This document shows positions 1-64,000 of a stretch of 64,000 nt of DNA, piece by piece. The notes under the pieces were generated by a model. It worked only from the letters and a program-made list of their open reading frames with translations, was not told the origin of the DNA and ran no database searches. The stretch is from Candidatus Binataceae bacterium. GTDB lineage: Bacteria > Desulfobacterota > Binatia > Binatales > Binataceae. A program made the position numbers and the translations under genes. Where the stretch lies: NCBI GenBank assembly GCA_050736615.1, contig JBOHWL010000123.1, forward strand, positions 27,384 to 91,383, in the 5' to 3' direction. Each line of letters opens with the position of its first letter. The stretch's first letter is position 1.

Positions 1-589
1 TTCCGCGCATGCCAGTGGTATCCCACACATCGACAATGGTGACCTTCGAGGCCGGTACCAGCATTACGCGAATGTGCGGCGCGCCCCTGCGGTTGAGCTG
101 AGGCGCGCCGTTTTCGTAAATCACGCACCCACAAGCCATCATGCTGGCGTGCCGGCATCCGCTGCCGAAACGAAACCTGCCGCTTATCCGATAGCCGCCG
201 CCGACCACGTCAGCACGTTGGGGTGGCCGGAGATTTCCCGCGAGCACGCCATCGGTACTGCCGAAGAAACGCTGCGCGACGGTGGCATCGAAAAAAGCGG
301 CAAGAAAGCTGCCAGCCGTCGATATCATCGATAGCCAGCCGACCGAGCCTTCAATTCGCGCCAACTCTTCGACCACGCGCACCTGGCCCATCGGATCCAG
401 TTCCGGGCCGCCATACAGACGGGGCACTCCCATTCGGAAGACCTGGGCCTCCATCAATGCGCGCGCGAGATCGGGCGGGAGCCGTCGGTCAGCTTCAATT
501 AATGGCGCCACCTCGCGAATCTTCGGTTCCAGGGCGCGCACGTTTTCGAGAATCCCGCCGGCTGAGGCATCTATTTGATCGTCTCGCAT
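1..589 (-). CDS. Acyl-CoA dehydrogenase family protein (flavin-dependent monooxygenase-like), N-terminal part; the gene runs off the window start
   Basis: Manual reverse-strand translation from the ATG at 589 gives MRDDQIDASAGGILENVRALEPKIREVAPLIEADRRLPPDLARALMEAQVFRMGVPRLYGGPELDPMGQVRVVEELARIEGSVGW..., typical of acyl-CoA dehydrogenase family N-termini. It is absent from the ORF track because there is no stop in the window. Confidence 0.55.
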   Translation of the reverse strand, partial: MRDDQIDASAGGILENVRALEPKIREVAPLIEADRRLPPDLARALMEAQVFRMGVPRLYGGPELDPMGQVRVVEELARIEGSVGWLSMISTAGSFLAAFFDATVAQRFFGSTDGVLAGNLRPPQRADVVGGGYRISGRFRFGSGCRHASMMACGCVIYENGAPQLNRRGAPHIRVMLVPASKVTIVDVWDTTGMRG

Positions 590-825
590 TGGCCGAACAC
601 TCCAGCATCAGGTTTGTGCAAAACACGACTGAATTCAATTCTCAGGACAAATGCTATTTACCCGTAAACCTGGGCGGCCGCATCTCCATGAATGCGCGCG
701 GTCCTTCCTTTGCGTTCTCGGTCGCCATCGTGAATGCCGGGATAATAATTTCAGAGACTTCGGTGGCGATCGGTTCCGGCCATCACGCCAGCCAGAGCAA
801 AGTCATTGCAAGAAGCGGGTTGGCG

Positions 826-1671
826 TCAGAGCGAAACGTTGCGCAAATGCGCGATCACAAGCTCCGCTATCCGATCGGCAAATTGGTCAACGATAAAATG
901 ACCACCGCCCTCGATTTGTATGAACCGGTACGAGCCGTGGACGAATTGTTCGGTCAGCTCCGCCGCGCGGCGGCCGACACTCGCGTCTGCCGTGCCCCAG
1001 ATATAGAGCGTGGGCACGGAGACGGAAGGAATTTCGGAAGCGATGTTATTTGCGCGATACCAGTTGATCGCCGCTTCCAGCGCACCGGGCTCACTGAGCG
1101 TCTGAAAATGCGCGTCGAGATTTTCGGGTGAAATGCCCTCCCGCGCCAAGCCGGCTCGCAGCATCTTGAAATTATCCTGACGCAGCCGATTGATCACGTC
1201 GGATTGGCGAAACGCCGTGTGATGTTGAGACCGTTTGGGTTGTTCCGGGTCTTCAACCAGGGCGCGGGCGAAAGCGGCGGGATGCGGGCGCGAGAGCATC
1301 GTCAGAGTCGCGACGCGAGCGGGATTTCCAGCCGCTATCAGCCAGGCGAGCTGTCCGCCCCAATCGTGGCCGACCAGGTGAAACCGACCCGCCCCGCAAG
1401 TATCCATCAGGGCCAGTGCGTCGGCCGTGAGCAGATTGCTTGCGTACGCCTCGACCTCGGCCGGACGTGCGCCCGCGGAATAGCCGCGTTGATCGGGAGC
1501 GACGGCGCGAAATCCGGCCGCCGCCAAGGCGCGCAATTGATGACCCCACATGCGGCGTGTCTGCGGAAATCCGTGGAGCAGCAGGACGGGAGGACCTGAA
1601 GCAGGACCGGCGGTATCGACGGTAAATTGAAACTCGCCGATTTTCCAGGTTTGCGTTTGCACTTCCGCCAC
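826..1671 (-). CDS. alpha/beta hydrolase (haloalkane dehalogenase/epoxide hydrolase-like fold)
   Basis: 281-aa ORF with LLLHGFPQTRRMWGHQLRALAAAGFRAVAPDQRGY and HDWGG nucleophile-elbow motifs. Confidence 0.8.
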   Translation of the reverse strand: MAEVQTQTWKIGEFQFTVDTAGPASGPPVLLLHGFPQTRRMWGHQLRALAAAGFRAVAPDQRGYSAGARPAEVEAYASNLLTADALALMDTCGAGRFHLVGHDWGGQLAWLIAAGNPARVATLTMLSRPHPAAFARALVEDPEQPKRSQHHTAFRQSDVINRLRQDNFKMLRAGLAREGISPENLDAHFQTLSEPGALEAAINWYRANNIASEIPSVSVPTLYIWGTADASVGRRAAELTEQFVHGSYRFIQIEGGGHFIVDQFADRIAELVIAHLRNVSL

Positions 1672-1930
1672 CTACGCCAAATAGCCCTAAACACTTTACG
1701 CCTAACAATTGCAAGTGACATAACGGAGCGCCTCAACGTTCCACCGTTCGGTATTGTTGCGTGGGAGTAACGCACGTTCAATCTTGATCGATGCGCGCGT
1801 CTGGCTCGACCGCGTTCGAACATTTAAGGTGGAGCGAGCATCGCATCGCTGTCCGCGTTGTGATCGATGCGATGTACCAGAGCAGTACCGTTGCCGCGGG
1901 TGGGAGTTGTCCCGTAGTCTGGGATGCGTC

Positions 1931-2935
1931 ATGGCGGTTACGTTTGGGACTAATCGATTCCACTTTCTCGACGCCGAGCGGCTGATCGAGTCGTGTCTCG
2001 AGACTGAAAAGGCTGGGTTTGAGTACCTGTGGTTTCCGGACAGCCAGCTTCATTGCGGCGACGTTTTCCTCAACCTCCTGACTGCCGCGCGTCATACTGA
2101 AGGTTGCAAAGTTGGCACCTTGATCGTCAATCCGGTCACGCGCCATCCGAGCGTGACGGCGGCGAGTATCGCCGCGGTCGACAGTTACGTGCCGGGCCGC
2201 CTGATCCTCGGCGTGGGCTCGGGTGACACCGCGGTCCTGCAGGTCGGTCTCAAGCCCGCACGGCTGGTTGAGATGGAACGCGCTGTCCGCGTTATGCGCG
2301 GATTGCTGGCGGGCGAGGCGCTGGAACTTGGCTGGAGCGCGCCGTCACGGCTTGACCGTCCGCGTCAGGTGCCAGTCGTAGTTGCGAGCGGCGGGCCGAA
2401 GACACTGCGTATGGCGGGGCGCTATGCCGACGGTGTCGTGATTCGCGTCGGTGCCGATGCGGAACTGCTGCGATGGGCTTACGGTGAGTTCAGCGCCGGT
2501 GCGCGTGAGTCCGGCCGTGATGTCGAGTCACTTTTCGTCGCGGTTCACTTTCATACCGTAATCACCGACGATCCCGATTTGGCCCTGGCGCGCGGGCGTG
2601 TGATGGCGGCCGGCTATTATGAAGTCAATCCACTCTTGTGGCGGCGGCTGGGGCTGGTATGGCCGTGCGCTCCGCTGGAGGAGATTCGGCGGCGGGTGCG
2701 GCCCGATTTTCATCACGCGGCTGATATGGGCCTGGCGGCGCGGACGGTGGCGGAAATTCCCGCGTCGGTGGCGCGACGATTTTGCCTGATGGGTGGCGCC
2801 GATGATGTGTGCGCGCAGTTGGAGCGGCTGTTGCTCCAGCTTCCATGGGTGCGGCACGTCGTCCTGCAGCCGAACATGCCAGGCGCGTCTTTTCTGGGCG
2901 CGTGCGGTAAACGTGTCATTCCAGCCTTTCGCTGA
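1931..2935 (+). CDS. LLM-class (luciferase-like) F420/flavin-dependent oxidoreductase
   Basis: MAVTFGTNRFHFLD...LWFPDSQL...ILGVGSGD are luciferase-like monooxygenase family features. The internal ATG at 1931 was chosen because the upstream part of ORF 1754 lacks homology. Confidence 0.7.
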   Translation: MAVTFGTNRFHFLDAERLIESCLETEKAGFEYLWFPDSQLHCGDVFLNLLTAARHTEGCKVGTLIVNPVTRHPSVTAASIAAVDSYVPGRLILGVGSGDTAVLQVGLKPARLVEMERAVRVMRGLLAGEALELGWSAPSRLDRPRQVPVVVASGGPKTLRMAGRYADGVVIRVGADAELLRWAYGEFSAGARESGRDVESLFVAVHFHTVITDDPDLALARGRVMAAGYYEVNPLLWRRLGLVWPCAPLEEIRRRVRPDFHHAADMGLAARTVAEIPASVARRFCLMGGADDVCAQLERLLLQLPWVRHVVLQPNMPGASFLGACGKRVIPAFR

Positions 2936-2957
2936 ACCCCGCGGCCTTTCGAGTTAA

Positions 2958-2982
2958 CCGGCTGCCCTTTGGGCAGTTTCAT
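2958..2982. terminator. Putative intrinsic terminator hairpin (CTGCCC-TTT-GGGCAG followed by TTTCAT)
   Basis: Inverted repeat immediately downstream of the LLM oxidoreductase stop, followed by a T-rich tract. Confidence 0.4.
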
Positions 2983-3181
2983 GATGAGGCGCGCCGCTAC
3001 ATAGGCGTTGGGTGGGCTTCCGCCTTGAAGCTGAGCCCTTCAGGATGATAGCCTGATGGCGTGGGCCGCTGCCCACTTTTTTGTTCGTTCGCCGCTTGTT
3101 CCAGGAAAATTATCGCCCGGTTGGCCCTGGAGGCGAATACGCCGAGGTAAACCGCCGTTGTTGGTGTTGCAAGTTAATCCG

Positions 3182-3637
3182 GTGGCGAAAAAGGTCATCG
3201 AAATGCTCGAGTCTCATGTCGAGCGGCAAGGTTTCGAATTAGTGACGGTGGAATTCCGCAAGGGTACGCGTAATTCGTTGCTGCGCTTGCTGATTGATCG
3301 GCCCGAGGGCGGGGTGACGCTGAGCGACCTGGAACGCTTAAGTCCGGTTTTGGGCGACTTGCTCGATGTCTATGACCCGGTGGAGGGGCATTACACGATG
3401 GAGGTATCATCGCCGGGGATTAACCGGCCGTTGGTGAAGCTCAGCCATTTTGAAGCGTTTCAAGGACAACGGGTGCGGATCCGGACCAATCATCCGCGCG
3501 ACGGGCGCAAGTTATTCGAAGGTACATTGGTGGGGGTTAATGCCGAGGGGGTCGAGTTAGACGACGAGCAGAGTCATAGCCGCCAAGCCTTCGCGTTCGA
3601 CGAGATCAAAGGGGCCAATTACGAGCATACGTTTTAG
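3182..3637 (+). CDS. rimP: Ribosome maturation factor RimP
   Basis: GFELVTVEF...LRLLIDRPEGGVTLSDLERLSPVLGDLLD...YTMEVSSPGINRPL matches RimP. It lies immediately upstream of nusA. A GTG start at 3182 is assumed; the ATG at 3203 is the alternative. Confidence 0.85.
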   Translation: MAKKVIEMLESHVERQGFELVTVEFRKGTRNSLLRLLIDRPEGGVTLSDLERLSPVLGDLLDVYDPVEGHYTMEVSSPGINRPLVKLSHFEAFQGQRVRIRTNHPRDGRKLFEGTLVGVNAEGVELDDEQSHSRQAFAFDEIKGANYEHTF

Positions 3638-3812
3638 CGTCGATTCAAACGAGACGAAGAACGTGACGGCAGCGACGGCGCGGCGGATAAGTGATTAATT
3701 TAGACAAAATGACGCAGCTAACTGCCATAAAACGCCCGGCGTGTCCTCGAGTGCGGCCAGACCGCCGCTAGTATGGTCCGACGGGTGGGATTATGTGTCT
3801 TGCGGAGGCGAT

Positions 3813-5282
3813 ATGTCGGTCGATCTGAATCGTGTGATCGAGCAGGTGTCGAAGGAAAAAGGGATCGACAAGACGATCGTCGTCAATGCGGTCGAGGAGA
3901 TGATGCATTCCGCGGCGCGCCGTACGTTTGGGCCGGACCGCAATATCGAGTCGCGCTACAACCCGGATATCGGCGAAGTCGAACTGTTCGAAATCAAGAC
4001 CGTGGTCGAGCAGGTTGCCAATCCAGCTTCGGAAGTGGAGCTTGAAGAAGCGCACAGCCGGTATGATCCGGAGGCTCAGGCGGGTGACGAAATCCTGATT
4101 AAGCTCGATACCGCCACGATGGGCCGGATTGCGGCGCAAGCCGCCAAGCAGAATCTCATCCAGCACATCCGGGACGCTGAACGCAAACAGATTTACAACG
4201 AGTTCAAGGACCGCAAGAGCGAGGTCGTCTCGGGCATCGTGCAGCGCTTCGAGCGCAAGAACATGATCGTGAACCTGGGCCGCACCGAGGCGATTTTGCC
4301 GGAGAAGGAACAGATTCCGCACGAGCGCTATCGGCAAGGTGACCGTATTCGGGCGCTGATCGTGGACGTTGATTTATCTGAAAAAGGACTTTCGATTGTG
4401 CTTTCACGCACCTCGAACGCCTTTCTCTGCAAATTGTTCGAACAGGAAGTGCCGGAAATCTACGAAGGCATCGTCGAGATTCGCCAATGCGCGCGTGAAC
4501 CCGGCGGGCGCGCTAAAGTCGCGGTTTACTCCAAGGACAACGATGTCGATCCCGTCGGCGCGTGCGTCGGCATGAAGGGTACCCGCGTGCAGTCGGTGGT
4601 CCAGGAATTGCGCGGTGAAAAGATCGATATCGTGCCGTGGACCGATGATCAGGCCGAGTTGGTATGCCGAGCACTGGCACCCGCCAAGGTTTCCAAGGTG
4701 ATCATCGACGAAGACGAGCATGCGATGGAAGTGATTGTCCCCGATGATCAGCTTTCGCTCGCAATCGGCAAGCGCGGCCAGAACGTCCGCCTTGCTCATC
4801 GGCTGTCCGGATGGAAGCTCGACGTGCGCAGCGATTCGGAGGCTGAAGAGGAAGCGCGCGCGGCGCGCGCGTCGCTCAACGCGATTCCCGGCATCGGAGA
4901 CATCAATGCCGAATTGCTCTACCAATGGGGGTTCCGGTCCTCTGAACAGTTGGCTGAAGCCAACGAGAATAATTTTGAGGTGGAAGGGATCAGCCCTGAG
5001 CGCGCCTATCAGGTGATCAACGCGGCGCGCGAATGGGTGGCAAGCAAAAGACGTCTGGAAGAGGAGCGCGCCGCCGCCGCCGCGGCGGCCGCGGAAGCGG
5101 ATGCCGGTGTTGAAGAAAATGGCGCGGCGGAGTCCGCCTCCGATTCCAAGGATGCGGATGGGAATGACTATCGCGCCGCCGCGGGTGACACTGCCGGCAC
5201 AACCGAAAACGTTGAAAGCCGTCCCGATGAGGCCGCGCCGAGCCCGGCGACGGATACTGAAGACGCCGATGTCAAGCCATAG
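3813..5282 (+). CDS. nusA: Transcription termination/antitermination factor NusA
   Basis: NusA N-terminal domain (VIEQVSKEKGIDKTIVVNAVEEMM), S1 and KH domains (GMKGTRVQSVVQELRGEKIDIV), acidic C-terminal tail. Canonical rimP-nusA-infB context. Confidence 0.95.
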   Translation: MSVDLNRVIEQVSKEKGIDKTIVVNAVEEMMHSAARRTFGPDRNIESRYNPDIGEVELFEIKTVVEQVANPASEVELEEAHSRYDPEAQAGDEILIKLDTATMGRIAAQAAKQNLIQHIRDAERKQIYNEFKDRKSEVVSGIVQRFERKNMIVNLGRTEAILPEKEQIPHERYRQGDRIRALIVDVDLSEKGLSIVLSRTSNAFLCKLFEQEVPEIYEGIVEIRQCAREPGGRAKVAVYSKDNDVDPVGACVGMKGTRVQSVVQELRGEKIDIVPWTDDQAELVCRALAPAKVSKVIIDEDEHAMEVIVPDDQLSLAIGKRGQNVRLAHRLSGWKLDVRSDSEAEEEARAARASLNAIPGIGDINAELLYQWGFRSSEQLAEANENNFEVEGISPERAYQVINAAREWVASKRRLEEERAAAAAAAAEADAGVEENGAAESASDSKDADGNDYRAAAGDTAGTTENVESRPDEAAPSPATDTEDADVKP

Positions 5283-5286
5283 ACCG

Positions 5287-5556
5287 ATGCGCACATGCCT
5301 AGGATGCGGGCGCCGCGATTTCAAATCCGCGATGGTGCGGATGGCGGCGCGCGACGGTAAGGTGGCGCTCGATACCGAGGCGCGCTTGCGAGGGCGGGGT
5401 GGCTATCTTCATGTCAATGCGGAATGTGCGCACAAATTCGAGAAGAGCAAAATCAAACAGTTCAGATCGCTCAAGCTGACGATAAGCCCGGAAGAGCGTG
5501 GAAAGATAACTCAGCGGATTCGAACGCGGCTGGATAGTGAGACCGCGCTCGCATAA
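5287..5556 (+). CDS. ylxR: YlxR/DUF448 family RNA-binding protein
   Basis: [19 protein letters not shown]...GRGGYLH.N.ECA is the YlxR signature. It sits between nusA and infB as in many bacteria. Confidence 0.8.
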
Positions 5557-5566
5557 TATAGATCAG

Positions 5567-8563
5567 ATGGCTCGAAAGCGAATTAAGACCCTTGCCACCG
5601 ATTTGGGCGTGTCCGTTGAGGACGTGCTCGCAAGCAGCAGACGGCTGCGTTTGGCCCACGCGCATTCCGAATCCAGTGTGCTCTCGTCCGAGGATACCGA
5701 ACGGATCAAAGCCGACCTCGACGAACAGGCTCATCGCGCGGCTCTGATGCGGCGTGAAACCGTGGTTGAGACTAGCGCCGGCAAAGTGGTTGAGAAGCGG
5801 CTCAACGCCACCGTGATGCGGCGACGGCATACCGAGCCGGAACCGTCGCAAGCGGCGCCGGTCGAGGCTGAACTCTTCCATTTCGAAGTTGAACAAAGCC
5901 GTGACGAGGAACCGTTCGTCGCGCCAGTCTTCGAAGTACCTACGCCCGCGGAGTCCGACCTTGCGGAATTGCCAGCATTGGAAATGATTGAACCCGTTCA
6001 TGCGGAAACCGCCCAGTCGGCGACTGACGTTGAGACCGAAATTGTGACGCCGGCGGCGGCCGAGCTGACGGAGCCGCAAACCCCGACGGACTTGCCGCCC
6101 GAAGAGAATGTCAACGGCATCGCAACCAAACTTACGACAGCCGAGCGTCAGCCGGAGTTGGATAAAGGTTCCGGAGCCGCGGCCCGGACCCTGCCCGCCG
6201 AGGTCAAAGCCACCCCTGCTCAGTCGGCCGTTGAACGTGAATCACACGGCCGGCCGGTGCCCGCGCGCAGTTCTCCCACGACGCCGCCCAGCGCGGCGTC
6301 GGGCCCGCGTGGCGCTGGCACGCCGGTGCCGCGCACAAGTGAGTCGTTGACGCCCGGCCGTACGATTAACCTGACCGGTGCCGCGCATGCTTCGGCGCCG
6401 AGTCTCGACGACGGGCCGCGTGGTCCCAAAGTGCTCGGCAAGATTGATTTGCGCAAACCAGCGCCGCGTCCGGCACCGCCGACCACGGCACGTCCGGGCA
6501 CCGCGTTGGGACGCCCGGCGGGACGTCCATCGCCTGCGGGAGGGATGCCGGAACCATTCGCTCCGCCACCTTCACCCGACCAGGTGAAGCCGGGTGCGCG
6601 TGCAATCAAAAAGAAGAAGGTCGTCAAGAAGGGGACGACGGATGTCGCGGCCGAACGCGAGATGCGCGGGATGCGCGTCCCGAAGAAGCGTCGCGCCCTG
6701 CCCGGCAAGGAACAGAGAAAGACCGAAATTACGACGCCGAAGGCCTCAAAGCGCGTCGTGCGTATCACTGAGGGTGTGACCGTCGGCGATCTCGCGCGCA
6801 ATATGGGTGTCAAGGCAGCCGAGATTATCAAGAAATTGATGGGCCTGGGCGTGATGTCGACGCTCAATCAGGTGCTCGACGTTGACACCGCGACATTGGT
6901 CGCCAGTGACTTCGGTTACAGTGTTGAAAACGTCGCTTTCGATGCCGAATCCGCCATCGCTGAAGAAGGCGAGGAGGTGGCGGAGGGCGAAGCGGTGACG
7001 CGCCCACCGGTGGTCACGGTCATGGGCCATGTGGACCACGGCAAGACTTCACTCCTCGACGCGATCCGTCATACCAGCGTGACCGAGCGGGAATTTGGCG
7101 GGATCACGCAGCATATCGGCGCGTACACGGTTGAGGCCAACGGACGCAAGCTCAGCTTCGTTGATACGCCCGGCCATGAAGCGTTTACGGCGATGCGCGC
7201 GCGTGGCGCAAAGGTCACCGATATCGTGATCCTGGTGGTGGCGGCCGACGAAGGCGTGATGCCGCAGACGGTTGAGGCGATTAATCATGCGCGCGCCGCC
7301 GGCGTGCCGATTATCGTCGCGATCAACAAAATCGATCGACCCGAGGCCAACGTCGATCGGGTTAAGCAGCAGCTCACGGAACATGCACTGATTCCCGAGG
7401 ACTACGGCGGCGATACTATCGTGGCGCCAGTCTCGGCACGCACTCGCGAGGGTATCGACCATCTGCTCGAAATGATTCTGCTGCAAGCCGACCTGATGGA
7501 CCTGAAGGCCAATCCGGCTCGTTCGGCGCGCGGCACCGTGGTGGAATCACAACTCGACCGCGGCCGCGGTCCGGTGGCGACCGTGCTGATCCAGGAGGGC
7601 ACGCTGCATCAGGGCGAGCCATTCGTCTGCGGCATGACCTATGGGCGCGTGCGCGCGATGCTTAATCATCTGGGGCAGCGGGTGACCGAGGCGGGCCCTT
7701 CCACGCCGGTCGAAATTTTCGGATTATCGAGTGTGCCTGAACCGGGCACCGCGTTTATCGGCGTCGCCGACGAGGCCAAGGCGCGCCAGGTCGCTGAATT
7801 CCGTCATTCCAAACAGCGCGAAGGCGTGTTGCAAAAGACCAGCCGCGTCTCGCTTGAGTCTTTGAGCGAGCGGATGCTGGCGGGAGAGGTCAAAGAGCTG
7901 CGCGTCATTATCAAGGGCGACGTCAACGGTTCAGTCGAGGCGGTGGCCGACTCGCTGCAGCGCTTGTCAACCGAAGAAGTCAAGCTTGACCTGATTCATA
8001 AATCGGTCGGCGCGATTTCCGAAACCGACGTGAGCCTGGCCTCCGCCTCCAAAGCGATCATCATTGGGTTCAACATCCGCCCCGAGCCCAAAGCGGCGCA
8101 ACTTGCCGAAAAGGAAGGGGTTGAAATCCGCCTCTACACCATAATCTACGAAGCGATCAACGACATGCGCGAGGCCATGGAAGGATTGCTGGCGCCCACC
8201 TACCGCGAGAGATCTTTGGGCCGCGCCGAGGTTCGTCAGACCTTCGTCGTCCAGGGCAATACCGTGGCCGGTGCGATGGTGCTCGAGGGTAAATTACTGC
8301 GCGGCGCGCGCAGTCGCCTGGTGCGCGATGGGCGGGTGGTATGGGAAGGCAGGATCGGTTCGCTCCGGCGGTTTAAAGATGATGCTCGCGAAGTTCAGAG
8401 CGGTTATGAATGCGGCGTCGGGCTGGAGAATTTCAACGATGTCAAACCCGGTGACGTGGTCGAAAATTTCGAAATGGAGACGGTTCTGCGCAAACTCTCC
8501 GCGCCCCGGCAGGAGTCAATCCGCGGCCAAAGTGCGGTGATGGAGAAGCAGCTCCACACCTGA
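5567..8563 (+). CDS. infB: Translation initiation factor IF-2
   Basis: Long low-complexity N-terminal region, then a GTPase domain ([30 protein letters not shown]) and the IF-2 C-terminal domains. Confidence 0.95.
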
Positions 8564-8684
8564 GCCCGGTTTAACCGCGGCAACGCTTGACCTTCAGTCG
8601 TCCGCCGATACGTGCACAGGTTCGGTAACCAAGCGACCTGCTGCGGCGGGCGACGCGAAGTGGTTGGGGCGGGAGGGGCTATCC

Positions 8685-8972
8685 ATGGTCGTTGGTGTAC
8701 TGCAACTGACGCTGTTCCTGCCGGAAAATCATTCGCTCAAGGGAAAAAGGCAGGTCTTGCGCGCGATTAAGGATCGTGTGCGCAACAAATTCAACGTGTC
8801 CATCGCCGAGGCGGACAGTCACGATTTATGGCAGCGTGCCGAACTGGGCATTTGTCAGGTCGGCAATGACCGCGCCTTTGTTGATTCGGCGCTGCGCACG
8901 GTCGTCAACTTCATCGATTCGCTAGGCTTGGCGCCGATTGGTGGCGAGCGCCTCGAAATTTTAAACTATTAG
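8685..8972 (+). CDS. DUF503 family protein (YlxP-like)
   Basis: MVVGVLQLTLFLPENHSLKGKRQVLRAIKDRVRNKFNVSIAE is typical of the DUF503 proteins encoded between infB and rbfA. An RBS GGGAGGGG lies upstream of the ATG at 8685. Confidence 0.75.
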   Translation: MVVGVLQLTLFLPENHSLKGKRQVLRAIKDRVRNKFNVSIAEADSHDLWQRAELGICQVGNDRAFVDSALRTVVNFIDSLGLAPIGGERLEILNY

Positions 8973-8990
8973 AACAAGTTCGTGGCAGCC

Positions 8991-9175
8991 GTCATTCCGA
9001 GAGTGTGTGAGGATTTTGTTTTTCTGTCATTCCGAGCACAGCGAGGAATCCCGGATGTTTCTGCTTTTCCTGTGTTTTTTCGGGATTCTTCACTTATTTG
9101 AACGCACCTCGCGGACTCGTTTGCTCGCTCCGCCTCCGGCTACGCTAATGGCGGCCTCCGTTCAGAATGACACAA
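8991..9175. repeat. Palindromic MITE-like repeat, copy 1 (GTCATTCCGAG...TTCAGAATGAC termini, GAATCCCGG...CCGGGATTC core hairpin)
   Basis: About 50 bp nearly identical to 26900-26950. The arm 9101-9170 is the reverse complement of 31750-31830. Lies in the DUF503-rbfA intergenic spacer. Confidence 0.8.
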
Positions 9176-9245
9176 AAATTCACGCATTCTTAGGACTGAG
9201 CGGACGCGGCTTTGGCGCCCGGCGTTGCCGCGCTAGAATTGAGCC

Positions 9246-9599
9246 ATGCTGGGCGAAGTGCGACGGCCCGAACGGGTCGCCGAATTGATCTTACGCGAAT
9301 TGTCGCTGATGTTGTTGCGGGACCTGAAAGATCCGCGCTTGCGCGGAATCACTATCACTTCGGTGCGGATGAGCGATGATTTACGTCTCGCACGCGTTTA
9401 TTTTTCCCATCTATCGGGAACCGCGCATGCGCCCGAGGCAATCGCCGGCTTCCATAGCGCGGCTGGATTTATCCGCCGTCAAGTCGGACGTGCGCTAGGC
9501 TTGCGCTATACGCCCGAACTGGAATTCCAATTTGACCCGGGTCTGGAAAAGGCGGCGCGCATCGACGCTCTGCTGCGCGAATCCCGCTCCAGAGAATGA
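9246..9599 (+). CDS. rbfA: Ribosome-binding factor A
   Basis: RVAELILRELSLMLLRDLKDPRLRGITITSVRMSDDLRLARVYFS is RbfA. Confidence 0.9.
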   Translation: MLGEVRRPERVAELILRELSLMLLRDLKDPRLRGITITSVRMSDDLRLARVYFSHLSGTAHAPEAIAGFHSAAGFIRRQVGRALGLRYTPELEFQFDPGLEKAARIDALLRESRSRE

Positions 9600-9687
9600 G
9601 TCGCACGCGAACCTTGGCGCGTGCGTGATTAGTGGTCAAATCGATTCGTATTCCGCGGTTCGAGTTTTTGCATGGAATGGCTGACGC

Positions 9688-10617
9688 TTGATGGATGGAA
9701 TTATCCTGGTCGATAAGCCGGCCGGTCCGACTTCCGCTGAAATCGTCCGCAAAATCAAGGCGGCCATCAGGGCGCACTCGCGTTCGGCGCCGCGCGTGGG
9801 TCATCTGGGCACGTTGGACCCGTTCGCCACCGGCCTTTTGCCCATCATGGTGGGTGAAGCAACCAAGCTGGCGCCTTTTATTCAGGCCGGTGAGAAGGAA
9901 TACGAGGGCACAATCGCGCTGGGAGTCGAAACTGACACCCTCGATCCAACTGGAACGCCGGTCCGGACTGCGGCGGTGCCAAGCTTGGACGCGGCTCGGC
10001 TGACGCGTCTGGCCGCGGCGTATAGTGGCAAAATCGAGCAGGTCGCGCCGATCTTTTCGGCAATCAAGCGCGGTGGAGTGCCACTCTACAAGCGCGCTCG
10101 CCAGGGCGAGGAGATTGTCCCACCCCGGCGCTCGGTCGAGATTATGCGGCTCGAACTGGAGGCGGCCGATCCCGCACATTTGCGCTTTTTCGTAGTGTGT
10201 TCCGGCGGCACCTATATTCGTTCGCTTGCTCGCGACATTGGCGCGGAACTTGGCAGCGCGGCGCATCTGGCGTCGCTGCGCCGGATGCGCAGTGGCGGTT
10301 TCCGTGTCGAGCGCGCGTGCTCGTTCGAACAAGTGCTGCGTGGTTTGGAAAGCGGCACGGGCCCGCCGCTCATCGCTCCGCGCGAGGCGTTGCCCACGCT
10401 TGCGGAGGTGGAAATCGATGCCGCGCGCGAAGAACGCCTGCGTTATGGCGATGCGCGCGCGCTTGACGGCATGGTGCCGTCCGGCGCCGGCTTGTTCAAG
10501 GTAATTGCGCGTGGCGAGCTTGCCGCCATCGCGCAAGCGAACTCGCGCCTCACCGCGACTATCGCCCGGATTTTCAACCGGGAGACCGGGGGCGAACCTC
10601 AGATTGGCATCCGATAG
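9688..10617 (+). CDS. truB: tRNA pseudouridine(55) synthase TruB
   Basis: GIILVDKPAGPTS...VGHLGTLDPFATGLLPIMVGEATK is the catalytic-Asp motif of TruB. Confidence 0.92.
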   Translation: MMDGIILVDKPAGPTSAEIVRKIKAAIRAHSRSAPRVGHLGTLDPFATGLLPIMVGEATKLAPFIQAGEKEYEGTIALGVETDTLDPTGTPVRTAAVPSLDAARLTRLAAAYSGKIEQVAPIFSAIKRGGVPLYKRARQGEEIVPPRRSVEIMRLELEAADPAHLRFFVVCSGGTYIRSLARDIGAELGSAAHLASLRRMRSGGFRVERACSFEQVLRGLESGTGPPLIAPREALPTLAEVEIDAAREERLRYGDARALDGMVPSGAGLFKVIARGELAAIAQANSRLTATIARIFNRETGGEPQIGIR

Positions 10618-12434
10618 CCATAGAATTCATGGTCTTCGTTATAGCCGCCCTCGCCGGCGCCGAGATGGGAGAAATCTCTTACGAACTCGATAGCCTCAAT
10701 CCATTTGACTTGTTTGAAACCGAGTTCGTTTTCGCAGCGTAGCCGTAACGGAGCACCATACAGCACGCTGACCGGCGCTCCGTTCATTTCGTAAGCAAGC
10801 ATAGTCAGATGGTGGCGCATATTTTCAATTTTGTGGACATCATAGTAACGGCCCCCTTCCGAACCGTCTGCAAATGAGTAAAAGACCGCGTAGCGCGCTT
10901 CGGGTTGGGGCTTGACTAGCTCGAGAATGTAGCGCATTGGCACGCCGCCCCATTTTGCTACGCCGGACCATCCCTGGATGCAGAAGTGGGCGGTGATCTG
11001 CTCCTGCTTCGGCATCGCTTTTAACTCCGCGAATGAAAATATCCTTGGATTCGCTACGATCCCGTCGATGCGCAAGGTGTAATTCGCAAAATTATCTTGA
11101 ACGAGCGCATCGAATTCGCGGGAGTTCGGCATCGTGCCGTTGGGCCAGAAATGCGGAGAAATATCGGCTTCGGTGAACTGATTATTTGGATCCCACCATT
11201 CTGACAAACCCTTTATCCAACCAATCAGGAATTGCCCGGTTTTCTGCACCAGCCTTGCATGCCGCAGCGTTAGCGGTGTCGCGATGACCCACATCACGAT
11301 CACCAACGCCATCGCGACTCCTATGATTATGAAACCGAGGTAGCCGTTGTTGTTCACGCCGGCGAACATATTATTCGCGTTCTGCCGCAATCCGGTGATG
11401 AGAATCATCGTGACATGCACGAAGATGAAGAAGACAAACCAGCAGAACACGATGAAGTGAATCGAGCGCGCCACCTGGCGGTGGACAACCCTGCCGAACC
11501 AGCCGAGCCGGTTCGAGATCGCGGGGGATTGCATCAGGCCGGTGGTGATTGCGAGCGGTGCCGCAATGAACACGGTTACAAAATAAGAAAGCAATTGCAG
11601 GCTGTTGTAACGAACCCAGCTGTCGTTAACCGGAAATGCCAGCGACATGTACTGCAACGCGGTTGATAACGAATTGGGGATAACCCCCCATGTGCGCGGC
11701 ACCAGCCGCTGCCATTGATTGGTCGCGAACAGCATCACGTAAAACGCCACGCCGTTGATGACCCACAACATGTCACAGGAAAAATGCCACCATCGCGCCA
11801 AGCCGATCGAGTGACGAATGCCCGGAATGCCGAGCCATCCGGGCAAGGTGACGGCATCATCCTTCGCCGTCCAGATGCGATCCGTTGGAACCTCGCGTTG
11901 AAAGCGAAGCCATTCGGTGCCCGGTGTGCAATCACGGTTCCAATAAAGACGGGGGTGGTCGGCGAGGATTTGGATACCGGCCCGGAGAATCAGAAACATC
12001 AGGAATAGATTGAAAAAGTGCTCCAACCGCAACCACAGCGGGAAACCGGAGTAAGCAATCGGTACCGCGGTCTGACCCGGATAACGGACCAGAAACTCCT
12101 TGACTGCGGGGATTTGCCGCACCTCTTGCGCGACCGGAACTCCGATCGCAAGGAACGCGATACCGATGGGGATGAACCACGCTAGATTGAACCAACGTTT
12201 GCCCAACCGGACCCGCGGCATGACACCCCAGTGCTGCGGTACCCAATGGGTTAGAAGCACCCGGTCATCCGCGTGCGTGAGTTGCTCCTCAAGTGGTTCC
12301 AGGCGCTCGTCGGCATGTTCCATCGCTTCGATGATCGATCCGTACCGGCGTCGATGCAACTTTTCATCGCGCTCCCGGTAGCAGCGTAAAGCGCAAGACG
12401 GATAGGTGAAGTGTTCGTCAGCGAATGTCCGCAA
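10599..12434 (-). CDS. Fusion protein: N-terminal multi-pass membrane (cytochrome b-like, His-rich TM helices) domain plus C-terminal molybdopterin-dependent oxidoreductase (sulfite oxidase/MsrP-like) domain
   Basis: C-terminal AHFCIQGWSGVAKWGGVPMRYILELV...LAYEMNGAPVSVLYGAPLRLRCENELGFKQVKWIEAIEFV is the MsrP/YedY-type Mo domain. The N-terminal roughly 400 aa are hydrophobic helices. Confidence 0.7.
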   Translation of the reverse strand: MRTFADEHFTYPSCALRCYRERDEKLHRRRYGSIIEAMEHADERLEPLEEQLTHADDRVLLTHWVPQHWGVMPRVRLGKRWFNLAWFIPIGIAFLAIGVPVAQEVRQIPAVKEFLVRYPGQTAVPIAYSGFPLWLRLEHFFNLFLMFLILRAGIQILADHPRLYWNRDCTPGTEWLRFQREVPTDRIWTAKDDAVTLPGWLGIPGIRHSIGLARWWHFSCDMLWVINGVAFYVMLFATNQWQRLVPRTWGVIPNSLSTALQYMSLAFPVNDSWVRYNSLQLLSYFVTVFIAAPLAITTGLMQSPAISNRLGWFGRVVHRQVARSIHFIVFCWFVFFIFVHVTMILITGLRQNANNMFAGVNNNGYLGFIIIGVAMALVIVMWVIATPLTLRHARLVQKTGQFLIGWIKGLSEWWDPNNQFTEADISPHFWPNGTMPNSREFDALVQDNFANYTLRIDGIVANPRIFSFAELKAMPKQEQITAHFCIQGWSGVAKWGGVPMRYILELVKPQPEARYAVFYSFADGSEGGRYYDVHKIENMRHHLTMLAYEMNGAPVSVLYGAPLRLRCENELGFKQVKWIEAIEFVRDFSHLGAGEGGYNEDHEFYGYRMPI

Positions 12435-12629
12435 GTCTGAGTGATGGAAGAGCGTTGAAGCGGACTTTTGATTTTCGGCGGTAATGATAGCGGGCCGTGC
12501 TCATAGCGGAGCGAAACGTGCTATGTCGTTTTCTGCATAACTCGTCCGCCAGCGATTGCTTGCGCGGCTCGGGCCACGGCCAAACTCGGCGACCCAGCGC
12601 ACGACCGCCCGAGGCAGGAGTATCGAGCG

Positions 12630-14477
12630 ATGACCAACAATGAACGGCAAGGATCAGCCCATACTTACGACGTCATAGTCGAGCGAGACGTGATGGTCGC
12701 GGTGCGCGACGGGGTGCGGCTGGCCACTGATGTCTATCGTCCGTCGCTCGCCGGCGCGGCCGTGGCAGCCCGTTTTCCAGCTATCATCGAGCGCACTCCG
12801 TACGATAAAGACTCGCCGCGTTTTGTCCTTCATGCGCGCTTCTTCGCGCAACATGGTTATGTCGTCCTGATGCAGGACGTGCGCGGGCGCGGAAAGTCCG
12901 GCGGGGAATGGCATGCGTTCGCGCGCGAGGCCCCCGACGGCTACGACACGATTGAATGGGCCGCCGCGCAGCCGTGGTGTACCGGCAAGATTGGCACAAT
13001 AGGCACCTCGTACATGGCGGCGGTGCAGAGCGCCGCGGCCACACTTAACCCGCCCCATCTGGCGGCAATGTTCGTCACCGAGGGGCCGTCGGATTATTAC
13101 TCGTGCTCGATGCGCCATAATGGCGCGCTCGAACAGCGCTTCCTCATCTATGCCTTCCACATGGCGGTGAGCAGCCCGGAGGCGCGCGCCGACCCGGCCC
13201 TGCGATTGGCGCTGCGGGAGGCGCGCGACAACCTCGGGCAATGGCTCAAGCGTCTGCCGCTCAAACCGGGCGCCTCGCCTCTGCGCCTGCTGCCGAATTA
13301 CGAGCGGTGGGCGCTGGATCTCCAATCGCGCGCTACTTATGACGAATATTGGACTCAACGTGGCTACGCGATTCATGAATATTATGACGAGCACGCCGAC
13401 GTGCCGACGGTCTATTTCGGCTCATGGTACGACTCGTACGCGCGCGCGACCGTAGAAAATTTCATCGCACTCAGTCGTCGTAAACGCAGTCCGCAGCGGT
13501 TAATCATGGGGCCGTGGCTTCATGGCGTGCGGGCCGATGATGACGGCGCCGGCGAGGTTTACTTCGGACCGGCCGCGCTCGAAAATTACGACAGCCTCCG
13601 CCTGCGATGGTTCGATCAATGGTTGAAAGGATTGGAGACTGGTGTGGCGTTGGAGACACCCGTGCGCATCTTTGTCATGGGCGGCGGCGGCGGCCGCAAA
13701 TTCGTCGACGTGCTGGGCCTCAATGGCCGCCTGGAGCACGGCGGCGATTGGCGCGACGAAAAGGAATGGCCGCTGGCACGCGCCCGCGATACTCCGTTTT
13801 ATTTGCATCAGGACGGTGCCCTCGCCATCAATAAGCCAACCGTTGCGGCAAGCGTGACGACCTATCGCTTCGACCCGCGCGAGCCGGTGCCGACGATCGG
13901 CGGATGTATTTCGGTGGGATTCGAGTTCATGCCGGCGGGTGGCTTCGATCAACGCACGCGTCCGGCCACCTTTGGGACTGACGAATCATTGCCGCTGGCC
14001 GCGCGTCCGGACGTGCCGACGTTCATAAGCGAGCCGCTTCAGCACGACGTCGAAGTGACCGGCACTATCACTGTAAATCTGTGGATATCATCTTCGGCCA
14101 CCGATACGGACTTTACCGCCAAGCTTATCGACGTATACCCGCCGAATGCGGATTATCCCGGCGGCTACGCGCTCAATTTGACCGATTCGATCATTCGTGC
14201 GCGTTATCGGAATTCCTATTCAAAACCGGAGTTGATGAGGCCGGGAGAAATCTATCAGCTCAGTTTTCAGCTCTATCCAATCAGCAACCGCTTCATGAGC
14301 GGGCATCGGCTGCGCGTGGATATTTCTTCGTCGAACTTTCCCCGCTTCGACGTGAATTTGAACAACGGTGGGCCACTGGGAGTCCCCGGCCCGATCGTGA
14401 TCGCCGACAACACTATTCATCATGACGCCGCCCATCCGTCGCATCTGCTGATGCCGGTGATTGCCACATCTGGCTGA
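12630..14477 (+). CDS. CocE/NonD family hydrolase (S15 X-Pro dipeptidyl-peptidase-like)
   Basis: VRDGVRLATDVYRP, ERTPYDKD, GYVVLMQDVRGRGKSGGEW, GTSYMA nucleophile motif, C-terminal beta-sandwich. Confidence 0.85.
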   Translation: MTNNERQGSAHTYDVIVERDVMVAVRDGVRLATDVYRPSLAGAAVAARFPAIIERTPYDKDSPRFVLHARFFAQHGYVVLMQDVRGRGKSGGEWHAFAREAPDGYDTIEWAAAQPWCTGKIGTIGTSYMAAVQSAAATLNPPHLAAMFVTEGPSDYYSCSMRHNGALEQRFLIYAFHMAVSSPEARADPALRLALREARDNLGQWLKRLPLKPGASPLRLLPNYERWALDLQSRATYDEYWTQRGYAIHEYYDEHADVPTVYFGSWYDSYARATVENFIALSRRKRSPQRLIMGPWLHGVRADDDGAGEVYFGPAALENYDSLRLRWFDQWLKGLETGVALETPVRIFVMGGGGGRKFVDVLGLNGRLEHGGDWRDEKEWPLARARDTPFYLHQDGALAINKPTVAASVTTYRFDPREPVPTIGGCISVGFEFMPAGGFDQRTRPATFGTDESLPLAARPDVPTFISEPLQHDVEVTGTITVNLWISSSATDTDFTAKLIDVYPPNADYPGGYALNLTDSIIRARYRNSYSKPELMRPGEIYQLSFQLYPISNRFMSGHRLRVDISSSNFPRFDVNLNNGGPLGVPGPIVIADNTIHHDAAHPSHLLMPVIATSG

Positions 14478-14645
14478 TTCACATCGCCGGCGATCGACCG
14501 CATTAGCGTAAAGCCATTCTTTAGCATCGGACAGCAGATGGCTGGCGTTCTGGTCCCAATTGTCCAACGAGTCGCGTGCTTTACAACGGTCGTGGATGCG
14601 CGCTAATGCGGATGAAGCATCGCCGGTCGAATTTCGGGGAGCAGC

Positions 14646-16247
14646 ATGATGGGAAATCGCAGCCGCTATTCCGATCAGGGCGGGATCAGGGTTGCCGCCG
14701 GATGGACACTGAGCCGACTGACCCCGCCGAGCACCTTGTTCGGCGCCAACGGCATGCGCTTCGGACCTGACGGCCGCCTGTATGTCGCGCAGGCTTTCGG
14801 CAGTCAGGTTAGCGCGGTGGATATCGGCAGCGGGGCGGTCAGCACGGTCAGTCCAATCGGCGGCGAGATAGTCGCCCCGGATGACCTCGCCTTCGACTCT
14901 CGCGGCGTACTGTACGCGACCGAGGTGATGAGTGCGCGGGTATGCGCCCGCTCGCCCAACGGCGCGTTGCGCATCATCGCCGACCAAGTGCCCGGCGCCA
15001 ACGGCATCACCGCGTATCAGGAGCGCCTGTTCATGGATGAATGCCGTCCCGACGGCCGCCTCTTCGAACTGTTTATAGACGGCCGCGCACCGCGCCTGTT
15101 GGCGGAAAATCTGCCCTTGCCCAACGCGTTGGCAGTTGGCCCCGACGGCAATATCTACTTTCCCGCGATCGGCGCCAACGAAATCTGGCGCGTGCCATTG
15201 TCCGGCGGCCGCCCCGAGCGCTTTACGAATCAAGTCGCGATCCCGACGGCGGTGAAATTCAACAGCAAGGGCGAGCTACTTTCCACCCAAGGCCGCAGCG
15301 GAGAAATTCTGCGCTTCGATTTGCAAAGCGGCAATTGTACCGTGGCCGCGACGATGCGTGCGGGTATCGATAATTTCGTCCTGACCGGCGATGACCGTAT
15401 GTTCGTCTCACATTTCGTTGACGGCGGCGTCGCCGAAATCATGGCGGATGGACGCGAGCGGGTGCTGGTCGCGCAAGGCTTTCTTGGTCCACTGGATATC
15501 GAAATAGCTGGCGATGGGCGGCTCTACGCGGCTGACGGTATCAGTATGGCGGTGGTGGAGCGCGACGGCGCCTCACGCCGGGTCGGTATGCTGTTCGACG
15601 GCCACTTCCCTGGCTTCGTGCGCGGACTGGCGGCTGCGAGTTATGGCGCGCTGGTCACCACTACTTCCGCCGGTGCGGTTGTCACCTACCATCCGGTCAC
15701 TCATGAAATGACGGAGCATGCCGCCGATTTGCAGGAGCTGTATGGCGTTGCAGTGGCGCCCAGCGGCGCGATCGTGGTGGCCGAGGGAGGCGCTGGACGC
15801 GTGCTGCAAATCGACCGCGCCGAGGTCAGTGTGCTCGCGCGCGGCCTTGACCGCCCCACTGGTATCGCCAGCGGCGGCGATGGTTCATGTTATGTCTGCG
15901 AAGCTGGCGCGGGGCGTGTCGTCGAGGTTAACGACGGCGTTAACCCCGTACTGGGGGGGTTGCGTGAGCCGCAAGGATTATTGCGCGTAGGCGATGAACT
16001 GTTCGTGATCGACGCGGGTGCGCACGAGCTCATCGTATTTTCTTTGCGCAGCAGGCAGCGCGAAATCGTCGCTTCCAATTTGCCCGTGGGCGCGCCTCCT
16101 GGCGTGACGCCCAAAACCCTGATGGGTATTGCGGGACTGCTGCCCGGCCCGCTGCGTCCGTTCGCCGGCCTTACGCGCGCGCCTGACGGTACCATCTACG
16201 TTGCCGCTGACGGCGACGGCAGCGTATTGTCTGTGCGCCGCGCTTAA
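14646..16247 (+). CDS. SMP-30/gluconolactonase/LRE-like beta-propeller protein (two propeller halves)
   Basis: Repeated P(D)G/LYV(A)/GANGI blade-like segments (RFGPDGRLYVAQ, FDSRGVLYATE, GPDGNIYFPA, APDGTIYVAADGDG). Confidence 0.55.
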   Translation: MMGNRSRYSDQGGIRVAAGWTLSRLTPPSTLFGANGMRFGPDGRLYVAQAFGSQVSAVDIGSGAVSTVSPIGGEIVAPDDLAFDSRGVLYATEVMSARVCARSPNGALRIIADQVPGANGITAYQERLFMDECRPDGRLFELFIDGRAPRLLAENLPLPNALAVGPDGNIYFPAIGANEIWRVPLSGGRPERFTNQVAIPTAVKFNSKGELLSTQGRSGEILRFDLQSGNCTVAATMRAGIDNFVLTGDDRMFVSHFVDGGVAEIMADGRERVLVAQGFLGPLDIEIAGDGRLYAADGISMAVVERDGASRRVGMLFDGHFPGFVRGLAAASYGALVTTTSAGAVVTYHPVTHEMTEHAADLQELYGVAVAPSGAIVVAEGGAGRVLQIDRAEVSVLARGLDRPTGIASGGDGSCYVCEAGAGRVVEVNDGVNPVLGGLREPQGLLRVGDELFVIDAGAHELIVFSLRSRQREIVASNLPVGAPPGVTPKTLMGIAGLLPGPLRPFAGLTRAPDGTIYVAADGDGSVLSVRRA

Positions 16248-16307
16248 CGAGTGACAATAACTGGCCGCGTCCTTGGCGAGGTTCATACGAGTCGACAAAT
16301 TGCAAAA

Positions 16308-16841
16308 CTATCGCGGATTCGAGGCTTCAATAGAATAATCGAAAAAGGCCCGTTTCACCCCTGCTTGGCGCTCAAGTGCCATATTCAGAATCACCATAGC
16401 TTCAGCAATAAGACGATCATCCCGGTCTGGATTGCCGACCGGTAAAGGGCCACTGGGGAATTTCCCGCCATGAAATAGATTGTTCCGAAGCCGGCCAACC
16501 GCGAGAAACAAGTCGCTTACTGTCTCTATAGCGTTCTCCTTTTTCCAAGCAAGGCGATTCTCCTTCGATACTTGGGTCTTTGGCGGCGTGTGTAGAAAAG
16601 TATCCATTTTTCCCGAGTTCCGCATTTCGTTTAGAAATGCCGGCCCAAGACATCTAGCGAACGCCTTCCAATCAGGACTCGCCAGATACAAGTTCTTGGC
16701 GTTTTGTTGGGGCGCACTCCACCGCGCGGATTTGAGAAAACCGCCGCGTTTCAGAGCGTACTCGAAACGAGAGAAAAACACGAAGAACTCAATTCCCTTA
16801 GCTGGTAAATAATTGATCAAATCATCTATTGACGTTCCCAT
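16308..16841 (-). CDS. Hypothetical protein with HEPN-like R-x4-H-G motif (RNNLFHGG) in a low-GC islet; candidate solo HEPN RNase/abortive-infection-type protein
   Basis: 177-aa ORF in a clearly AT-richer segment (about 16260-17040). GRLRNNLFHGGKF fits the HEPN R-x4-6-H motif (RiboL-PSP/DUF4145-like R-N-x-x-x-H-G). No partner ORF is adjacent. Confidence 0.4.
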   Translation of the reverse strand: MGTSIDDLINYLPAKGIEFFVFFSRFEYALKRGGFLKSARWSAPQQNAKNLYLASPDWKAFARCLGPAFLNEMRNSGKMDTFLHTPPKTQVSKENRLAWKKENAIETVSDLFLAVGRLRNNLFHGGKFPSGPLPVGNPDRDDRLIAEAMVILNMALERQAGVKRAFFDYSIEASNPR

Positions 16842-17098
16842 ATCTGATCCGATCTTTTAAGATTTCTGGCAGCTAATTTCAATCGTTGCGAGTAGCTGGG
16901 CGTGCCCGCAGCATGTTAAGCTTCCAAAAACGCGATTAAATCTCGAAACCTTTGATCCTGTCTCCTCGGACCGCCACCCCAGGACCGATGTCCCAGCCTA
17001 CCTAAGACGTGAGTTCATCGACCGTAGGTACCCTCAAAAGGTGGGTGGTGAGCCAACCTTCCGCATGGATTCGCGCTTGGTGCGTCCGCTAGCGACCA

Positions 17099-17386
17099 CT
17101 AATGACGGTCGTGGTCAGCGTGATGCTCGTCTCCTCCTTCATGGTGGCGTTCGGCGTGTTCATGGTCATCGCGGTCTCGTCGTGGGGCTCGCGTTTCATG
17201 ATCGTGATCATAATGGCCGTAATAGACTGGTGGTCCGGGCGCGTAGGCATAAAACGGATATTCATAGCCTGACGCCGGATAACCATACCCTGGTCCAGCG
17301 TAGCGGTCTTCGAAACAGCCTTGCAGCGCCGCCGTTGTGAGCACGATCATCAAAGCCACCAGGACCGCAAGGATTTTAGACTTCAT
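17099..17386 (-). CDS. Small lipoprotein with Gly/Tyr/Pro-rich middle and His/Asp/Glu-rich C-terminal tail (putative metal-binding)
   Basis: MKSKILAVLVALMIVLTTAALQGC is a signal peptide plus lipobox. The C-terminus is HYDHDHETRAPRRDRDDHEHAERHHEGGDEHHADHDRH. Start at the internal ATG 17386. Confidence 0.5.
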   Translation of the reverse strand: MKSKILAVLVALMIVLTTAALQGCFEDRYAGPGYGYPASGYEYPFYAYAPGPPVYYGHYDHDHETRAPRRDRDDHEHAERHHEGGDEHHADHDRH

Positions 17387-17675
17387 AGGATATGCACCTC
17401 GCACAGAAGAGGAGCATCGCCCGTACCGTCCAGGAAAACGTGGCAAAACCAAATCGGAGATGCTGACGCGGTGAAAAACGTCAATCGCGAGATTGCTCCG
17501 ACTTCGGAGATGGTGCGCCGATTTGACATTTTGCGCGCCCGCCTGAATGTCTGTTAATCTGAAGGACGCCAATTAACCGCTCGGCGCGACCCTTCCATGA
17601 TAAACTTTACACGCGCTGAAGCCTCTGGTAGCCTTGCCGTTTGAATCAAAAAACAAGGGAAAATACGTAGACCTG

Positions 17676-17945
17676 ATGCCCCTCGAGGTTGCCCGCAAAC
17701 GGGAAATCATCACGACGTTCGCCAACTCGGCGAATGATAGCGGTTCATCCGAAGTTCAGATTGCGCTGTTCAGCGCGCGTATCGAGCAACTGACCGCGCA
17801 TCTCAAGACTCACGCGAAAGACCATCATTCGCGTCGTGGGCTGTTGCGTCTGGTTGGCAAACGGCGGCGCTTGCTGGACTATCTGCATGGGCAGGACTTC
17901 GACCGCTACAAAGGGCTGATTGAAAAGCTGGGCATCCGCAGATAG
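17676..17945 (+). CDS. rpsO: 30S ribosomal protein S15
   Basis: [70 protein letters not shown] is S15 at about 89 aa. The upstream extension of ORF 17634 is rejected. Confidence 0.92.
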
Positions 17946-18070
17946 GCCGGACTCGCTCGACCCTTTCGCGCCGTGTGCTCGCCGGGTTCAGCAGGCGCAT
18001 CAAGACCAAGGCTCCGCGGCTCTCGCGCACACGCAGCCGAGCCTTCCCCTCTTCTTTCAGGTGTAAAGCA

Positions 18071-20167
18071 ATGTATCGAAAGCTAGAGATTCAGTTTGCC
18101 GGCCGTCCTTTGTCGTTGGAGACCGGGCGGCTGGCCAAACAGGCGCATGGCGCGGTGCTCGCGCAATATGGCGAGACGGTGGTGCTGGCGACTGTGGTGT
18201 CGGCTTATCAAGGACGCGACAAGACTGATTTTCTGCCGTTGACGGTCGATTATCAGGAAAAGACCTTCGCCGCCGGCAAAATCCCCGGCGGTTTTTTTAA
18301 ACGCGAAGGCCGCCCTTCGGAAAAAGAAATCCTGACCTCGCGGCTTATCGACCGCACCATGCGGCCATTATTCCCGAAAGGTTATGACCGGGAAACGCAG
18401 ATCGTCGTGACCGTCTTGTCGGCCGATCGCGACAATGACTCTGATATGCTTTCGCTGATTGCCGCTTCGGCGGCGCTCGAGGTCTCGGATATCCCGCATA
18501 ACGGACCGGTCGCGGCGGTGCGAATGGGCCGGATCGACGGCCAGCTCGTGGTTAATCCTCGGCTCGGTGACCTTGAGCGCAGTGATATCTCCCTCGTGGT
18601 TGCGGCCAAGCCTGACGCGATCGTGATGCTCGAGGGGGGCGCCGAGATCGTCGAGGAGGAAGTGATCCTGGAGGCATTCTTTACGGCGCAAGAAGAGATG
18701 CGCCCGGTATTCGAGCTGCAGCAGGAGTTGCGCAACCTGGCGGGCAAGGCCAAGCGTGAGTTCGCGCCCAAGCAATATGACTCGCTGCTGCTGGCCGCAG
18801 TCAAGGAACGGATGGCGGCGGAACTTGAAGAAGCACTTCACATAAGTGGCAAGAAAGACCGCAGTGCCGCGCTCTATGCCCTTTCGGACCGCGTGGTCGA
18901 GGAGTTCGGACCGCGCTTTCCAGAGCGTTCACACGAAATCGCCGAGGCCTGCGAAAAGGTTTTGCGCGACCGGGTCCGCCGCGTGATTCTGGAGCAAGAC
19001 CGGCGTATCGACGACCGCACGTCAACCGAAATTCGGCCATTGGAGGCGCAGGTGCAGATCCTGCCCCGTACTCATGGTTCGGCTTTGTTTACGCGCGGTG
19101 AGACGCAGGCGTTGGTCACCGTGACGCTGGGCACCTCGTCTGATGAGCAGAAGATCGATGGGTTGCTGGGCGAACGTTACAAAAAATTCATGCTTCACTA
19201 CAATTTTCCACCGTTTTCAACCGGTGAGGTGAAGTTCCTGCGGGGACCGGGCCGGCGTGAAATCGGCCATGGCGCGCTGGCCGAGCGCGCGCTGACTCCC
19301 GTATTGCCGCCCGAAGAGGATTTTCCATATACGGTCCGCGTCGTCTCGGAGGTACTCGAATCCAATGGCAGCTCCTCAATGGCGACCGTATGCGGTGGCA
19401 GCCTGGCTCTGATGGACGCGGGAGTGCCGATCAGAGCGGCGGTGGCGGGTATCGCGATGGGCTTGGTCAAGGAAGGGGAGCAGGTTCGCGTGCTGACCGA
19501 TATTCTCGGCGACGAGGATCATCTGGGCGACATGGATTTCAAAGTTGCCGGCACCACCGAAGGCGTCACCGCGATCCAGATGGATAACAAAGTCGGCGGC
19601 GTAACCCGTGACGTGATGCGCCAGGCGCTCCATCAGGCGCGCGATGCTCGATTATTCATTCTGGGCGTGATGCAACGGGCAATCGAAGCGCCGCGCGGGG
19701 AAGTCTCCGCCTACGCTCCGCGGATTGTCACGATGCATATTAAGCCGGACAAGATTCGCGATCTGATCGGACCGGGTGGCAAGGTGATTCGCGGGCTGGT
19801 TGAGGAAACCGGCTGCAAAATCGATATCGAAGACGATGGTACGGTCTTGATCGCTTCGTCCGACGGCGTCGCGATGGAAAAGGCGATTAGCGCGATCGAA
19901 GGCATCACTGCCGAACCCGAAGTTGGCCGCATCTATAAGGGCACGGTGCGCAAAATCGTGGAGTTTGGTGCGTTTGTTGAGATTTTGCCGGGCACCGATG
20001 GTCTGTTGCATATTTCGCAACTCGCCGAACATCGCGTGCGCCGCGTCGAGGACGTAGTGCATGAGGGTGATGAGATCATGGTGAAAGTGCTGGAGGTCGA
20101 TCGCGGCGGGAAAATTCGCTTGTCGTTGCGCGAGGCGCAGAACGAACTGGAACAGAAGGGCAAATAA
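18071..20167 (+). CDS. pnp: Polyribonucleotide nucleotidyltransferase (PNPase)
   Basis: Two RNase PH domains, KH ([16 protein letters not shown]) and S1 domains. Canonical rpsO-pnp linkage. Confidence 0.95.
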
Positions 20168-20176
20168 GTCAGCACC

Positions 20177-21439
20177 ATGATTCGCAAGAGCATCCTCCCC
20201 AATGGCGTGCGGGTCCTGACTGAAGCGATGCCGCAGGTGGTGTCTTCCACTATCGGGATATGGGTCGAAAACGGTTCTCGTTACGAAGAATCGGCACAAA
20301 GCGGAGTATCGCACTTTATCGAGCATCTGCTGTTCAAAGGCACGCGCAAACGCACCGCCGCACAGATTGCCGAGCAAATCGACGCGGTGGGCGGCGTGCT
20401 CAACGCCTTCACCGGCAAGGAATACACTTGCTATTACGTCAAGGTCCTGGGCGAGGATCTGCAAATGGCGACTGATTTGCTGGCCGACATTTTTCTCGAT
20501 TCCATTTTCGCCCAGGAAGAAATCGATCGTGAACGTCAAGTGGTACTTCAAGAAATCTCTCAGGCCGAGGATACCCCTGACGACTTCATTCACGACTTGT
20601 TCAATTTGAATTTCTGGCGTGGGCATCCGCTGGCGTTGCCGATCTTCGGCTCGGTCGATACCGTAAACGCGATCGGACGTGAAATGCTGGTGAGTTTCAT
20701 GGCTGACCGCTATCGCGCCGGCCGGGTGCTGATCGCGGCGGCTGGTATGGTGGACCATGAACGTCTGACGGACGATTGTGCCCGGCTGTTTGGCTCAATC
20801 GTCGGCGACGGCCGCCCGCAGCCGGTTACGCCACCGACCGAACGAGTGATGGTGCTCAACCACAGCAAGGCGCTCGAACAGGCCCACCTCTGCATTGGCG
20901 GACCCGGATTGAGCCAGTCCGATTCGTTGCGCTATGCCGGCTACGTACTGAATACCGCTTTGGGCGGCGGCATGTCCTCGAGGCTCTTCCAGGAAGTGCG
21001 CGAAAAGCGCGGCCGCGTTTATAGCATCTACTCATTCATGCCGGCGTTCCTCGATTGCGGCTACTTCGCCATCTACGCTGGCACCAATCCGGAATGGGTC
21101 GATGAAGTTATTGAAGTAACGCTTAAGGAAATCAAAAAGATCACGCGCGAAGGGCTTAAGCCTGACGAGTTGGCTCGCGCCAAGAGTCAGCTCAAAGGCA
21201 ACATGCTGCTGGGAATGGAATCGACCGAAAGCCGAATGAATCGATTGGCGCGCAACGAAATCTATTTCGGGCGGGAGATTCCGCTAGAGGAATTGGCTCG
21301 GGAAATCGAGCGGGTTTCCAATGACGAGGTCATGCAGTTGGCGGCCAGATGCTTTGCTCCGGCGCGGATGGGGTTGGTGCTGCTGGGAGATTTGAAGGGA
21401 CGTCAACTGGGGACCGAGGTATGGTCGGCGCTTAACTGA
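20177..21439 (+). CDS. M16 family zinc peptidase (insulinase-like)
   Basis: [11 protein letters not shown] is the inverted zinc-binding HxxEH motif. 420 aa. Immediately downstream of pnp, as commonly seen. Confidence 0.85.
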
Positions 21440-21524
21440 ATCTCACGCGATGCTTCAATATCGGTGCGCGGTCGGTCCATATCCGCGCCCGGCTCTTTGA
21501 CCCGCGAAATCTTCAGATCAACAA

Positions 21525-21580
21525 GAGTACCCCAACAGCGCTGAATCCCAGCGGGTTAGTTCAGTGCTGTTGGGATGCTT
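21525..21580. terminator. Bidirectional terminator-like hairpin between convergent M16 peptidase and NHL-protein genes
   Basis: CCCAACAGCGCTGAA...TTCAGTGCTGTTGGG inverted repeat (one mismatch). Confidence 0.4.
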
Positions 21581-21624
21581 GCGGGCCAAGCCGACGTGGT
21601 TGGCTCTTGAAGTAGCTGTTCGTG

Positions 21625-24600
21625 TTAGATTTTTCCGACGAGCGCGACGAGCCTGACGCCCTTCTTTTCTTTGGTCCGCTTCACTTTCCCTGGCTTCTTG
21701 GCTGGCTTTTGTTTCACCTTTTTTACCTTGACGAGCCCTCTGAGCGACACGGTCTGGGGTGAATTTAAAGCATTATCGTAAATTTCCAGACTGCCTCCCT
21801 GAAGGCCGCCCGAGGTCCCGCTGAAGGTCATTGCAATCACGCAGCGTCCTCCCGGTGGCAACAGGAGGCCCGGCGTGCATGAGCTGGACGAGATCGCGAA
21901 ACCGGAGCCATCGCCGGTGATTGCGACGTTCTCGATGGTGACGGCCGCAGCGCGTTTGCTTCGCGGATTGATAAGGTTGACGACGCGCGGCGCACTGACT
22001 GCGGGCGACGTCCGCGCCAACTGAACGCGAAAACCAACAACCCTCGGACGCGTCACCAGATTAACCGCGACTTGCGGAAGGGAAAGCGTTGGGGTGGGCG
22101 TGGGCTGCCGCGGCGGAGCCAATGTTGGCGTGGGATCAGGGGTCAGGGTGGGTGTGCTGGCGGGAGTGACCGTTGGAGTAGCCGTCGGCGTGGGAGTGGA
22201 GGTGGGCGTGACGGTGGGTGTCGGTGCGGTAGTTGGCGTTATGGTGACAGTCGCGGTCGGTGTTGCCGAAGGAGTCGGCGTGGCATTGTCGAACTCCAGC
22301 ACGCGGTTGTTGCCGGCATCCGCGACATAAAGGTTTTGCGAGGCGTCGATCGCGGTCGCTCCGGCGTAGGCCGGCGTTGCGCCAGGATTGGTTTGAAAGC
22401 ACAGGCTGGCGGGACTGGCGTCGTCGGGTCCGTTGCCTAGATTGCATGAAGAGCCGCTGAAGTCGGTCTGTCCGAGGACTTGGGTGGCCGAAACGCTGCC
22501 CGGCGCATATTTCAGGATGCGATTGTTGCCACCATCGACGATATAGACGCTGTTATCGCTCGCAACCGCCACGCCGACCGGATCGCAGAGCGTACTCGCG
22601 CTCGCGGCTCCGCTCGAATTGCAAGTGCCACTTGAGAAGTCTTTGCCATCGGTGCTTTGTCCGAATTCGAGCTTAGCGGGGAAACCGCCGGAGGGCATGG
22701 GGCTCGGCAATGGCATGTTGAACTCAAGTACGCGGCTGTTGCCGGTGTCGGCCACGTACAGATCGCCTTTGGAGTCTGCCGCAACCGCATCCGGATTACA
22801 CATGAGGTTGGCTGCGGGGGTGCTACCGCTGCCATCGGTGTTGCATTCAAGAGTGTTGAATGCGCCCGCCTGTCCGAAAACCACTGAGGCGGGTTCCGGC
22901 TGGACAGTTGACGGTGGAAATTCGAGTACCCGGCTATTCTTGGTGTCGGCGACAAAAAGGTCTCCACTACTATCTAGGGCAACGCCCTGAGGGTCACATA
23001 GGTCGGACTGATCTAGTGTCGCATTTAGACTGGAGGAATAATTGTAATCACACGCATTCGTGCTGAAATCGCCTTGGCCGAAGACGCGATCGGCGGCATA
23101 CGGAGAATTGGTCGTCGAAGGATCCGTGAATTCGAGCACCCGATTGTTGAGCGGATCGGCTACATACAAATGATTCTTTCCGCTAACGGTTCCGAAGGCC
23201 AAACCCGGCTGTGACGTGCCGTCCGCGTTGCTGAAACACAAGGTCAAGGCGGTCGGTGGAGCGGCTTGTGGACTGCCGTTGCACAGACTTGACTTGAAAT
23301 CGGGCTGGCCAATTACCAGGGCGGGCAGCTTCTTTCCTATGAAGTCCGCTCGGCTTTTCCAACCCAGCACCCGGTTATTGCCCACGTCGGCGACGTAGAT
23401 GTAGCCGCTGTTCGGATCGGTTGCGATTCCCGCCGGATCGATGACGCCATTGGCATCGGTGAAATTGGGCGTCGTGGCGGAAAAACCGATTTGGCCCGCA
23501 ACGTAATCCGCGGCGGTGTCGCCAGCGGTTGCGGTTGGGCTGGGTTGCGGAGAGGCGTTGCCAGGCGCCAAATAGACCACCACGCGATTATTGGCCGCGT
23601 CAGCGACCATAAGATCGCCGGCGGTGTCGGCAGTCAGCCCCAGCGGAAAACCGAGCGGGTTCGATGGAGTAATGTCGAGATCGGTGTTTAGCTTCAACAC
23701 CGGGGCCGAGCTGCTGGTGCTACCTCGTGCATACTCGATAATCGTGCTAGTGCGCGGATTGGGCGGTGGCGGCGGTGGCGCAGACACCATATAGAGATTA
23801 TCGCCCGCGTCAAGCGCGATTCCCGCTGGCCCCACGTTATTGCCATGAGTCACAGTCGCATTCGGATCATTCGAAGGATTGTTAGCGGCGCCGAACGGAC
23901 CTGGATATTCGACCACACGATTGTTGCCAGGGTCGGAGGCGTAGAGATTGCCGCTCGTATCGACGCCGAGCCCCACTCCGTGAAAACCTTGCAGGCATAA
24001 TAAATTCAGGGCCGTTGCGGGTGGGGCACTGCCTTGGTCGCATTGGCTTGCGCCAACACCCGTTTGGCCGAACACCACGTCGGCGGTGACGTCGCCGGCG
24101 CCGGATGGAGACGGATTCGCGATAGGATCGAAATATTCCAGGATGCGGTTGTTGCCGGTATCGGCGACAAACAGGTTGTAGTTCTCATCGACGGCCAGAC
24201 CTTCGGGTGCACATAGATCTGTCGCATTGACGGTACCGCTGCTATCACAAGTCGCGGTGGTGGCATTAGGTTGGCCAAATACCATTCGGGCACTTAAAGG
24301 TGAGTTCTGATAGGGCGCCGCGAACAGGAGCACGCGGTTGTTGCCGGTATCAGCAACATAAAGATTATCTTTTCCGTCCACCACGAGCCCTTCGGGATCG
24401 CACAACGTGGTGGCGTTGGGAGCCGGCAGGCCTTGATTGCACCGGTAAGAGTAGACGTCCGCTTGGCCGATGACCAAATCCGCCGCGTTTCCGCCAATGA
24501 ACGAGTCGAAACTCTTCCATCCGAGTACGCGATTATTGCCCGAGTCCGCCACGAAAATGTGACCCGCGTCGTCGAGCGCGATAGCCGACGGTCGGTCCAA

Positions 24601-24774
24601 TCCTTGGGCATCGACGAAATTCGGCGCCGAGTTGGACAAATCGATTTGGCCGAAGACGTGGCTGGCAATGGGATCATTCGGCTGCGTCGTGCTAGCAGCC
24701 AGATACCCGGCGAAAGCTAGAAGAGCGGCGCCGAGCGCCACTATTCCGCCCGGCAATGAACGTGTGCGCTTCAT
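21625..24774 (-). CDS. Large secreted NHL-repeat beta-propeller protein with Pro/Thr-rich linker, C-terminal beta-sandwich-like domain and Lys-rich tail
   Basis: Signal peptide MKRTRSLPGGIVALGAALLAFAGYLAAS. More than 15 repeats of the (A)DxGNNRVLE(F/Y) NHL motif. Linker PTPSATPTATVTITPTTAPTPTVTPTSTPTPTATPTVTPASTPTLTP. Tail KVKKVKQKPAKKPGKVKRTKEKKG. Confidence 0.8.
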   Translation of the reverse strand: MKRTRSLPGGIVALGAALLAFAGYLAASTTQPNDPIASHVFGQIDLSNSAPNFVDAQGLDRPSAIALDDAGHIFVADSGNNRVLGWKSFDSFIGGNAADLVIGQADVYSYRCNQGLPAPNATTLCDPEGLVVDGKDNLYVADTGNNRVLLFAAPYQNSPLSARMVFGQPNATTATCDSSGTVNATDLCAPEGLAVDENYNLFVADTGNNRILEYFDPIANPSPSGAGDVTADVVFGQTGVGASQCDQGSAPPATALNLLCLQGFHGVGLGVDTSGNLYASDPGNNRVVEYPGPFGAANNPSNDPNATVTHGNNVGPAGIALDAGDNLYMVSAPPPPPPNPRTSTIIEYARGSTSSSAPVLKLNTDLDITPSNPLGFPLGLTADTAGDLMVADAANNRVVVYLAPGNASPQPSPTATAGDTAADYVAGQIGFSATTPNFTDANGVIDPAGIATDPNSGYIYVADVGNNRVLGWKSRADFIGKKLPALVIGQPDFKSSLCNGSPQAAPPTALTLCFSNADGTSQPGLAFGTVSGKNHLYVADPLNNRVLEFTDPSTTNSPYAADRVFGQGDFSTNACDYNYSSSLNATLDQSDLCDPQGVALDSSGDLFVADTKNSRVLEFPPSTVQPEPASVVFGQAGAFNTLECNTDGSGSTPAANLMCNPDAVAADSKGDLYVADTGNSRVLEFNMPLPSPMPSGGFPAKLEFGQSTDGKDFSSGTCNSSGAASASTLCDPVGVAVASDNSVYIVDGGNNRILKYAPGSVSATQVLGQTDFSGSSCNLGNGPDDASPASLCFQTNPGATPAYAGATAIDASQNLYVADAGNNRVLEFDNATPTPSATPTATVTITPTTAPTPTVTPTSTPTPTATPTVTPASTPTLTPDPTPTLAPPRQPTPTPTLSLPQVAVNLVTRPRVVGFRVQLARTSPAVSAPRVVNLINPRSKRAAAVTIENVAITGDGSGFAISSSSCTPGLLLPPGGRCVIAMTFSGTSGGLQGGSLEIYDNALNSPQTVSLRGLVKVKKVKQKPAKKPGKVKRTKEKKGVRLVALVGKI

Positions 24775-25081
24775 TGGATCGAAAGGCGAGAGCAACTCTA
24801 ACCTGCTATTTCTTACATTAACTTTCTATAGTTTAGGCGTCTTAGCATCTGTGTTCATTTATTTCAACTGATTTGCAATGGAAAGTAACAATAAGTGCCT
24901 TTCCGGTTTGATTCGCAATCTGGCGCGAGTTTTTCGTGATTTTTTCCGTTTGCGCGCCAGCGCGAAAGATGCCAAGGGATGATCGAAATATCTTAAAGAT
25001 CTTGTCGCATGACGCGATCGGCACGGAAGCCGTGCCGGGCTGTGAAACAATTCAATCCGCCGGATTTAAGGAGAACGGGCA

Positions 25082-25675
25082 ATGGGTAGCCGCCAACCAA
25101 CTAACGGCGAGACGCGGCCGATTTCGCCCACGAAGTTATCCCATGCCGTGTTTCGCACCACCCGCCTTGCGGAGATGGTGGAATGGTACAAGGCCGTGCT
25201 CAACGCCGAAGTCCTGTACGAGAGTGAATTTCTGGTGTTTATGACGTACGACGAGGAGCATCATCGGATTGCGTTAGCGGCGGTCCCGGGATTGACCGAA
25301 AAGCCGAAACGCAGTGCCGGCCTCGACCATCTCGCGTTTTTCTACGCGAGCTTCGCTGACTGGATTACCACCTACGAGCGGCTGAAGGCGGCGGGGATAA
25401 CGCCCCGCGTCCCGATTCATCATGGCTTGACGATGTCGTTGTATTACCGCGACCCCGACGATAATGGCGTCGAGTTGTCCATTGATAATGTCGAAAAGGC
25501 GATGTGGCACAGTTGGATGCGCGATCGGCTGAAAGAAAATCCGATGGGAATCGCGCTGGACCCCGACGAGTTGGCGCGCCAATATCACGCGGGAGTGCCG
25601 GAGTCTGAACTGCGGCGCTTCGAGGCTGGACCGCGCAAGCTCGACCCGGAAATCATGCGCCGCATGCTCGATTGA
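25082..25675 (+). CDS. VOC family protein (glyoxalase/bleomycin-resistance/extradiol dioxygenase fold)
   Basis: LSHAVFRTTRLAEMVEWYKAVLNAEV...HHRIALAAVPG...LDHLAFFY...YYRDPDDNGVELS is a paired beta-alpha-beta-beta-beta VOC module. Confidence 0.7.
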   Translation: MGSRQPTNGETRPISPTKLSHAVFRTTRLAEMVEWYKAVLNAEVLYESEFLVFMTYDEEHHRIALAAVPGLTEKPKRSAGLDHLAFFYASFADWITTYERLKAAGITPRVPIHHGLTMSLYYRDPDDNGVELSIDNVEKAMWHSWMRDRLKENPMGIALDPDELARQYHAGVPESELRRFEAGPRKLDPEIMRRMLD

Positions 25676-25792
25676 GAGGCGTAGGAAGAGCGCTGACGCT
25701 ATCACGTCGCACGATAACCTCTCAGGATGAAGATGTGGGGATGGGCGGCCTGACCTGAGCCGCTCATTTAATCTCTTTGAGGAGATCATCTC

Positions 25793-26713
25793 ATGGCAGC
25801 GACCGCACAAAGAATCTCTGGCTATGAAATTGATGTTGAAGACGTCGAGTATCTCCGCCACGGTGATACACCGCTGCTGGCTCGCATGTTCAAACCGCGA
25901 GGCGCCGGACCTTTTCCCGCCGTGGTCGAGCTTCACGGCGGTGCGTGGTGCCTGGGCGATCGCCTGCAGGACACGCGGATCAACGAGCAGCTAGCCCGTA
26001 GCGGTATCGTGGTGGCGGCGCTTGATTTTCGCGTGCCGCCGGTGGCGTCCTATCCCGGCTCCGTGATGGATATCAATTTTGGCCTACGCTGGTTCAAGCG
26101 CCAGGCAGCCAAATTGGGCAGCCGTCCCGACATGGTGTGCACTTTTGGCATCTCCAGCGGCGGACATTTGGCGATGCTGCTCGGAATGCGGCCGCGTGAT
26201 TCGCGCTATGTGGCCATCCCGCTGCCCGGCGATGGTATCGCGGCCGACGCGACGGTGCGCGGCGTGATCATGGGGGCCCCGGTAATCAATCCGCTGGGCC
26301 GCTATCGCTATGCGAAGGGGCTCAAAGAGAGTGGCAAATCTTATCCGGAGTTTGTGGATTTGGTGCTGCCGCTTCACGACAAATACTGGCAAACCGAAGA
26401 TGCGATGGCTGAGGGTAATCCGGTGATGGCATTGGAGCGCGGCGAACGGGTTGAGCTGCCGCCGGTACTCTACATTCAGGATAGCCGCGACATCGTACAT
26501 CCGCGGCCTCAGCTCGAGCGTTTCGTCGAATTATATCGCAAGGCCGGAGGCCAGGTTGACCTGGAACTGTTCGAGGGCGCCGGCGACGCCTTCGCGCCGC
26601 ACAACCCGCCGCACGCGTTGAGGCGCATGCTCGCGAAACAGGACCCCGCCTCGCCCGCGGCTGTTCGCGTTATCGAAAAAATGGTCGCGTTCGTCCGTGA
26701 GCATACGCGGTAA
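25793..26713 (+). CDS. alpha/beta hydrolase (esterase/lipase, hydrolase fold-3)
   Basis: VVELHGGAWCLGD is an oxyanion HGG motif. GISSGGHLA is the GxSxG nucleophile. Confidence 0.8.
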   Translation: MAATAQRISGYEIDVEDVEYLRHGDTPLLARMFKPRGAGPFPAVVELHGGAWCLGDRLQDTRINEQLARSGIVVAALDFRVPPVASYPGSVMDINFGLRWFKRQAAKLGSRPDMVCTFGISSGGHLAMLLGMRPRDSRYVAIPLPGDGIAADATVRGVIMGAPVINPLGRYRYAKGLKESGKSYPEFVDLVLPLHDKYWQTEDAMAEGNPVMALERGERVELPPVLYIQDSRDIVHPRPQLERFVELYRKAGGQVDLELFEGAGDAFAPHNPPHALRRMLAKQDPASPAAVRVIEKMVAFVREHTR

Positions 26714-26786
26714 GCAGGCTGGCGATGCCGGCGCGCATCGCGTGGGGGGCAAATAGCCTTGGCGATGCTCTGCCCAAGGGTGATTT

Positions 26787-26992
26787 TGTCATTCTGAGAG
26801 TGTGCGAAGATTTTGTTTTTCTGTCATTCCGAGCGCCACCAGCGGGAGCCGCTCCGTGCGGCGAAGCGAGCAGGCGAGTCGGCGAGCTGCGTATGAAACC
26901 GAGGAATCCCGGATCTTTTTGCTTTTCCTGTGTTTTTTCGGGATTCTTCACTCATCTAAACGCACGTCGCAGACTCTGACTCAGAACGCGAC
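26787..26992. repeat. Palindromic MITE-like repeat, copy 2
   Basis: Begins GTCATTCTGAGAGTGTGCGAAGATTTTGTTTTTCTGTCATTCCGAGC (near-identical to 8991-9040). Core GAGGAATCCCGGATCTTTTTGCTTTTCCTGTGTTTTTTCGGGATTCTTCAC matches 9045-9095. Confidence 0.8.
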
Positions 26993-27323
26993 TCGCCGAC
27001 TCTCCCGCTCTTTTGCGGGGGAGAAAGAGAGGGGGTGCAGGCTTGTGATTTATCAACAGCCTGCTAGAAAGCCCGCTTCGCTTTACCCGCGGACGTAAGG
27101 CGGCTGGCCAAACCCCCTGGCGCTCGTTATGGGCGCCCGCAGACACTTCGGAACTTTCCATCCCTTCGCACAGTTGAAATAGTGCTATAGTTTTCCGCAC
27201 GCGTGCCGCGTCTGTGAGTCCAGCACGCCGAGGCGTTGTGCGCTTCTTCGGAGCCGCGTGCGTCACGGCCAAATTGGCGAATCGATGCATTGGCGCAAAC
27301 CGGAGCAGGAGGCCCGTATCAAG

Positions 27324-28115
27324 ATGTGGCGAAGGATCGCCGTCTTTATCGTGTTGGCGTTAGCCGTTGTGCCTTTAATGAGTTGTCAGAAAGCACAGCC
27401 CAAGGCGGCCTTTGATCCCGCTACGGCGCAGTCCTTCTTCCCGCTCGTGGCAAACGCTACGTGGACTTATCAAATCAAGAGCAAAAGCCAGCGGGCCAAT
27501 TATGTCGTCACCGATCGAGTGCTGGGTGTCAAATACGTGCCGTCGTTGAACGTCACCGGCGAAGTGGTCGAAGAATACTACAATATGAACCGTGGCGGCA
27601 CACGCCCAATCGTGTATGTGACGAAAAACGGTTACCTGACCCGGCTGTCGGGGCTTGACTATAAGAAAAATTCGATTGAGGCGCCGGCCTGGGGCCGTTC
27701 TGAGGACGGCATGTTTCTGCCGCAGCGGTTGACCCCGAACCTGATCTGGAAAAACACAATTTTTCCGTTTGGCCATATGCCGGGATCATTCGATATCAAA
27801 CAGACCCATAGAAGTTACTTCGAAGCCGGCGAGGTGGTGGTGCCGGCGGGTCATTTCTCGAACTGCATCCGTATCGAAACCCAGGCCCAATACGAGGGCG
27901 GCACCTACGCAAAAATGAAGGCCAATATGCGGCTCATCTATAAGGATTGGTACGCGCCGCATGTCGGCCTGATCAAAACGGTGGCGTCGGAGGACCGGCC
28001 AAACGGCCGTGAGATGGAACAGGTCCAACTGCTTCGTTTCAACATTCCCAAAAACCAAGCCGCCGCTGATGGGACTACCGCCGCCGAGACGGATAGCGCG
28101 AAAACGTCACGATAA
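27324..28115 (+). CDS. Hypothetical lipoprotein (paralog 1 of a tandem pair)
   Basis: Signal peptide plus lipobox (AVVPLMSC). Shares long blocks with the next gene (ATWTYQIKSKSQRANYVVTDRVLG / YVPSLNVTGEVVEEYYN / GYLTRLSGL / IEAPAWG / PAGHFSNCIR / YAPHVGLIKT). Confidence 0.6.
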   Translation: MWRRIAVFIVLALAVVPLMSCQKAQPKAAFDPATAQSFFPLVANATWTYQIKSKSQRANYVVTDRVLGVKYVPSLNVTGEVVEEYYNMNRGGTRPIVYVTKNGYLTRLSGLDYKKNSIEAPAWGRSEDGMFLPQRLTPNLIWKNTIFPFGHMPGSFDIKQTHRSYFEAGEVVVPAGHFSNCIRIETQAQYEGGTYAKMKANMRLIYKDWYAPHVGLIKTVASEDRPNGREMEQVQLLRFNIPKNQAAADGTTAAETDSAKTSR

Positions 28116-28260
28116 GGTGAGGGGCCCGGCACTGCGTCTGTCTCCGCAAATCATCTCAAGACGGGCATTGCCGCTCTTTCCGCCGCTACGTTTGAAATGA
28201 TACGGTGCGTCACGGGTTCATCCGGCCTTAACCGTGAATAGAGGAGTCGCGTTGCCGAAG

Positions 28261-29043
28261 ATGTTTAGCAAGACGGTTGTGGCGCTGACAGCCGCGCTTA
28301 TGGCGGTTTCGGTGTGGGCCTGTATGGGCTCGTGGTCGTTCGAACCCTCGGCCAATTTTTTTCCGCTCAAGCCGAATGAAACCTGGAGCTATCGTATCCA
28401 GAGCAAGAGCCAGCGCGCGACTTATGTGATGACCGACCGGGTGGTCGGTTCCGAATATGTGCCCGCGCTCAAATTGACCGGTGAGGTGGTCGAGGAATAC
28501 TACAATTTTGATCGCGCCGGATTACGGCCGGTGGTCTATTATCAGCGGCACGGTTACCTTACGCGGCTGTCGGGCCTGGAGTTCAAGAATCATAAGATCG
28601 AAGCGCCGGCTTGGGGTAAATCACTGGACGCCGGCTTTTTGCCCGACCGCCTGTCGCCCGATATGGCTTGGAAGAACGCGCTGTTTCCATACGGCAAACT
28701 GCCAGGCGCATTTGAAGTAGCGCAAAGCCATAAAACCTATTCCGAGCGGCATGAGGTCGACGTACCGGCGGGCCATTTCCACAACTGTATCCGGGTTGTA
28801 ACCATGGCCGCGTACCAAGGCGGAGCGTATGCGGACCAGAAGCAGCCATTAAAGCTGGCTTATGTCGATTGGTATGCGCCCAACGTCGGGCTGGTGCGGA
28901 CAATTGCCTATCAAGGCGGCCTCAACGGTCCCGAAATGGAGCGGGTTGAACTGATTCGCTTCAATGATGGAAGCAAGCGCGCCGCAGCCACCAAGACGTC
29001 AAAGGCGCCTCCATCCGAATCAATGCAGGCCAAAGCGCGATAA
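28261..29043 (+). CDS. Hypothetical lipoprotein/secreted protein (paralog 2 of the tandem pair)
   Basis: MFSKTVVALTAALMAVSVWAC signal. ETWSYRIQSKSQRATYVMTDRVVG / YVPALKLTGEVVEEYYN / GYLTRLSGL / IEAPAWG / PAGHFHNCIR / YAPNVGLVRT. Confidence 0.6.
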   Translation: MFSKTVVALTAALMAVSVWACMGSWSFEPSANFFPLKPNETWSYRIQSKSQRATYVMTDRVVGSEYVPALKLTGEVVEEYYNFDRAGLRPVVYYQRHGYLTRLSGLEFKNHKIEAPAWGKSLDAGFLPDRLSPDMAWKNALFPYGKLPGAFEVAQSHKTYSERHEVDVPAGHFHNCIRVVTMAAYQGGAYADQKQPLKLAYVDWYAPNVGLVRTIAYQGGLNGPEMERVELIRFNDGSKRAAATKTSKAPPSESMQAKAR

Positions 29044-29065
29044 CCGCCGCGCCTCGCCGCATCTT

Positions 29066-29346
29066 CACCTCTCCCAGCGGAGCAAATAGCCGATGCCGCT
29101 CTTTACCTCTCCTAGTCGGGAGAGGTCGCACGGCGATTTTGCCGCGCGGGTGAGGGGCAATTTGAAAGCATCCGCTGAATCCGCTCCCGCACTTGCCCGC
29201 GACCGTAGACGAGCGCTGCGCGGATATGGCACAGATTGCGCCTACACGGTTCTGCGCTTCTGGAACAACGAAATCATCGGTAATATCGAAGGGATGCTGC
29301 AAAGCATCTTCGACTATCTTTGAGATCTCTCGCCCGCGCCTGGGAG
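29066..29346 (+). pseudogene. DUF559 (very-short-patch-repair endonuclease-like) C-terminal remnant inside a small inverted-repeat-bounded element
   Basis: ORF 29093-29323 ends ...RALRGYGTDCAYTVLRFWNNEIIGNIEGMLQSIFDYL, the DUF559 C-terminal signature, but is only 76 aa. Flanked by CACCTCTCCCAGCGG (29066) and CGCCTGGGAGAGGTA (29332) inverted repeats, with an internal hairpin CCTCTCCTAGTCGGGAGAGG. Confidence 0.55.
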
Positions 29347-29359
29347 AGGTATTGAGACG

Positions 29360-29980
29360 TTAGCCGTTGGGCGGGGCGGGCGGGCTGCTCGTTTCGGACC
29401 CGACTTTATTACCGCGTTTAGGATAAATGACCGCGACCGCGTCAATATAGAAGCCGTTATGACCCGGTTCGCCGATTCGGCGCGTATGCTCCACCGCCCT
29501 GATGTATGAACCCGGATCAGAGTAGCCATTTTCCGAAGTGACCTTGTTCATGGTCTCGTTGGGTGTGGCGCCGTAAAGCAGATGCTTGATGTCCTGATGG
29601 TCGCTATTGAGAATCACCAGTGCGTCGGCGCCGGTTTCGCAGGCTTTGCTGCGCAAGGCGGGCAGCACGTTTTTCGTATTGTCCTTGAGGTCCGCCCAGG
29701 CCTCCACGATCGCAATCTGTTTTACATCTCCCACCGGCATGTGCTCGAGCACCGGCATCGCGCAGTCCGGTCCTTTGGCGGCGTGAATATAGGGAGCCAA
29801 TTGGGTGACATCGACCTGCATCGGGGTCTTGGTCGCGCAACCGTCGATGGATGGACTGAACACCAGGCAGAGCAGGCCAGCCAGCGCCAAGACCCGCGCG
29901 CTGCGTCCCTTAGTGAACGCGCCGAGTGTAACGATGTCGAGCCGGTCAAAAGAATTCGCCACGCGCGTCAAAATCCGCAT
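29360..29980 (-). CDS. Hypothetical lipoprotein
   Basis: Internal start gives MRILTRVANSFDRLDIVTLGAFTKGRSARVLALAGLLCLVFSPSIDGCA, a signal peptide plus lipobox. The N-terminal extension of ORF to 30253 is judged non-coding. Confidence 0.4.
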   Translation of the reverse strand: MRILTRVANSFDRLDIVTLGAFTKGRSARVLALAGLLCLVFSPSIDGCATKTPMQVDVTQLAPYIHAAKGPDCAMPVLEHMPVGDVKQIAIVEAWADLKDNTKNVLPALRSKACETGADALVILNSDHQDIKHLLYGATPNETMNKVTSENGYSDPGSYIRAVEHTRRIGEPGHNGFYIDAVAVIYPKRGNKVGSETSSPPAPPNG

Positions 29981-30190
29981 TCGGAAGGTCCGACCCTGGC
30001 CGGCTTGCGGATTCGCTCGTAGCACGGAGCCGCGTTTAGAACCGGAAAAATTGCAAGCCATATGTCGCTCCATCGAGAGGCCGTGCGCCTCAGCATAACT
30101 GAAAATCGGCTGGGCGCTAACCTCCGGCATCAGGTTGCGGCGCCGCTCGCGCATATGTTGCGTGTGGACTGGCTGTAGTATGCTTAACCC

Positions 30191-31105
30191 ATGCGGCGAA
30201 TCGCGCAGTTTGCACTTGCCGTATGGTTCGCAATTGTCACGGGCCTGGTGCAAGCGTGTGCGGGGCCGGCTTCAAGTGTGAATTTGCACACCCACGGTGC
30301 TTCGTCTGCGAGCACCGCCAGTTCCTTCGCGCCCGGTACTTACCCGGCATATCCATCCGCCAACTCCAGCCGCAGCGCTACCGGGTCGCGGGCTGATGCG
30401 AGTTCCTCCACGGGCTCAATCAGCTATCCGCCCGCCGTGAGTCCGGATGATTCGACGACTGGCTACACTAAAAATACGAGTGAGAGCGAGACACTGACGA
30501 ACTATCTCAAGCATCATCGCTTGCCGCTGGTCGGCGCGGAGGTGCTGAACGGGCCAAACGGCAAGCGGAAAGTAATGTTGTATGGCTTTGTCGCGACTAA
30601 TTTCGGCAAGGCGGACGCGGTCACCAAGACGCGCAGTTTCCTGCGCGACTCGAACCTCGCCGTGGATAATCGCGTGAATGTACGGCCTGAGTTGTTGGCG
30701 TCGGGAAGTTCTTCTTCGCCGAGCACACCCCCGGCTGCCACGAGCAGCGGCAGTTCGAGCGCGACCGGCGCATATCCAGGCGTACGCGGCTACATGGCGC
30801 AGGAGCAACAAGAGCAGGCGCTGGCGCAGCAACAATATGGCGGCGGCTCAACACTCAGCATGGTGCTGCCGCTCATAGCGCTGATTGGCGTTTTGGGCGC
30901 GGGCATCGCGACCGGCGGCGGTATTGGCGGCTTCGGCGGCACGATGGGGCCGTCGCCGGGCTTCTCACCTTATAACCCGTTCCCAACCTATCCCTCACCC
31001 GGATATCCAGGCTATTCAATTTCACCGCCGTATTCAGGCTATCCACCGGCGCCGCCGTACACCGGTTTTTCCGCCACTTCTCCCGGTTTTCCGCCGTATC
31101 CGTGA
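30191..31105 (+). CDS. Secreted low-complexity protein with probable BON domain and Pro/Tyr/Gly-rich C-terminus
   Basis: Signal peptide MRRIAQFALAVWFAIVTGLVQAC. The segment LTNYLKHHRLPLVGAEVLNGPNGKRKVMLYGFVATNFGKADAVTKTRSFL is BON-like. A hydrophobic Gly-rich segment is followed by YPSPGYPGYSISPPYSGYPPAPPYTGF. Confidence 0.5.
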   Translation: MRRIAQFALAVWFAIVTGLVQACAGPASSVNLHTHGASSASTASSFAPGTYPAYPSANSSRSATGSRADASSSTGSISYPPAVSPDDSTTGYTKNTSESETLTNYLKHHRLPLVGAEVLNGPNGKRKVMLYGFVATNFGKADAVTKTRSFLRDSNLAVDNRVNVRPELLASGSSSSPSTPPAATSSGSSSATGAYPGVRGYMAQEQQEQALAQQQYGGGSTLSMVLPLIALIGVLGAGIATGGGIGGFGGTMGPSPGFSPYNPFPTYPSPGYPGYSISPPYSGYPPAPPYTGFSATSPGFPPYP

Positions 31106-31117
31106 GGCGTTTGCACG

Positions 31118-31561
31118 CTAGCGCGAACGCGGCGCCATCTGTGTGACCGTCATCGCGGCGACGAGTTTACCCTCGGCATCGCGCACCTTGCATTCGACCA
31201 CCAACACGGTGCGGCCGCGATGCACGATTTCCGCGTCGGCGTTGAGTCTGCCGCTATCGGTGTTGCGCACCTGATGGAAGTTGACCTGGAAGGTGAGTGG
31301 AATCAGATCGGGTCGCAGTTCGGCGGTCGGATTGAATTCCCACATACCGGCGATCGAAGCGGTCTCTTCCGCCAACGTCATAATCGCGCCGATATGGAAC
31401 TTGCCAGTCAGAGGCGCATGTCGCGGTTGGAACTCGAGTTCAGCATGCGCCCGTCCTTCGCCGGCGCTGACAAACCTGGTGCCGAGCGCGCCGAGGGCGG
31501 TGCCACGAGCCCAGTTTTGGATTTGCGCGGCATATTCAGAGGGGTTCAATTTTTCACTCAC
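31118..31561 (-). CDS. PaaI-family hotdog-fold thioesterase
   Basis: 147 aa. ...GAIMTLAEETASIAGMW... and ...NADAEIVHRGRTVLVVECKVRDAEGKLVAAMTVT are hotdog thioesterase features. Confidence 0.75.
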   Translation of the reverse strand: MSEKLNPSEYAAQIQNWARGTALGALGTRFVSAGEGRAHAELEFQPRHAPLTGKFHIGAIMTLAEETASIAGMWEFNPTAELRPDLIPLTFQVNFHQVRNTDSGRLNADAEIVHRGRTVLVVECKVRDAEGKLVAAMTVTQMAPRSR

Positions 31562-31746
31562 CGCATTTCCTCAAATTCTACAACACCACGTGGAAGCGAA
31601 TATGAATTATCCAGCGCGCAGCCACTCAAATGCCAGTAACAAGGGTCTTGAAGGGGCTGCGCGCCATTGCCATCCGTGCGCGCGCTCGCTTCGGCTGGCG
31701 CCTCGCCCGTTCGGTCGGGATGACAAACCTCTGCACAAACCCATAT

Positions 31747-31905
31747 GTCATTCTGAACAGAGTCTGCCATTAGCGTAGCCATAGGCGGAGCGAGCAAACG
31801 AGTCTGCGAGGTGCGTTTGAAGAAGTGAAGAATTCCGGTTAAAAGCCCAAAAAATCGAGAAGATCCGGGATTCTTCGCTGTGCTCAGAATGACAAAATCA
31901 CTTCT
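31747..31905. repeat. Palindromic MITE-like repeat, copy 3 (opposite orientation to copy 1)
   Basis: GTCATTCTGAAC...GAAGAATTCCGG...CCGGGATTCTTCGCTGTGCTCAGAATGAC followed by AAAATCACTTCTTGTGCAGAGCTTCCC. The left arm is the reverse complement of 9101-9170. Confidence 0.8.
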
Positions 31906-31977
31906 TGTGCAGAGCTTCCCTAGTGTGGCGTCTATAAAATATCAGTGACAAATGCCGACGGATGGATTCCCTTTTCT

Positions 31978-33135
31978 CTAGCTGAGTCCGCTGAAGAACG
32001 CGCGGATATCGTCGGCGAGCAGTTTCGGCTCCTCCATCGCGGCGAAATGGCCGCCGGCGGGCATCTTGGTCCAGCGCACGATATTGAAGGCCTGCTCGGC
32101 CCAGCTTCGCGGCGGCTTCAGAATTTCGCGCGGAAAAATCGCGGCGGCGGTCGGCGTCGCGGGGCGTTTTGTGGGATCCGGCCGCCACGGATGATGACGG
32201 GCTTCGTAATAGAGCCGCATCGATGAATTGATCGTTTGCGTCACCCAATAGATCATGATGTTGGTCAGGAGTTGATCCTTGCTGACACGCGTCTCAACCT
32301 CGCCGCTGCAATCGGTCCAGGTGCGGAATTTCTCGACGATCCAAGCGGCCAGACCGGCCGGCGAATCGTTAAGGCCATAGGCGAGGGTCTGCGGCTTGGT
32401 CCCCTGGATCCATTGATAGCCGGTTTCCTCGCGTTTGAATTTGTCCATATCGGCGAGGAAGATTTTTTCCTCATCGGACAATGGCGCCGAGCCGTCGCCG
32501 CGAGCGCCGCCCACGAAAACCAGGTTCAGATGGATGCCGTAGAGGCTTTCCGGATACGTTTCGCCCAGTCGCGACGTAATCGCGGCGCCCCAGTCGCCAC
32601 CCTGCGCGCCGTAGCGGGAATAACCGAGTACCTCGGTCATCAGCTTGTGAAACATTTCGGCGATGCTCTGGATGTTCATCGCGCGCGTGCGCGGATGGTC
32701 CGAGAAGCCGTAGCCCGGCAAGGACGGCGCCACCACGGTGAACGAATGCGCGGCATCGCCGCCATACGCGGCGGGATCGGTTAGCATCGGAATCAGCCGG
32801 TTGAATTCGTAGACCGAACCGGGCCATCCATGACTCAGCAGCAGCGGTTTGGGATTGGGGCCGCGGCCTTTTTCATGAATGAAATGGAGGCCGAAACCGT
32901 CCACCTTGGCGCGGAAATGCGCGAAGCGGTTGAGTTCCGCTTCATGCGCGCGCCAGTCGTAGCGGGTGCGCCAATATTCGACCAACTCGCGCATATAGGC
33001 GAGATTACTGCCATATTCCCAGCCGCTATTCGGAATTTCATCGGGAAAACGCGTGCGCTCGAGCCGTGCGCGCAAATCCCCGAGCACTTCGTTGGGAACG
33101 TTGATTTTGAACGGCTCGATTCCGCTGGATGCCAT
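31978..33135 (-). CDS. Epoxide hydrolase (microsomal EH-like, with EH N-terminal domain)
   Basis: MASSGIEPFKINVPNEVLGDLRARLERTRFPDE is the EH N-terminal domain. GGDWGA is the nucleophile motif. 386 aa from the internal start. Confidence 0.8.
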   Translation of the reverse strand: MASSGIEPFKINVPNEVLGDLRARLERTRFPDEIPNSGWEYGSNLAYMRELVEYWRTRYDWRAHEAELNRFAHFRAKVDGFGLHFIHEKGRGPNPKPLLLSHGWPGSVYEFNRLIPMLTDPAAYGGDAAHSFTVVAPSLPGYGFSDHPRTRAMNIQSIAEMFHKLMTEVLGYSRYGAQGGDWGAAITSRLGETYPESLYGIHLNLVFVGGARGDGSAPLSDEEKIFLADMDKFKREETGYQWIQGTKPQTLAYGLNDSPAGLAAWIVEKFRTWTDCSGEVETRVSKDQLLTNIMIYWVTQTINSSMRLYYEARHHPWRPDPTKRPATPTAAAIFPREILKPPRSWAEQAFNIVRWTKMPAGGHFAAMEEPKLLADDIRAFFSGLS

Positions 33136-33220
33136 TGTTTGCCTCCGCCGCGATGCTGGCCGGGATTTTCTTGATTCAAGTCTGAGTGGCGACGGGCGTG
33201 CGTGCAACCGCGAATGAAAA

Positions 33221-33649
33221 TTATTTCGCCAGTTCCCGCTTCACCATCTCGCTGGCCAGTTTGCCATCCAGCCGCGCTCCGAACTGATCGCGCAGCGCCT
33301 TCATCAGCGGCCCGATTTGCTGCACGCCCGCCTGGATCTGTGACGCGATTGCCGTTTGCAACTCCTCGGGCGTGACCGCGGCGGGCAGATAGGAGTCGAG
33401 AATACGCGCCTCGCCTTCATACTGTTCGATCAGAACGGCGCGGTTGCCCTTGCGCGCGAACTCCAACGCTTCGTCACGCCGCGCACGCTCCTTTTTGATT
33501 ACCTGAACGATTTCGGCTTCATTGGCCTCGCGCCGTACGTCTTTTTCAACGCGTGTGATTTCGCTCAGGACGCCGCGCAAGGTCATGGTCCTGAGCGTGT
33601 CGCCCGCCTTCATCGAGGCCTTCAGATCGTTGCGCAGTTTCTCTTTCAC
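33221..33649 (-). CDS. GatB/YqeY domain-containing protein
   Basis: MKEKLRNDLKASMKAGD..RTMTLRGVLSEI is the YqeY family. Confidence 0.8.
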   Translation of the reverse strand: MKEKLRNDLKASMKAGDTLRTMTLRGVLSEITRVEKDVRREANEAEIVQVIKKERARRDEALEFARKGNRAVLIEQYEGEARILDSYLPAAVTPEELQTAIASQIQAGVQQIGPLMKALRDQFGARLDGKLASEMVKRELAK

Positions 33650-33833
33650 GGCACATCTTCTCCGCCAGATTAGCTCTCATTACTTTACGGAGCCGCGCCC
33701 GCGGTCGAAAGCGTTGCGAGCTTCATGGCGATGACTGCATGGATGTTGACTCGCAACCGTATATATGTTGATTCAGAATGGATTGAGCACTGAAATCCCG
33801 CGGCCACGACATTACAACCGAGCGGAGGTTTTT

Positions 33834-34643
33834 ATGTTGAAGCACCTTCAAGAAATCCCGGAGTTCGGCAAACGGATAGACTTTGGCCGGACCGCCTCCG
33901 ACTATGGACGATTTCGCGCAGGCTATCCGGACGAGCTTTATCGCCGGCTCGAAATTTTCGGCGCCGGTGTGCGCGGCCAGCGAATGCTCGATGTGGCGTG
34001 CGGCACCGGCTTTTTGGGACGCGGGTTCGTGCGTCAAGGATGCGCGGTGACGGGCGCGGATATTTCATTCGAGCTGATGCGGCAAGCCGCGCAACTCGAC
34101 GCCGAGGCCGGGGTCGAGATGCGCTATCTGCGAGCGAAGGCGGAAGCGCTGCCATTTTCCGATCGCGTTTTTGACGTCGTCACAGTGGGGCAAGCCTGGC
34201 ATTGGTTTGGCCGGTCTCGCGCAGCGGCCGAGGCGCGCCGCGTGTTGCGCGCGGGCGGATTGTTGGTAATCGCGCATTTCGACTGGATTCCGATCCCCGG
34301 GAACGTGGTCGAAGCGACCGAGCGTCTGATTGAGAAACATAATCCGCAATGGAAGCTTGGTGGCGGACTCGGGATTCATCCGCAATGGCCGCGCGATGCC
34401 GCGATTGCCGGTTTCGGCGAAATCGAGACGTTTTCCTTCGACGTGGCGGTGCGGTATTCCCATGAGGCGTGGCGCGGGCGGATTCGCGCCAGCGCTGGCG
34501 TCGCGGCGGCGCTCAGCGCGGAACGGGTGGCGAACTTTGATTGCGAACTTGCCGCGCTTTTGCGCGAGCGGTTTCCACAGGAGCCGATGGGCGTGCCGCA
34601 TCGCACCTTCGCGACGGTCGCCCGCTCCCCGCGTAATTTCTGA
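33834..34643 (+). CDS. Class I SAM-dependent methyltransferase
   Basis: MLDVACGTGFLGRGF is SAM motif I. RBS GGAGGT lies upstream of the ATG at 33834. Confidence 0.75.
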   Translation: MLKHLQEIPEFGKRIDFGRTASDYGRFRAGYPDELYRRLEIFGAGVRGQRMLDVACGTGFLGRGFVRQGCAVTGADISFELMRQAAQLDAEAGVEMRYLRAKAEALPFSDRVFDVVTVGQAWHWFGRSRAAAEARRVLRAGGLLVIAHFDWIPIPGNVVEATERLIEKHNPQWKLGGGLGIHPQWPRDAAIAGFGEIETFSFDVAVRYSHEAWRGRIRASAGVAAALSAERVANFDCELAALLRERFPQEPMGVPHRTFATVARSPRNF

Positions 34644-34754
34644 CGATCAGGCGAGAGAAGATGAATTATTCCAGCGCGGCCAAGGCCACGCTACGGAAGT
34701 CTGCCAATCCCAGGCTGACGAATGGAGGTCAGCATCGGCCTTTTGTTATCGAGG

Positions 34755-35189
34755 TCAGCTCTTTCCGAAGACTTGGGACCGTTTGAATTGGCGAGCCTTC
34801 TCCCAAGCGAGACTCAGTTCCTTCTTCAGAAAATCAACTCGGTCGGGGACCGGGACAGACATCACTTTAGATAGCTGAACCGGGCGCCGGCACATCAGAT
34901 CTGGAGGAATTACGCGAGTTTCAGAGTCGCACGTAGCCGTATAAGCGAACGAAATAAAAAAAATCATCGGCTCTTCATCTTTCTGCCTCTGGAAAACCGC
35001 AATTTGCACCTGCTGAAAAAAGCCTTGTTCAGGTTCCTCCCGAGCGAACCACACGGGCTCGTTATGGTATCTAACCACGTATTGCCGCTCTTCAGATTCG
35101 CCCCCAAACTCGGCGACCGCCCCATCAAGGAAGGGGCTCAGAGACGGCGACTCAATCGGTCCATCGTATCCCAGCATCGTTGCGCTCAT
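34755..35189 (-). CDS. Hypothetical protein, downstream partner of the ART-like ORF (candidate antitoxin/immunity)
   Basis: Start ATG 35189 overlaps the upstream ORF's stop in an ATGA arrangement (translational coupling). Low-GC islet. No recognisable family. Confidence 0.4.
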   Translation of the reverse strand: MSATMLGYDGPIESPSLSPFLDGAVAEFGGESEERQYVVRYHNEPVWFAREEPEQGFFQQVQIAVFQRQKDEEPMIFFISFAYTATCDSETRVIPPDLMCRRPVQLSKVMSVPVPDRVDFLKKELSLAWEKARQFKRSQVFGKS

Positions 35190-35530
35190 GGTTCTCGGAT
35201 AGAAAGCCACTTGGATTCATTCGGCAAGATCGTGACTGCGTTAGTGGTATAGGACTCGGGTGCCCCTCCTCTCCTTATGACATTTCCATAAGGCCCGACA
35301 ACCGGGCTCGCCCGAAATGGTACAGACAGCCCGGCTGGAGGAGGATTGTCAGGAATCTCAAATGCGATTTCGACTGGTTTACTTATGATCCCAAGCGCGT
35401 TCGCGGCAGCGGCACCAGTTGCATAGAGTTCGCTGCTAAGGTAAACGCGGCCGGAAGTTCCGGGATTTATAATGCCCGTGCAGATAATACCTTGTGCAGC
35501 TTGGCGAGATGTATAGTGATAAAGAGGCAT
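35186..35530 (-). CDS. Small protein resembling the C-terminal ADP-ribosyltransferase-fold lobe of Tpt1/KptA (H-x-T ... R-x-Y-L-S-S), candidate toxin
   Basis: PLYHYTSRQAAQGIICTGIINPGTSGRVYLSSELYATGAAAANALGIISKPVEI compared with KptA (recalled from memory) [48 protein letters not shown]. Low-GC islet. An AT-rich upstream region is followed by an ORF of only 114-124 aa. Confidence 0.4.
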   Translation of the reverse strand: MPLYHYTSRQAAQGIICTGIINPGTSGRVYLSSELYATGAAAANALGIISKPVEIAFEIPDNPPPAGLSVPFRASPVVGPYGNVIRRGGAPESYTTNAVTILPNESKWLSIREP

Positions 35531-35695
35531 GGAGTCTTGTACTGCAACGGATTTACGCATTGCAACTCGTTTTATTGTAGCCGATTCTATCTAGTAAGAA
35601 TAAGGCGGAAATCAATTTTCGGCCTTGAGCGTCACCTGATTGCTAAGCAGAGTGTAAATTTCCGGCGCTTTGTCTCCCGAAAACCCTCGTGTCGC

Positions 35696-35838
35696 GCCAG
35701 CGCGGGCGTCGCGGCGGCTCTCAGTGCGGAGCGGGTGGCGAAATTCTATCGCGAACTCGCCGCGTTTTTGCGGGAGCGGTTTACGAACCGCTGGACGTGC
35801 CACATCGCACGTTTGCGACCGTCGCTCGCTCATCACGC
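35696..35838 (+). pseudogene. Diverged relic copy of the 3' end of the upstream SAM methyltransferase gene (about 85% identity to 34492-34634)
   Basis: Direct DNA alignment by eye. Encodes ...AGVAAALSAERVAKFYRELAAFLRERF... and ...PHRTFATVARS... in shifted frames. No intact N-terminal part. Confidence 0.6.
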
Positions 35839-35985
35839 TGGGTGTTCGACCGGACGTTGCCTCCCGCCTTGCCGGGGTCGGGAAATAGGTAATCGTACGA
35901 GCCCGTGGCATTTGGGAATTTCTGGGTCGATATCTATACTCTCAGATACAGAATCAACATTAATTGGAAGAAAGCGGATAATCCT

Positions 35986-36240
35986 TTGGCTCTAAACATC
36001 AAGCATCCCGAAGCGGACCGGCTCGCACGTTCGCTAGCTGAAAAGACGGGAGAAACCATAACCGAAACCGTGATTAAGGCACTGCGGGAGCGGCTTGCAC
36101 GCGAAGAGGGAAGGACAATTTTGCCAAACGTTAAGGACGATCTACTCGCGATTGGCATGCGCTGCGCCGCTTTACCAGACATCGAAACTCGCTCCGCTGA
36201 CGAGATTGTCGGTTATGATGCTCACGGGTTGCCCGGCTGA
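35986..36240 (+). CDS. vapB: Type II TA system antitoxin, VapB/FitA-like (ribbon-helix-helix)
   Basis: (M)[41 protein letters not shown] is a classic VapB-family N-terminus. TTG start assumed at 35986. Stop overlaps the vapC start. Confidence 0.7.
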
Positions 36241-36243
36241 CAG

Positions 36244-36633
36244 ATGGTTATAGACATCTCCGCTCTGTTGGCGATTCTGTTTGGTGAGCCTGAGAGAGAA
36301 GCCTTCGCCGGTGCTATTGCAGCCGATTCAAAGAGGCTCATCTCGGCGGTCTCAGCGCGTGAGACCGCCATCGTTGTGGAGGCGCGTAAAGGGTCAGCGG
36401 GGAGCCGCGAATTGGATCTGCTGCTTCACAGGGCGCGGGTCAGTATCGTAGCGTTTGCAGAGGGGCAGATGGAAATCGCACGCGACGCCTGGAGGCGGTT
36501 TGGCAAGGGCAATCATCCGGCGAGCCTTAATTTCGGTGATTGTTTTTCATATGCACTATCCAGGAGTTCGGGCGAACCGCTGCTCTTCAAGGGCGAGGAT
36601 TTTTCCAAAACCGATGTATCAAGCGTGCTCTAG
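36244..36633 (+). CDS. vapC: Type II TA system toxin VapC (PIN domain)
   Basis: MVIDISALLAILFGEPE..., ...SAVSARETAIVV..., ...NFGDCFSYALS are PIN-domain acidic residues. 4-bp spacing from vapB. Confidence 0.8.
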   Translation: MVIDISALLAILFGEPEREAFAGAIAADSKRLISAVSARETAIVVEARKGSAGSRELDLLLHRARVSIVAFAEGQMEIARDAWRRFGKGNHPASLNFGDCFSYALSRSSGEPLLFKGEDFSKTDVSSVL

Positions 36634-36797
36634 CCGAGAAAAATCTGAATTGGCTGCGGCGAGGAGGCGCTTGTTTTCGATTTTCGACAGGATTCTGTTC
36701 TATTTGCAGCGGTTTCTATATGTTGACGCCACCATCATCCATAGCGGCTCGAAATTGAACTGAATAGCAAACAATCGATCCCGAAGGAGAACGGGTT

Positions 36798-38102
36798 ATG
36801 AAGTTTACCTGGTTTCACTTGATGCCGTATCGCTTCCTGCCTGACGATTTCAAGGATAAATATCGCAGTGTATGGGTCGATATACCGCGCGATCTTTACG
36901 ATCCGAAAGCCGGCCATCGTCTTTATAACGATTACCTCGATCAGCTCGAATTCGCCGATCGCATGGGCTTCGATGGGCTTGGCGTCAACGAGCATCATCA
37001 GAACGCCTACGGCATGATGCCATCGCCCAATCTGATGGCGGCGGCAATGACGCGGCGCACGCGTCACGCGAACCTGGTCGTGTTGGGCAATTCAATTGCG
37101 CTGTACAATCCGCCGGTGCGAGTGGCGGAAGAGTTCGCGATGCTCGACGTGATGAGTGGCGGACGCTTGGTGGCCGGGTTCCCGGTCGGCACGTCGATGG
37201 ATGACAACTTCTGCTATGGCGTGGTGCCGGCGACTTTGCGCGAACGGTATGCCGAAGCGCACGAGCTTATTATCCGCGCGTGGAAAGAGCCCGACGTCTT
37301 CAGCTTCAACGGCAAGTACACCAAGCTGCGTTACGTCAATCTCTGGCCCAAGCCATTGCAGCAGCCGCATCCGCCCATTTGGATTCCGGGTGGCGGCTCG
37401 ATCGAGACTTGGGATTTCTGCGCCGATCACGCTTATCAGTACAGCTTCCTGTCGTATTTCGGTTATATCGCCGGCAAAAAAGTCGCCGACGGCTACTGGA
37501 ACGTGATGGCGAAGAAGAATAAGCCGCTCAATCCTTATAGCCTCGGTTTCGCCCAGGTGGTCGCCGTGGCCAGCAGTGACGAAGAGGCCGAGCGGCTTTA
37601 CTCGCCACATATGGATTACTTCTACAACCGCTGTTTGCACGTCTATGCCGGTTTCGCCGACGCTCCGGGTTACCGCACCGTCAGCACCATCCGCTCGGGC
37701 TTCCTTGGGCAGGTCGGCAAGCAGGCCACGCTCCGGCGCGAGGGCATGACCTGGAAGGATTTCGTGGAGGAGGGCTATATCATCGCGGGGTCGCCCGCAA
37801 CCGTGCGCGAACGTTTGCGCGAGGCGATGAAGAGCCTCAACTGCGGCCATCTGATGATCCTGATGCAGCTTGGCTCGATGCCGCCCGAGCTGGTGCGTTA
37901 CAGCACCGAGTTATTCGCGCGCGAGGTAATGCCGAGCATGCGCACGCTGTGGACCGATTGGGAAGACAAATGGTCACCGCGCCCGCTGCCCGAAAACGAT
38001 CGGGCGATGCCGGCGGCGCTGGATTTCAATCATCATGAAGCCAATGGCAAGACCAGCGCTCCGATGGGCGTGGCACATGAGACACGGAGCGCGGCAAAAT
38101 GA
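36798..38102 (+). CDS. LLM-class flavin-dependent oxidoreductase (luciferase-like monooxygenase)
   Basis: MKFTWFHLMPY...GFDGLGVNEHHQNAYGMMPSPNLMAAAM is the LLM N-terminus. 434 aa. Confidence 0.8.
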   Translation: MKFTWFHLMPYRFLPDDFKDKYRSVWVDIPRDLYDPKAGHRLYNDYLDQLEFADRMGFDGLGVNEHHQNAYGMMPSPNLMAAAMTRRTRHANLVVLGNSIALYNPPVRVAEEFAMLDVMSGGRLVAGFPVGTSMDDNFCYGVVPATLRERYAEAHELIIRAWKEPDVFSFNGKYTKLRYVNLWPKPLQQPHPPIWIPGGGSIETWDFCADHAYQYSFLSYFGYIAGKKVADGYWNVMAKKNKPLNPYSLGFAQVVAVASSDEEAERLYSPHMDYFYNRCLHVYAGFADAPGYRTVSTIRSGFLGQVGKQATLRREGMTWKDFVEEGYIIAGSPATVRERLREAMKSLNCGHLMILMQLGSMPPELVRYSTELFAREVMPSMRTLWTDWEDKWSPRPLPENDRAMPAALDFNHHEANGKTSAPMGVAHETRSAAK

Positions 38103-38881
38103 AGCTGAATCAAACTATCGCGGATGGGAAATTTTCGGTTGAACTTTATACTTTCGGCAACGGCGAGCCGCTCCTGTACTTGCATGGCGCCGGCGGACTG
38201 TTCGGCGTCGATCCTTTCCTGGAAGAACTCGGCCGCGACTTCAAGGTGATCGCGCCGCATCTGCCCGGCTTTGGCGAATCGACTGGCGGCGAGCTGATCG
38301 AAGACGTGATCGACGCCGCGCTATTCTACCATCAACTGATGGATGAACTCGGGCTGGAGCGGGCCAACATCGTAGGTCATTCGATGGGCGGGATGTTGGC
38401 GGCCGAAGTCGCCGCACTCGACGTCGGTCGTGCGAAAAAGCTGGTGCTGGCGGGAGCGGCCGGTTTTTGGCTCGAAGCACATCCGATTCCGGACTTCTTC
38501 GCGCTGGACGTCACCGATCTCGGCAAGTACCTGTTTCACGATCCTAGCTCGCAACTCGCCCGCATGATGATGGCGGTGCCGGAAGACCTGAACGCGCTCG
38601 CGGACATGTACGTCGAGCGCGTCAAGCGCCTGGCGGTCGCGAGCAAATTCCTGTGGCCAATTCCGGATCGCGGCCTTAAAAAGCGCGCCTATCGGATTAG
38701 TGCGCCGACGCTGCTGCTATGGGGTGAGTCGGACAGGTTGGTGCCGCCGGTCTATGCGCATGAATTCGCCAGCCGGATTAAGCATTGCCGCGAGCAAATC
38801 ATTAAGGAAGCCGGGCATATGCTGATGTATGAGCAGCCGGCCGCGTTTTGCACCGCTGTGCGCGATTTTCTCAAGAGTTGA
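38099..38881 (+). CDS. alpha/beta hydrolase
   Basis: LYLHGAGG ... GHSMGGMLA is the GxSxG motif. Start overlaps the LLM stop (ATGA), so likely co-operonic. Confidence 0.8.
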   Translation: MKLNQTIADGKFSVELYTFGNGEPLLYLHGAGGLFGVDPFLEELGRDFKVIAPHLPGFGESTGGELIEDVIDAALFYHQLMDELGLERANIVGHSMGGMLAAEVAALDVGRAKKLVLAGAAGFWLEAHPIPDFFALDVTDLGKYLFHDPSSQLARMMMAVPEDLNALADMYVERVKRLAVASKFLWPIPDRGLKKRAYRISAPTLLLWGESDRLVPPVYAHEFASRIKHCREQIIKEAGHMLMYEQPAAFCTAVRDFLKS

Positions 38882-38901
38882 TAATCGAGTTGATTTGGGC
38901 T

Positions 38902-38933
38902 GCGCTCCAGCCACCACCTCCTTACTCCTCCCC
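38902..38933. terminator. Hairpin CCTCCCCCGC-GAAAAA-GCGGGGGAGG between convergent genes
   Basis: Perfect 10-bp stem. A second hairpin CCCCGTGCTTCTTGACGGGG follows. Confidence 0.45.
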
Positions 38934-38965
38934 CGCGAAAAAGCGGGGGAGGATCTGAGACTTTC

Positions 38966-39592
38966 CTACCCCGTGCTTCTTGACGGGGAAGGAAAGGGAG
39001 GGGGTGCGGTATGCACACCCGTTACGCCGCGCCGCTTATCACGCGAATATAGCTTCGCTTCCGGTCTTGTGGATGGCGCGAGCCTTTTCGGCGCGCCCGG
39101 CGAAATCTGCTTATAGCGGCGGGTGGCGACCGCCGGAGTTGATACGCGCGTGGCCATATGCGGATAGCCCGGCGGATACAGCCGGTAGACCATCAGATAA
39201 ACCAGCACGCCGGTTACCGATACGTAAATCCAGATGGGCCAGGTCCAATGAGCGATACGGCGATGTGAACGGAAGCGCCCGCGCAGCGCGTACCATAGCG
39301 TGATCAGCACCAGCGGCACGATTACGGTGGCCAGAATGATATGCGAGATGAGCAGTGTGAAATAAGCCGGCCGCACCCATCCGTAGCCCTGAAAATGAAC
39401 GTCGCCGACATGATAATGATAGGTTAGGTATGAGGCGAGGAACGCGATCGACACCGCGAATGCGCTCAACATGAAAATCCGATGGGCGCGGATCCATTTA
39501 CGCCGGATGCAATAGAAGCCGGCGACCAACAGGACCGCGGCGGTAGCGTTGAGAATTGAATCGAGCGGCGCCAGCCAGAGATACGCGGCCAT
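38966..39592 (-). CDS. DUF420 family membrane protein
   Basis: Four TM helices with conserved His (YLTYHYHVGD, IILATVIVPLVL...WYALRGRFRSHRRIAHWTWPIWIYVSVTGVLVY). The C-terminal tail may be overextended. Confidence 0.65.
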   Translation of the reverse strand: MAAYLWLAPLDSILNATAAVLLVAGFYCIRRKWIRAHRIFMLSAFAVSIAFLASYLTYHYHVGDVHFQGYGWVRPAYFTLLISHIILATVIVPLVLITLWYALRGRFRSHRRIAHWTWPIWIYVSVTGVLVYLMVYRLYPPGYPHMATRVSTPAVATRRYKQISPGAPKRLAPSTRPEAKLYSRDKRRGVTGVHTAPPPFPSPSRSTG

Positions 39593-39833
39593 CGAAACGG
39601 CGAATTTTACCCCCAGTTGATTTTGGGCGGAATCGTTGCTTTCCGCCGAGGCCGCTTAGAGCTTAACCCCGATTGTTCACCAACGCGAATCCGGGTTACA
39701 TGCGCTCAAGTGGGGCCGCGTCAAATTGAAAAAAAAGCGCTATTCTGTAATGGTAAAGGTGTAATCAGTTTAATCCGTGGGAGAGGGCCGCAAGCTTGAT
39801 TATGCGGCGGACCCGCGCAATGGAGGACGACTA

Positions 39834-40934
39834 ATGCCCAAATCAATCATTTCCGCCGACTCACATATCACCGAGCCGCCGGGCTGCTACGTCGATCGGA
39901 TCGACCATAAGTACAAGGACACCGCGCCCAAGATGGTGCATGACGACAAGCTGGGCGACCTGTTCGTCATCGACGGCATACGCAAGCCTATTGCCATGGG
40001 GCTAGTGGCGGCGGCCGGCCAGAAATCCAGCGAGTTGGCGATGTTCGGTGCTAAATTCGAGGACTTGCATCGCGGTGGCTGGGACCCCGAGGCTCGCATG
40101 GCGGATCAGGACCGGGACGGTGTGGCGGCCGAGGTTATTTATCCCACCATCGGCATGATGCTGTGCAATCACCCCGATTACGATTACAAAAAGGCCTGCT
40201 TCGACGCCTACAACATCTGGATTACGGAGTATTCCGGCGCCCATCCGGATCGTTTGATCGGATTGGGACAGACCGCGATGCGTTCGGTTGAGGAAGGTAT
40301 CGAGGACCTGCGCAAGATGAAGGCGATGGGCTTGCGCGGGGTGATGATGCCGGGCAATCCGCAGGTTTCCGACTACGACGATCCGATCTACGACCCGTTC
40401 TGGCAAGCCGTGGTTGATATGGACATGCCGCTGAGCTTCCACATTCTCACCAGCAAGCAGGATAATTTCAAAACGCGCGGACCGCGCATCAACGGCTTTC
40501 TATCGATCATCCGCGGTAATCAGGACCTGATTGGAATGTTCATTTTCGGCGGCGTGTTCGAACGTCATCCGAAGCTCAAACTGGTTTGCGTGGAGGCGGA
40601 CGCCGGCTGGGTGCCGCATTACATGTATCGTATGGACCACGCCTACGATCGCCATCGCTCCTGGATGCTCAAGGGCCGCGAGTTAGCTAAGATGCCGTCG
40701 GAATATTTCCGCGAGCACGTTTATACGACCTTCCAGGATGATTGGGTGGCCTTCCGCATGAAGGATATGTGCAACTTCCGCCGCCTGATGTGGGCCAATG
40801 ATTTCCCCCATAGCGATTCCACCTGGCCCTGGTCGCAGGAGCTGCTCAAGGAGCATACCAAGCATCTGAACCAGGAAGAGAAGGACGCCATTCTCCACGA
40901 CAATGTCGCGGAGTTGTACCACCTCGCCATCTAG
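39834..40934 (+). CDS. Amidohydrolase-2 family protein (ACMSD-like metal-dependent hydrolase/decarboxylase)
   Basis: IISADSHITEPP..., DWDPEARMADQDRDGVAAEVIYP, ANDFPHSD. RBS GGAGGA upstream of ATG 39834. Confidence 0.8.
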   Translation: MPKSIISADSHITEPPGCYVDRIDHKYKDTAPKMVHDDKLGDLFVIDGIRKPIAMGLVAAAGQKSSELAMFGAKFEDLHRGGWDPEARMADQDRDGVAAEVIYPTIGMMLCNHPDYDYKKACFDAYNIWITEYSGAHPDRLIGLGQTAMRSVEEGIEDLRKMKAMGLRGVMMPGNPQVSDYDDPIYDPFWQAVVDMDMPLSFHILTSKQDNFKTRGPRINGFLSIIRGNQDLIGMFIFGGVFERHPKLKLVCVEADAGWVPHYMYRMDHAYDRHRSWMLKGRELAKMPSEYFREHVYTTFQDDWVAFRMKDMCNFRRLMWANDFPHSDSTWPWSQELLKEHTKHLNQEEKDAILHDNVAELYHLAI

Positions 40935-41109
40935 GACCGGCAACCGCCCTGACGAAGGCCGGCGTCGAAGATAACTCAGTTCCTCCTCCGGGCCGTGACC
41001 GGGGGAGGAGTTCGACTGTCGCGTCGCGCGGCGGCCCGCGCTAAATGAGCCGGGTCGCCGTGAAATGGTGGCTTTATAACCGCGCGTCTTTTCGAAGGAG
41101 AACACGACG

Positions 41110-42228
41110 ATGTCGAAGGTGATTGACGCGGACGGCCATATCGTCGAACCGCGCGCGCTCTGGAATGAGTACACCGACGCCGCCTTCCGTGAGCGTGTGC
41201 CGCAGATTACCAAGGACTCCACTGGCATTGACCGTTTCAGGTACGAGGGCCACGTCGCCGAACAAAGTATCTATGCGCCCGCCGCGATGTGTATTCCGGG
41301 CGGCTTGAGCCGGCCCGAGCTGACGCGAGAACTGTCATGGGACAATCTACGGCCGGGCAGCTATGATCCGCATGCGCGCATTCGCGACATGGATGCGGAG
41401 GGTATCGATATCTCCTTCCTCTATCCGTCGATCGGCATGGGCTTCGCGTCGATCCGGGATGTGGAATTGGCGATTGCGGCTTGCCGGGCCTACAACAACT
41501 GGATGGATGATTTTTGCCGTCCTTATAAGGACCGTCTCTTCAGTATCGCGCCGATTCCACTGCAGAACGTTGAGGCCGGTGTCGCCGAGATGCGTCGTGT
41601 GGTCAGGGACCACGGCGTGCGCGCGGTGATGGTGCGGCCGAATCCCTACAATCGCACCCGCCTGCTGAGCGACGCCGCCTACGATCCGTTCTGGTCCGAG
41701 GCGCAGGAGCTCGACTGCACCATCGCGATCCATAGCGCAATCATGGGCGATATGCCGACGGCGGGCTTCGACCGTTATCACGATTTTTTCCAGCGCATGA
41801 TCATTTCGCATCCGCTGGAGCAGCAGATGGCCTGTATGGACCTGATTTGTGGTGGCGTGCTGGAACGCTATCCGCGGTTGCGTGTGGCGTTTCTCGAAGC
41901 GGGCGGCGGATGGGTTCCGTATTGGCTCAGCCGTCTCGATGAGTTTCACGGCAAGATTGGCCATATGGTGCCAAAGGCGAAATTGCGGCCCAGCGAATAT
42001 TTCCGCCGCCAATGTTTCTGCTCGTGCGAACCCGATGATATCGCGATCAAAACCGCCGAGGCCCTGGGTGCGGACGAATTCCTGATGTGGGCCTCGGATT
42101 ACCCGCATTATGACTGCACTTTTCCGGGCGCGGTCAAAGAATTGCGCGAAACCTGCGCCGGATTGCCGGCGCGGGCGCGAAACGGCATCATGGGCGACAA
42201 CGCCGCCCGCTGCTACGGCCTGCTGTGA
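41110..42228 (+). CDS. Amidohydrolase-2 family protein (paralog of the upstream gene)
   Basis: VIDADGHIVEP, ARIRDMDAEGIDISFLYPS, ASDYPHYD. Confidence 0.8.
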   Translation: MSKVIDADGHIVEPRALWNEYTDAAFRERVPQITKDSTGIDRFRYEGHVAEQSIYAPAAMCIPGGLSRPELTRELSWDNLRPGSYDPHARIRDMDAEGIDISFLYPSIGMGFASIRDVELAIAACRAYNNWMDDFCRPYKDRLFSIAPIPLQNVEAGVAEMRRVVRDHGVRAVMVRPNPYNRTRLLSDAAYDPFWSEAQELDCTIAIHSAIMGDMPTAGFDRYHDFFQRMIISHPLEQQMACMDLICGGVLERYPRLRVAFLEAGGGWVPYWLSRLDEFHGKIGHMVPKAKLRPSEYFRRQCFCSCEPDDIAIKTAEALGADEFLMWASDYPHYDCTFPGAVKELRETCAGLPARARNGIMGDNAARCYGLL

Positions 42229-42294
42229 TCAACGCTGGCGCTCGCGAAACCACAAGCTTTTGCAATATCCAGAAAATAAGCGGCCGCTCCAGGA

Positions 42295-42590
42295 TGACTT
42301 TCGTCATTTCGAGCGGGCTGCCGAAGATCCTTCGCTGCGCTCGGAGCGTGTGAATTTTTTTGTGCCATCCTGAGCCGGCGAGCAGCGTGAGCGACGTCGA
42401 AGGACCTCGCGCGGCGCTCCTTGCGTATTCAGCGAGCATTCGCTATTTGACGCGTGCGGGAGCACGCGAGGTCCTTCGCTTCGCTCAGGGATGACGGAAA
42501 AAAGTGCACGCACTGACCGCTTCGCGATTTTCCGCGGAGGTCCGAAAATTTCACACATTTTCGGATGACCGAAGGGAATTGTGCAGGCGT
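42295..42590. repeat. Composite/degenerate member of the palindromic repeat family with a nested second palindrome (CCATCCTGAGC...GCTCAGGGATGAC)
   Basis: GTCATTTCGAGCGGGCTGCCGAAGATCCTTCGCTGCGCTCGGAGCG plus CGCGAGGTCCTTCG arms mirrored around 42420-42470. Ends with ...GAATTGTGCAGGCGTTCCC, similar to the CTTGTGCAGAGCTTCC tail of other copies. Confidence 0.6.
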
Positions 42591-42629
42591 TCCCAAGCCT
42601 AACCGCTGCTCAAGAAGGTACCCGCCGCG

Positions 42630-43397
42630 CTATTCCCCCAACGTGCTGGCGAGTTTTTGTTGCTTGGCCTTCAACTCCGCGACCAATTTGTCGTATCCCT
42701 CCATATTGATCACGCGATTGAATTGGTTGCGGTAATTGGCCACTACGCTGATTGAATCCAACGTCAGGTCGTATACCCGCCAGCCATTATTTTCCCGCTT
42801 CATCAGATAGTTGACCTTCACCGGACTCGAATTGTTGCTCAGAATGACTTCGCTACAAACTTCGACATAGCCCGGCGCGAGCGTGATCTCTTTGGTGAAT
42901 TTGACATTTACCGTCGCGATCTCATGCTGGACTTTTTGCACATTGTAGTCCTGCAATTTGCTCAGATAGATATCCTCGATGAAATCGGTAAAAAGCGGCA
43001 CGAAGGCCGCGCGCTGCGCTGGCGTCAATTGCTTCCAATGACGGCCCATTACCGAACGCGACATTTGCTCGAAATCGAAATGCTGGGCGGCGAGCTCACG
43101 CAACTGACGGCGCCGCTCGGTAATGGCCATTTGATGGTCGTCGAAGACCGCCGCCGCTTGATTGATGGCGGTCGTAATCTGATGGACCGGGTCGTTTGGC
43201 CCGGCTTGAAAGGCGCCCGGTTGGATACTCACGGTCAGCGCATTGGCCGTAACTACTCCGCCGGCCGCGGTAACCACCAGCGTCAGTAGTACGATTGCGG
43301 TTTGGGCAAGACGGACCACGCGGCCGCGCGCGCCAAGTCTCGCCGCCGCCCTCGTCGAGCGGGGGTACGATTTCACGCCTGTCATTATCGGCGCCAT
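42630..43397 (-). CDS. mlaC: MlaC/Ttg2D family phospholipid-binding periplasmic protein
   Basis: ...LRELAAQHFDFEQMSRSVMGRHWKQLTPAQRAAFVPLFTDFIEDIYLSKL...NGWRVYDLTLDSISVVANYRNQF is the MlaC family. The signal-peptide start is uncertain. Confidence 0.65.
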   Translation of the reverse strand: MAPIMTGVKSYPRSTRAAARLGARGRVVRLAQTAIVLLTLVVTAAGGVVTANALTVSIQPGAFQAGPNDPVHQITTAINQAAAVFDDHQMAITERRRQLRELAAQHFDFEQMSRSVMGRHWKQLTPAQRAAFVPLFTDFIEDIYLSKLQDYNVQKVQHEIATVNVKFTKEITLAPGYVEVCSEVILSNNSSPVKVNYLMKRENNGWRVYDLTLDSISVVANYRNQFNRVINMEGYDKLVAELKAKQQKLASTLGE

Positions 43398-43555
43398 GTT
43401 GAATCCAATCATCCAATCTCGCAAAGGTGCATGAATCGCGGCGTTGTAGGCCGGCACGCTCGTTTGGGAACGCGGCGGACCTGATAACGATACGCCGGTA
43501 GGTCGCGAGCGGCTCGCCTGAAAATCGTCTTGAGTGCGCGATTTCACACGGCGAC

Positions 43556-45535
43556 TCAGGCGATGCGGGGGATGTGTTCGAGGGCGGCGGGATTTTCGAG
43601 CGCCGAAATATCGCCGGGTGGCTGGCCCATATGGACTGCGCGCAGCACCCGCCGCATCACCTTGGCGTTGCGCGTCTTGGGCAAATCGGACACAAAATAT
43701 ACCGCATGCGGACGCAACGGCTTGCCCAGCGCCTGCGCGACCGCGTTGGCGATTTCGTCCGCCAGCTCCGATGACGCCGCGATCTCCGGCAACAGCACCG
43801 CGAACACCACCGGGACCTCGCCCTTGGTGCGATCAGGCACCCCTATCGCGGCGGCTTCCTTGACCGCCGGATGACGCCCCGCGGCGGATTCAACCTCCGC
43901 TGGTCCGAGGCGCTTGCCCGCGACTTTCAACGTATCGTCCGAGCGTCCGAGCAGGAGCCAATCGCCGTCGCTGTCCACGCGCGCCCAGTCGCCATGCACC
44001 CAGACGTTATCGAAGCGGCTCCAATAAGTCTCCAGATAGCGCGCGCGATCCTGCCAGAAGCCATCGGTCATGCCCGGCCAGGTGTTCATTACCGCCAACT
44101 CGCCGACCTCATCGACCACCGGATTACCGTGCTCATCGAGCGCGGCCGCCGCGATACCCGGCACGGCGGTATTGAACCCGCAGGGCTTGATCGGCCGGAA
44201 CACCGTGCATCCGAGCAATCCGCCGGAAATTTCAGTCCCGCCCGAGTAATTGATGATTGGAACCTGGCGCCGGCCCGCGTTTTCGAACAACCACATGTAA
44301 GCTTCCGGACTCCACACTTCGCCGGTCGAGCCGAGAATCCGCAACGAACCGAGGTCGTGGCGCCTCAGCGGCTCAACGCCACTGGGTACGAGCGCCCGCA
44401 CGAGCGTGGGTGAGATGCCGAGATGAGTCACGCGATGCCGTTCGACCATGCTCCAGATACGGTCAGGTTGAGGCCAATCTGGTGCGCCTTCGTACAAAAA
44501 AACGGTGGCCCCGATGGTCAACGCTCCGATGATCAGCCACGGACCCATCATCCAGCCCATATCCGTGAACCAGAACATCACTTCGCCTGGGCGCAAATCG
44601 AACAGATGGGCCATGTCTTGCGCGGCTTTGAGCGGAAAGCCGGTGTGGTAATGGACCGTGCCTTTGGGCCGTCCGGTGGTGCCCGAGGTGTAGATGAGCA
44701 TGAACGGGTCCATGCTCTCCATCGGTTCGGCCGCCGCCGTGCTACTTTCCGCCGCGACGATTTCATCCCAGTACGGCCCGCGGCTTGCGGCGTCATGCTT
44801 CATCCGGCGGACGACTAGCACATTTTTTAAGCCAGCGCGATCGGCGGCTATGCGGGCACTTGCTTCGAGCGCAACGACTTGTCCGCGACGGTAAAATCCG
44901 TCGGTGGTGATCAGCATTTTCGCCGCCGAATCCTTAAGCCGCACGGCGGCCGCATCGGCGCCGTAACCCGAGAAAATCGGCACGAAAATGGCGCCAATCC
45001 GGGCCAGCGCCAGCGCCGCGATCGCGGTTTCCGGCACCATTGGCATGAACAGCCCGACGCGATCGCCCTTGCCGAGGCCAAGACGGCGCAAAGCGCTGGC
45101 GGCACGCGCCGTTTCATCCGCCAATTCGGCATACGTCAGGCGTACGACGGCGCCGTCCTCGCCTTCCCAGATAAGCGCGGCCTGACCTGCCCGTGGACCA
45201 TTGCAATGACGATCGAGTGCGTTATGCGCCAGATTGAGCTTGCCGTTAACAAACCATCGCGGCCACGGCTTTCCCGCCGATGTATCCGCTAAGCGCGTAT
45301 AAGGCGTGAACCATTCGACGCCGATTTCATCCAGCGTATGGCGCCAGAACGCCGCGGATTCGCTGACACTGCGCCGATAAAGTTCCGCGTACGCCAGCTC
45401 CGGATGTTCCACGTCAAGCGCGATACCCATCGCGCGCATCAGCCGCTCGAGATGGCTGCCGCGGATGTATTCGGGCCGGGGAAACCATACCGGCGCCATT
45501 GCGGCATTCACTCCCTGTGTTTTGTTTTCATCCAT
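43556..45535 (-). CDS. AMP-forming acyl-CoA synthetase, acetoacetyl-CoA synthetase-like
   Basis: YTSGTTGRPKG is the AMP-binding motif. The N-terminal region and length (about 660 aa) are typical of acetoacetate-CoA ligases. Confidence 0.75.
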   Translation of the reverse strand: MDENKTQGVNAAMAPVWFPRPEYIRGSHLERLMRAMGIALDVEHPELAYAELYRRSVSESAAFWRHTLDEIGVEWFTPYTRLADTSAGKPWPRWFVNGKLNLAHNALDRHCNGPRAGQAALIWEGEDGAVVRLTYAELADETARAASALRRLGLGKGDRVGLFMPMVPETAIAALALARIGAIFVPIFSGYGADAAAVRLKDSAAKMLITTDGFYRRGQVVALEASARIAADRAGLKNVLVVRRMKHDAASRGPYWDEIVAAESSTAAAEPMESMDPFMLIYTSGTTGRPKGTVHYHTGFPLKAAQDMAHLFDLRPGEVMFWFTDMGWMMGPWLIIGALTIGATVFLYEGAPDWPQPDRIWSMVERHRVTHLGISPTLVRALVPSGVEPLRRHDLGSLRILGSTGEVWSPEAYMWLFENAGRRQVPIINYSGGTEISGGLLGCTVFRPIKPCGFNTAVPGIAAAALDEHGNPVVDEVGELAVMNTWPGMTDGFWQDRARYLETYWSRFDNVWVHGDWARVDSDGDWLLLGRSDDTLKVAGKRLGPAEVESAAGRHPAVKEAAAIGVPDRTKGEVPVVFAVLLPEIAASSELADEIANAVAQALGKPLRPHAVYFVSDLPKTRNAKVMRRVLRAVHMGQPPGDISALENPAALEHIPRIA

Positions 45536-45694
45536 AATTTGTCGCGGCCGTGCCATTTAATCCGCGCTCGAGGTTCAAGCGAAATGCGCAAGCGCTATTC
45601 TAACCGCTTAATCCGTCGAGCAGAACGGAAAGCGGTTGCGCGCGCACGATGGTTACAAGCCTAATTGTTCCGATAACGGTGGCCAACGATCGGC

Positions 45695-45990
45695 CTAGGG
45701 ATGTGCCGCCTCATACGCGGCTGAGGCGCGCAGAACCATCGCATCGTCCAGATGGCGGCCGACAATCTGCAGGCCTGCCGGCAGACCGTCCGCAATCCAT
45801 CCGGCGGGAACGCTGGCGGCCGGCTGACCGGTCAGGTTGATTGGAAAGGTGAACGCGAGCCATTGTTCGGGACGCACGTAATGGCCGCCGACACGCTCGG
45901 GTCCCTGCATATGCACTGGAAATTTCATTATTGCGCGCCATACCGGCGGATCGTAAGGTGATGCCGCGCGGAGTGCAATTATCGCGGATA
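45695..45990 (-). pseudogene. Amidase C-terminal fragment (relic of a second amidase gene)
   Basis: ...FTFPINLTGQPAASVPAGWIADGLPAGLQIVGRHLDDAMVLRASAAYEAA parallels the C-terminus of the adjacent full amidase (FTGPWNITGQPAISLPLHMTADGLPVGVQFVGAYGREDLLLQLA). No upstream amidase-signature region is present. Confidence 0.5.
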
Positions 45991-46010
45991 GCCGGTGCCC
46001 ACCGGAACGC

Positions 46011-47531
46011 TCACGCGTGAATCCGTGGCAGGCGTCCGCTCCATGGCGCCGCCTGCTCGATTTGAGTTGCGAGCTGCAAGAGCAGATCCTCACGTCCGTA
46101 CGCGCCAACGAATTGCACGCCCACTGGCAGGCCATCGGCGGTCATATGCAAGGGCAGCGAGATGGCGGGCTGGCCGGTGATATTCCATGGACCGGTGAAG
46201 GGAATGAGTTGATTAATGCGCCGGCCGATGTTCCACACGTTTTCGTCGTCATGACGCTTGTAGGTTCCGAGCAACGGTGGCGGCGCGGACAGGGTCGGCG
46301 TCACTAAAATGTCGAAGCCGCGCGTCTTCATCTTTAACGCGGCTCGCGGACTCGCCTGCTCGGCTTCGCTGCGCTCCGCCTGGCACCACCAGTCCGCCGC
46401 CGCTCGCGTATACGTGTTCATCCATTCGCAGGTCGCGATGTAATCGGTTGCCGCGATGCGCCGTCCGCGCTCGATCAGCGCCCAGGTCCATTCTTCGAAA
46501 TCATGCGGACCAACCCGCCGTCCCAGCCATTGCTCGGCGAGGTTGACGAAAGCCGCTTCATGACAAGCGATAAGCTTGCCCATATGTGAATCGATGGTGG
46601 GATCGTCGAGGGCGGCGGGGAACGCTGGTTCAACCTGATGTCCCAGTGATTCCAGCAGCTTGGCCGCTTGGATGACCGCGCTGACACATTCATTATGCAG
46701 CGCCGGATGGGCTGATGGCGCGCGCTCCATGAAGCCGATGCGCAGCCGCCCGGGCGCCCGCGTGATTTCGTCGCGATAGGGACGCGACGGCGGCGACGCG
46801 CTGAATGGATCGCCCGGCATGCGGCCGGCGATCACGTCGAAAATCGCGGCGAGGTCGCGCACCGAACGCGTCAACACGCCTTCTTCACACAGGCCATGCC
46901 AGAAATCGCCATAAAGCGGACCTAAAGAAGTGCGCCCGCGCGACGGCTTCATCCCGACCAGGCCGCATTTGCTCGCCGGAATTCTGATCGAGCCACCCGC
47001 GTCATTGCCATGCGCCGCCGGCACCATCATGGCCGCGCCGGCCGCGCCCGCGCCGCCACTGGAACCGCCGGCCGAACGGACCGGATCCCATGGATTGCGC
47101 GTCGCGCCCCACGCGTTGGTCTCGGTCGAAATCGACGCGCCCCATTCGGGCACGGTGGTTTGTCCCAGGATGATAAAGCCGGCTTGACGGAATTTGGCGG
47201 CTATAAAGGACGTGACAGGTGCCGCGAGGCCAGCGTCCTTGAGCGGCTGCCAGCCCCAACTGAAGGGCTCGCCCTCGATACTCTGTATCAGGTCCTTTAA
47301 TAAAAATGGCACACCGCGAAACGGCGCGTTACCGCGTATGGCCGCCCGGGCTTCATCGCGCGCCTTTTCAAAGCGCGGAAAAATGACGCAATTGAGTTGC
47401 GGGTTGAGCCGTTCAATACGTTCAATCGCGGCGTCGACCAGTTCAATCGGCGCGAGCTCTCCGCGCGCGACCAACTCCGCCTGGGCAGTAGCGTCCAGCG
47501 CGGCTAATTCCGACATGCTCGTTGTCTTCAC
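46011..47531 (-). CDS. Amidase (amidase-signature family)
   Basis: GGSSGGAGAAGAAMMVPAAHGNDAGGSIRIPAS is the AS-family signature. 506 aa. Confidence 0.85.
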   Translation of the reverse strand: MKTTSMSELAALDATAQAELVARGELAPIELVDAAIERIERLNPQLNCVIFPRFEKARDEARAAIRGNAPFRGVPFLLKDLIQSIEGEPFSWGWQPLKDAGLAAPVTSFIAAKFRQAGFIILGQTTVPEWGASISTETNAWGATRNPWDPVRSAGGSSGGAGAAGAAMMVPAAHGNDAGGSIRIPASKCGLVGMKPSRGRTSLGPLYGDFWHGLCEEGVLTRSVRDLAAIFDVIAGRMPGDPFSASPPSRPYRDEITRAPGRLRIGFMERAPSAHPALHNECVSAVIQAAKLLESLGHQVEPAFPAALDDPTIDSHMGKLIACHEAAFVNLAEQWLGRRVGPHDFEEWTWALIERGRRIAATDYIATCEWMNTYTRAAADWWCQAERSEAEQASPRAALKMKTRGFDILVTPTLSAPPPLLGTYKRHDDENVWNIGRRINQLIPFTGPWNITGQPAISLPLHMTADGLPVGVQFVGAYGREDLLLQLATQIEQAAPWSGRLPRIHA

Positions 47532-47639
47532 TGGTCAACGCACTCTCAGATTCTTAATTTCTCGCTCCGCTCGGTCATGCGCACGTCGCAGACTCCTTTG
47601 CTCGGCTTCATTTCATTTCGCCTAATGTCGACTCTAAGG

Positions 47640-48515
47640 TTAGATGCGTGCGGTCTCGCTCGGCTCGTCGATGATGCGTGCCTCAATGTGCCCGATCTTT
47701 TCAATTTCGATCCGCACGGTATCTCCCGCCTTGAGCCATTTCGGCGGCTTCATCGCGGCGGCGACACCGCTCGGCGTGCCGGTTGAAACGATCGTGCCGG
47801 GCTCGAGCGTAAACACTGTCGAGAGGGTTTCGATTTGTGCATAACAGTCGAAAATCAGGTACCTGGTGTTGGAATGCTGCCGTTCCTCGCCGTTGACCAG
47901 CGTGCGCAACTCGAGTGCGTGCGGATCGCCAAGCTCGTCCGGCGTGACGATCCAGGGGCCCGTCGGTCCATGCGTGTCCCATGATTTGCCCAGCGTCATG
48001 GTGGTGGCGCGCCGCTGCCAATCGCGCACACTCACATCGTTGACGATCATGAAGCCGGCGATAACCTCATGGGCGCGCTCACGCGGCACATGGCGGCATC
48101 GCCGTCCGATTACGAAACCCAGCTCGCCTTCATAGTCCAGCGAGCTCGACGCGCGCGGCAGATGAATCGGATCGTAGGGGCCGTTGACGCAACTGGACTG
48201 CTTGTTGAAGAACAACGGGAATTGCGGCTTGTCGCGCCCGGTTTCGGCGATATGTTCGGAATAATTGAGGCCGATGGCGAGGAATTCGGGCGGTCGCTTG
48301 ATCGGCGCTTCCAACCTGATTTGATTGAGTGCGAGGCGGTCCCCGCTTTGCCCAACGGCCTTGCGCGCGCGTTCGAGCGCGGCCGCGCCGGAGGCTAAAA
48401 ACGCCGTCATCTCGCGCGGCAACTCCGGTGCCGCCGCCGATAAGTCGACTACCGTCTCACCGTCGATTACGCCGATCCGGCTGATGCCCTGATGATTGAA
48501 TGTGGCCAGTTTCAT
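47640..48515 (-). CDS. Fumarylacetoacetate hydrolase (FAH) family protein
   Basis: MKLATFNHQGISRIGVIDGETVVDL...DYEGELGFVIG...GTPSGV is the FAH fold. Confidence 0.8.
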   Translation of the reverse strand: MKLATFNHQGISRIGVIDGETVVDLSAAAPELPREMTAFLASGAAALERARKAVGQSGDRLALNQIRLEAPIKRPPEFLAIGLNYSEHIAETGRDKPQFPLFFNKQSSCVNGPYDPIHLPRASSSLDYEGELGFVIGRRCRHVPRERAHEVIAGFMIVNDVSVRDWQRRATTMTLGKSWDTHGPTGPWIVTPDELGDPHALELRTLVNGEERQHSNTRYLIFDCYAQIETLSTVFTLEPGTIVSTGTPSGVAAAMKPPKWLKAGDTVRIEIEKIGHIEARIIDEPSETARI

Positions 48516-48705
48516 GCCGAGGCTCCTTGCCTTTGGAAACGCGGCAACTCGCGTTGGATTTCCAACCGCTCAAATCATTACTCGCTTATGCCGATGAAGA
48601 AAAACGCTCGCGCGCCGCGTGACCGGCGGTGCGCCGCGACTCAAGAGCCAATCGGTCGCGGCGCCGCTGGTTAACGCTCTTAGGGAACTTCCGCACAAGC
48701 AAATT

Positions 48706-48830
48706 TGTCATTCTGAACGGAGTCTGCGAAGTGAAGAATCCCGGCAAAAAGCCTGCATAAATAAGAAGATCCGGATTCTTCGCTGCGCTCAGAATGACAT
48801 AATCACCCCTTGTGCAGAGCTTCCTTAGAC
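48706..48830. repeat. Palindromic MITE-like repeat, copy 5 (near-perfect palindrome)
   Basis: GTCATTCTGAACGGAGTCTGCGAAGTGAAGAATCCCGG....CCGGATTCTTCGCTGCGCTCAGAATGAC followed by ATAATCACCCCTTGTGCAGAGCTTCC. Confidence 0.85.
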
Positions 48831-48983
48831 GCCATCAGCGCAAAACTTTCAGCCGCAAATTCCCGCAACGACGGGTGAAGCCGGGCCCCGTGGTTGTGGG
48901 CGTTCGGATGCTAGCGGCATTGACCTCACAGCCGTATGCGCGTGGATTTGACGCGGAGCGCCGGTCAGCCTTTAATGTGACTC

Positions 48984-50390
48984 ATGGCCGGAATTGTTTC
49001 ATACGGATCATACGTGCCCTATCGACGGCTTAAGCGCGCCGCCATTGCCGCCGTGCTCGGCACCTCCGCTGGACGCGGCGAACGCGCCGTCGCCAGTTTC
49101 GACGAGGACAGCGTCTCGATGGCGGTGGAGGCATTGCGCGATGCGCTGAAACACACCCCCGCCGCCGGTATCAATTCGCTGATTTTCGCCACCACGACGC
49201 CGCCTTACGCCGAGAAGCTCAACGCCGCGATGATCGGCGCGGCGGCGTTGTTGCCGGCTGGAATTCGCGCGGCCGACATGACCGGTTCGACGCGCGCCGG
49301 GCTGTCCGCGCTGTTGCAGGCCGCTGACGCCGCCGCCCAAGGCGGGTGCGCCGCGGCGGCGATCGCCGACTGCCGTCTGGGTGCGCCCGAGGGTAAAGCC
49401 GAGCAGAGCGGGGGTGATGGCGCCGCCGCTTTCGTCTGCGGTTCCGACAAGGTCATCGCGGAAATCGAGGCGACCGCCTCCTTCACCCGTGAATATCTCG
49501 ACACCTGGCGGATGCCAAACGAGCGCTTCGGCCACTCGTGGGAGGAGCGTTTTGCCCTCACGCAGGCCTATCAGCCGCTGTTTTCCAAAGTGATCGAGGA
49601 GGTCCTGGGCAAAGCCAAGCTCAAGCCCAATGACCTCAGCAAAGTGATACTGGATGCACCCAACCAGCGCGCCGCCGACGAGTTTATCCGCGCGCTCAAG
49701 CTTGAACCGGCCAAAGTCGCCGACTCTTTGGCCTTGACCGTGGGCCAGACGGGCGCCGCCCATGCGAGCCTGATGCTGACCGCGGTGCTACCTGCGGCCA
49801 AGCCCGGCGATCGCATCCTGGTGGCGACCGTCGCCGACGGTGCCGACGCCCTGCTCTTGCGGATGACACCGGCGGTGGCGAGCTTCAAGCCGGTTCATTC
49901 GGTTGGCCGCATGATCGAATCTAAGGGTGAAGTTTCCTACGGCAACTATCTCAAGTGGCGCGAGATTCTGCCGACCGAACCGCCGCGCCGGCCGGATCCC
50001 GAGCGGCCGGCCGGGCCGCCGATGTTGCGCGCGGAAAAATGGAAATTCGGCTTTATCGGTTCGCGCTGCACCGCCTGCGGCACGCCGCAACTACCGCCGC
50101 AGCGCGTTTGCGTCAAATGCCGCGCGCGCGATCAGATGGAGCCGTACCCGTTCGCCGATCGCGCCGCCCGCGTCGCGACCTATGCCATCGATCGCCTGGC
50201 CTATTCATTGAACCCGCCGACCATTAATGTAGTGATAGACTTCGAGGGTGGCGGGCGTTTTTTGTGTGAAATGACCGATTGCGATCCCGGCAAGGTCGCC
50301 ATCGGCGATGGAGTCGAGATGACGTTCAGGCGCCTGTTTACCGCTGACGGCGTCCACAACTATTTTTGGAAAGCGCGCCCCAAGCGTTAG
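48984..50390 (+). CDS. Fusion of HMG-CoA-synthase-like (thiolase-fold) domain and DUF35 (zinc-ribbon plus OB-fold) domain
   Basis: N-terminal MAGIVSYGSYVPYRRL is an HMGCS-like start. The C-terminus carries CTACGTPQLPPQRVCVKC (zinc-ribbon), then an OB-fold. In archaea and some bacteria DUF35 scaffolds thiolase/HMGCS. Confidence 0.65.
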   Translation: MAGIVSYGSYVPYRRLKRAAIAAVLGTSAGRGERAVASFDEDSVSMAVEALRDALKHTPAAGINSLIFATTTPPYAEKLNAAMIGAAALLPAGIRAADMTGSTRAGLSALLQAADAAAQGGCAAAAIADCRLGAPEGKAEQSGGDGAAAFVCGSDKVIAEIEATASFTREYLDTWRMPNERFGHSWEERFALTQAYQPLFSKVIEEVLGKAKLKPNDLSKVILDAPNQRAADEFIRALKLEPAKVADSLALTVGQTGAAHASLMLTAVLPAAKPGDRILVATVADGADALLLRMTPAVASFKPVHSVGRMIESKGEVSYGNYLKWREILPTEPPRRPDPERPAGPPMLRAEKWKFGFIGSRCTACGTPQLPPQRVCVKCRARDQMEPYPFADRAARVATYAIDRLAYSLNPPTINVVIDFEGGGRFLCEMTDCDPGKVAIGDGVEMTFRRLFTADGVHNYFWKARPKR

Positions 50391-50420
50391 CCGGGGACGG
50401 AACTTCGAGGAGGTATTTAG

Positions 50421-51605
50421 ATGGCAAGCCGTGGAATCAAGGACCGCGTCGCGATCGTCGGCATGAGCTGCACCAAATTCGGCGAGCGTTGGGATAAAAG
50501 CGCGGACGACCTCCTGGTCGAAGCCGCCTACGACTGCTACGCTTCGGCCGGCGTCGATCCCAACGATATCGACGCTTATTGGCTCGGCACGATGGGTTCG
50601 GGAGTTTCCGGTCTGACGCTTTCGGAACCGCTCAAGATTCAATACAAGCCGGTCACGCGCGTCGAGAACATGTGTGCGACGGGCTCGGAGGCCCTGCGTC
50701 AAGCCTGTTACGCGGTGGCCTCGGGCGCCTTCGACATCGTGATGGCGATCGGGGTCGAGAAGCTCAAGGATTCAGGTTTCTCGGGCCTCGTGATGACCAA
50801 TCCGCCCAACGATGGCACGCCCGCCAGCATGACGCCGCCGGCCTTGTTCTCGCTGCTCGCGCCCGCCTATTTCAAGAAGTACGGACTGGACCCCGAGAAA
50901 GGCAAGGACGTGCTGTCGCGCATCGCCTGGAAAAACCATAAGAATGGCGCGCTCAATCCCAAGGCGCAATTCCAGAAGGAAGTGCCCCTCGAGACCATCA
51001 GGAATTCGCCCAAAATCGCTGACCCGCTCGGTATCATGGACTGCTCCGGGGTGTCCGACGGCGCCGCCGCGGCGATCGTGGTGCGCGCGGAGGATGCGCA
51101 CAAATACTGCGCCAATCCGATTTATATCAAGGCGCTTTCATTCGTGGCTGGCCCGGCGGAAGGACCACTTAGCCAGGAGTACGACTTCACCACGTTTCCC
51201 GAAGTGGTCGCCACCGCCAAGGACGCCTATCGTCAGGCCGGGATCACCAACCCGCGCGAGCAATTCAGCCTGGCCGAAGTGCACGACTGCTTCACCCCGA
51301 CCGAGTTGGTGCTTTATGAAGACCTGGGTTTCAGCCAGCGCGGCACCGCATGGCAGGATGTGCTCGACGGGTTCTTCGAGCTCGAGGGCAAGCTGCCGGT
51401 CAATCCCGACGGCGGGCTCAAGTCCTTCGGTCATCCGATTGGCGCCTCGGGCTTGCGCATGATGTACGAGAATTGGCTGCAGTTGCGCGGCGAAGCGGGA
51501 CCTCGGCAGATCAAGCATCCCAAGCTCGGATTGACCCATAATCTGGGCGGGCAGCCGGGCCGCTGCGTGAGCTTCGTGTCGGTCGTGGGCAGCCAGATGG
51601 GCTAG
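50421..51605 (+). CDS. Thiolase-domain protein (SCP-x/archaeal-type acetoacetyl-CoA thiolase-like)
   Basis: VAIVGMSCTKFGE, NMCATGSEAL (nucleophilic Cys), and a C-terminal GHPIGASG motif. RBS GAGGAGG upstream. Confidence 0.8.
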   Translation: MASRGIKDRVAIVGMSCTKFGERWDKSADDLLVEAAYDCYASAGVDPNDIDAYWLGTMGSGVSGLTLSEPLKIQYKPVTRVENMCATGSEALRQACYAVASGAFDIVMAIGVEKLKDSGFSGLVMTNPPNDGTPASMTPPALFSLLAPAYFKKYGLDPEKGKDVLSRIAWKNHKNGALNPKAQFQKEVPLETIRNSPKIADPLGIMDCSGVSDGAAAAIVVRAEDAHKYCANPIYIKALSFVAGPAEGPLSQEYDFTTFPEVVATAKDAYRQAGITNPREQFSLAEVHDCFTPTELVLYEDLGFSQRGTAWQDVLDGFFELEGKLPVNPDGGLKSFGHPIGASGLRMMYENWLQLRGEAGPRQIKHPKLGLTHNLGGQPGRCVSFVSVVGSQMG

Positions 51606-51654
51606 CGGAGCCGCGCTGCCCGGCTTGCTAGGAAGCTCTGTGCGGACAGACCAT

Positions 51655-51775
51655 GCTGTCATTCTGAGCGGTAGCGAAGAATCCCGGATCTTTTTGCCTT
51701 TTCAAGGCATTTCCCCGGGATTCTTCACTTCGCAGACTCCGTTCAGAATGACCAATGGGTTTGTGCAGGGTCCGC
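51655..51775. repeat. Palindromic MITE-like repeat, copy 6
   Basis: GTCATTCTGAGCGGTAGCGAAGAATCCCGGATCTTTTTGCCTTTTCAAGGCATTTCCCCGGGATTCTTCACTTCGCAGACTCCGTTCAGAATGAC followed by CAATGGGTTTGTGCAGGG. Confidence 0.8.
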
Positions 51776-51778
51776 AGG

Positions 51779-52441
51779 GTGAAAACCACCGAAGCGACCC
51801 TCGAGACGGTGCGCATCCGCTTGTCCGCACTGATCGGTGCGGGCGCGGAGTTGGCGGCGGGCCGCTACATCTCCACGGCATCCCGTCAAGAGTTCGTTGA
51901 CGGCGCGGAATTTCGCGGATGGCGCGCTGGTTGTATCGCTTTTCTAAAAGAGGCGCTGGCGCCGGATAGTCCCTATCTCGAAGAATTTGAGTCCTGCTGC
52001 GACAGCCCCTACTTGAGCGCGGTCGCGCGCGGCCGGGCTATCTTGTCCGCGGTGCGCGAATATATCGACGCCGGTCCACTGGCGCGCGTCGAGGAGTTGG
52101 TCGCGGCCGAAGTCTTCAACGATCTGATCGCCATTGCATGCCGCTTGGTCGATGAGCGGCGCGGCGCCGCCTGCGCGACGATCCTGGGCGCCGTGCTGGA
52201 GGATCTGTTGCGGCGGCTGGCGCGCGCCCGCCGCCTCAGCTTCCACGAGCATCACGATGGCCTGGCGACCCTTAATGGCAAGCTCGCCGAGGCGCACGTC
52301 TATGGCGCAGACCTCGAGAGTCGGCTCCGGCAATGGGCGCGGACGCGGGAGCATGCGGCGGTCGGTCACGCGCCCTCGGATAGCGAAGCGCGGCGGATGG
52401 CGGCGTTCGTGCGCGAGTTCATGGCCGACTATTTGGCCTAG
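51779..52441 (+). CDS. Hypothetical protein
   Basis: ORF 51755-52441. The first ATG lies at the edge of the repeat, so GTG 51779 is proposed. No recognisable family. Codon usage is consistent with coding. Confidence 0.35.
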   Translation: MKTTEATLETVRIRLSALIGAGAELAAGRYISTASRQEFVDGAEFRGWRAGCIAFLKEALAPDSPYLEEFESCCDSPYLSAVARGRAILSAVREYIDAGPLARVEELVAAEVFNDLIAIACRLVDERRGAACATILGAVLEDLLRRLARARRLSFHEHHDGLATLNGKLAEAHVYGADLESRLRQWARTREHAAVGHAPSDSEARRMAAFVREFMADYLA

Positions 52442-52535
52442 TCATCGAACTGTTGCGCGCGCGCCAGCCTCCGCTTGAGGCCCAGCGCATTGTGCGGCGC
52501 ATGGCCCTCGGCGGCGTGGCAACGCCGTCCGCCAC

Positions 52536-53243
52536 TCATTGGGAAGGCGCCGCCGGCTGGCCACCGGGATTCATCGAGGGTGCGGCGCCGGTCGTGGGTG
52601 CACTGATCATTGGCTGTCGCCCCATTGGCGCCATCCGCCCCATGCGCGGTGCCACCGGGCGATTGGGTAGTTCGTTTGCCATCGTCGGCATCGGAATCGG
52701 CTGCACCGCTTCGGGCGGCTTGCTCGCGATGGTTTCGGGCGGCAGCACAGTGGTGTCGACGGTGTAGAGATAGGCGGTCGAAGGAGCGGGGCTGGTTAGC
52801 AGAGTCGGAAACAGGGTCTCCCATTGGAGCACCCGCGCGATTGGATTGGGATAATGTTCCTGGATTTTGCCCAATTCGACCGGTTTCGAACCCACCCTGA
52901 TGCCCCTCAGAATGATCACGCCATGCTGGGCGCGCAGGTCGTACAGACCCGGCGGCAGACTCGCCCCAAAGGCACCGTTAACATGTATCGGCGCGATATA
53001 GATGTCGCCGGTCAGATGGTTTTCAAAATGGAAGCGGCGCCCACCTTCAAGCACGCCCTGTCCGTTGACCAGCGTGCCTTGCACCCGCGCCGCCATCGCG
53101 GCGCCGGGCAGCGTCAGACCAATGATGAGTAGCCCAATCGCGACCGCCGTCAGCCGCGCGCCTACGCCAGCGATTAGCGCTCGCCCGCGCTGGCGATGCA
53201 AGGTGGCGTGATTCGGATGGCGGCCAGTCACAACTCGCTTCAT
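52536..53243 (-). CDS. Hypothetical membrane-anchored/secreted protein with Pro-rich C-terminus
   Basis: Internal start MKRVV...LIAGVGARLTAVAIGLLIIGLTLPGAAMA gives a signal/TM anchor. C-terminal PMPTMANELPNRPVAPRMGRMAPMG is low complexity. Confidence 0.4.
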   Translation of the reverse strand: MKRVVTGRHPNHATLHRQRGRALIAGVGARLTAVAIGLLIIGLTLPGAAMAARVQGTLVNGQGVLEGGRRFHFENHLTGDIYIAPIHVNGAFGASLPPGLYDLRAQHGVIILRGIRVGSKPVELGKIQEHYPNPIARVLQWETLFPTLLTSPAPSTAYLYTVDTTVLPPETIASKPPEAVQPIPMPTMANELPNRPVAPRMGRMAPMGRQPMISAPTTGAAPSMNPGGQPAAPSQ

Positions 53244-53435
53244 GCTTGAACACCTTTCCAGCGCATTCCTATGCTTGTCGCGCGCGCCGAGCAAGGCAAT
53301 CCCCGGCTTTTTAGTTCGCGCGGGGCGATCAAATGCGCGGTTGCGTAGTGATTCCGCGGGACTCGCGGGAAGCATGCGCGCTGTGACACCGCGTTTCGTC
53401 TGGTCCCAGCCGCGCCGATTACATATGGTGGGGCA

Positions 53436-53783
53436 ATGGACGTGACGCTTTATCATAACCCCGCCTGCAGTCATTCGCGCGGCGCGCTGGAGTTGCTCAA
53501 AACGCGCGGCGCCGAGTTCACCGTGATTGAGTATCTGAAGCGGCCCCCGGGCCGCGAGACCCTCGAACAGATTATTGCGATGCTCGACGGACCAGTTGAA
53601 GAACTGGTCCGCAAGGACAAGCGGTTTAGCGAACTCGGGCTAAAGCCCGCCGCTTATGCCGATAAGGAAGCCGTGATCGGTATACTGCTGCAACATCCGG
53701 AATTGATGCAGCGCCCGATCGTGATTCGTCGCGGGCACGCCGTGATCGCGCGGCCGGCCGAAAAGCTGCAGGCGTTGTTCTGA
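53436..53783 (+). CDS. arsC: Arsenate reductase ArsC (glutaredoxin-coupled, ArsC/Spx/YffB fold)
   Basis: MDVTLYHNPACSHSRGALELL...LQHPELMQRPIVI closely parallels E. coli ArsC (TIYHNPACGTSRNTLEMI...LQHPILINRPIVV, recalled from memory). Confidence 0.75.
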   Translation: MDVTLYHNPACSHSRGALELLKTRGAEFTVIEYLKRPPGRETLEQIIAMLDGPVEELVRKDKRFSELGLKPAAYADKEAVIGILLQHPELMQRPIVIRRGHAVIARPAEKLQALF

Positions 53784-53815
53784 TTCGTTCGCCGCTGAGG
53801 TACGACCGGAAAGCG

Positions 53816-54205
53816 CTAACCCATGATCTCGACCAGATCCGAATACTGACGAAGGACGAAATCGGCGGTCAGCAACCGCGCGGGTTCGTGGATCGCTTGG
53901 GCCACCAGCACGCGGTCGAATGGATCACGATGATATAGGGGTAGCTGCCTGACGCCGGCGGCATGCGCCGCACTGATGGGCAATTCCATAAGCTCCATGA
54001 GTTTTGCGGTTTGAATCAGGTCGTTGAGTCCAACCGGCAAGCTTAGACGTCCGATCCGTAGCTTGATTGCTAATTCCCAGATACTCGCCGCGGAGAACAG
54101 AATCTCATTTTCGGACGATTCGAGCATCGCGCGCCACCGTGCGGACAACTTATCCGGCTCAGCTATGGCCCAAAGCAATACGTGCGTATCAACGAGCAGG
54201 CGCAT
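53816..54205 (-). CDS. vapC: Type II TA toxin, PIN domain (VapC family)
   Basis: MRLLVDTHVLLW..., ...LFSAASIWELAIK..., ...TADFVL... are PIN features. Overlaps the upstream antitoxin stop. Confidence 0.8.
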   Translation of the reverse strand: MRLLVDTHVLLWAIAEPDKLSARWRAMLESSENEILFSAASIWELAIKLRIGRLSLPVGLNDLIQTAKLMELMELPISAAHAAGVRQLPLYHRDPFDRVLVAQAIHEPARLLTADFVLRQYSDLVEIMG

Positions 54206-54440
54206 CCTTGCCGCCGTCGAATAAAATCAACGTCTCCTCGGGCAAGGCGGCGTCGAAGTCCGCAGCGACGGAGAAGCTTCCAGCGAGCAGCCCGAGTTTG
54301 CGTTGGTGTATGGCGCGCACCGGCACAAGCCGCGCCACCGGTTTGCCGGCTTTAGCGATAATTACTTCGTTTCCCTCGGACGCTTCCTCAATGAGCTTCG
54401 ATAGATGGGTTTTGGCGTCGTGAATATTGATCATCCGCAT
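54189..54440 (-). CDS. Type II TA antitoxin, Phd/YefM family
   Basis: MRMINIHDAKTHLSKLIEEASEGNEVIIAKAGKPVARLVP is a Phd/YefM N-terminus. 83 aa. Overlaps the PIN gene by 17 bp. Confidence 0.8.
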   Translation of the reverse strand: MRMINIHDAKTHLSKLIEEASEGNEVIIAKAGKPVARLVPVRAIHQRKLGLLAGSFSVAADFDAALPEETLILFDGGKDAPAR

Positions 54441-54574
54441 CGAACTAAGCTTAGTCTAGTCTGATTGCAAAAACAGCTGAAGTCAGCCGTTCGGCCGGCC
54501 GAAAAGCTGTAGGCGCTGTTCTGATCGGTCTGGCGCGGCGACATCGGGCGCCGGCATGGTCAGGCGCGCCGCGG

Positions 54575-54763
54575 CTAGGCGCTTTTGCGGACTTTGCCGC
54601 TGCGGATACAGCGCGTGCATACCAGCATCCGCTTGACCCCGCCCGCGGTCGCGGCGCGCACTTCTTGCAGGTTGGGACGCCAGCGCCGCTTGGTTTTGTT
54701 GTTGGCGTGACTGACGTTATTACCCACCGAGGGAAATTTTCCACATATTGCGCAATGTCTCAT
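54575..54763 (-). CDS. rpmB: 50S ribosomal protein L28
   Basis: [33 protein letters not shown] is L28. Confidence 0.9.
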
Positions 54764-55173
54764 GGTCAGATCCATCCCAAAGTATGAAGTTTAAACACTC
54801 AAAATAGCCGGAGGCGCGCGACGATTAAAGAGGGGGACCGCCGGCGGGAAACTCCGCACAGACCGCATGCTGTCAGGCTCGTGTACGGGGGATCCCGTCA
54901 GAGTGGAGTCGCAGGTGGAGCGAGCATACTGGTGAAGCGAAGCGCAACGAGCGCGCGTCGCGAGCTGCGTTCAGAGTTGGCAATCGGGTTTGGTTTCGGA
55001 ATGTCTATCCACAGGCCCCGCGCGGGCAAGTGGATTAAGCCGTGCCCCTCGCACCACGCGCGGCGGCTTCGGCTTGAGTCCGTCAGCCAAAAGCTACAAG
55101 CTTGAGCGCAATGATATCGATCGCCGCCGGCGCGCGTCCCGACCACATGGAAGCACGCGGGCGCGCCTCTGAC

Positions 55174-57003
55174 ATGACGGAGCGAGTGGTCCATATTCTG
55201 CCCGAGCAGGTGGCCAGCCAGATCGCCGCGGGCGAAGTGGTCGAGCGGCCGGCCTCGGCCTTGAAGGAACTCGTCGAGAATTCACTCGATGCTGGCGCGC
55301 GCACCGTCAGTGTCGAAATCGCACGCGGCGGCGGCGCGCTTATCAGCGTCAGCGACGACGGCTGTGGGATGACCCGCGAGGACGCCGTGCTGGCCCTGCG
55401 CCGTCATGCCACCTCCAAGCTGCGCGACGCCGCCGGCCTGAGCGCCATCGCGACGTTGGGCTTTCGCGGCGAGGCGTTGGCGGCGATTGCGAGCGTCGCC
55501 CATCTGGAGTTGCGTACGCGCCGCGCGGACGATTCGCATGGAGTCGAGTTGCTCGTCGATGGCGGCGAGCCGCAACGCGTACAAGCCTGCGCGATAGCAC
55601 CCGGCACCGCGATCGTGGTGCGGGAACTGTTCTTCAACACGCCCGCCCGGCTTAAATTCCTCAAGACGGTCGCGACCGAGCAAAGCGCGGCGGCCGAGGC
55701 GCTCCAGCGGCTGGCATTGGCCAATCCGCACGTCGCCTTCAGCATGCGCGCCGACGGTCGCGCGTTGATCGACGTGCCGCGTGCGAGCAGTCTGCTCGAG
55801 CGCTGGCGCCAACTGTTCGGCGCGAAACTGGCCGCGCGGATGCGGCCGTTTGCCGCCGGTGACCCGCGGCTTCGAGCTTGGGGTCTTGCCAGTATGAGCC
55901 AGGAATCGTTTCCCACCGCGCGGCTGGTGTTGACCTTCGTCAATCGCCGGGCGGTGCGCGACCGGATGCTGGCGCGGGCGGTGATGGCGGCTTATCAGAC
56001 GCTGTTGCCGCGCGGACGCCATCCGGCGGTCGCGTTGATGGTCGAGCTCAAGCCCGAAGAAGTTGACGTCAACGTCCATCCGATGAAGACCGAGGTGCGC
56101 TTTCGCCATGGCGGTGCCATTTTCGAAGTGGTCTATCACGCGTTGCACGCATCTCTGTCCGATCAGAGCGAGCCTTCGCCGCAAGCGATTGCTGAGATCG
56201 TCGCTCCCGACGCGGACACGATGCGAACCGTGGCGGCGATCGCGCCCGAGCCCCGTTCTGAACGCGCGTTGCGGCTGGTGGCCGACGCCGCATCGCCATC
56301 CGCCGTGCAGCGCCCGTTGGCGATCGGCTTCGGACGTTACCCTGCTACGCCCGGCGCGAATGGCGCGACCGTGGCCGTGTCCGCGGTTGCGCTCGCCGCG
56401 CCGGTGCCGACCGCCAACGTGCCGATCTATTCGCGTCTGCGCATCGTCGGTCAGCTCTTCGCCGGCTATATCGCGCTCGAACATGAGGATGGCCTGCTGC
56501 TGATCGACCAGCACGCGGCGCACGAACGCGTCACCTTCGAACGTCTGCGCGCCGAGTTGCGCGCGGGCGGGATTCGCGTACAGGCAATGTTGACGCCGGC
56601 CACGCTGGAACTTAATCCGGCGCGCGCCGCACAGGTGATGGCGTCATTGGCGGAGTTGCGCGCGATGGGCTTCGAGACCGAGCCGTTCGGCCCCACCACC
56701 CTGGTGGTCAAAGGCGCCCCAGCCGTGTTCGGGGCCGAAGGCGGCCTGGGACTGCTCAACGAAATGATCGGCGCAATGGGCGAGCATGGCTTCGGGATCG
56801 GCGGCGAGAGCGCCTTCGAGAATATGCTCAAGCAGCTTGCCTGCCACGGCTCGATCCGCGCCGGACGGCTGCTCGAGCCGCGTGAGATGGCGGCGTTGCT
56901 GACCGAGCTTGATCGCACTGAATTCAAGACCAACTGCCCGCACGGGCGGCCGGTGCATATCCAGTTCGCGCGCGGCCAGATCGAGCGCATGTTTCGCCGA
57001 TGA
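55174..57003 (+). CDS. mutL: DNA mismatch repair protein MutL
   Basis: VVHILPEQVASQIAAGEVVERPASALKELVENSLDAGA is the GHKL ATPase domain. The C-terminal dimerisation domain is ...CPHGRP. Confidence 0.93.
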   Translation: MTERVVHILPEQVASQIAAGEVVERPASALKELVENSLDAGARTVSVEIARGGGALISVSDDGCGMTREDAVLALRRHATSKLRDAAGLSAIATLGFRGEALAAIASVAHLELRTRRADDSHGVELLVDGGEPQRVQACAIAPGTAIVVRELFFNTPARLKFLKTVATEQSAAAEALQRLALANPHVAFSMRADGRALIDVPRASSLLERWRQLFGAKLAARMRPFAAGDPRLRAWGLASMSQESFPTARLVLTFVNRRAVRDRMLARAVMAAYQTLLPRGRHPAVALMVELKPEEVDVNVHPMKTEVRFRHGGAIFEVVYHALHASLSDQSEPSPQAIAEIVAPDADTMRTVAAIAPEPRSERALRLVADAASPSAVQRPLAIGFGRYPATPGANGATVAVSAVALAAPVPTANVPIYSRLRIVGQLFAGYIALEHEDGLLLIDQHAAHERVTFERLRAELRAGGIRVQAMLTPATLELNPARAAQVMASLAELRAMGFETEPFGPTTLVVKGAPAVFGAEGGLGLLNEMIGAMGEHGFGIGGESAFENMLKQLACHGSIRAGRLLEPREMAALLTELDRTEFKTNCPHGRPVHIQFARGQIERMFRR

Positions 57004-58010
57004 CGCGCGCCTTTGAACCGCGCGTCGCGGCGCAAGCGATTGCCGTGGCCAGGGATGCGGGCGCGCGCGAGGAAGGGGCGGGACGCTTGCGCGTCGGTCT
57101 CATCGTGGGACCGACCGGGGTGGGCAAAACCTCCTTCGCAATCGCGCTGGCGGAGAAACTCGGCGCCGAGATCGTCAACGCCGATTCGCGTCAATGCTAC
57201 CGCGGCATGGATATCGGCACGGCCAAGGCGTCGCCGGCCGAACGCCGCCGCGTACCCCATCACCTGATCGATATCCGGCCAGCGGACGCGCCTTTGGACG
57301 TGGCCGCCTTCGCGCGCCTGGCGCATGAGGCGATCGCGGCCATCGCCGGGCGCCGACGCCCGGTCCTGGTGGTCGGTGGCAGCGGTCTTTATTTGCGCGT
57401 GTTATGCGGCGGAATCTTCGCCGGACCGCCGGCCTGTGAGAAAATCCGCGGCGAATTGAACGCGCTCGGGGACGCGCCGTCGCTGCATCGGCGCCTGGCC
57501 GAGGTCGATGCCGCCAGCGCCAGTTGGATCGCCCCGAATGATCGCCGGCGCATCGTGCGCGCACTCGAAGTCTATAATTTAACCGGCGTGCCGCTGAGCG
57601 AGCATCAGCGGCGCCACGCCTTTACCGCGCGCGTCTACGAGACGCTTCGGATCGGATTGGAAATTCCGCGCGCGCGCTTGTACGCGGCGATTAACCGGCG
57701 CTTCGATGCGATGGTCGCGAGGGGGCTGGTCGACGAGGTGCGGAGCCTGCTTGCGGCCGGAGTGAAGCTCGACGCGCTCGGCACGATTGGTTACCGCCAG
57801 ATAGCCGCCTATCTGCTCGGCGAGCTTGACCTGGCGCGTGCGGTCGAACTGGCCAAACGCGACACACGCCGGCTGGCCAAACGCCAGCTCACCTGGTTTC
57901 GCCACGAGCGTGCGACTGTCTGGCTTGACCCAGCGCGGGATTTATCCGTGGCGCGGGAGCGCTTGAAGGCATTTTTCGCAGGCGATGACTTGCATGGAAC
58001 GGAAAACTGA
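57000..58010 (+). CDS. miaA: tRNA dimethylallyltransferase MiaA
   Basis: GLIVGPTGVGKTSFAIALAEKLGAEIVNADSRQCYRGMDIGTAK. Start overlaps the mutL stop. Confidence 0.92.
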   Translation: MTRAFEPRVAAQAIAVARDAGAREEGAGRLRVGLIVGPTGVGKTSFAIALAEKLGAEIVNADSRQCYRGMDIGTAKASPAERRRVPHHLIDIRPADAPLDVAAFARLAHEAIAAIAGRRRPVLVVGGSGLYLRVLCGGIFAGPPACEKIRGELNALGDAPSLHRRLAEVDAASASWIAPNDRRRIVRALEVYNLTGVPLSEHQRRHAFTARVYETLRIGLEIPRARLYAAINRRFDAMVARGLVDEVRSLLAAGVKLDALGTIGYRQIAAYLLGELDLARAVELAKRDTRRLAKRQLTWFRHERATVWLDPARDLSVARERLKAFFAGDDLHGTEN

Positions 58011-58986
58011 ATTGGCGGCTGATGGCCCGGAATTGGGGGAAATGGAAACGCGGCTGGACGAGTTGCGCCGGCGCCTGCGCGAACCGTTGACGGCGAGGGA
58101 AAAGCGTGCGCTGTTGCTCGATCAGGCAGGGCTGCAAGCCGGCTACAAGGCGCGGCTGGGTGCGATCGACCGGGTGCGCCTGGCGCGCAATCCCGGCCGT
58201 CCGCAAACGCTCGACTATATCGACGGCCTGATCAGCGACTTTATGGAAATTCACGGCGACCGGCGCTTTGCCGACGATGGTGCGATCGTGGCCGGCCTGG
58301 GTTATTTTCAGCGCCGCCCGGTGGCGATCGTCGGCCATCAGCGCGGACGCTCGACCACCGATCGCCTCCGACGCAATTTCGGCAAGCCCCATCCCGAGGG
58401 TTATCGCAAGGCCGCGCGCGTCTTCGATCTTGCCCATCGCTTTGGCCTGCCACTCGTCACCTTCATAGATACGCAGGGCGCCGAACCGGGCGTGGGCGCG
58501 GAGGAACGCGGCCAGGCCGAGGCGATCGCCGCCAATCTCGAACTGATGGCGCGCCTCGAAGTGCCGGTGGTTACCTGCGTGATCGGCGAGGGTGGTTCGG
58601 GCGGCGCTTTGGCACTGGGCGTCGCCAACGTGGTGCTGATGCAGGAATACGCCTGCTACTCCGTGATCACGCCCGAGGGATGCGCCGCGATCCTGTGGCG
58701 GCAGGGCGGCCCCGAGAAGGTCGCGGAGGCGGCCGCGGCGCTCAAGCTCACCGCCGAGGACCTGCTCGGCCTGGGCGTGGTGGATGAAGTTATCGCCGAG
58801 CCGGCCGGCGGAGCGCATCGCGACCCCGCCGCCGCGGTGAGCCTTCTGGGCGCGGCGCTCGGCCGGCATCTGACGCGGCTGCGGCGGCTGGGGACGGCCG
58901 AACTGCGACATCATCGCGAGCGTAAACTGGCCGCGATGGGTTCGGCGTTTTTACAACGCGTTGAAAACCGCGGCCGGATCGGTTAG
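57985..58986 (+). CDS. accA: Acetyl-CoA carboxylase carboxyltransferase subunit alpha
   Basis: ...ARNPGRPQTLDYI...IVAGLGYFQRRPVAIVGHQRG...GGSGGALALGVAN is AccA. Confidence 0.9.
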   Translation: MTCMERKTELAADGPELGEMETRLDELRRRLREPLTAREKRALLLDQAGLQAGYKARLGAIDRVRLARNPGRPQTLDYIDGLISDFMEIHGDRRFADDGAIVAGLGYFQRRPVAIVGHQRGRSTTDRLRRNFGKPHPEGYRKAARVFDLAHRFGLPLVTFIDTQGAEPGVGAEERGQAEAIAANLELMARLEVPVVTCVIGEGGSGGALALGVANVVLMQEYACYSVITPEGCAAILWRQGGPEKVAEAAAALKLTAEDLLGLGVVDEVIAEPAGGAHRDPAAAVSLLGAALGRHLTRLRRLGTAELRHHRERKLAAMGSAFLQRVENRGRIG

Positions 58987-58998
58987 CGATGGCTCGCG

Positions 58999-60129
58999 AT
59001 GGCATCCACCGGAGCGAAAAAAACGGGGTCGAAAAAAACCGCGGCGCGTGAAGACCCGCTCGCGGAGCTGCGCGCCACCATCGACGAGATTAACGGCGCG
59101 ATCGTGCGGTTGCTGGCGGCGCGGGCGCAGGCGGCCCAGCGTATCGGCCATTTGAAGCAGCGCGACGGTGCGCCGATCGTGCAGCCGGCGCGCGAGCGCG
59201 AGGTGCTCGAACGGGTCGTCGCGCTAAATCCGGGACCGCTCGGCGCCGACCATTTGCGGCGTATTTTCACCGAGATCATCTCCGCCTGCACCGCGCTTGA
59301 ACGCACGATTCGGGTCGCCTACCTGGGCCCCGAGCATACCTATTCGCATGAAGCCGCGCGGCTGCGCTTCGGCGCCAGCGCCGGCTTCATCCCGCAGAGT
59401 TCAATCGCGGCGGTATTCGCCGCGCTCGACAACGAACGCGCCGAGTACGGGGTGGTGCCGGTGGAAAACTCCACCGAAGGTTCGGTCAGCCTCACGCTTG
59501 ACCTGCTGATCGACACATCGATGGTGATCGTGGGCGAAATCCTGCTGCCGATTCGCCATGCTCTGATGTCCCGGGAGGGCGACCCGGCCGCGCTCGCGCG
59601 CGTGGTGTCCCATCAGCAATCACTGGGACAATGCCGCGATTATCTCGCCGCCAACCTGCCGCATTGTGAACTCGAGGCGGTGTCCTCCAATAGCCAGGCG
59701 GCGCGGATGGCGGCGTCCGACGCGCGCCTGGGCGCGATCGCGTCGGTGGCGGCGGCCAAGGCCCATGAGCTCAAAATAATCGCCGAGAATATCCAGGACG
59801 TGGCGCATAACACCACCCGCTTTCTGGTTATCGGCCAGCATCCGGTGGCGCGCAGCGGCGCGGACAAGACCAGCCTGCTGTTCGCCGTGCCGGAGCGGGC
59901 CGGCGCGTTGCATGACGCGCTCAGCCTGTTCGCGCGCAATCGGATCAATTTGACCATGATCCAATCGCGGCCGCAGCGCGGGCGACAGTGGGCCTATATT
60001 TTTTTCGTCGATCTGCAGGGCCATCGCGATGACGCCCGGCTCAAGCGCGCGCTGGCGGCGTTGGAGCGGCGGGCGCTTTTTTTGAAAGTGCTGGGGTCGT
60101 ATCCTGAAGGCAGGGCGGCCGGCGGTTGA
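58999..60129 (+). CDS. pheA: Bifunctional chorismate mutase/prephenate dehydratase (P-protein)
   Basis: The CM domain is LRATIDEINGAIVRLLAARAQ. The PDT domain is VAYLGPEHTYSHEAA...VPVENSTEGSV. An ACT domain lies at the C-terminus. Confidence 0.88.
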   Translation: MASTGAKKTGSKKTAAREDPLAELRATIDEINGAIVRLLAARAQAAQRIGHLKQRDGAPIVQPAREREVLERVVALNPGPLGADHLRRIFTEIISACTALERTIRVAYLGPEHTYSHEAARLRFGASAGFIPQSSIAAVFAALDNERAEYGVVPVENSTEGSVSLTLDLLIDTSMVIVGEILLPIRHALMSREGDPAALARVVSHQQSLGQCRDYLAANLPHCELEAVSSNSQAARMAASDARLGAIASVAAAKAHELKIIAENIQDVAHNTTRFLVIGQHPVARSGADKTSLLFAVPERAGALHDALSLFARNRINLTMIQSRPQRGRQWAYIFFVDLQGHRDDARLKRALAALERRALFLKVLGSYPEGRAAGG

Positions 60130-60141
60130 AGCCGGCAGCCC

Positions 60142-61257
60142 GTGGTGCCAGCCTTGATAAAGCCTGAAGACCTCGTCCTGCCTTCCGTCGCGGCGCTTAA
60201 TCCGTATGAACCCGGCAAGCCGATCGAGGAGTTGCAACGCGAACTTGGGATCGGCGAGCCGGTCAAGCTTGCCTCCAATGAAAATCCGCTGGGGCCGTCA
60301 CCGCGCGCGCTCGCCGCGGTGCGCGCCGCCTTGCCCGAACTCAACCGTTATCCCGATGGCTCGAGTTGGGCGCTGCGCCATAAGATCGCCGCACGTCACG
60401 GCGTTGGCGCGGAGTGTATTTTCATCGCGGCGGGTTCGGTTGAAGTTCTGAACCTGCTCAGCTTTCTGTTCCTGCGCCCGGGTCTTAACGCGGTTTTTTC
60501 CGAGCACGCCTTTGCGATTTATGGGCTCGCGGCGGCGGCGGCCGGCGGCATCGGCCGCGCGGTGCCGATGAAGGCGGGCTACCATTTCGATCTCGACGCG
60601 ATCGCGGACGCGATCGACGCCAACACCCGCATCGTCTTTCTGGATAATCCCAACAATCCATGCGGCACAATCTTTCGGCGCTCCCAATGGGAGGCGTTTC
60701 TACGCCGCGTGCCCGAGCACGTGGTGATCGTCGCCGACGAGGCCTATTTCGAGTTCGTGCGCGATCCCGGCTATCCGGATTCGCTGCGCTACCATGACGA
60801 CGCGCGCATGATCGTAACGATGCGCACCTTTTCCAAAATTTTCGGCCTGGCCGGCCTGCGCGTCGGTTACGCCGTGGCGCGTCCGGAACTGGTGCGCCTG
60901 CTCAACAACGTGCGCCAGCCGTTTAACGTCACTTCGCTCGGGCAGACCGCCGTGATGGCGGCGTTGGACGACGAGGACCATGTGCGCGACACCCTGCGCG
61001 TTAACGCCGAGGGCATGACTTATCTCGAACGCGAGTTCCAGCGGCTCGGGATCGGCTACGTGTCGAGTCATGCCAACTTCATCTTGGCCGACGTCGGCGA
61101 CGGCCGCACGGTGTTTGATCGGCTGCTTCATCTGGGCGTGATTGTGCGGCCGATGGGCGGCTACAAGCTGCCGCGCCATGTGCGGATAAGCGTGGGGCTG
61201 GCGGAGGAAAATCGCCGGCTGGTGGTCGCGCTCGAACAAGTGATGACGACGCGCTAG
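60142..61257 (+). CDS. hisC: Histidinol-phosphate/aromatic aminotransferase (class II PLP aminotransferase)
   Basis: LNPYEPGKP...KLASNENPLGPSP...MRTFSKIFGLAGLRVGY contains the PLP-binding Lys. Sits in an aromatic-amino-acid gene neighbourhood. Confidence 0.85.
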   Translation: MVPALIKPEDLVLPSVAALNPYEPGKPIEELQRELGIGEPVKLASNENPLGPSPRALAAVRAALPELNRYPDGSSWALRHKIAARHGVGAECIFIAAGSVEVLNLLSFLFLRPGLNAVFSEHAFAIYGLAAAAAGGIGRAVPMKAGYHFDLDAIADAIDANTRIVFLDNPNNPCGTIFRRSQWEAFLRRVPEHVVIVADEAYFEFVRDPGYPDSLRYHDDARMIVTMRTFSKIFGLAGLRVGYAVARPELVRLLNNVRQPFNVTSLGQTAVMAALDDEDHVRDTLRVNAEGMTYLEREFQRLGIGYVSSHANFILADVGDGRTVFDRLLHLGVIVRPMGGYKLPRHVRISVGLAEENRRLVVALEQVMTTR

Positions 61258-61282
61258 GAAAGCTCCGCACAATCGGAAGATG

Positions 61283-61315
61283 CTGTCATTCTTCACCGCG
61301 TTCAGGAATGATACA
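61283..61315. repeat. Short remnant of the palindromic repeat family (GTCATTCTTCACCGCGTTCAGGAATGAT)
   Basis: Mini-palindrome with the family's terminal sequence, immediately after the hisC stop. Confidence 0.45.
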
Positions 61316-61435
61316 AGGATTTATCAAAGTTTCCCTGGCCGATTTCGCCGGCGCCGCGAGTTTCGTCCGCCATTTCCGCTCGGCGCGCTGGCGTTGCCTT
61401 CGCCGATGTGCTACGTTTGTTTTTCTACTCACCGA

Positions 61436-62299
61436 ATGGTCCCGCTGTTCAGGCAAATCACCATCTGCGGAGTCGGCCTTATCGGCGGCTCGTTGGCGCT
61501 CAACGTGCGCGCGGCCGGTTTGGCCGAGCGTATCGTTGGCTTTGGACGTACGCGCTCCAATCTGGAAGTCGCGCGCGCACGCGGTCTGGCCGACGCGTTG
61601 ACCGACAACGCGGCGACGGCGGCACGCGGCGCCGACCTCGTGGTGCTGGCGACCCCGATCATGAGCTTCACGCCAGTATTGCGCGCGATGATCCCGTATC
61701 TGCCCGAGGAGGCGTTGATAACCGACGTTGGCAGCGTCAAGGGCTGGGTGGTGCGCGAACTGGAAGCGCTGCTGGGACCGGGCATGGCGCTGGTTGGAGC
61801 GCATCCGATCGCCGGCAAGGAGACCACCGGCGCGGCGGCGGCCGACGCCGCCCTGTTTGCCGGCCGCCGCGTGATCGTGACGCCGTCGGCGCGCAGCACG
61901 CCCGCGGCGGTGGAAAAAATTGAAACGCTGTGGCGTGCCACCGGCGCACGAGTGGAACGGATGACCCCGGAGTTGCACGACGCGCTGCTGGCGCGTGCGA
62001 GCCATCTGCCGCAATTGGCCGCCAGCGCGCTGGCGGCGGCGCTTGATGAGGAGCGCGTGGAGGGACGCTGGGCGGCCGAATACGGCGCCGGCGGTCTGCG
62101 CGACACCACGCGTATCGCGGCTTCTTCGGCCGCGATGTGGCGCGACATTTGCTTGACCAATCGTGAAGCACTAAGGGCGGCGGCGCGGCTGTTTCGCGGC
62201 GTCTTCGAAGAATTCGAACGGGCGCTGGACGAGAGCGACGGCGAGGCGCTGCGCGCGCTGTTCGAGCGTGGGCGCGCGATGCGGGAGCGGCTCCCATGA
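61436..62299 (+). CDS. tyrA: Prephenate dehydrogenase
   Basis: ITICGVGLIGGSLALNV is the Rossmann motif. ...DVGSVKG...GAHPIAG... are TyrA features. The upstream extension of ORF 61280 overlaps the repeat and is rejected. Confidence 0.85.
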   Translation: MVPLFRQITICGVGLIGGSLALNVRAAGLAERIVGFGRTRSNLEVARARGLADALTDNAATAARGADLVVLATPIMSFTPVLRAMIPYLPEEALITDVGSVKGWVVRELEALLGPGMALVGAHPIAGKETTGAAAADAALFAGRRVIVTPSARSTPAAVEKIETLWRATGARVERMTPELHDALLARASHLPQLAASALAAALDEERVEGRWAAEYGAGGLRDTTRIAASSAAMWRDICLTNREALRAAARLFRGVFEEFERALDESDGEALRALFERGRAMRERLP

Positions 62300-63009
62300 C
62301 GATGCGGCGGTCACGGCCGGTAATCGCGATCGACGGTCCGGTGGGCGCGGGCAAATCGACCGTGGCGGGCGAGCTGGCGCGCCGCCTGGATTTTGCCTAT
62401 GTCAACACCGGCGCGATGTACCGGGCGGTGGCGGTCGCGGCACGCGCGGCCGGCGTGCGTCCCGGCGACGTCGCCGAGGCCGAACTGGAAGCGGCGATGG
62501 CGCCGTTGCTGGATGAAATCGTGATTACATTTGATGGTGAGCGCGTGAAACTTGAGGGACGCGATATCACCATGGAAATCAGCCAGCCGGAAATCAGCGA
62601 CCTGGCTTCGCGGCTGTCGGCGCTGGGGGTGGTGCGCGCGCGGATGCGCGCGTTGCAGCGCGCGGCGGGTGAGGCGGGTGGCGTGGTGATGGAAGGCCGC
62701 GATATCGGCACGGCGGTGTTTCCCGACGCGGAAATAAAATTTTTTCTCGACGCGCACATCGACGTGCGCGCGCGGCGGCGATGGGCGGAGTTGCGGGCGC
62801 ACGGCTCCGCGTTGACATTCGCACAGGTGCGCGAGCAATTACGCGAACGCGACCAGCGCGATCAGCAGCGCCCACTGGCGCCGCTGCGCCGGGCCGCGGA
62901 CGCCGTCGTGATCGATTCGAGCGCGCTTGAGGCCGCGCGGGTGGTCGATGTGATGAAAGCCCGCGTGGACGCGGCTTCGCGCGTTTTACAGGGCTTGAAA
63001 CGTGGGTAG
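62296..63009 (+). CDS. cmk: Cytidylate kinase
   Basis: VIAIDGPVGAGKSTVAGELARRLDFAYVNTGAMYRAV. Start overlaps the tyrA stop. Confidence 0.9.
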   Translation: MTMRRSRPVIAIDGPVGAGKSTVAGELARRLDFAYVNTGAMYRAVAVAARAAGVRPGDVAEAELEAAMAPLLDEIVITFDGERVKLEGRDITMEISQPEISDLASRLSALGVVRARMRALQRAAGEAGGVVMEGRDIGTAVFPDAEIKFFLDAHIDVRARRRWAELRAHGSALTFAQVREQLRERDQRDQQRPLAPLRRAADAVVIDSSALEAARVVDVMKARVDAASRVLQGLKRG

Positions 63010-63062
63010 CTCCCTTGTATGGATTGCAGTAGCCTCGATGGCCTTTCGGAAGGTTCCACTAA

Positions 63063-64000
63063 ATGGAGAAAGAGTTGTCTGATAAAGCGAACGGAGGAAT
63101 GAATGATTTCGAGTCGCTGATGGAACAGAGCCTGCGCGCCCCGCGCCCGGGTGATGTGCTTACCGGCGTAGTGCTGCTCATCACACGCGATAACGTCATC
63201 ATTGACATTAACTACAAGTGCGAAGGCCAGGTGCCGCTCGCCGAGTTCCTGGACCACGAGGGTAAAGTCGCGGTCAAGGAAGGCGACGAGGTCGACGTTT
63301 ATTTCGAAGGCACTGAAACCGACAACGGCACGGTAGAGTTGTCGCACGCCAAGGCCGAGAAATTCAAAATCTGGCGTGAACTCGAGCACGCATTCCAGAG
63401 CGAAACCGCGGTTGAAGGTGTCATCCTGGGCAAAGTCAAAGGCGGCCTGCAGGTCGATATCGGCGTGCCCGCATTCCTGCCCGGTTCGCATGTCGATCTG
63501 CGGCCGGCGCGTAATCTTGACCGTTACGTCGGCCAGCGCGGCCGCTTCCAGATACTCAAGTTCAATCGCGCGCGCGGCAACGTCGTGGTCTCGCGCCGCA
63601 GCGTGATCGAACGCGAGCGAGCTTCGCTCAAGGAGCAGACGCTCACGGTGCTGGAAGAGGGCGTGATCCTCGAAGGTACGGTCAAGAATATCACCGACTA
63701 CGGCGCCTTCGTCGATCTCGGCGGCATTGATGGACTTCTGCATATCACCGATATGTCATGGGGGCGTCTGCAGCATCCCTCCGAGGTGCTCAAGGTTGGC
63801 GACAAGGTCAAGGTGGTCGTGCTCAAGTATGACGCCGCGCGTGAGCGGGTCTCGCTCGGGATGAAGCAGATCATGACCGACCCGTGGACCAAGGCGGCCG
63901 AGAATTATCCGGCCGGCGCGCGCTTCCGCGGCAAAGTGGTGAGCGTCACTGATTATGGCGCCTTCGTGGAGCTGGAAAAAGGCATTGAGGGCTTGATCCA
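63063..64000 (+). CDS. rpsA: 30S ribosomal protein S1 (N-terminal part; continues beyond the window)
   Basis: Manual translation gives MEKELSDKANGGMNDFESLMEQSLRAPRPGDVLTGVVL...GAFVDLGGIDGLLHITDMSWGR..., successive S1 domains. RBS GGAAGG sits 9 nt upstream of ATG 63063. Absent from the ORF track because no stop falls in the window. Confidence 0.85.
   Translation, partial: MEKELSDKANGGMNDFESLMEQSLRAPRPGDVLTGVVLLITRDNVIIDINYKCEGQVPLAEFLDHEGKVAVKEGDEVDVYFEGTETDNGTVELSHAKAEKFKIWRELEHAFQSETAVEGVILGKVKGGLQVDIGVPAFLPGSHVDLRPARNLDRYVGQRGRFQILKFNRARGNVVVSRRSVIERERASLKEQTLTVLEEGVILEGTVKNITDYGAFVDLGGIDGLLHITDMSWGRLQHPSEVLKVGDKVKVVVLKYDAARERVSLGMKQIMTDPWTKAAENYPAGARFRGKVVSVTDYGAFVELEKGIEGLI

Follow-up and report, generated by a model that had tools for sequence, protein, structure and literature searches.

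The spacer between the DUF503 gene and rbfA carries a copy of a dispersed palindromic repeat, here called copy A, which is a lineage-specific insertion and not a conserved leader. With a probability of about 0.6, copy A can be read as a REPIN/BIME-like inverted doublet of putative target units for a GIY-YIG nuclease of the Ssn type, and as a tolerated passenger of the gene cluster in which it lies. Position numbers throughout refer to the window, that is, the whole 64-kb stretch of DNA that was analysed. An abundant and previously unnamed repeat of soil metagenomes (from Binatota and others) is hereby placed beside the NTS/SRM-Ssn system, and its arm now has a fold that is supported by covariation.

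According to the preferred reading, a non-autonomous dispersed repeat, built from two tagged hairpin units with mosaic inserts, would have entered the spacer in the source lineage. The role of these units most likely lies at the level of single-stranded DNA, because the arm has the same architecture as NTS/dRS3, SRM, and the CGTC-tagged REPs. A small, single-domain GIY-YIG nuclease of the Ssn type may bind and cleave the units and may also account for their spread.

Insertion site and anatomy of the repeat copy

Pfam searches gave the order rimP-nusA-infB-DUF503-rbfA-truB on the + strand (Table 1), in agreement with the order nusA-infB-DUF503-rbfA that a sequence-only reading had proposed. The likely start of the DUF503 gene is an ATG at 8685, with GGGAGGGG in front of it. 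The spacer that follows (8973-9245) measures 273 nt and not 274 bp as stated earlier. Copy A takes up approximately 200 of these 273 nt (8991-9190; 73%), which means that the spacer is mostly repeat, but to call it almost entirely filled was slightly generous. Likewise, the extent of 8991-9175 that had been assigned to the element is right at its start, but the element runs about 15 nt further, to ~9190. In bacteria, co-oriented genes commonly have small palindromic repeats between them. A 93-aa open reading frame at 9007-9288 had no Pfam match and overlaps rbfA, and it was therefore treated as spurious. Repeats of this kind create such spurious ORFs and can break assemblies, which is relevant to the annotation of MAGs.

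Table 1. Coordinates of the genes, spacer parts, elements of copy A, and further repeat copies in the window
Feature	Position	Strand	Basis
rimP	3056-3637	+	Pfam
nusA	3741-5282	+	Pfam
infB	5537-8563	+	Pfam
DUF503 gene, neighbour 5' of the insertion	8664-8972	+	Pfam PF04456, E 8e-31; translation
Ancestral left spacer part	8973-8990	+	alignable with L001-L003
Partial arm GTCATTCCGAG	8991-9001	+	motif search; blastn; alignment with copy B
Left outer stem AGAGTGTGTGAG and T-rich linker GATTTTGTTTTTC, directly 5' of the tagged arm	9000-9024	+	folds; inverted repeat
S-arm, 21-nt hairpin of NTS/SRM/CGTC-REP type	9025-9054	+	5/5 stem pairs; covariation in 81 distinct arms
Variable central doublet loop	9055-9079	+	copy alignment; loops vary among metagenome copies
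L-arm GTCATTCTGAACGGAG...GTGAAGAATCCCGA, long arm type	9080-9172	minus	alignment; 90% over 88 nt to copy C
Right outer stem CACAAAAATTCACGCATTCT, partner of 9000-9024	9173-9190	+	inverted repeat; folds
Ancestral right spacer part, with -35-like and -10-like elements	9191-9245	+	alignment with L001-L003; promoter scan
rbfA	9246-9599	+	Pfam PF02033, E 2e-31
truB	9688-10617	+	Pfam
Copy B; head junction as in copy A, S-arm split by ~65-nt insert, right end missing	26788-26990	+	blastn 26788-26976, 91-94% identity
Copy C; long form, opposite orientation, in outer TIR CAAACCTCTGCACAAA / GGAAGCTCTGCACAAG beside CTAG	31724-31919	minus	blastn 31746-31894, 90% over 88 nt
Region F; divergent arm relatives GTCATTTCGAGC, CCATCCTGAGC...GCTCAGGGATGAC, between convergent genes	42303-42608	.	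motif search; gene map
Copy D; short form, outer TIR beside TTAG/CTAA, between divergent genes	48684-48824	minus	blastn 48706-48799
Copy E; short form, between two same-strand genes	51626-51785	+	blastn 51657-51752

A search of the window for the motif GTCATTCYGAGC with at most one mismatch gave 14 matches where 0.82 would be expected, and none of 100 shuffles reached 14. Three of the matches lie within the spacer, at 8991 and 9026 on the + strand and at 9160-9171 on the minus strand. This excess, together with the related copies found by blastn, bears out the earlier claim that the spacer holds a member of a repeat family. Five further copies or fragments are present in the window, all of them intergenic on a crude gene map. 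In copy E, the S-arm covers 51657-51685 and the minus-strand L-arm ends at 51752.

The head of copy A is 93.6% identical over 47 nt to 26788-26834 in copy B, and the junction between partial arm and outer stem is found there as well (26788-26798). Since this junction is common to both copies, the partial arm belongs to a composite that was copied as one unit. Further inward, AGAGTGTGTGAG (9000-9011) pairs with TTCACGCATTCT (9179-9190). The S-arm is composed of the TGTC tag (9025-9028), ATTCC, GA, GC, an ACA loop, GC, GA, GGAAT, a C directly after it (9050), and CCGG. The L-arm is broken by a mosaic insert of ~55 nt (~9096-9150) that is common to copies A and C and that, in copy A, carries the module AACGAGTCCGCGAGGTGCGTT (9101-9121). 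Because the S-arm loop is ACA instead of GNA and the L-arm is interrupted, copy A may be a poor or dead substrate. At 9197-9205, the sequence CTGAGCGGA is either a remainder of the interrupted arm or ancestral spacer, and both alignments are equally good.

Between the two arms, an inner hairpin is formed by GAGGAATCCCGG (9043-9054) and TCGGGATTCTTC (9080-9091) around a loop of 25 nt. This is the strong hairpin described before, but its right half reads TCGGGATTC, not CCGGGATTC. Folding of the spacer, which had been suggested as a check, yielded a long hairpin: as RNA, 9000-9190 forms one long imperfect hairpin of -68.8 kcal/mol (z -3.69; 0 of 200 shuffles as good), and as DNA it reaches -34 kcal/mol (z -3.41). 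In the fold, the S-arm and the minus-strand L-arm make up an inverted doublet as in REPINs. The inverted ends of copy A (9000-9035 and 9162-9190) consist of arms and outer stems and are distinct from the IS-like TIR of copies C and D. The label "MITE-like" was apt insofar as this is a dispersed palindromic repeat of a mobile type; since copy A has no outer TIR and its arms are of the REP type, "REPIN/BIME-like" describes it better.

To compare orthologous loci, species-representative genomes were scanned for RbfA. The scan gave 27 loci (L001-L027) from Candidatus Binataceae and from delta-/proteobacterial MAGs with a similar RbfA. A total of 26 loci were compared, and the distance between DUF503 and rbfA could be measured in 25, as L007 had no DUF503 match. 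The best-matching relative shows 84% identity in RbfA and 94% in DUF503. The repeat motif was absent from the DUF503-rbfA spacer in every one of these 26 loci. The two genes are 19-131 nt apart in 21 of the 25 measurable loci, with 80 nt in the closest relative, L001. When aligned with L001-L003, the window is ancestral on both flanks of a block that extends from 8991 to ~9185-9190, and without this block ~78 nt of ancestral spacer are left. The lack of the motif in the relatives, the short ancestral spacer, and the alignment identify copy A as a lineage-specific insertion.

Independent copies of the family lie in the infB-DUF503 spacer of L009 (5309-5400) and of L027 (~4540-4610), which indicates that the cluster has been hit repeatedly and tolerates such insertions. 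A Usp gene is located between DUF503 and rbfA in L005 and L006, and a DUF6968 gene on the opposite strand occupies this place in L027. The sequence-only reading had regarded the cluster as an essential co-transcribed operon. This premise is weak at the DUF503-rbfA junction, because relatives have extra genes there, one of which is on the opposite strand.

The arm hairpin, its spread, and neighbouring GIY-YIG genes

The arm is a unit of 21 nt that comprises a YGTC tag, a 5-bp stem, tandem G.A/A.G pairs, a GC/GC step, a GNA triloop, and a C after the stem. From the metagenome loci, 216 arms were gathered using only the anchor GTC...GAGC-N3-4-GCGA. The flanking pentamers are complementary in all eight versions, namely ATTCT/AGAAT (134 arms), ATTCC/GGAAT (35), ATCCC/GGGAT (9), ATCCT/AGGAT (8), ACCCT/AGGGT (3), ATGTT/AACAT (2), ATGCT/AGCAT (1), and ACGCT/AGCGT (1). 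The loops are mostly GNA, that is, GAA, GGA, GCA, or GTA. In 81 distinct arms, 92.9% of the cells are paired, and 56 cells show a double change against 14.8 +/- 2.9 in shuffles (0 of 500 as high), whereas controls in which the frame was slid paired in 14-57% only. The pattern used to fetch most of the loci fixes ATTC/GAAT, and the signal that is free of this bias is that of the other arms found there, which are still paired. The base before GTC, which was left free while GTC itself is fixed by the anchor, is mostly T or C in the 81 distinct arms, and at least 70% of the arms have a C directly after the palindrome (column 26 of the arm alignment).

This covariation supports the fold of the arm. 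The two halves of an arm match each other although pairing between arms does not require that, so each arm forms a hairpin by itself. Its core, GCGNAGC, is the DNA mini-hairpin that Hirao and colleagues described as very stable. A hammerhead-like or a K-turn reading of CUGA...GA in the arm failed on inspection, as core positions or the bulge are missing. A looser search pattern, GAGC N3 GCGA without the GTC anchor, was dropped because it was swamped by chance matches in coding sequence.

More than 120 metagenome contigs were among the matches listed for a 29-nt arm pattern, and these copies vary widely in their loops and partner arms, with GGATGAC and GGGTGAC types among them. Plasmids and unlabelled metagenome contigs served to sample the taxonomic spread of the arm. 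Plasmid matches were obtained only with the canonical arm doublet as blastn query, and the whole 205-nt element gave no blastn match to plasmids. On a plasmid of Granulicella tundricola (Acidobacteriota), the arm lies between cobM and the gene for cobalt-precorrin-6A reductase. A plasmid of Calothrix (Cyanobacteriota) bears an L-type arm, GTCATGCTGAACGGAGCGTAGCGGAGTGAAGCATC, and an arm is also present on a plasmid of Planktothrix (Cyanobacteriota). Literature searches with the sequence strings GTCATTCTGAGC and CTGAGCGAAGCGAAG returned only unrelated primers, and nothing on repeats was found in the literature on Binatota.

Small GIY-YIG genes were detected in four arm-bearing metagenome loci (L095, L055, L133, and L160) by tblastn with the L095 protein as query. 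Pfam PF01541 confirmed two of the four (E 5e-14 and 5e-15), and the solved structures nearest to the L095 protein are UPF0213 proteins. All four matches are less than 100 nt away from arms, in 736 kb of arm-bearing loci of which 5.1% is that close (p ~1e-4, or nearer 1e-3 when the near-duplicates L055 and L133 are counted once). The layout is arm-gene-reverse arm in L095 and reverse arm-gene-arm in L055 and L133. A non-systematic look noticed no RAYT beside the arms; the flanked genes are GIY-YIG. The 64-kb window itself has no GIY-YIG gene. We infer that a protein of the Ssn type may recognize the arm in the source organism. If a cognate GIY-YIG nuclease cuts the arm, it would bring a new specificity to the Ssn toolset for ssDNA.

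Possible effects on the gene cluster and rival explanations

A consensus scan found a single promoter-like site, TTGGCG (9212-9217)-16 nt-TAGAAT (9234-9239), which is located in the ancestral part of the spacer. The -10-like element ends 6 nt before the ATG of rbfA, and rbfA has no Shine-Dalgarno sequence. The window and ~15 of 26 related loci share the combination of TAnnAT 6-8 nt before the rbfA ATG and a T-rich -35 region. Judged from its sequence, the candidate promoter at 9212-9239 probably directs a leaderless rbfA mRNA that starts on the ATG. Because this conserved promoter-like signal is downstream of the insertion, rbfA is probably independent of read-through from DUF503. Given a probable own promoter of rbfA and an insertion that lies 20-25 nt upstream of the -35 element, the effect of the insertion is most likely small, and for the operon itself copy A should be of little consequence. 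As a passenger, it would leave rbfA with its ancestral promoter-like signal. Read-through from infB-DUF503 into the repeat would give rise to an RNA with a very stable hairpin, which, as a side effect, might shield the infB-DUF503 message at its 3' end or become a substrate of a double-strand RNase.

REP, ERIC, and Correia hairpins are known to protect 3' ends or to be cut by double-strand RNases, and elements of these kinds are precedents for regulatory RNA roles. Copy A could accordingly be a selected cis-regulatory RNA. It might attenuate or terminate transcription, be processed by RNase III, or stabilise a 3' end and thereby uncouple infB-DUF503 from rbfA. The very stable fold (-68.8 kcal/mol, z -3.7) and the position between same-strand genes are consistent with such a function, and PMC3733652 also offers precedents. 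This explanation is nevertheless improbable, as the spacer is without the repeat in all 26 related loci and the repeat unit also occurs at unrelated sites, including sites between divergent and between convergent genes. The attenuator suggested by the sequence-only reading finds no counterpart in the consensus scan, which detected nothing like a terminator on the + strand of the spacer, and the loop of the inner hairpin is as long as 25 nt. No Rfam family was matched in the whole window at the gathering threshold, and at an E-value threshold the spacer and eight canonical loci gave only miRNA matches at chance level. Moreover, rbfA has its own conserved promoter-like signal downstream. Another proposal was an internal promoter within the repeat that drives rbfA. 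In other bacteria, outward promoters are present in some small repeats, and the T-rich stretches of the element could be a UP-like element for the downstream promoter. An internal promoter is very improbable, however: no sigma-70-like site was found by the scan inside 8991-9190 on either strand, and the sole site (9212-9239) is ancestral and kept in relatives that have no repeat.

A classical MITE would be a deletion derivative of an IS with a DDE transposase (IS5-family-like), which moves by cut-and-paste at its TIR and carries the arms as cargo. An IS-like TIR beside CTAG/TTAG encloses copies C, D, and E, which suggests that a transposase has spread at least part of the family. In copies C and D and in many metagenome copies, the 16-nt TIR GGAACCTCTGCACAAG is present in inverted orientation, with ends that are 107-110 bp apart and that nearly always adjoin CTAG or TTAG. 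Copies bounded in this way are ~115 bp long, and copy B has kept a degenerate left TIR. We take the GGAACCTCTGCACAAG ends to resemble the IS5 end GGAAGGTGCGAATAAG and their flanks to resemble the IS5 target YTAR. The MITE explanation is unlikely. In copy A the outer TIR is absent on both sides, and the right boundary (~9185-9200) is too diverged from L001-L003 for a target-site duplication to be defined. An outer TIR is also lacking from most metagenome copies of the arm, and a non-exhaustive search of the window and of 1.3 Mb of fetched loci found no transposase gene with these ends. In addition, the covariation and the conservation of the arm across phyla would not be needed by a mere cargo. 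The last explanation, a conserved leader or spacer in place of a mobile repeat, had been named by the sequence-only reading as the outcome that would overturn it. No support for a conserved leader was found; the relatives lack the sequence, and the repeat recurs in the window and in metagenomes, so that this explanation can be practically dismissed.

Comparison with known repeat systems

The family shares with MITEs of the IS5 family the 16-nt TIR beside CTAG/TTAG that is seen in copies C and D and many metagenome copies; it differs in that copy A has no such ends and that no parent IS was found in the window and the 1.3 Mb of fetched loci. Correia elements of Neisseria and ERIC/IRU elements of enterobacteria are, like copy A, palindromic repeats of 100-200 nt between co-oriented genes. 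In mRNA they form long hairpins, and ideas on RNase III and stability are modelled on them. Defined TIRs with a TA duplication (Correia) and processing shown by experiment characterize those elements, whereas copy A has no defined duplication. REPIN/BIME elements with RAYT (Bertels and Rainey 2011; Nunvar 2010; Ton-Hoang 2012) are similar in being mosaics of unit types that flank an enzyme gene. In contrast to these, the tag of the arm is YGTC instead of GTAG, and the linked gene codes for a GIY-YIG nuclease instead of a Y1 HUH transposase.

The CGTC-tagged REPs have a CGTC, TGTC, or CCTC tag and a stem of 8-9 bp that starts with A-T pairs (Di Nocera, De Gregorio, and Rocco 2013, PMC3733652). 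They have a loop of 4-5 nt and a 3-nt tail, are mostly found as inverted dimers, have no known dedicated transposase, and include dRS3 of Neisseria (PMC3733652). The arm resembles them in its CGTC/TGTC tag, its stem of nine positions starting with A-T and T-A, and its C-rich tail of 3 nt, and its units likewise are mainly inverted dimers in intergenic positions, often after coding regions. The differences are a loop of 3 nt compared with 4-5 nt, the two G.A non-Watson-Crick pairs in the stem, and the host range, as the phyla in PMC3733652 do not comprise Binatota, Acidobacteriota, or Cyanobacteria (the last for CGTC).

In Neisseria, SsnA, a 94-aa single-domain GIY-YIG protein, binds the NTS (CGTCATTCCCGCGMAVGCGGGAATCYRG) as ssDNA only and cuts a few nucleotides upstream; binding depends most on the C after the palindrome, and the genes are arranged as NTS-ssnA-NTS (PMC11893778). 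Thousands of SsnA homologues have "Ssn-related motifs" (SRM) beside them (Chenal et al. 2025, PMC11893778). An SRM is characterized by a 5' HGTC tag before the palindrome, a semi-palindrome of 20-50 nt that forms a hairpin, a C directly after it, a flanked single-domain GIY-YIG (cd10448) gene, and binding and cleavage that are strand-specific and confined to ssDNA as opposed to dsDNA or RNA, and can be searched with the pattern HGTCWYN(0-2)YYVSBRHN(0-5)WNVSBRGN(0-2)RNCYNB (PMC11893778). This published pattern had no match on either strand of the window. It misses the arm because of the tandem GA in the stem, and repeats of this type are under-detected by it. As the operational SRM pattern is unmatched, the arms are called relatives of SRM and CGTC-tagged REPs and not members. 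A wider proposal, which is possible but still doubtful, is that soil and sediment bacteria (Binatota, Acidobacteriota, and Cyanobacteriota) have a large branch of target repeats for ssDNA nucleases of the Ssn type, defined by the GA/GNA arm (YGTC-ANNCY-GA-GC-GNA-GC-GA-RGNNT-C), which escapes the SRM pattern. In Binataceae, doublets of this arm might in addition sit inside an IS5-like MITE shell of ~115 bp, and two mobility or recognition systems would be layered on one element that repeatedly lands in infB-DUF503-rbfA spacers.

Several features set the arm apart from these motifs. Compared to NTS, the inner stem is replaced by tandem G.A, GC, and a GNA loop of 3 nt, and in contrast to both NTS and SRM, the units are mostly S/L heterodimer doublets with mosaic inserts and the host belongs to Binatota. 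In other respects the arm is like NTS, dRS3, and SRM: it has a (C/T)GTC tag at the 5' side, an outer stem ATTCC...GGAAT that is identical to that of NTS, a length of 20-21 nt, and a C directly after the palindrome, and it is multi-copy and intergenic. As is the case for NTS and SRM, it lies next to small GIY-YIG genes, which in metagenome contigs have the arm either on one side or on both.

Candidate internal promoter of rbfA and an overlapping reading frame

A promoter-like signal with a T-rich -35 and a TAnnAT -10 element lies at 9212-9248 of the window, and its -10 element ends 6-8 nt upstream of the rbfA ATG. The same rbfA-proximal signal is kept in about 15 of the 26 related loci compared (from the L001-L027 set of loci with RbfA relatives), and where it is present, in the window as in these relatives, no Shine-Dalgarno sequence precedes the ATG. 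The closeness of the -35/-10 elements to the start codon, combined with the missing Shine-Dalgarno sequence, suggests that rbfA mRNA is leaderless and transcribed from an internal promoter. A 93-aa ORF with a GTG start (9007-9288) crosses the repeat and continues into rbfA; no Pfam family matches it, and it was rejected as a real gene, being of the spurious type that such repeats produce.

Gene content and repeats around DUF503 in relatives

In some relatives, one or more extra genes separate DUF503 from rbfA. Among them are a Usp gene (PF00582, E 1e-32 and 1e-29), a minus-strand DUF6968 gene (E 2e-13) and a minus-strand ORF of unknown kind. The junction is a site of gene-content flux. Two other Binataceae genomes carry independent copies of the window's repeat family between infB and DUF503. 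A second hairpin family, CTGAAACC-loop-GGTTTCAG, frequently in the form GGGAAGTCTGAAACC...GGTTTCAGTAA, was also seen; it is absent from the window's spacers.

Coordinates of repeats, modules and intervening genes
Feature	Locus and position	Setting
Same-family repeat copies	L009 5309-5400; L027 ~4540-4610	infB-DUF503 spacer, two other Binataceae genomes
Second hairpin family	L009 5513-5534, 6471-6493; L010 6432-6454; L027 5846-5868, 6511-6533	around DUF503 and rbfA, relatives
Second hairpin family	L068 5441-5463	one metagenome contig
Extra gene(s)	L005 5443-5895; L006 4699-5896; L027 5191-5760	DUF503-rbfA, some relatives
GIY-YIG gene and arm regions	L095 7681-8055; L055 1900-2420; L133 900-1460; L160 1545-1750	metagenome contigs
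Module AACGAGTCYGCGAGGTGCGTT	window 9101-9121 (-); window 31797-31817 (+); L027 ~4755-4775	copy A; copy C; relative
Outer TIR pairs	window 31724-31739/31904-31919; 48684-48699/48809-48824	
Outer TIR shell	L063, L099, L113, L116, L127, L141, L169	

Spread of the arms and their neighbours

Arms (21-nt hairpin units) occur on an acidobacterial plasmid of Granulicella tundricola (NC_015065, 245634-245670), between cobM and a cobalt-precorrin-6A reductase gene, and on a cyanobacterial Calothrix plasmid (AP025020), where an L-type arm is paired with an S-type arm. The family is thus spread across phyla. In metagenome contigs, arms flank small single-domain GIY-YIG genes (100-110 aa), one of which (L095) has a reading frame extending into the right arm, with the C-terminal end ...NRDSSLRSE.

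Modules, divergent arms and the outer shell

Copies A and C each contain, in the insert that interrupts their long-form arm, a separate 21-nt module, AACGAGTCYGCGAGGTGCGTT; in one relative (L027) this module is found outside an arm, and in copy C it sits inside a stretch bounded by the direct repeat GCAGACTC. Divergent arm variants (GTCATTTCGAGC; CCATCCTGAGC...GCTCAGGGATGAC with GCGTGTGAATTTTTTT outer stems) are clustered between convergent genes at 42303-42608, and this cluster terminates in a degenerate outer terminal inverted repeat (TIR; 42578-42593). The 16-nt TIR, GGAACCTCTGCACAAG, encloses many arm doublets, adjoins CTAG/TTAG and has ends 107-110 bp apart. In one contig (L127), two TIR-bounded elements abut and have CTAG in common. 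No parent transposase was seen in the window and 1.3 Mb of fetched loci. The GGAACCTCTGCACAAG-bounded structure is an IS5-like MITE shell.

What the first reader, a model, noticed from the sequence alone, without database searches (positions are those of the whole stretch)
16260..17040. AT-rich islet with a solo HEPN-like ORF inserted between truB and rpsO
A segment markedly lower in GC than its surroundings holds a 177-aa minus-strand ORF with GRLRNNLFHGGKF (R-x4-H-G), the catalytic signature of HEPN RNases (RiboL-PSP/DUF4145-like). No cognate antitoxin or MNT partner is adjacent. Solo HEPN proteins are typical abortive-infection/defence genes. It sits inside the otherwise conserved truB-rpsO-pnp neighbourhood.
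Basis: partly seen in the sequence, partly recalled or inferred. Interest (0 to 1): 0.62.

Follow-up and report, generated by a model that had tools for sequence, protein, structure and literature searches.

The report
Unnamed solo HEPN-like RNase gene
A small, foreign-looking gene near the ribosomal S15 gene encodes a member of a widespread but unnamed family that carries the sequence hallmarks of HEPN RNA-cutting enzymes and travels alone on plasmids, prophages and defence islands, so it is probably a stand-alone toxin or anti-phage RNase, a kind of gene already known.

Summary
The ORF is real: 16308-16841, minus strand, 177 aa. It lies in the lowest-GC stretch of the window (GC 0.49 against 0.60; GC3 0.51 against 0.62-0.72).

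RLRNNLFHGGK is the core of a family of about 2,500 clusters (50% identity). In 135 diverse members H124, E27, K31, G125 and R140 never vary, and R119 and N120 are kept in 133.

The family meets the published HEPN hallmarks:
- RN-x3-H at the end of the third long helix.
- An upstream E-x3-K.
- A predicted helical bundle with an insert before that helix.

No partner gene is conserved across 167 loci. The commonest neighbours are integrases, recombinases, BrnT and PIN toxins and type I restriction genes. Copies sit on ~5 kb enterobacterial plasmids and in an E. coli prophage.

Two details of the finding are wrong. truB is 5.7 kb and three genes away, and the RiboL-PSP/DUF4145 assignment is not supported.

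Verdict: a probable solo HEPN RNase, horizontally acquired. A defence role is inferred only. It is a new member of a known kind.

The parts
16308..16841 (-). 177-aa ORF, a member of an unnamed stand-alone HEPN-like family (PHROG 19013, function unknown)
   Evidence: The ORF is listed. It is 100% identical to a Candidatus Binataceae MAG hypothetical protein, and 177 homologues were found. The profile finds 2,477 clusters at 50% identity. It matches phrog_19013 at E=3.6e-19. The AF2 model has pLDDT 85 and pTM 0.81.
16470..16487 (-). Codons for R119-N-N-L-F-H124, the R-N-x3-H motif (putative catalytic Arg/His) at the C-terminal end of predicted helix 108-124
   Evidence: The sequence was read. 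Conservation in 135 members: H124 in 135, R119 in 133, N120 in 133. The position matches the HEPN definition in PMC3710099.
16749..16763 (-). Codons for E27-Y-A-L-K31, an E-x3-K motif in the first long helix (FSRFEYALK)
   Evidence: E27 and K31 are kept in 135 of 135 members. E-x3-[KR] is the second conserved HEPN feature according to PMC3710099.
16422..16424 (-). Codon for R140, an invariant Arg at the start of the last long helix. It follows the low-confidence loop 125-141.
   Evidence: R140 is kept in 135 of 135 members. In hhalign it aligns with the invariant Arg of an MtlR/DUF4145-clade HEPN family.
16842..17098 (-). 257-bp spacer upstream of the ORF, presumed to hold its own promoter (inferred, not detected)
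   Evidence: It contains no ORF of 30 aa or more on the gene's strand. It has no stable RNA fold (z=0.87). No sigma-70 consensus site and no terminator were found, and there was no Rfam match.
16260..17040 (.). Low-GC islet (GC 0.494), the lowest-GC stretch of its length in the window
   Evidence: No flanking direct or inverted repeats suggest an insertion scar.

Best explanation
The ORF encodes a minimal, stand-alone protein of the HEPN superfamily. These are metal-independent endoribonucleases.

Inferred mechanism: the protein dimerises, as other HEPN proteins do, so that two R119-N120-x3-H124 motifs form a composite active site. Each motif sits at the end of helix 3. The invariant E27/K31 of helix 1 and R140/K127 would assist. 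The enzyme would then cleave RNA, most likely tRNA anticodon loops or other translation RNAs as in ApeA and HepS, leaving 2',3'-cyclic phosphate ends.

The gene was acquired horizontally and carries no partner gene. Control must therefore be built into the protein (oligomeric state, or a trigger bound by the conserved W58 / PP86-87 / Q90 / W99 insert and beta-hairpin) or come from its expression. Its most likely biological role is a conflict gene: a single-gene abortive-infection or toxin-type RNase carried by mobile elements.

Shown: the ORF, its atypical composition, family-wide invariance of the motifs, the predicted helical topology with the motif in the HEPN position, the solo architecture, and mobile or defence-island contexts.

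Inferred: the HEPN fold itself, RNase activity, dimerisation, the substrate, the trigger, and the anti-phage role.
For: Motifs:
- R-N-x3-H, with the polar residue after R, is kept in 133 of 135 members. E-x3-K is kept in 135 of 135.
- Both are the defining HEPN sequence features (PMC3710099).

Topology:
- Two AF2 models (pLDDT 85 and 89) give long helices, a short helix plus beta-hairpin insert before the motif helix, and the motif at the end of that helix going into the loop.
- This is where HEPN motifs lie.

Profile hits:
- Pfam, below threshold: the only families hit by more than 2 of 135 members are HEPN_Apea (4 members, best E 1.9e-4) and HEPN_Swt1 (4). Abi_2 is hit by 2 and DUF4145 by 1.
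- The family consensus and two other members have HEPN_Apea as top hit over about 100 of 136 profile positions.
- PADLOC: 9 of 12 families hit carry HEPN domains (CARF-HEPN, Csx1, Cas13a).
- hhalign against an MtlR/DUF4145-clade HEPN family aligns R, N, H and R140 at E=4e-4. That comparator matches the MtlR structure 6kcr at E=2.3e-5.

Mobility and solo state:
- No conserved neighbour in 74 and then 167 loci. The commonest neighbours are tyrosine integrase (8 loci), BrnT (5), PIN (3), HsdR (3) and serine recombinase (3).
- One near relative lies in a TIR / PLD / AbiU2 / type I restriction island.
- Related proteins (55% identity or more) occur in different phyla with unrelated flanks.
- 32 plasmids carry it, including 4.9-6.1 kb Citrobacter, Klebsiella and Enterobacter plasmids.
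- It is a moron in the baseplate module of a prophage found in 25 of 5,426 E. coli genomes. 28 IMG/VR contigs carry it.
- GC3 is 0.51 against 0.62-0.72 for neighbours.

Precedents: solo HEPN proteins are proven abortive-infection anticodon nucleases, namely HepS (PMC13043305) and ApeA.
Against: - No model in Pfam, NCBIfam or PADLOC reaches its threshold.
- Foldseek with two confident models found nothing in the PDB (best E 0.15-0.6, TM 0.25 or less). No HEPN structure came up apart from AbiV at rank 32, E about 1. BFVD also gave nothing.
- Profile searches of PDB sequences gave nothing significant.
- hhalign against HEPN_AbiU2 gave probability 0.1%. Against the MtlR/DUF4145-clade family it gave only 35%, limited to the motif region.
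- The conserved Glu sits in the first long helix, whereas the 2013 survey places it in helix 2.
- No known defence model matches, and no experiment exists for any member.
- In the window the gene is not in a defence island. Its neighbours are metabolic or housekeeping genes.
- One subclade has lived inside a ribosomal operon across several genera, and two of its members have lost the Arg. That is unusual for a fast-turnover defence gene.
Confidence: 0.55

Rival explanations
1. It is a HEPN-type RNase, but it serves as an addiction or selfish toxin (or a remnant of a toxin-antitoxin module) that stabilises plasmids, prophages and islands, rather than as an anti-phage system.
For: - It is cargo on very small plasmids, next to CcdAB in one case.
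- It often lies beside BrnT and PIN toxin-antitoxin genes and integrases.
Against: - No conserved antitoxin-like neighbour in 167 loci.
- No structured RNA or small ORF upstream in the window.
- Addiction needs an unstable antidote, and none is visible.
Confidence: 0.15
2. It is not a HEPN enzyme. It would be a helical protein of another fold in which the conserved R/H/E/K residues bind a nucleic acid or ligand, or catalyse a different reaction.
For: - No significant structural or whole-domain profile match to any HEPN.
- The hhalign match is confined to about 37 columns.
- Two fusions join the domain to DUF6884, a YaaA-like DNA-binding module. This would also fit a DNA-directed role.
Against: - All four sequence and topology hallmarks of HEPN are met.
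- Independent sub-threshold hits fall on more than 9 different HEPN models, and on almost nothing else repeatedly.
Confidence: 0.17
3. It is a domesticated RNA-processing or translation-linked factor rather than a conflict gene, with the link to ribosomal protein genes being functional.
For: - Here the gene lies about 0.8 kb upstream of rpsO-pnp.
- A subclade (62-81% identity) lies between rpmD and rplO of the spc operon in five alphaproteobacterial species-representative genomes, consistent with vertical inheritance.
Against: - No other locus of 93 then held has rpsO, pnp or truB nearby.
- Most contexts are mobile or defence-like.
- Distribution is sporadic and flanks are unrelated even among close relatives.
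- Composition in the window is foreign.
Confidence: 0.08
4. It works on the phage side, as a prophage- or phage-encoded RNase for host takeover or counter-defence.
For: - PHROG 19013 match.
- It sits within a prophage baseplate module, co-directional and overlapping the upstream gene's stop.
- 28 IMG/VR contigs carry it.
Against: The great majority of copies are chromosomal or plasmid-borne outside recognisable phages. Only four phage genome records carry it, all from one set of E. coli phage isolates.
Confidence: 0.05

Closest known systems
HepS (HEPN Solo defence element, Gifsy-1 prophage of Salmonella; PDB 9OIJ/9OIK; PMC13043305)
   Same: - A single small HEPN-domain protein (homologues under 250 aa) with an R-x4-H motif near residue 100-120.
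- No conserved partner gene.
- Often carried on prophages.
- It gives a worked-out model for how a solo HEPN is held inactive (a closed tetramer) and triggered by a phage protein to cut tRNA anticodon loops.
   Different: - No detectable sequence or structural similarity was found. 9OIJ and 9OIK are absent from the PDB sequence hits at E up to 10 and from the 50 Foldseek matches listed per search, of 267 and 299 with E up to 10.
- The present family has its own conserved insert (W58, PPxxQ, beta-hairpin, W99) and an HGGK...R tail.
- It spreads far beyond Bacillaceae and Enterobacteriaceae, including into archaea.
ApeA / Pfam HEPN_Apea (PF18739)
   Same: - It is the best-scoring Pfam model: E 1.9e-4 to 0.05 in several members and the family consensus, covering about 100 of 136 profile positions.
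- ApeA is a single-gene abortive-infection HEPN tRNA anticodon nuclease.
   Different: - Scores are below the gathering cut-off (about 15 bits, against 24.4).
- ApeA is about 580 aa, with N-terminal and Mid domains that form the ligand pocket, and it assembles into decamers. This protein is the HEPN-like module alone (177 aa).
- No PADLOC model of any kind, ApeA included, is matched by the window protein at E up to 10, and ApeA is not among the 12 families that family members hit.
HepT/MNT (DUF86) type II/VII toxin-antitoxin toxins, the 'minimal HEPN'
   Same: Small stand-alone HEPN size, with an R-x4-H catalytic motif on helix 3.
   Different: - No adjacent MNT nucleotidyltransferase in the window or as a recurrent neighbour.
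- The motif continues H-G-G-K rather than the H-x-Y that I recall for HepT.
- No Pfam hit to the HEPN or DUF86 models.
AbiD/AbiF (Abi_2), Swt1-like and DUF4145/MtlR-clade HEPN families
   Same: - Sub-threshold Pfam hits.
- hhalign aligns the phi-x-x-phi-R-N-x-phi-x-H core and the following Arg with an MtlR/DUF4145-clade family.
- AbiD and AbiF are single-gene lactococcal Abi proteins.
   Different: - All hits are below threshold.
- Those proteins are longer (about 200-350 aa) with different flanking helices.
- Only the motif region aligns.
CARF-HEPN effectors (Csm6/Csx1) and Cas13 HEPN domains
   Same: - An R-N-x3-H-G type motif.
- Repeated sub-threshold PADLOC hits.
- Weak PDB hits to CRISPR-associated chains 8y7f, 8y75, 8y6z and 8y7g on the helix 3 to helix 4 region.
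   Different: - No CARF or other sensor domain.
- No CRISPR-Cas genes turned up in the neighbourhoods examined.
- E-values are 0.006-0.4 only.

Membership tests
HEPN superfamily (as defined in Anantharaman et al. 2013, PMC3710099) | Conserved R-x4-6-H motif | tested here: met
   The motif is R119-x4-H124. H is kept in 135 of 135 members and R in 133 of 135. The two R-to-Q exceptions are both in the spc-operon subclade.
HEPN superfamily (as defined in Anantharaman et al. 2013, PMC3710099) | Polar residue (N, D or H) immediately after the Arg | tested here: met
   N120 is kept in 133 of 135 members. The criterion is stated.
HEPN superfamily (as defined in Anantharaman et al. 2013, PMC3710099) | Second conserved acidic residue upstream, typically in an E-x3-[KR] motif | tested here: met
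   E27-x3-K31 is kept in 135 of 135 members. Caveat: it lies in the first long helix of the model, while the survey places the acidic residue in helix 2.
HEPN superfamily (as defined in Anantharaman et al. 2013, PMC3710099) | [quoted passage not shown] | tested here: met
   In the window protein the helix runs 108-124 with H124 as its last residue, followed by loop 125-141 and helix 142-158. Homologue P0007 shows the same: helix 96-112, motif 107-112.
HEPN superfamily (as defined in Anantharaman et al. 2013, PMC3710099) | [quoted passage not shown] | tested here: inconclusive
HEPN superfamily (as defined in Anantharaman et al. 2013, PMC3710099) | Significant profile match to an established HEPN family | tested here: inconclusive
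   - Best single hit: HEPN_Apea at E=1.9e-4, one of 135 members scanned.
- Recurrent sub-threshold hits to Apea, Swt1, Abi_2, DUF4145, CARF-HEPN, Csx1 and Cas13a.
- hhalign gave 35% probability and E=4e-4 against an MtlR/DUF4145-clade family.
- hhalign gave 0.1% against AbiU2.
HEPN superfamily (as defined in Anantharaman et al. 2013, PMC3710099) | Metal-independent RNase activity from a dimeric composite site | not testable with these tools
   This needs biochemistry or a multimer structure.
Pfam HEPN_Apea (PF18739) / ApeA defence system | Score above the Pfam gathering cut-off (24.4 bits) | tested here: not met
   The window protein has no hit at E up to 1. The three matches whose scores were printed (the family consensus and two members) score 14.5-15.8 bits. 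One search gives only the best E-value among the 135 members scanned, 1.9e-4, without a bit score.
Pfam HEPN_Apea (PF18739) / ApeA defence system | Protein of about 580 aa with N-terminal and Mid domains forming the ligand pocket | tested here: not met
   The protein is 177 aa and consists of the HEPN-like module only. The ApeA architecture is described. The window protein matches no PADLOC model, and ApeA is not among the families hit by its relatives.
HepT/MNT toxin-antitoxin | Adjacent MNT nucleotidyltransferase antitoxin gene | tested here: not met
   The neighbours are an NHL propeller and a lipoprotein. No recurrent partner was found in 167 loci.
HepS (solo HEPN Abi) | Stand-alone HEPN under 250 aa, no conserved partner, frequently prophage-borne | tested here: met
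   The criteria come from the paper.
HepS (solo HEPN Abi) | Sequence or structural homology to HepS (PDB 9OIJ) | tested here: inconclusive
   9OIJ and 9OIK are not among the PDB sequence hits at E up to 10, nor among the 50 Foldseek matches listed in each search. I could not verify that the entry is in the local copies, and I could not obtain the HepS sequence. The LT2 Gifsy-1 record has no ORF with R100-x4-H105.
   No RiboL-PSP hit at any threshold. DUF4145 was hit by one member in each scan, at E=0.11-0.12.
Known anti-phage defence systems (PADLOC-DB 2.0) | Match to any defence-system model | tested here: not met
   The window protein has no hit at E up to 10. Family members give only sub-threshold hits.

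The most novel reading that the evidence does not exclude
This would be a new, widespread family of self-sufficient 'mini-HEPN' RNases whose sensor is built into the conserved W58 / PPxxQ / beta-hairpin / W99 insert. In some lineages the gene would be wired to the translation apparatus. In one alphaproteobacterial subclade, seen in five species-representative genomes, it has been kept between rpmD and rplO, antisense to the spc ribosomal operon. Read-through from the ribosomal operon would then silence it, and a collapse of host transcription (phage shut-off or the stringent response) would release the toxin. The copy next to rpsO-pnp here, facing a convergent upstream gene with no detectable terminator, could be a second instance of such transcription-coupled control.
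Probability: 0.1. Interest if true: 0.7.

Novelty: new member of a known kind. Interest (0 to 1): 0.4.

Why it matters
If the assignment holds, this adds an unannotated family to the catalogue of single-protein HEPN RNases. The family has about 2,500 clusters at 50% identity, spans bacteria and archaea, occurs on plasmids and prophages, and has no Pfam, NCBIfam or PADLOC model. Solo HEPN proteins have only recently been shown (HepS, ApeA) to act as complete sense-and-kill immune proteins.

The family is unusually small. A sensor would therefore have to be part of the catalytic domain itself, which makes it a compact model for how HEPN RNases are kept off.

Homologues are ready for testing in E. 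coli prophages and in ~5 kb enterobacterial plasmids. For the window itself, the result is an ordinary horizontally acquired accessory gene. It is not a change to the truB-rpsO-pnp operon.

Tried and rejected
Structure searches:
- Foldseek against the PDB with two confident AF2 models, and against BFVD, found nothing significant. The top hits, all non-significant, were ribosomal protein uS7.

Sequence and profile searches:
- HMM searches of PDB sequences with A1 and A2 found nothing significant.
- Pfam, NCBIfam and PADLOC gave no hit for the window protein.
- hhalign against a 13-sequence HEPN_AbiU2 alignment gave probability 0.1%.
- hhalign against an MtlR/DUF4145-clade family matched only locally.

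Search for a partner or control element:
- Upstream genes in the P0005 and Citrobacter loci are unrelated to each other and to the family.
- Neighbour clustering over 74 and then 167 loci found no partner above 5% of loci.
- An RNA antitoxin or leader is rejected: no Rfam match, no stable fold and no small ORF in the 257-bp spacer.
- No flanking repeats, and no terminator or promoter consensus.

Comparative genomics of the truB-rpsO interval:
- Exact look-ups of the window's S15 protein and of the ORF itself are not on record.
- The metagenome scan found no relative above 49% identity.
- The nearest relatives (P0002, P0003, L099/L211) sit in different contexts.
- No other locus has rpsO, pnp or truB nearby.

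Literature:
- Full-text search for the family's motifs returned nothing.
- The supplement held for the 2013 HEPN survey contains no alignments.
- I could not retrieve a HepS sequence from the LT2 Gifsy-1 record.

Other: the 893-aa ORF in L057 has no Pfam domain, so I treated it as an artefactual upstream extension.
Full report
**What is at the coordinates.**
A 177-aa ORF with an ATG start runs from 16841 down to 16308 on the minus strand. Its product is identical to a hypothetical protein of a Candidatus Binataceae MAG. Residues 116-128 read GRLRNNLFHGGKF, and the codons for R119-N-N-L-F-H124 lie at 16470-16487.

The stretch 16260-17040 has GC 0.494. It is the lowest-GC stretch of that length in the whole 64-kb window (mean 0.602, sd 0.039). 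The ORF's GC3 is 0.506, against 0.62-0.72 for all neighbouring genes except a small lipoprotein gene. The ORF, the motif and the compositional anomaly are therefore real.

A lone R-x4-H is not unusual by chance in 177 residues. Its significance comes from conservation, described below.

**Neighbourhood.**
The conserved block rimP-nusA-infB-(small ORF)-rbfA-truB ends at 10617. It is followed by:
- a molybdopterin oxidoreductase/cytochrome b561 gene (10599-12434, minus strand);
- an S15-family peptidase (12630-14477);
- an NHL/SGL beta-propeller (14646-16247), which converges on the ORF with a 60-bp gap;
- the ORF itself;
- a 257-bp spacer;
- a gene for a ~95-aa His-rich lipoprotein (17099-17386, minus strand; MKSKIL...LQGC);
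- rpsO (17676-17945), pnp and an M16 peptidase.

Five genes interrupt that interval, and only the ORF (and partly the lipoprotein gene) has foreign composition.

No MNT, antitoxin-like gene, integrase, tRNA-like RNA or Rfam match, terminator or flanking repeat is present. The spacer has no small ORF and no stable fold.

**The family.**
A search of 5.8 billion proteins gave 177 homologues, all unnamed and without Pfam domains. A profile search of 1.84 billion cluster representatives gave 2,477 clusters at E up to 1e-3 and 1,867 at E up to 1e-10. Nearly all are stand-alone proteins of 155-195 aa.

Conservation in an alignment of 135 diverse members, about 30-45% identical to the window protein:

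| Residue(s) | Kept in |
|---|---|
| E27, K31, H124, G125, R140 | 135 of 135 |
| R119, N120, N121, L122 | 133 of 135 |
| W58, P86, P87, Q90, W99, G126, K127 | more than 94% |

The window protein carries every one of these residues and has the family's normal N-terminus, so it looks intact.

The family is in PHROGs as phrog_19013, function unknown (E=3.6e-19). It has no model in Pfam, NCBIfam or PADLOC.

**Is it HEPN?**
The 2013 survey of the superfamily (PMC3710099) gives these hallmarks:
- a four-helix up-down bundle, frequently with an insert between helices 2 and 3;
- a polar residue (N, D or H) right after the Arg;
- often an upstream acidic residue in an E-x3-[KR] motif.

Two AlphaFold2 models were made, one of the window protein (pLDDT 85, pTM 0.81) and one of homologue P0007 (pLDDT 89, pTM 0.85). 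Both give the same order of elements:
- a long helix carrying FSRF-E-YAL-K;
- a second long helix;
- a short helix plus a beta-hairpin;
- a long helix ending exactly at the His of R-N-N-L-F-H;
- a low-confidence loop;
- a final long helix beginning at the invariant R140.

All the sequence hallmarks are met, and so is the position of the motif. One discrepancy remains: the Glu is in the first long helix, not 'helix 2'.

Profile evidence is convergent but below threshold:
- Scanning 135 members one by one against Pfam at a lax cut-off, the only families hit by more than two members are HEPN_Apea (4 members, best E=1.9e-4) and HEPN_Swt1 (4). Abi_2 is hit by 2 and DUF4145 by 1.
- The family consensus, a Citrobacter plasmid member and a Methanosarcinaceae member each have HEPN_Apea as their top hit, over about 100 of 136 profile positions.
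- The same exercise against PADLOC gives 12 families, 9 of which carry HEPN domains (five CARF-HEPN models, two Csx1, Cas13a).
- hhalign against a comparator family I built from a neighbouring gene aligns the helix-3 core, R, N, H and R140 at E=4e-4 but only 35% probability, and only locally. The comparator belongs to the MtlR/DUF4145 clade, and its profile matches the MtlR structure 6kcr at E=2.3e-5.

Evidence against:
- hhalign against HEPN_AbiU2 is null.
- PDB sequence searches are null, apart from four CRISPR-associated chains at E 0.2-0.4 on the same region.
- Foldseek finds no structural neighbour at all.

I conclude that superfamily membership is likely, about 0.8, but not proven. The family also belongs to none of the named HEPN families.

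**Distribution and context.**
At least 477 of the GTDB species-representative genomes scanned encode a relative. They span many bacterial phyla and two archaeal orders. A further 430 metagenome stretches and 28 IMG/VR contigs were found.

Thirty-two plasmids carry the gene. These include 4.9-6.1 kb Citrobacter, Klebsiella and Enterobacter plasmids, where it is one of a handful of cargo genes. In E. coli it is a moron inside the baseplate module of a prophage present in 25 of 5,426 complete genomes.

Neighbour clustering over 74 and then 167 non-identical loci found no partner gene in more than 5% of loci. The commonest neighbours, confirmed with Pfam, are:

| Neighbour | Loci |
|---|---|
| Tyrosine integrase | 8 |
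| BrnT toxin | 5 |
| PIN toxin | 3 |
| Type I restriction HsdR | 3 |
| Large serine recombinase with DUF2924 | 3 |

One of the window protein's nearest relatives, split by a frameshift, lies between a TIR protein and DUF3800, PLD, HEPN_AbiU2 and a type I restriction system.

Proteins 55% or more identical occur in different phyla, and Rhodobacterales members of one subclade share no flanks. This is the pattern of a horizontally mobile accessory gene that works alone.

**Mechanism (inferred).**
By analogy with characterised HEPN enzymes, the protein should dimerise so that two R-N-x3-H motifs form a metal-independent RNase site. E27/K31 and R140/K127 would complete the site, and cleavage would leave 2',3'-cyclic phosphate ends (general HEPN chemistry).

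There is no antitoxin and no separate sensor domain. Control must therefore lie in the oligomeric state or in a trigger bound by the domain's own conserved insert. Precedents are HepS, a closed tetramer opened by a phage tail-tip protein, and ApeA, which is activated by a ligand in a pocket outside the active site. Both cut tRNA anticodon loops.

Two natural fusions place the domain after DUF6884, a YaaA-like nucleic-acid-binding module. This fits a nucleic-acid-directed effector.

None of these steps has been tested for any member of the family.

**Comparison with known systems, and novelty.**
In behaviour the closest known systems are HepS and ApeA, both single-gene HEPN abortive-infection nucleases. 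The gene fails membership of ApeA/HEPN_Apea on score, architecture and the PADLOC model. It fails HepT/MNT because there is no MNT gene. It fails RiboL-PSP and DUF4145 on score. Homology to HepS could not be shown.

I therefore classify it as a new, unnamed member family of a known kind, not as a new kind of system. The subfamily label and the operon description do not hold, and the defence role remains inference.

**A loose end.**
A subclade (62-81% identity) sits between rpmD and rplO, antisense to the spc ribosomal operon, in five alphaproteobacterial species-representative genomes. Two of its members have R-to-Q in the motif. Together with the rpsO-proximal copy here, this could hint at a link to translation genes or at control by operon read-through. 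However, no other locus is near rpsO, pnp or truB, so I treat it as a low-probability lead.

Noticed in passing
L005 6001-6504; also L051, L071, L073, L085: A subclade of the family (62-81% identity) is inserted between rpmD (L30) and rplO (L15), on the strand opposite to the tightly packed spc ribosomal operon. It occurs in five alphaproteobacterial (mostly Rhodobacterales) species-representative genomes, which suggests long vertical residence. Two of the five (L071, L073) have Gln in place of the motif Arg.
   Followed up: partly
P0121 (650 aa) and P0123 (332 aa): These are natural fusions of DUF6884 (PF21818, YaaA-like 'cantaloupe' fold, a proposed DNA-lesion or base-flipping module) to the N-terminus of this domain. 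By eye, P0121 also has an N-terminal region resembling a helix-hairpin-helix glycosylase with a Cys cluster. Pfam did not detect that region.
   Followed up: partly
window 17099-17386 (-): A small gene encodes a ~95-aa lipoprotein: signal peptide, LQGC lipobox, then a Tyr/Pro-rich and a very His/Asp-rich tail. Its GC3 of 0.52 is also below the window norm. It has no Pfam, NCBIfam or PADLOC match. The 157-aa ORF listed at 17099-17572 is an upstream over-extension of it.
   Followed up: partly
L211 8418-20522 (same contig as L099): This is a defence island: TIR protein, a frameshifted (split) copy of the family gene at 9693-9980 plus 10001-10522, DUF3800, a PLD-like protein, HEPN_AbiU2, and a type I restriction system (HsdM, HsdS, HsdR).
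   Followed up: partly
L093 9001-9513 (E. coli WP3-W18-ESBL-08 prophage; protein WP_001551481.1): The family member sits inside a myovirus-type prophage tail and baseplate module. Its start overlaps the stop of the upstream gene, and it lies just before the spike protein gene. It is identical in 25 of 5,426 complete E. coli genomes, which makes it a convenient experimental handle.
   Followed up: partly
L062 645-1250, L075 2767-3372, L068 6457-7053, L184: In one Rhodobacterales subgroup a conserved 201-aa protein with no Pfam match starts 1 bp after the family gene's stop. This may be a lineage-specific partner.
   Followed up: no
L134 1545-2093 (-) and L169 806-1354 (-): In two metagenome contigs an unrelated-looking 182-aa ORF lies next to the family gene. 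It carries its own INELRNAIFHG motif (R-N-x3-H-G) and has no Pfam match. hhalign aligns only the motif (E about 9e-4, probability 23%). It may be a second, different mini-HEPN.
   Followed up: partly
models md9b3207dda9d and m7f95895c3020: In both Foldseek PDB searches the top hits, all non-significant, were dominated by ribosomal protein uS7 chains, which are helical bundles with a beta-hairpin arm. E was 0.15-3 and TM about 0.2 or less. This is probably a shared coarse topology only.
   Followed up: no
window 10599-16247 and 21625-24795: The truB-rpsO interval carries about 5.6 kb of non-canonical cargo of normal GC: a Mo-oxidoreductase/cytochrome b561 fusion, an S15 peptidase and an NHL propeller. 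A second, 1,056-aa NHL-repeat protein lies just beyond the M16 peptidase gene. The truB ORF (9688-10617) and the oxidoreductase ORF (10599-12434, opposite strand) overlap by 19 bp at their 3' ends.
   Followed up: no
L130 35980-36582 (-) (Gifsy-1, STM2620): This 200-aa 'conserved hypothetical bacteriophage protein' contains VRNPAFH (R-N-x3-H) at residues 43-49. It is not the published HepS, whose motif is R100-H105. It was not examined further.
   Followed up: no

Follow-up and report, generated by a model that had tools for sequence, protein, structure and literature searches.

Repeat copies in the window

Seven copies of a palindromic repeat (c1 to c7) are dispersed over the window, by which we mean the whole 64,000-nt stretch of DNA analysed. 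All of them are intergenic, and several lie within operons, including c1 between DUF503 and rbfA and c7 between the aminotransferase and prephenate dehydrogenase genes. The first-pass annotation had proposed at least seven intergenic palindromic miniature repeats in both orientations; all seven are present and fold into long hairpins, and c1 and c3 (89% over 92 nt) as well as c5 and c6 (89% over 62 nt) are reverse complements of each other. Copies c3 and c5 have both inner and outer parts in common (79–91%). An ORF that had been reported as spurious at 9007–9288 exists. The tail motif TTGTGCAGAGCTTCC, also noted earlier, is real and forms one arm of an outer inverted repeat (IR), so the true element boundaries lie further out than those first assigned. 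The copies and related modules are as follows.

c1, 8969–9193, plus strand: follows the DUF503 stop codon and precedes rbfA; the parts in order are TTAG, a degenerate outer arm, an extra A-like unit (8991–9016), the A unit (9026–9050), the central hairpin GAGGAATCCCGG...CGGGATTCTTC, an insertion of a 54-nt module, the B terminus GTTCAGAATGAC (to 9172), a second degenerate outer arm and TTAG (9190–9193).
c2, 26763–27067, plus strand: outer-IR-like CGATGCTCTGCCCAAG (26763–26778), extra A-like unit at 26788, A unit (26823–26921) split by a ~60-nt insert that replaces its mini-hairpin, central hairpin, decayed right half, CTAG (27064–27067).
c3, 31723–31923, minus strand: A to B order on the minus strand; perfect outer IR GGAAGCTCTGCACAAG (31904–31919, minus-strand reading) followed by CTAG (31920–31923), left outer arm decayed; same 54-nt module as in c1, with the direct repeat GCAGACTC on its flanks.
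c4, 42284–42594, no strand assigned: composite of divergent ATCCT/AGGAT-type units, namely GTCATTTCGAGCGGG and GCCATCCTGAGC...GCTCAGGGATGAC with a long GAAGGACCTCGCG stem; outer-IR-like TTGTGCAGGCGTTCC at 42580–42594.
c5, 48680–48828, minus strand: full element, the best preserved of the copies; TTAG (48680–48683), outer IR (48684–48699), 7-nt spacer, B unit (48707–48740), loop, A unit ending at 48798, 10-nt spacer, outer IR (48809–48824), TTAG (48825–48828).
c6, 51628–51776, plus strand: starts 23 nt past the thiolase stop codon; CTAG (51628–51631), outer IR GAAGCTCTGTGCGG, A unit (51658–51683), central hairpin, B terminus ending at 51752, decayed right outer arm TTTGTGCAGGGTCCGC.
c7, 61254–61338, plus strand: decayed remnant between the aminotransferase stop codon and the prephenate dehydrogenase gene; CTAG, GGAAAGCTCCGCACAAT, GTCATTCTTCACCGCGTTCAGGAATGAT, ATCAAAGTTTCC, CTGG.
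Amidase module, 46337–46395, minus strand: unit-related, in frame in the amidase gene, carrying GGAGCGCAGCGAAGCC on the minus strand and related to the c2 insert.
Solo accessory module (GCGCACGTCGCAGACTCCTTTGCTCGGCTTC), 47560–47617, plus strand: between the FAA-hydrolase stop codon and the amidase start.

Three of these fragments are additional to the earlier annotation: the two modules at the foot of the list and a unit terminus at 31710–31721. The accessory module is also inserted in c1, c2 and c3, and the amidase module lies exactly where the protein has 20 aa (QAERSEAEQASPRAALKMKT) more than PDB 3a2p. Self-comparison of the window gave matches to c2 at 91% (D7) and 94% (D16). The motif GTCATTCYGAG, with at most one mismatch, was matched 15 times in the window versus 2.1 times expected from shuffles, and none of 100 shuffles reached 15; three matches (42838, 51525 and 52906) are chance hits inside coding sequence. 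The repeat family is real, with motif enrichment far above chance.

Structure of the hairpin unit

The core of the elements is an inverted pair of 25–34-nt hairpin units with the layout T-GTC-[5-bp stem]-GA-[GCGNAGC mini-hairpin or longer hairpin]-GA-[stem]-C. The termini that had been described as shared among copies do exist, but the two inner ones differ, type A reading GTCATTCYGAGCG.AGCGARGAATC and type B GTCATTCTGAACGGAGTCTGCGAAGTGAAGAATC.

The unit is structured and its stem pairs covary. The Y8/R20 stem pair was T..A in 107 cases and C..G in 20, with no mixed pairs (Fisher p = 1e-23). Across 41 distinct bystander units, 82% of cells were paired versus 72% in shuffles and double-sided changes occurred in 40 cells versus 14.9, values reached by none of 500 shuffles; slid controls gave 0.04–0.14 versus 0.377. 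The mini-hairpin occurs in compensatory variants (GCGNAGC, ACGNAGT and GTGAAAC), and unrelated longer hairpins can take its place. Folded as single-stranded DNA with the outer shell included, c5 paired its outer IR arms and reached −29.3 kcal/mol (z = −5.6), and c6 reached −36.8 kcal/mol (z = −7.0); the inner cores of c3 and c1 folded by themselves with z = −3.2 and −3.3, respectively.

Outer inverted repeats

The shell around the doublet is a 16-bp inverted repeat, the consensus given above for c3, with YTAR tetranucleotides abutting it. This consensus is identical at 12 of 16 positions to the end of E. coli IS5, whose ends were verified as CTAA|GGAAGGTGCGAACAAG...CTTATTCGCACCTTCC|CTAA. YTAR abuts eight of the nine outer-IR ends examined, where 1/64 per end is expected. 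Matching tetranucleotides at both ends were seen in three elements only, c5 (TTAG), c1 (TTAG) and locus L115 (CTAG); as CTAG is its own reverse complement, it cannot distinguish a target duplication from an extended inverted repeat. Locus L118 showed no clean target duplication. The outer IR followed by GTCATT within 7–11 nt was found only in the window, in a near-identical MAG contig (L001, which holds an identical copy of c5), in L115 and in L118. A search for a parent insertion sequence carrying the outer IR found none. Judged by its ends, the shell is that of an IS5-type MITE.

Distribution and mobility

The unit is not local. It is present in Binatota, Acidobacteriota, Cyanobacteriota and Bacteroidota, on cyanobacterial (Calothrix, Planktothrix, Oscillatoria and Nostoc), acidobacterial and Bacteroidota plasmids, and in 113 stretches of IMG/VR viral contigs; on phage contigs, units sit between head and portal genes. 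The A/B asymmetry of the arms is conserved across phyla. Where other genomes carry the inner unit, it nearly always lacks the shell (91 loci, chiefly from Binatota, flanked by TTTTGT|GTCATTC). These distributions make it improbable that the repeats are plain IS5-derived MITEs, with the inner palindrome being the decayed interior of an IS5-group element without a life of its own. The likeness of the outer IR to that of IS5, its YTAR flanks and the joint presence of outer and inner parts in c3 and c5 fit such an origin, but the shell-free loci, the units on plasmids and viral contigs, their covariation and the independent coming and going of single 29-nt units do not.

Empty and filled orthologous sites support mobility of the family. 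The c1 site is empty in a Binatota MAG locus (L148), where ~15 nt separate the DUF503 stop codon from the rbfA start, and the c5 and c6 sites are empty in most of 80 orthologous loci. In relatives, some sites orthologous to c6 hold one unit and the others an intrinsic terminator alone. Between loci L251 and L279, a clean 29-nt indel corresponds to exactly one unit, with no target duplication. The in-frame module of the amidase gene and the units between phage head and portal genes also speak for mobility. The earlier description of a non-autonomous, MITE- or REP-like dispersed palindromic family holds well in view of these empty sites, and the copies have neither coding capacity nor a transposase in the window.

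Hairpins held in place by host selection, as mRNA stabilisers, attenuators, terminators or protein-binding sites, would not be mobile DNA, and their likeness would stem from a shared function or from regulation of ssn genes. The positions right after stop codons within operons and the strong predicted folds are in line with this, and effects on transcripts are known for REP, NIME and Correia elements (PMC3733652). We nevertheless regard it as unlikely: presence differs at orthologous sites, one module has inserted in frame into a coding gene, and orientation is unbiased with respect to transcription (29 sense and 20 antisense at viral loci; 11 and 16 at Binatota loci). The sequence is T-rich before and A-rich after the palindrome, the reverse of an intrinsic terminator, and therefore gives no U tract; the copies lack a terminator-like T tract, and the only terminator-like site within them is in c4 (42336–42350). 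The terminator role proposed at first is accordingly weak. The small-RNA scaffold proposed with it finds no support either, as no Rfam family matches, orientation is unbiased and the RNA form is not bound by SsnA (PMC11893778).

Relationship to Ssn nucleases

So-called Ssn-related motifs (SRM) lie on either side of genes that encode small GIY-YIG ssDNA endonucleases, the Ssn family (Chenal et al. 2025, Nat Commun 16:2388, PMC11893778). SsnA, described as an ssDNA restriction enzyme and not a transposase, binds the NTS/dRS3 hairpin of Neisseria only as ssDNA and cuts a few nt upstream of it, RNA and dsDNA not being substrates (PMC11893778).

Outside the window, the 25-nt unit forms the perfect 31–32-bp terminal inverted repeats (TIRs) of elements 420 bp in length with a gene for a GIY-YIG nuclease of ~100 aa. 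The ~89-bp doublets align to the first 52 nt and last 39 nt of this element and are internal-deletion derivatives of it. In 11 of 11 distinct contexts an inverted unit was located at the GIY-YIG stop codon or at most ~200 nt downstream, and in 10 of 11 a unit lay 81–104 nt upstream of the conserved KTYHVY motif of the gene, which adjoins RNase E/G in 6 of 11. The nucleases of the 420-bp elements are 46% identical to the product of a gonococcal gene sitting among dRS3/NTS repeats. Homologues in Planktothrix, Spirosoma, Azospirillum, Aeromonas, S. meliloti and N. gonorrhoeae are each flanked by their own GTCA-type hairpins, which in N. gonorrhoeae are dRS3/NTS. The homology between the element nuclease and the gonococcal SsnA counterpart makes the units equivalents of the Ssn-related motifs described by Chenal et al. 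(2025). The predicted Ssn substrate hairpin of the window copies is GTCATTCTGAGCGNAGCGAAGAATC.

The published degenerate SRM pattern found 0 sites among the window units and missed the TIRs of the ssn elements as well. Following the unit, the window and Binatus subfamily reads CCCGGATCTT, versus TCTCTG in the fetched ssn elements, among which none with the window-type subterminus was seen. No ssn-like gene, IS5-like or other transposase, or RAYT was found in the window, nor any ssn-like gene or transposase in 1.2 Mb of Binatota and related loci; for this genome both enzyme links are therefore sequence analogies.

Origin of the repeats

Taken together, we put a probability of about 0.6 on the window repeats being two-layer, non-coding, non-autonomous repeats with an Ssn-type hairpin doublet as core and an IS5-like MITE as shell. 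The hairpin unit is a member of a pan-bacterial superfamily that includes Neisseria NTS/dRS3 and the Ssn-related motifs. An Ssn-type nuclease with its gene elsewhere in the genome would recognise the hairpins of the window units, and this enzyme, or repair of its cuts, may spread them. In this lineage the doublet sits between the 16-bp IS5-like inverted repeats flanked by YTAR, and an IS5-group DDE transposase acting in trans could copy the whole ~150-bp composite as a MITE. Both are candidates, by analogy, for the mobilising enzyme of the window repeats. If true, long hairpins would be placed in the intergenic spacers of operons, and ssDNA cut sites could affect recombination or DNA uptake. 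The repeats are of a recently described kind, the window form being a divergent variant missed by the published search motif.

An IS200/IS605 TnpA or a RAYT had been suggested as the cognate enzyme. With a RAYT, the units would be classical REP hairpins and the doublets REPINs, copied by a single-copy RAYT (HUH Y1 transposase) elsewhere, with the IS5-like arms incidental. The layout would suit this: an imperfect palindrome of ~25 nt occurs in inverted doublets and as solo units, clusters lie in intergenic spacers, and a unit inserts without target duplication; genuine REPs can have GC-GNA-GC tips, and class-3 Y1-associated hairpins are built alike, with a stem, a tandem GA, a 2-bp stem and a small loop (Table S1 of PMC6006769). 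We find this improbable, however, because the 5' GT[AG]G tag is absent, no Y1 gene adjoins units in ~200 loci, and the sole Y1 gene found (L023) is flanked by a different repeat, GTGGCGCAGGCTTCC... Moreover, the unit is not in the catalogue of manually identified REPs, the same 25-mer spans phyla and phages, unlike lineage-specific REPs, and the REPtron-like bracketing belongs in 11 of 11 contexts to another enzyme family, GIY-YIG/Ssn. It is very improbable that the units are palindrome-associated transposable elements (PATEs) derived from IS200/IS605, that is, left-end and right-end hairpins for TnpA, possibly with TnpB guide-RNA remnants: the subterminal hairpin ends, the differing A and B arms with their conserved asymmetry and the lack of target duplication fit, but the window has no TnpA or TnpB, no transposase recurs among unit-adjacent ORFs, the arms are mutually inverted, unlike the same-orientation ends of IS608 type, and there is no match to the Rfam families based on IS605 ends. 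Neither of the suggested enzymes was found; the evidence points to an IS5-type DDE shell and to Ssn-family GIY-YIG nucleases, the genes of which are bracketed by the same unit.

Comparison with known systems

With IS5-group insertion sequences and MITEs, the window copies have in common a 16-bp terminal IR of the form GGAAG....CAAG and 4-bp YTAR flanks; they differ in having no transposase gene or parent element, in their many decayed ends and in an interior that is an Ssn-type hairpin doublet and not IS5-derived.

The small dispersed repeats (SDR) of cyanobacteria (Elhai et al. 2008, Genome Res 18:1484) are reportedly mobile-looking palindromic inserts of 21–27 nt, found in other repeats and hairpin loops without target duplication. 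Set beside the window unit by description only, they are alike in being palindromic inserts without target duplication, and the unit itself occurs on the cyanobacterial plasmids named above.

REP/REPIN-RAYT systems (REPtrons) and BIMEs are likewise short imperfect palindromes with spaced inverted doublets, intergenic clusters and occasional in-frame intragenic copies, and a REPtron, too, has at a syntenic locus a single-copy gene for a nuclease, with its own repeats on both sides (here with the RNase E/G neighbour in 6 of 11). The present family has no GT[AG]G tag, its enzyme is GIY-YIG and not HUH Y1, and its unit is common to several phyla.

The NIMEs of Neisseria, the RIMEs of rhizobia and Correia/NEMIS elements are also mosaic intergenic repeats in which variable segments lie between short inverted repeats; RIME-like repeats flank the ssn homologue of S. 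meliloti, and dRS3 doublets flank that of the gonococcus. Unit sequence and host phylum differ, and the 26-bp TIRs and TA duplication of Correia elements bear no relation to the window ends.

A parallel is also drawn with NTS/dRS3, SRM and SsnA. The window stem has a tandem-GA internal loop and a GCGNAGC mini-hairpin cap, versus a continuous GC-rich stem; the hosts here are Binatota, Acidobacteriota and phage contigs; and the window copies add the IS5-like shell, with the cognate gene not seen in this genome. Both are oriented hairpin repeats with the frame (C/T)GTCATTC...GAATC(C), NTS reading CGTCATTCCCGCGMAVGCGGGAATCYRG and the window unit TGTCATTCYGAGCGNAGCGARGAATC, and the positions conserved in the window unit are those that matter for SsnA (PMC11893778). 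In both, many repeats per genome occur solo or as inverted pairs in intergenic clusters, and the repeats bracket a GIY-YIG gene for a single-domain protein of ~100 aa.

Repeat copies in the window and their surroundings

The shared motifs of the palindromic repeat family named in the first-pass annotation were read in the sequence at all seven places (copies c1–c7):

8969–9193: c1
26763–27067: c2
31723–31923: c3
42284–42594: c4
48680–48828: c5
51628–51776: c6
61254–61338: c7

With at most one mismatch, GTCATTCYGAG had 15 matches in the window against 2.1 expected from shuffles, none of which reached 15; three of the 15 lie within coding sequence and are chance matches. Repeat detection bore out the claimed presence of both orientations, since c1 is the reverse complement of c3 over 92 nt (89%) and c5 that of c6 over 62 nt (89%), and it gave direct matches of 91–94% between c1 and c2 and 79–91% between c3 and c5. 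All copies are intergenic as described, the spurious ORF said to occupy 9007–9288 exists, and the family is real and non-autonomous.

Pfam annotation placed c1 in the order rimP-nusA-infB-DUF503-c1-rbfA-truB, c5 and c6 in amidase/FAA hydrolase/c5/ChsH2-like/thiolase/c6, and c7 in mutL-miaA-accA-pheA-aminotransferase-c7-prephenate dehydrogenase-cmk; rpsO-pnp is another housekeeping pair around copies. When folded as single-stranded DNA, c5 and c6, each taken as the full element with its shell, form long hairpins (z-scores −5.6 and −7.0, respectively), and the outer arms base-pair in the c5 fold; the inner cores only of c3 and c1 gave −3.2 and −3.3. The window also holds features of other kinds:

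21625–24795 (minus strand) and 14646–16247: NHL-repeat coding repeats, unrelated to the hairpin repeats; the largest direct-repeat families (D1–D3, D8) come from a 1,056-aa NHL-repeat beta-propeller protein
27258–28115 with 28234–29043, and 33765–34643 with 35180–35995: two pairs of adjacent paralogous genes, with direct repeats D4 and D5 (183 nt at 70%; 91 nt at 88%)
36244–36633 and 53816–54205: two PIN-domain proteins, each probably the toxin of a VapBC-type toxin-antitoxin pair

Architecture of the copies

In the full copy c5, the left half consists of TTAG, GGAACTTCCGCACAAG, 7 nt, GTCATTCTGAACGGAGTCTGCGAAGTGAAGAATC (arm B) and CCGG-loop-CCGG, after which the right half continues with GATTCTTCGCTGCGCTCAGAATGAC (arm A, reverse complement), 10 nt, CTTGTGCAGAGCTTCC and TTAG. 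The two inner arms differ and the difference is conserved, arm A being GTCATTCYGAGCG.AGCGARGAATC and arm B having a longer interior. The tail TTGTGCAGAGCTTCC proposed earlier is present; alignment of the copies showed it to be one arm of an outer inverted repeat (IR). Copies c1 and c3 contain a 54-nt accessory module bounded by the 8-nt direct repeat GCAGACTC, c2 has the tip of arm A replaced by an insert of ~60 nt, c4 is a mosaic of divergent units, and c7 is a remnant.

A unit-related module also lies in frame within the amidase gene. This 60-nt module is the reverse complement of the c2 insert, contains the unit core GGAGCGCAGCGAAGCC, and shows in the protein as an insertion of 20 residues, QAERSEAEQASPRAALKMKT, when compared with NylA (PDB 3a2p), the closest homologue of solved structure. 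Partial units, comprising the first ~20–25 nt (GTCATTCTGAG plus ~12 nt), were observed head-to-tail two to four times before complete units in several phyla; repeated nested insertion and slippage at the cut site are both possibilities.

9098–9150 (c1) and 31767–31820 (c3): accessory module AACGCACCTCGCAGACTCGTTTGCTCGCTCCGCC...
26952–26990 (c2): part of the accessory module
47560–47617: accessory module alone, upstream of the amidase gene
46011–47531, minus strand: amidase gene
46337–46395: in-frame module within the amidase gene
8991–9036 and 26788–26833: head-to-tail partial units, found also in the compared loci L192, L205, L304 (2352–2427) and L311 (398–444)

The hairpin unit

Each inner arm is a unit of the form GTC-(5-bp stem)-GA-(GC-GNA-GC)-GA-(stem)-C, and a doublet is an inverted pair of units. 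The free positions Y8 and R20 of our search pattern pair in 127/127 viral matches (T..A 107, C..G 20, mixed 0). Covariation was assessed in 41 distinct bystander units chosen by no search pattern, and it supports six of the seven proposed pairs: 82% of cells were paired versus 72% in shuffles and 40 cells had changed on both sides versus 14.9, values approached by no shuffle and no slid control. The mini-hairpin has the compensatory variants ACGNAGT and GTGAAAC with a free middle base, and is sometimes replaced by unrelated longer hairpins or by a nested second unit. GTC is invariant; T stands at position −1 in 89–91% of units, and C follows the palindrome (position +1) in 99–100%. The units are hairpin-forming inverted repeats of 20–50 nt with oriented, non-palindromic flanks, (C/T)GTC before and C after, two of the features by which Ssn-related motifs (SRMs) are recognized.

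GCGNAGC is a very stable DNA mini-hairpin with a GNA triloop; the d(GCGAAGC) mini-hairpin is reportedly Hirao's. Because such a triloop is typical of DNA, its presence points to recognition of the unit as single-stranded DNA. No orientation bias relative to transcription was found among the units, and only about one-third have an inverted partner within 300 nt.

Roles at the RNA level had been suggested for the copies. As to terminators, one terminator-like site was found inside c4, and none in c5 or c6, the full elements scanned; the flanks are T-rich upstream and A-rich downstream, with no T tract after the hairpin, so that we rejected an intrinsic terminator. The small-RNA idea found no backing, as no Rfam family matched the units: at gathering and E-value thresholds, the window and 14 unit-rich loci yielded tRNAs only. 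A hammerhead-like reading of CUGA...GAA was dismissed because the CUGANGA box is absent. Literature searches for the unit, both as DNA words and as translated peptides, returned nothing relevant.

The IS5-like shell

The copies have terminal IRs like those of an IS5-group element. The 16-bp outer-IR consensus, GGAAGCTCTGCACAAG, agrees at 12/16 positions with the IR of E. coli IS5, an element that reads CTAA-GGAAGGTGCGAACAAG...CTTATTCGCACCTTCC-CTAA beside an annotated IS5 transposase. YTAR abuts eight of the nine outer-IR ends examined. Flanking tetranucleotides match at both ends of c5 (TTAG/TTAG), of c1 (TTAG/TTAG) and of the copy in locus L115 (CTAG/CTAG), and are unmatched in locus L118 and at decayed ends. 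Among the 2.3 Mb scanned, outer-IR-like sites followed by GTCATT within 7–11 nt occurred only in the window, its near-identical MAG contig L001, L115 and L118, and the shell is absent from most Candidatus Binatus copies. The single match to the outer-IR pattern in viral contigs lay in a coding region and was set aside as chance.

Copies c3 and c5 have both shell and core in common, so that the composite was probably copied in one go, and an IS5-group transposase would be the enzyme that copies it. No parent insertion sequence with the same ends and a DDE transposase was found in the window or the 2.3 Mb of loci, and tblastn with the IS5 transposase matched none of the loci.

Filled and empty sites and spread of the unit

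Comparison with orthologous loci revealed both filled and empty sites. The DUF503 stop codon lies ~15 nt from the rbfA start in a Binatota metagenome-assembled genome (MAG), where the window has the ~225-nt c1. The c5 and c6 sites are both empty in most of 80 orthologous loci; in some relatives the c6 site holds a single unit, placed between the stop codon and an intrinsic terminator, and in others only the terminator is present. A clean indel of 29 nt, corresponding exactly to one unit and leaving no duplication, distinguishes two compared loci (L251 and L279). Judged by eye, unit doublets in viral loci showed no consistent target duplication.

The window shares 99.93% identity with a contig of GCA_050736155.1 and 73–79% with Binatota MAG loci. 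In species-representative genomes, the window-type central hairpin pattern was found, among the matches listed, nearly always in Candidatus Binatus/Binataceae MAGs; Terriglobia and Acidiferrales accounted for a few. Among IMG/VR viral contigs, 113 stretches contain the 25-mer GTCATTCYGAGCGNAGCGARGAATC, and many viral-contig units lie between the major head and portal protein genes. Plasmids of Calothrix, Planktothrix, Oscillatoria, Nostoc, Granulicella and Hymenobacter carry the unit as well; a palindromic consensus query gave no plasmid match, and a single-arm query with a lax E-value was needed. A second, unrelated repeat family, CCTCGCCCGTTATTTCACGGGAGG...GGCCGGTAGGTGAGGGT, is common in Binatota intergenic regions, often beside GTCATTC units:

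Loci L131, L182, L193, L264 and other Binatus loci (e.g., L264 around 6620–6700): second Binatota repeat family

Candidate mobilizing enzymes

The earlier label, MITE/REP-like, was right in spirit, but the enzymes proposed with it, IS200/IS605 TnpA and a RAYT, are unsupported. Pfam searches detected no transposase in the ~48 window ORFs, nor was one present among 1,523 ORFs near units, the clustering of which gave phage structural proteins only. With regard to a RAYT, the window contains no Y1 gene, the sole Y1 gene in the sample has another repeat on its flanks, and the foot of all units is GTC(A), not the GT[AG]G of REP/REPIN–RAYT systems. For IS200/IS605, no TnpA ORF adjoins units, and the ORFs near units include no TnpA or TnpB element with the units' end hairpins, as a palindrome-associated element (PATE) of that family would have. 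ORFs bracketed by inverted units in Binatota loci were ordinary host genes (Nmad3, LuxR and acyltransferase).

The Y1 gene, found by a scan for the HUH motif, is a RAYT/TIRYT-like Y1_Tnp gene (1167–1817, minus strand) on a viral contig (L023), bracketed at 1050–1970 by a GTGGCGCAGGCTTCCAGCCTGTGGGGGTTGG... palindromic repeat. It looks like a separate REPtron/TIRtron-type system from the same kind of community, and tblastn of its protein on plasmids returned no relevant taxa.

ssn-like genes bracketed by units

Units bracket a 114-aa ORF on one viral contig that encodes a GIY-YIG protein resembling Ssn, a small GIY-YIG nuclease, and homologues of it numbered 1,288 proteins at E ≤ 1e-5. In 10 of the 11 distinct genomic contexts a unit lies 81–104 nt upstream of the conserved KTYHVY motif, and in all 11 an inverted unit lies at the stop codon or up to ~200 nt downstream. 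Complete ssn-like elements are 420 bp long with perfect 31–32-bp terminal repeats, the stop codon of the ORF lying within the terminal GAATGAC. Nearby doublets of ~89 bp match both ends of the element in alignments (its first 52 nt and its last 39 nt), and are therefore internal-deletion derivatives. RNase E/G adjoins the GIY-YIG gene in 6/11 contexts, which suggests vertical retention of the gene.

The PLSDB homologues from Planktothrix, Spirosoma, Azospirillum, Aeromonas, S. meliloti and N. gonorrhoeae have lineage-specific hairpins of the GTCA type on their flanks. On the Planktothrix plasmid the ssn-like gene is flanked by the same 25-nt unit, on S. meliloti pSymB (L313) by RIME-like repeats, and in N. 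gonorrhoeae (L316) by dRS3 repeats; in Azospirillum (L314) it lies inside the suf operon, between sufB and sufC, flanked by GTCATCCCCGCGAAGGCGGGGATCC doublets. Several PLSDB "plasmid" records of 2–5 Mb (N. gonorrhoeae, Aeromonas caviae) are clearly chromosomes. Many ssn-like proteins are on very short contigs (0.5–2 kb) and identical proteins recur on several contigs, a pattern expected if the repeat-flanked gene breaks short-read assemblies.

The GIY-YIG proteins are 46% identical to the product of the gonococcal gene, an identity that would place them in family cd10448. NCBIfam gave them no name, and the closest solved structure was a weak match only (UPF0213 BH0048). No ssn gene was seen in the window (64 kb) or among related loci totalling 1.2 Mb, and likewise no IS5-group transposase in the window or the related loci examined. 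We infer that this genome encodes a cognate Ssn, and that the units would be spread by Ssn or by the repair of its cuts.

Overall reading and comparison with the Ssn/NTS system

The window copies are best read as IS5-type MITE shells that enclose a divergent, Ssn-related hairpin doublet. A broader reading, which we hold tentatively at a probability of about 0.3, is that the tandem-GA/GCGNAGC units are both a very widespread, unrecognized branch of SRMs and the terminal repeats of a genuine single-stranded DNA hairpin mobile element that is spread by a GIY-YIG nuclease and hitch-hikes in an IS5-type MITE. Under this broader reading, the 420-bp ssn-carrying element would be the master copy, alongside ~90-bp deletion derivatives and 29-nt solo insertions; the nuclease would drive spread across phyla and into phage genomes, and the units of this lineage would hitch-hike a second time inside the MITE. 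If this is true, Ssn would be the nuclease of a new transposon-like class and not only a single-stranded DNA restriction enzyme.

The description of the Ssn/NTS system dates only from 2025, and a single degenerate pattern underlies its catalogue of repeats. That pattern misses a large repeat branch in Binatota, Acidobacteriota, Cyanobacteriota, Bacteroidota and phage contigs, and in MAGs, of which the one named is labelled Verrucomicrobiae; the structure of the branch is defined here as a stem, tandem GA and a GNA-triloop mini-hairpin. The 420-bp elements with perfect terminal repeats, their deletion derivatives and the single-unit indels make the multiplication of NTS-like repeats directly testable. 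The window also exemplifies layered mobile DNA, with an Ssn-type doublet packaged in an IS5-like MITE. In practical terms, such repeats create spurious ORFs, such as 9007–9288, and one module lies in frame as an insertion within an amidase gene.

The N. meningitidis protein SsnA (94 aa; family cd10448) consists of a single GIY-YIG domain. Its target, the dRS3-containing NTS repeat CGTCATTCCCGCGMAVGCGGGAATCYRG, is bound solely as single-stranded DNA, and the cut falls a few nucleotides upstream, with no action on double-stranded DNA or RNA; SsnA also reduces transformation by DNA that contains NTS (Chenal et al. 2025, PMC11893778). The same authors reported thousands of presumed SsnA homologues, most flanked by SRMs, and noted the parallel with REP/RAYT (PMC11893778). 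The published degenerate SRM search sequence, HGTCWYN(0-2)YYVSBRHN(0-5)WNVSBRGN(0-2)RNCYNB, matched the NTS control and had 0 sites in the window, leaving the A unit, the B unit and the terminal repeat of the ssn-like element unmatched. The tandem-GA/GCGNAGC design of the units falls outside the described motif. The frame of NTS, (C/T)GTCATTC...GAATC with a pyrimidine after it, is nevertheless also that of the window unit. For SsnA, binding hinges above all on the C directly after the palindrome, and the three nucleotides upstream of it are the main determinants of cleavage (PMC11893778), and these key positions are exactly those conserved in the units described here.
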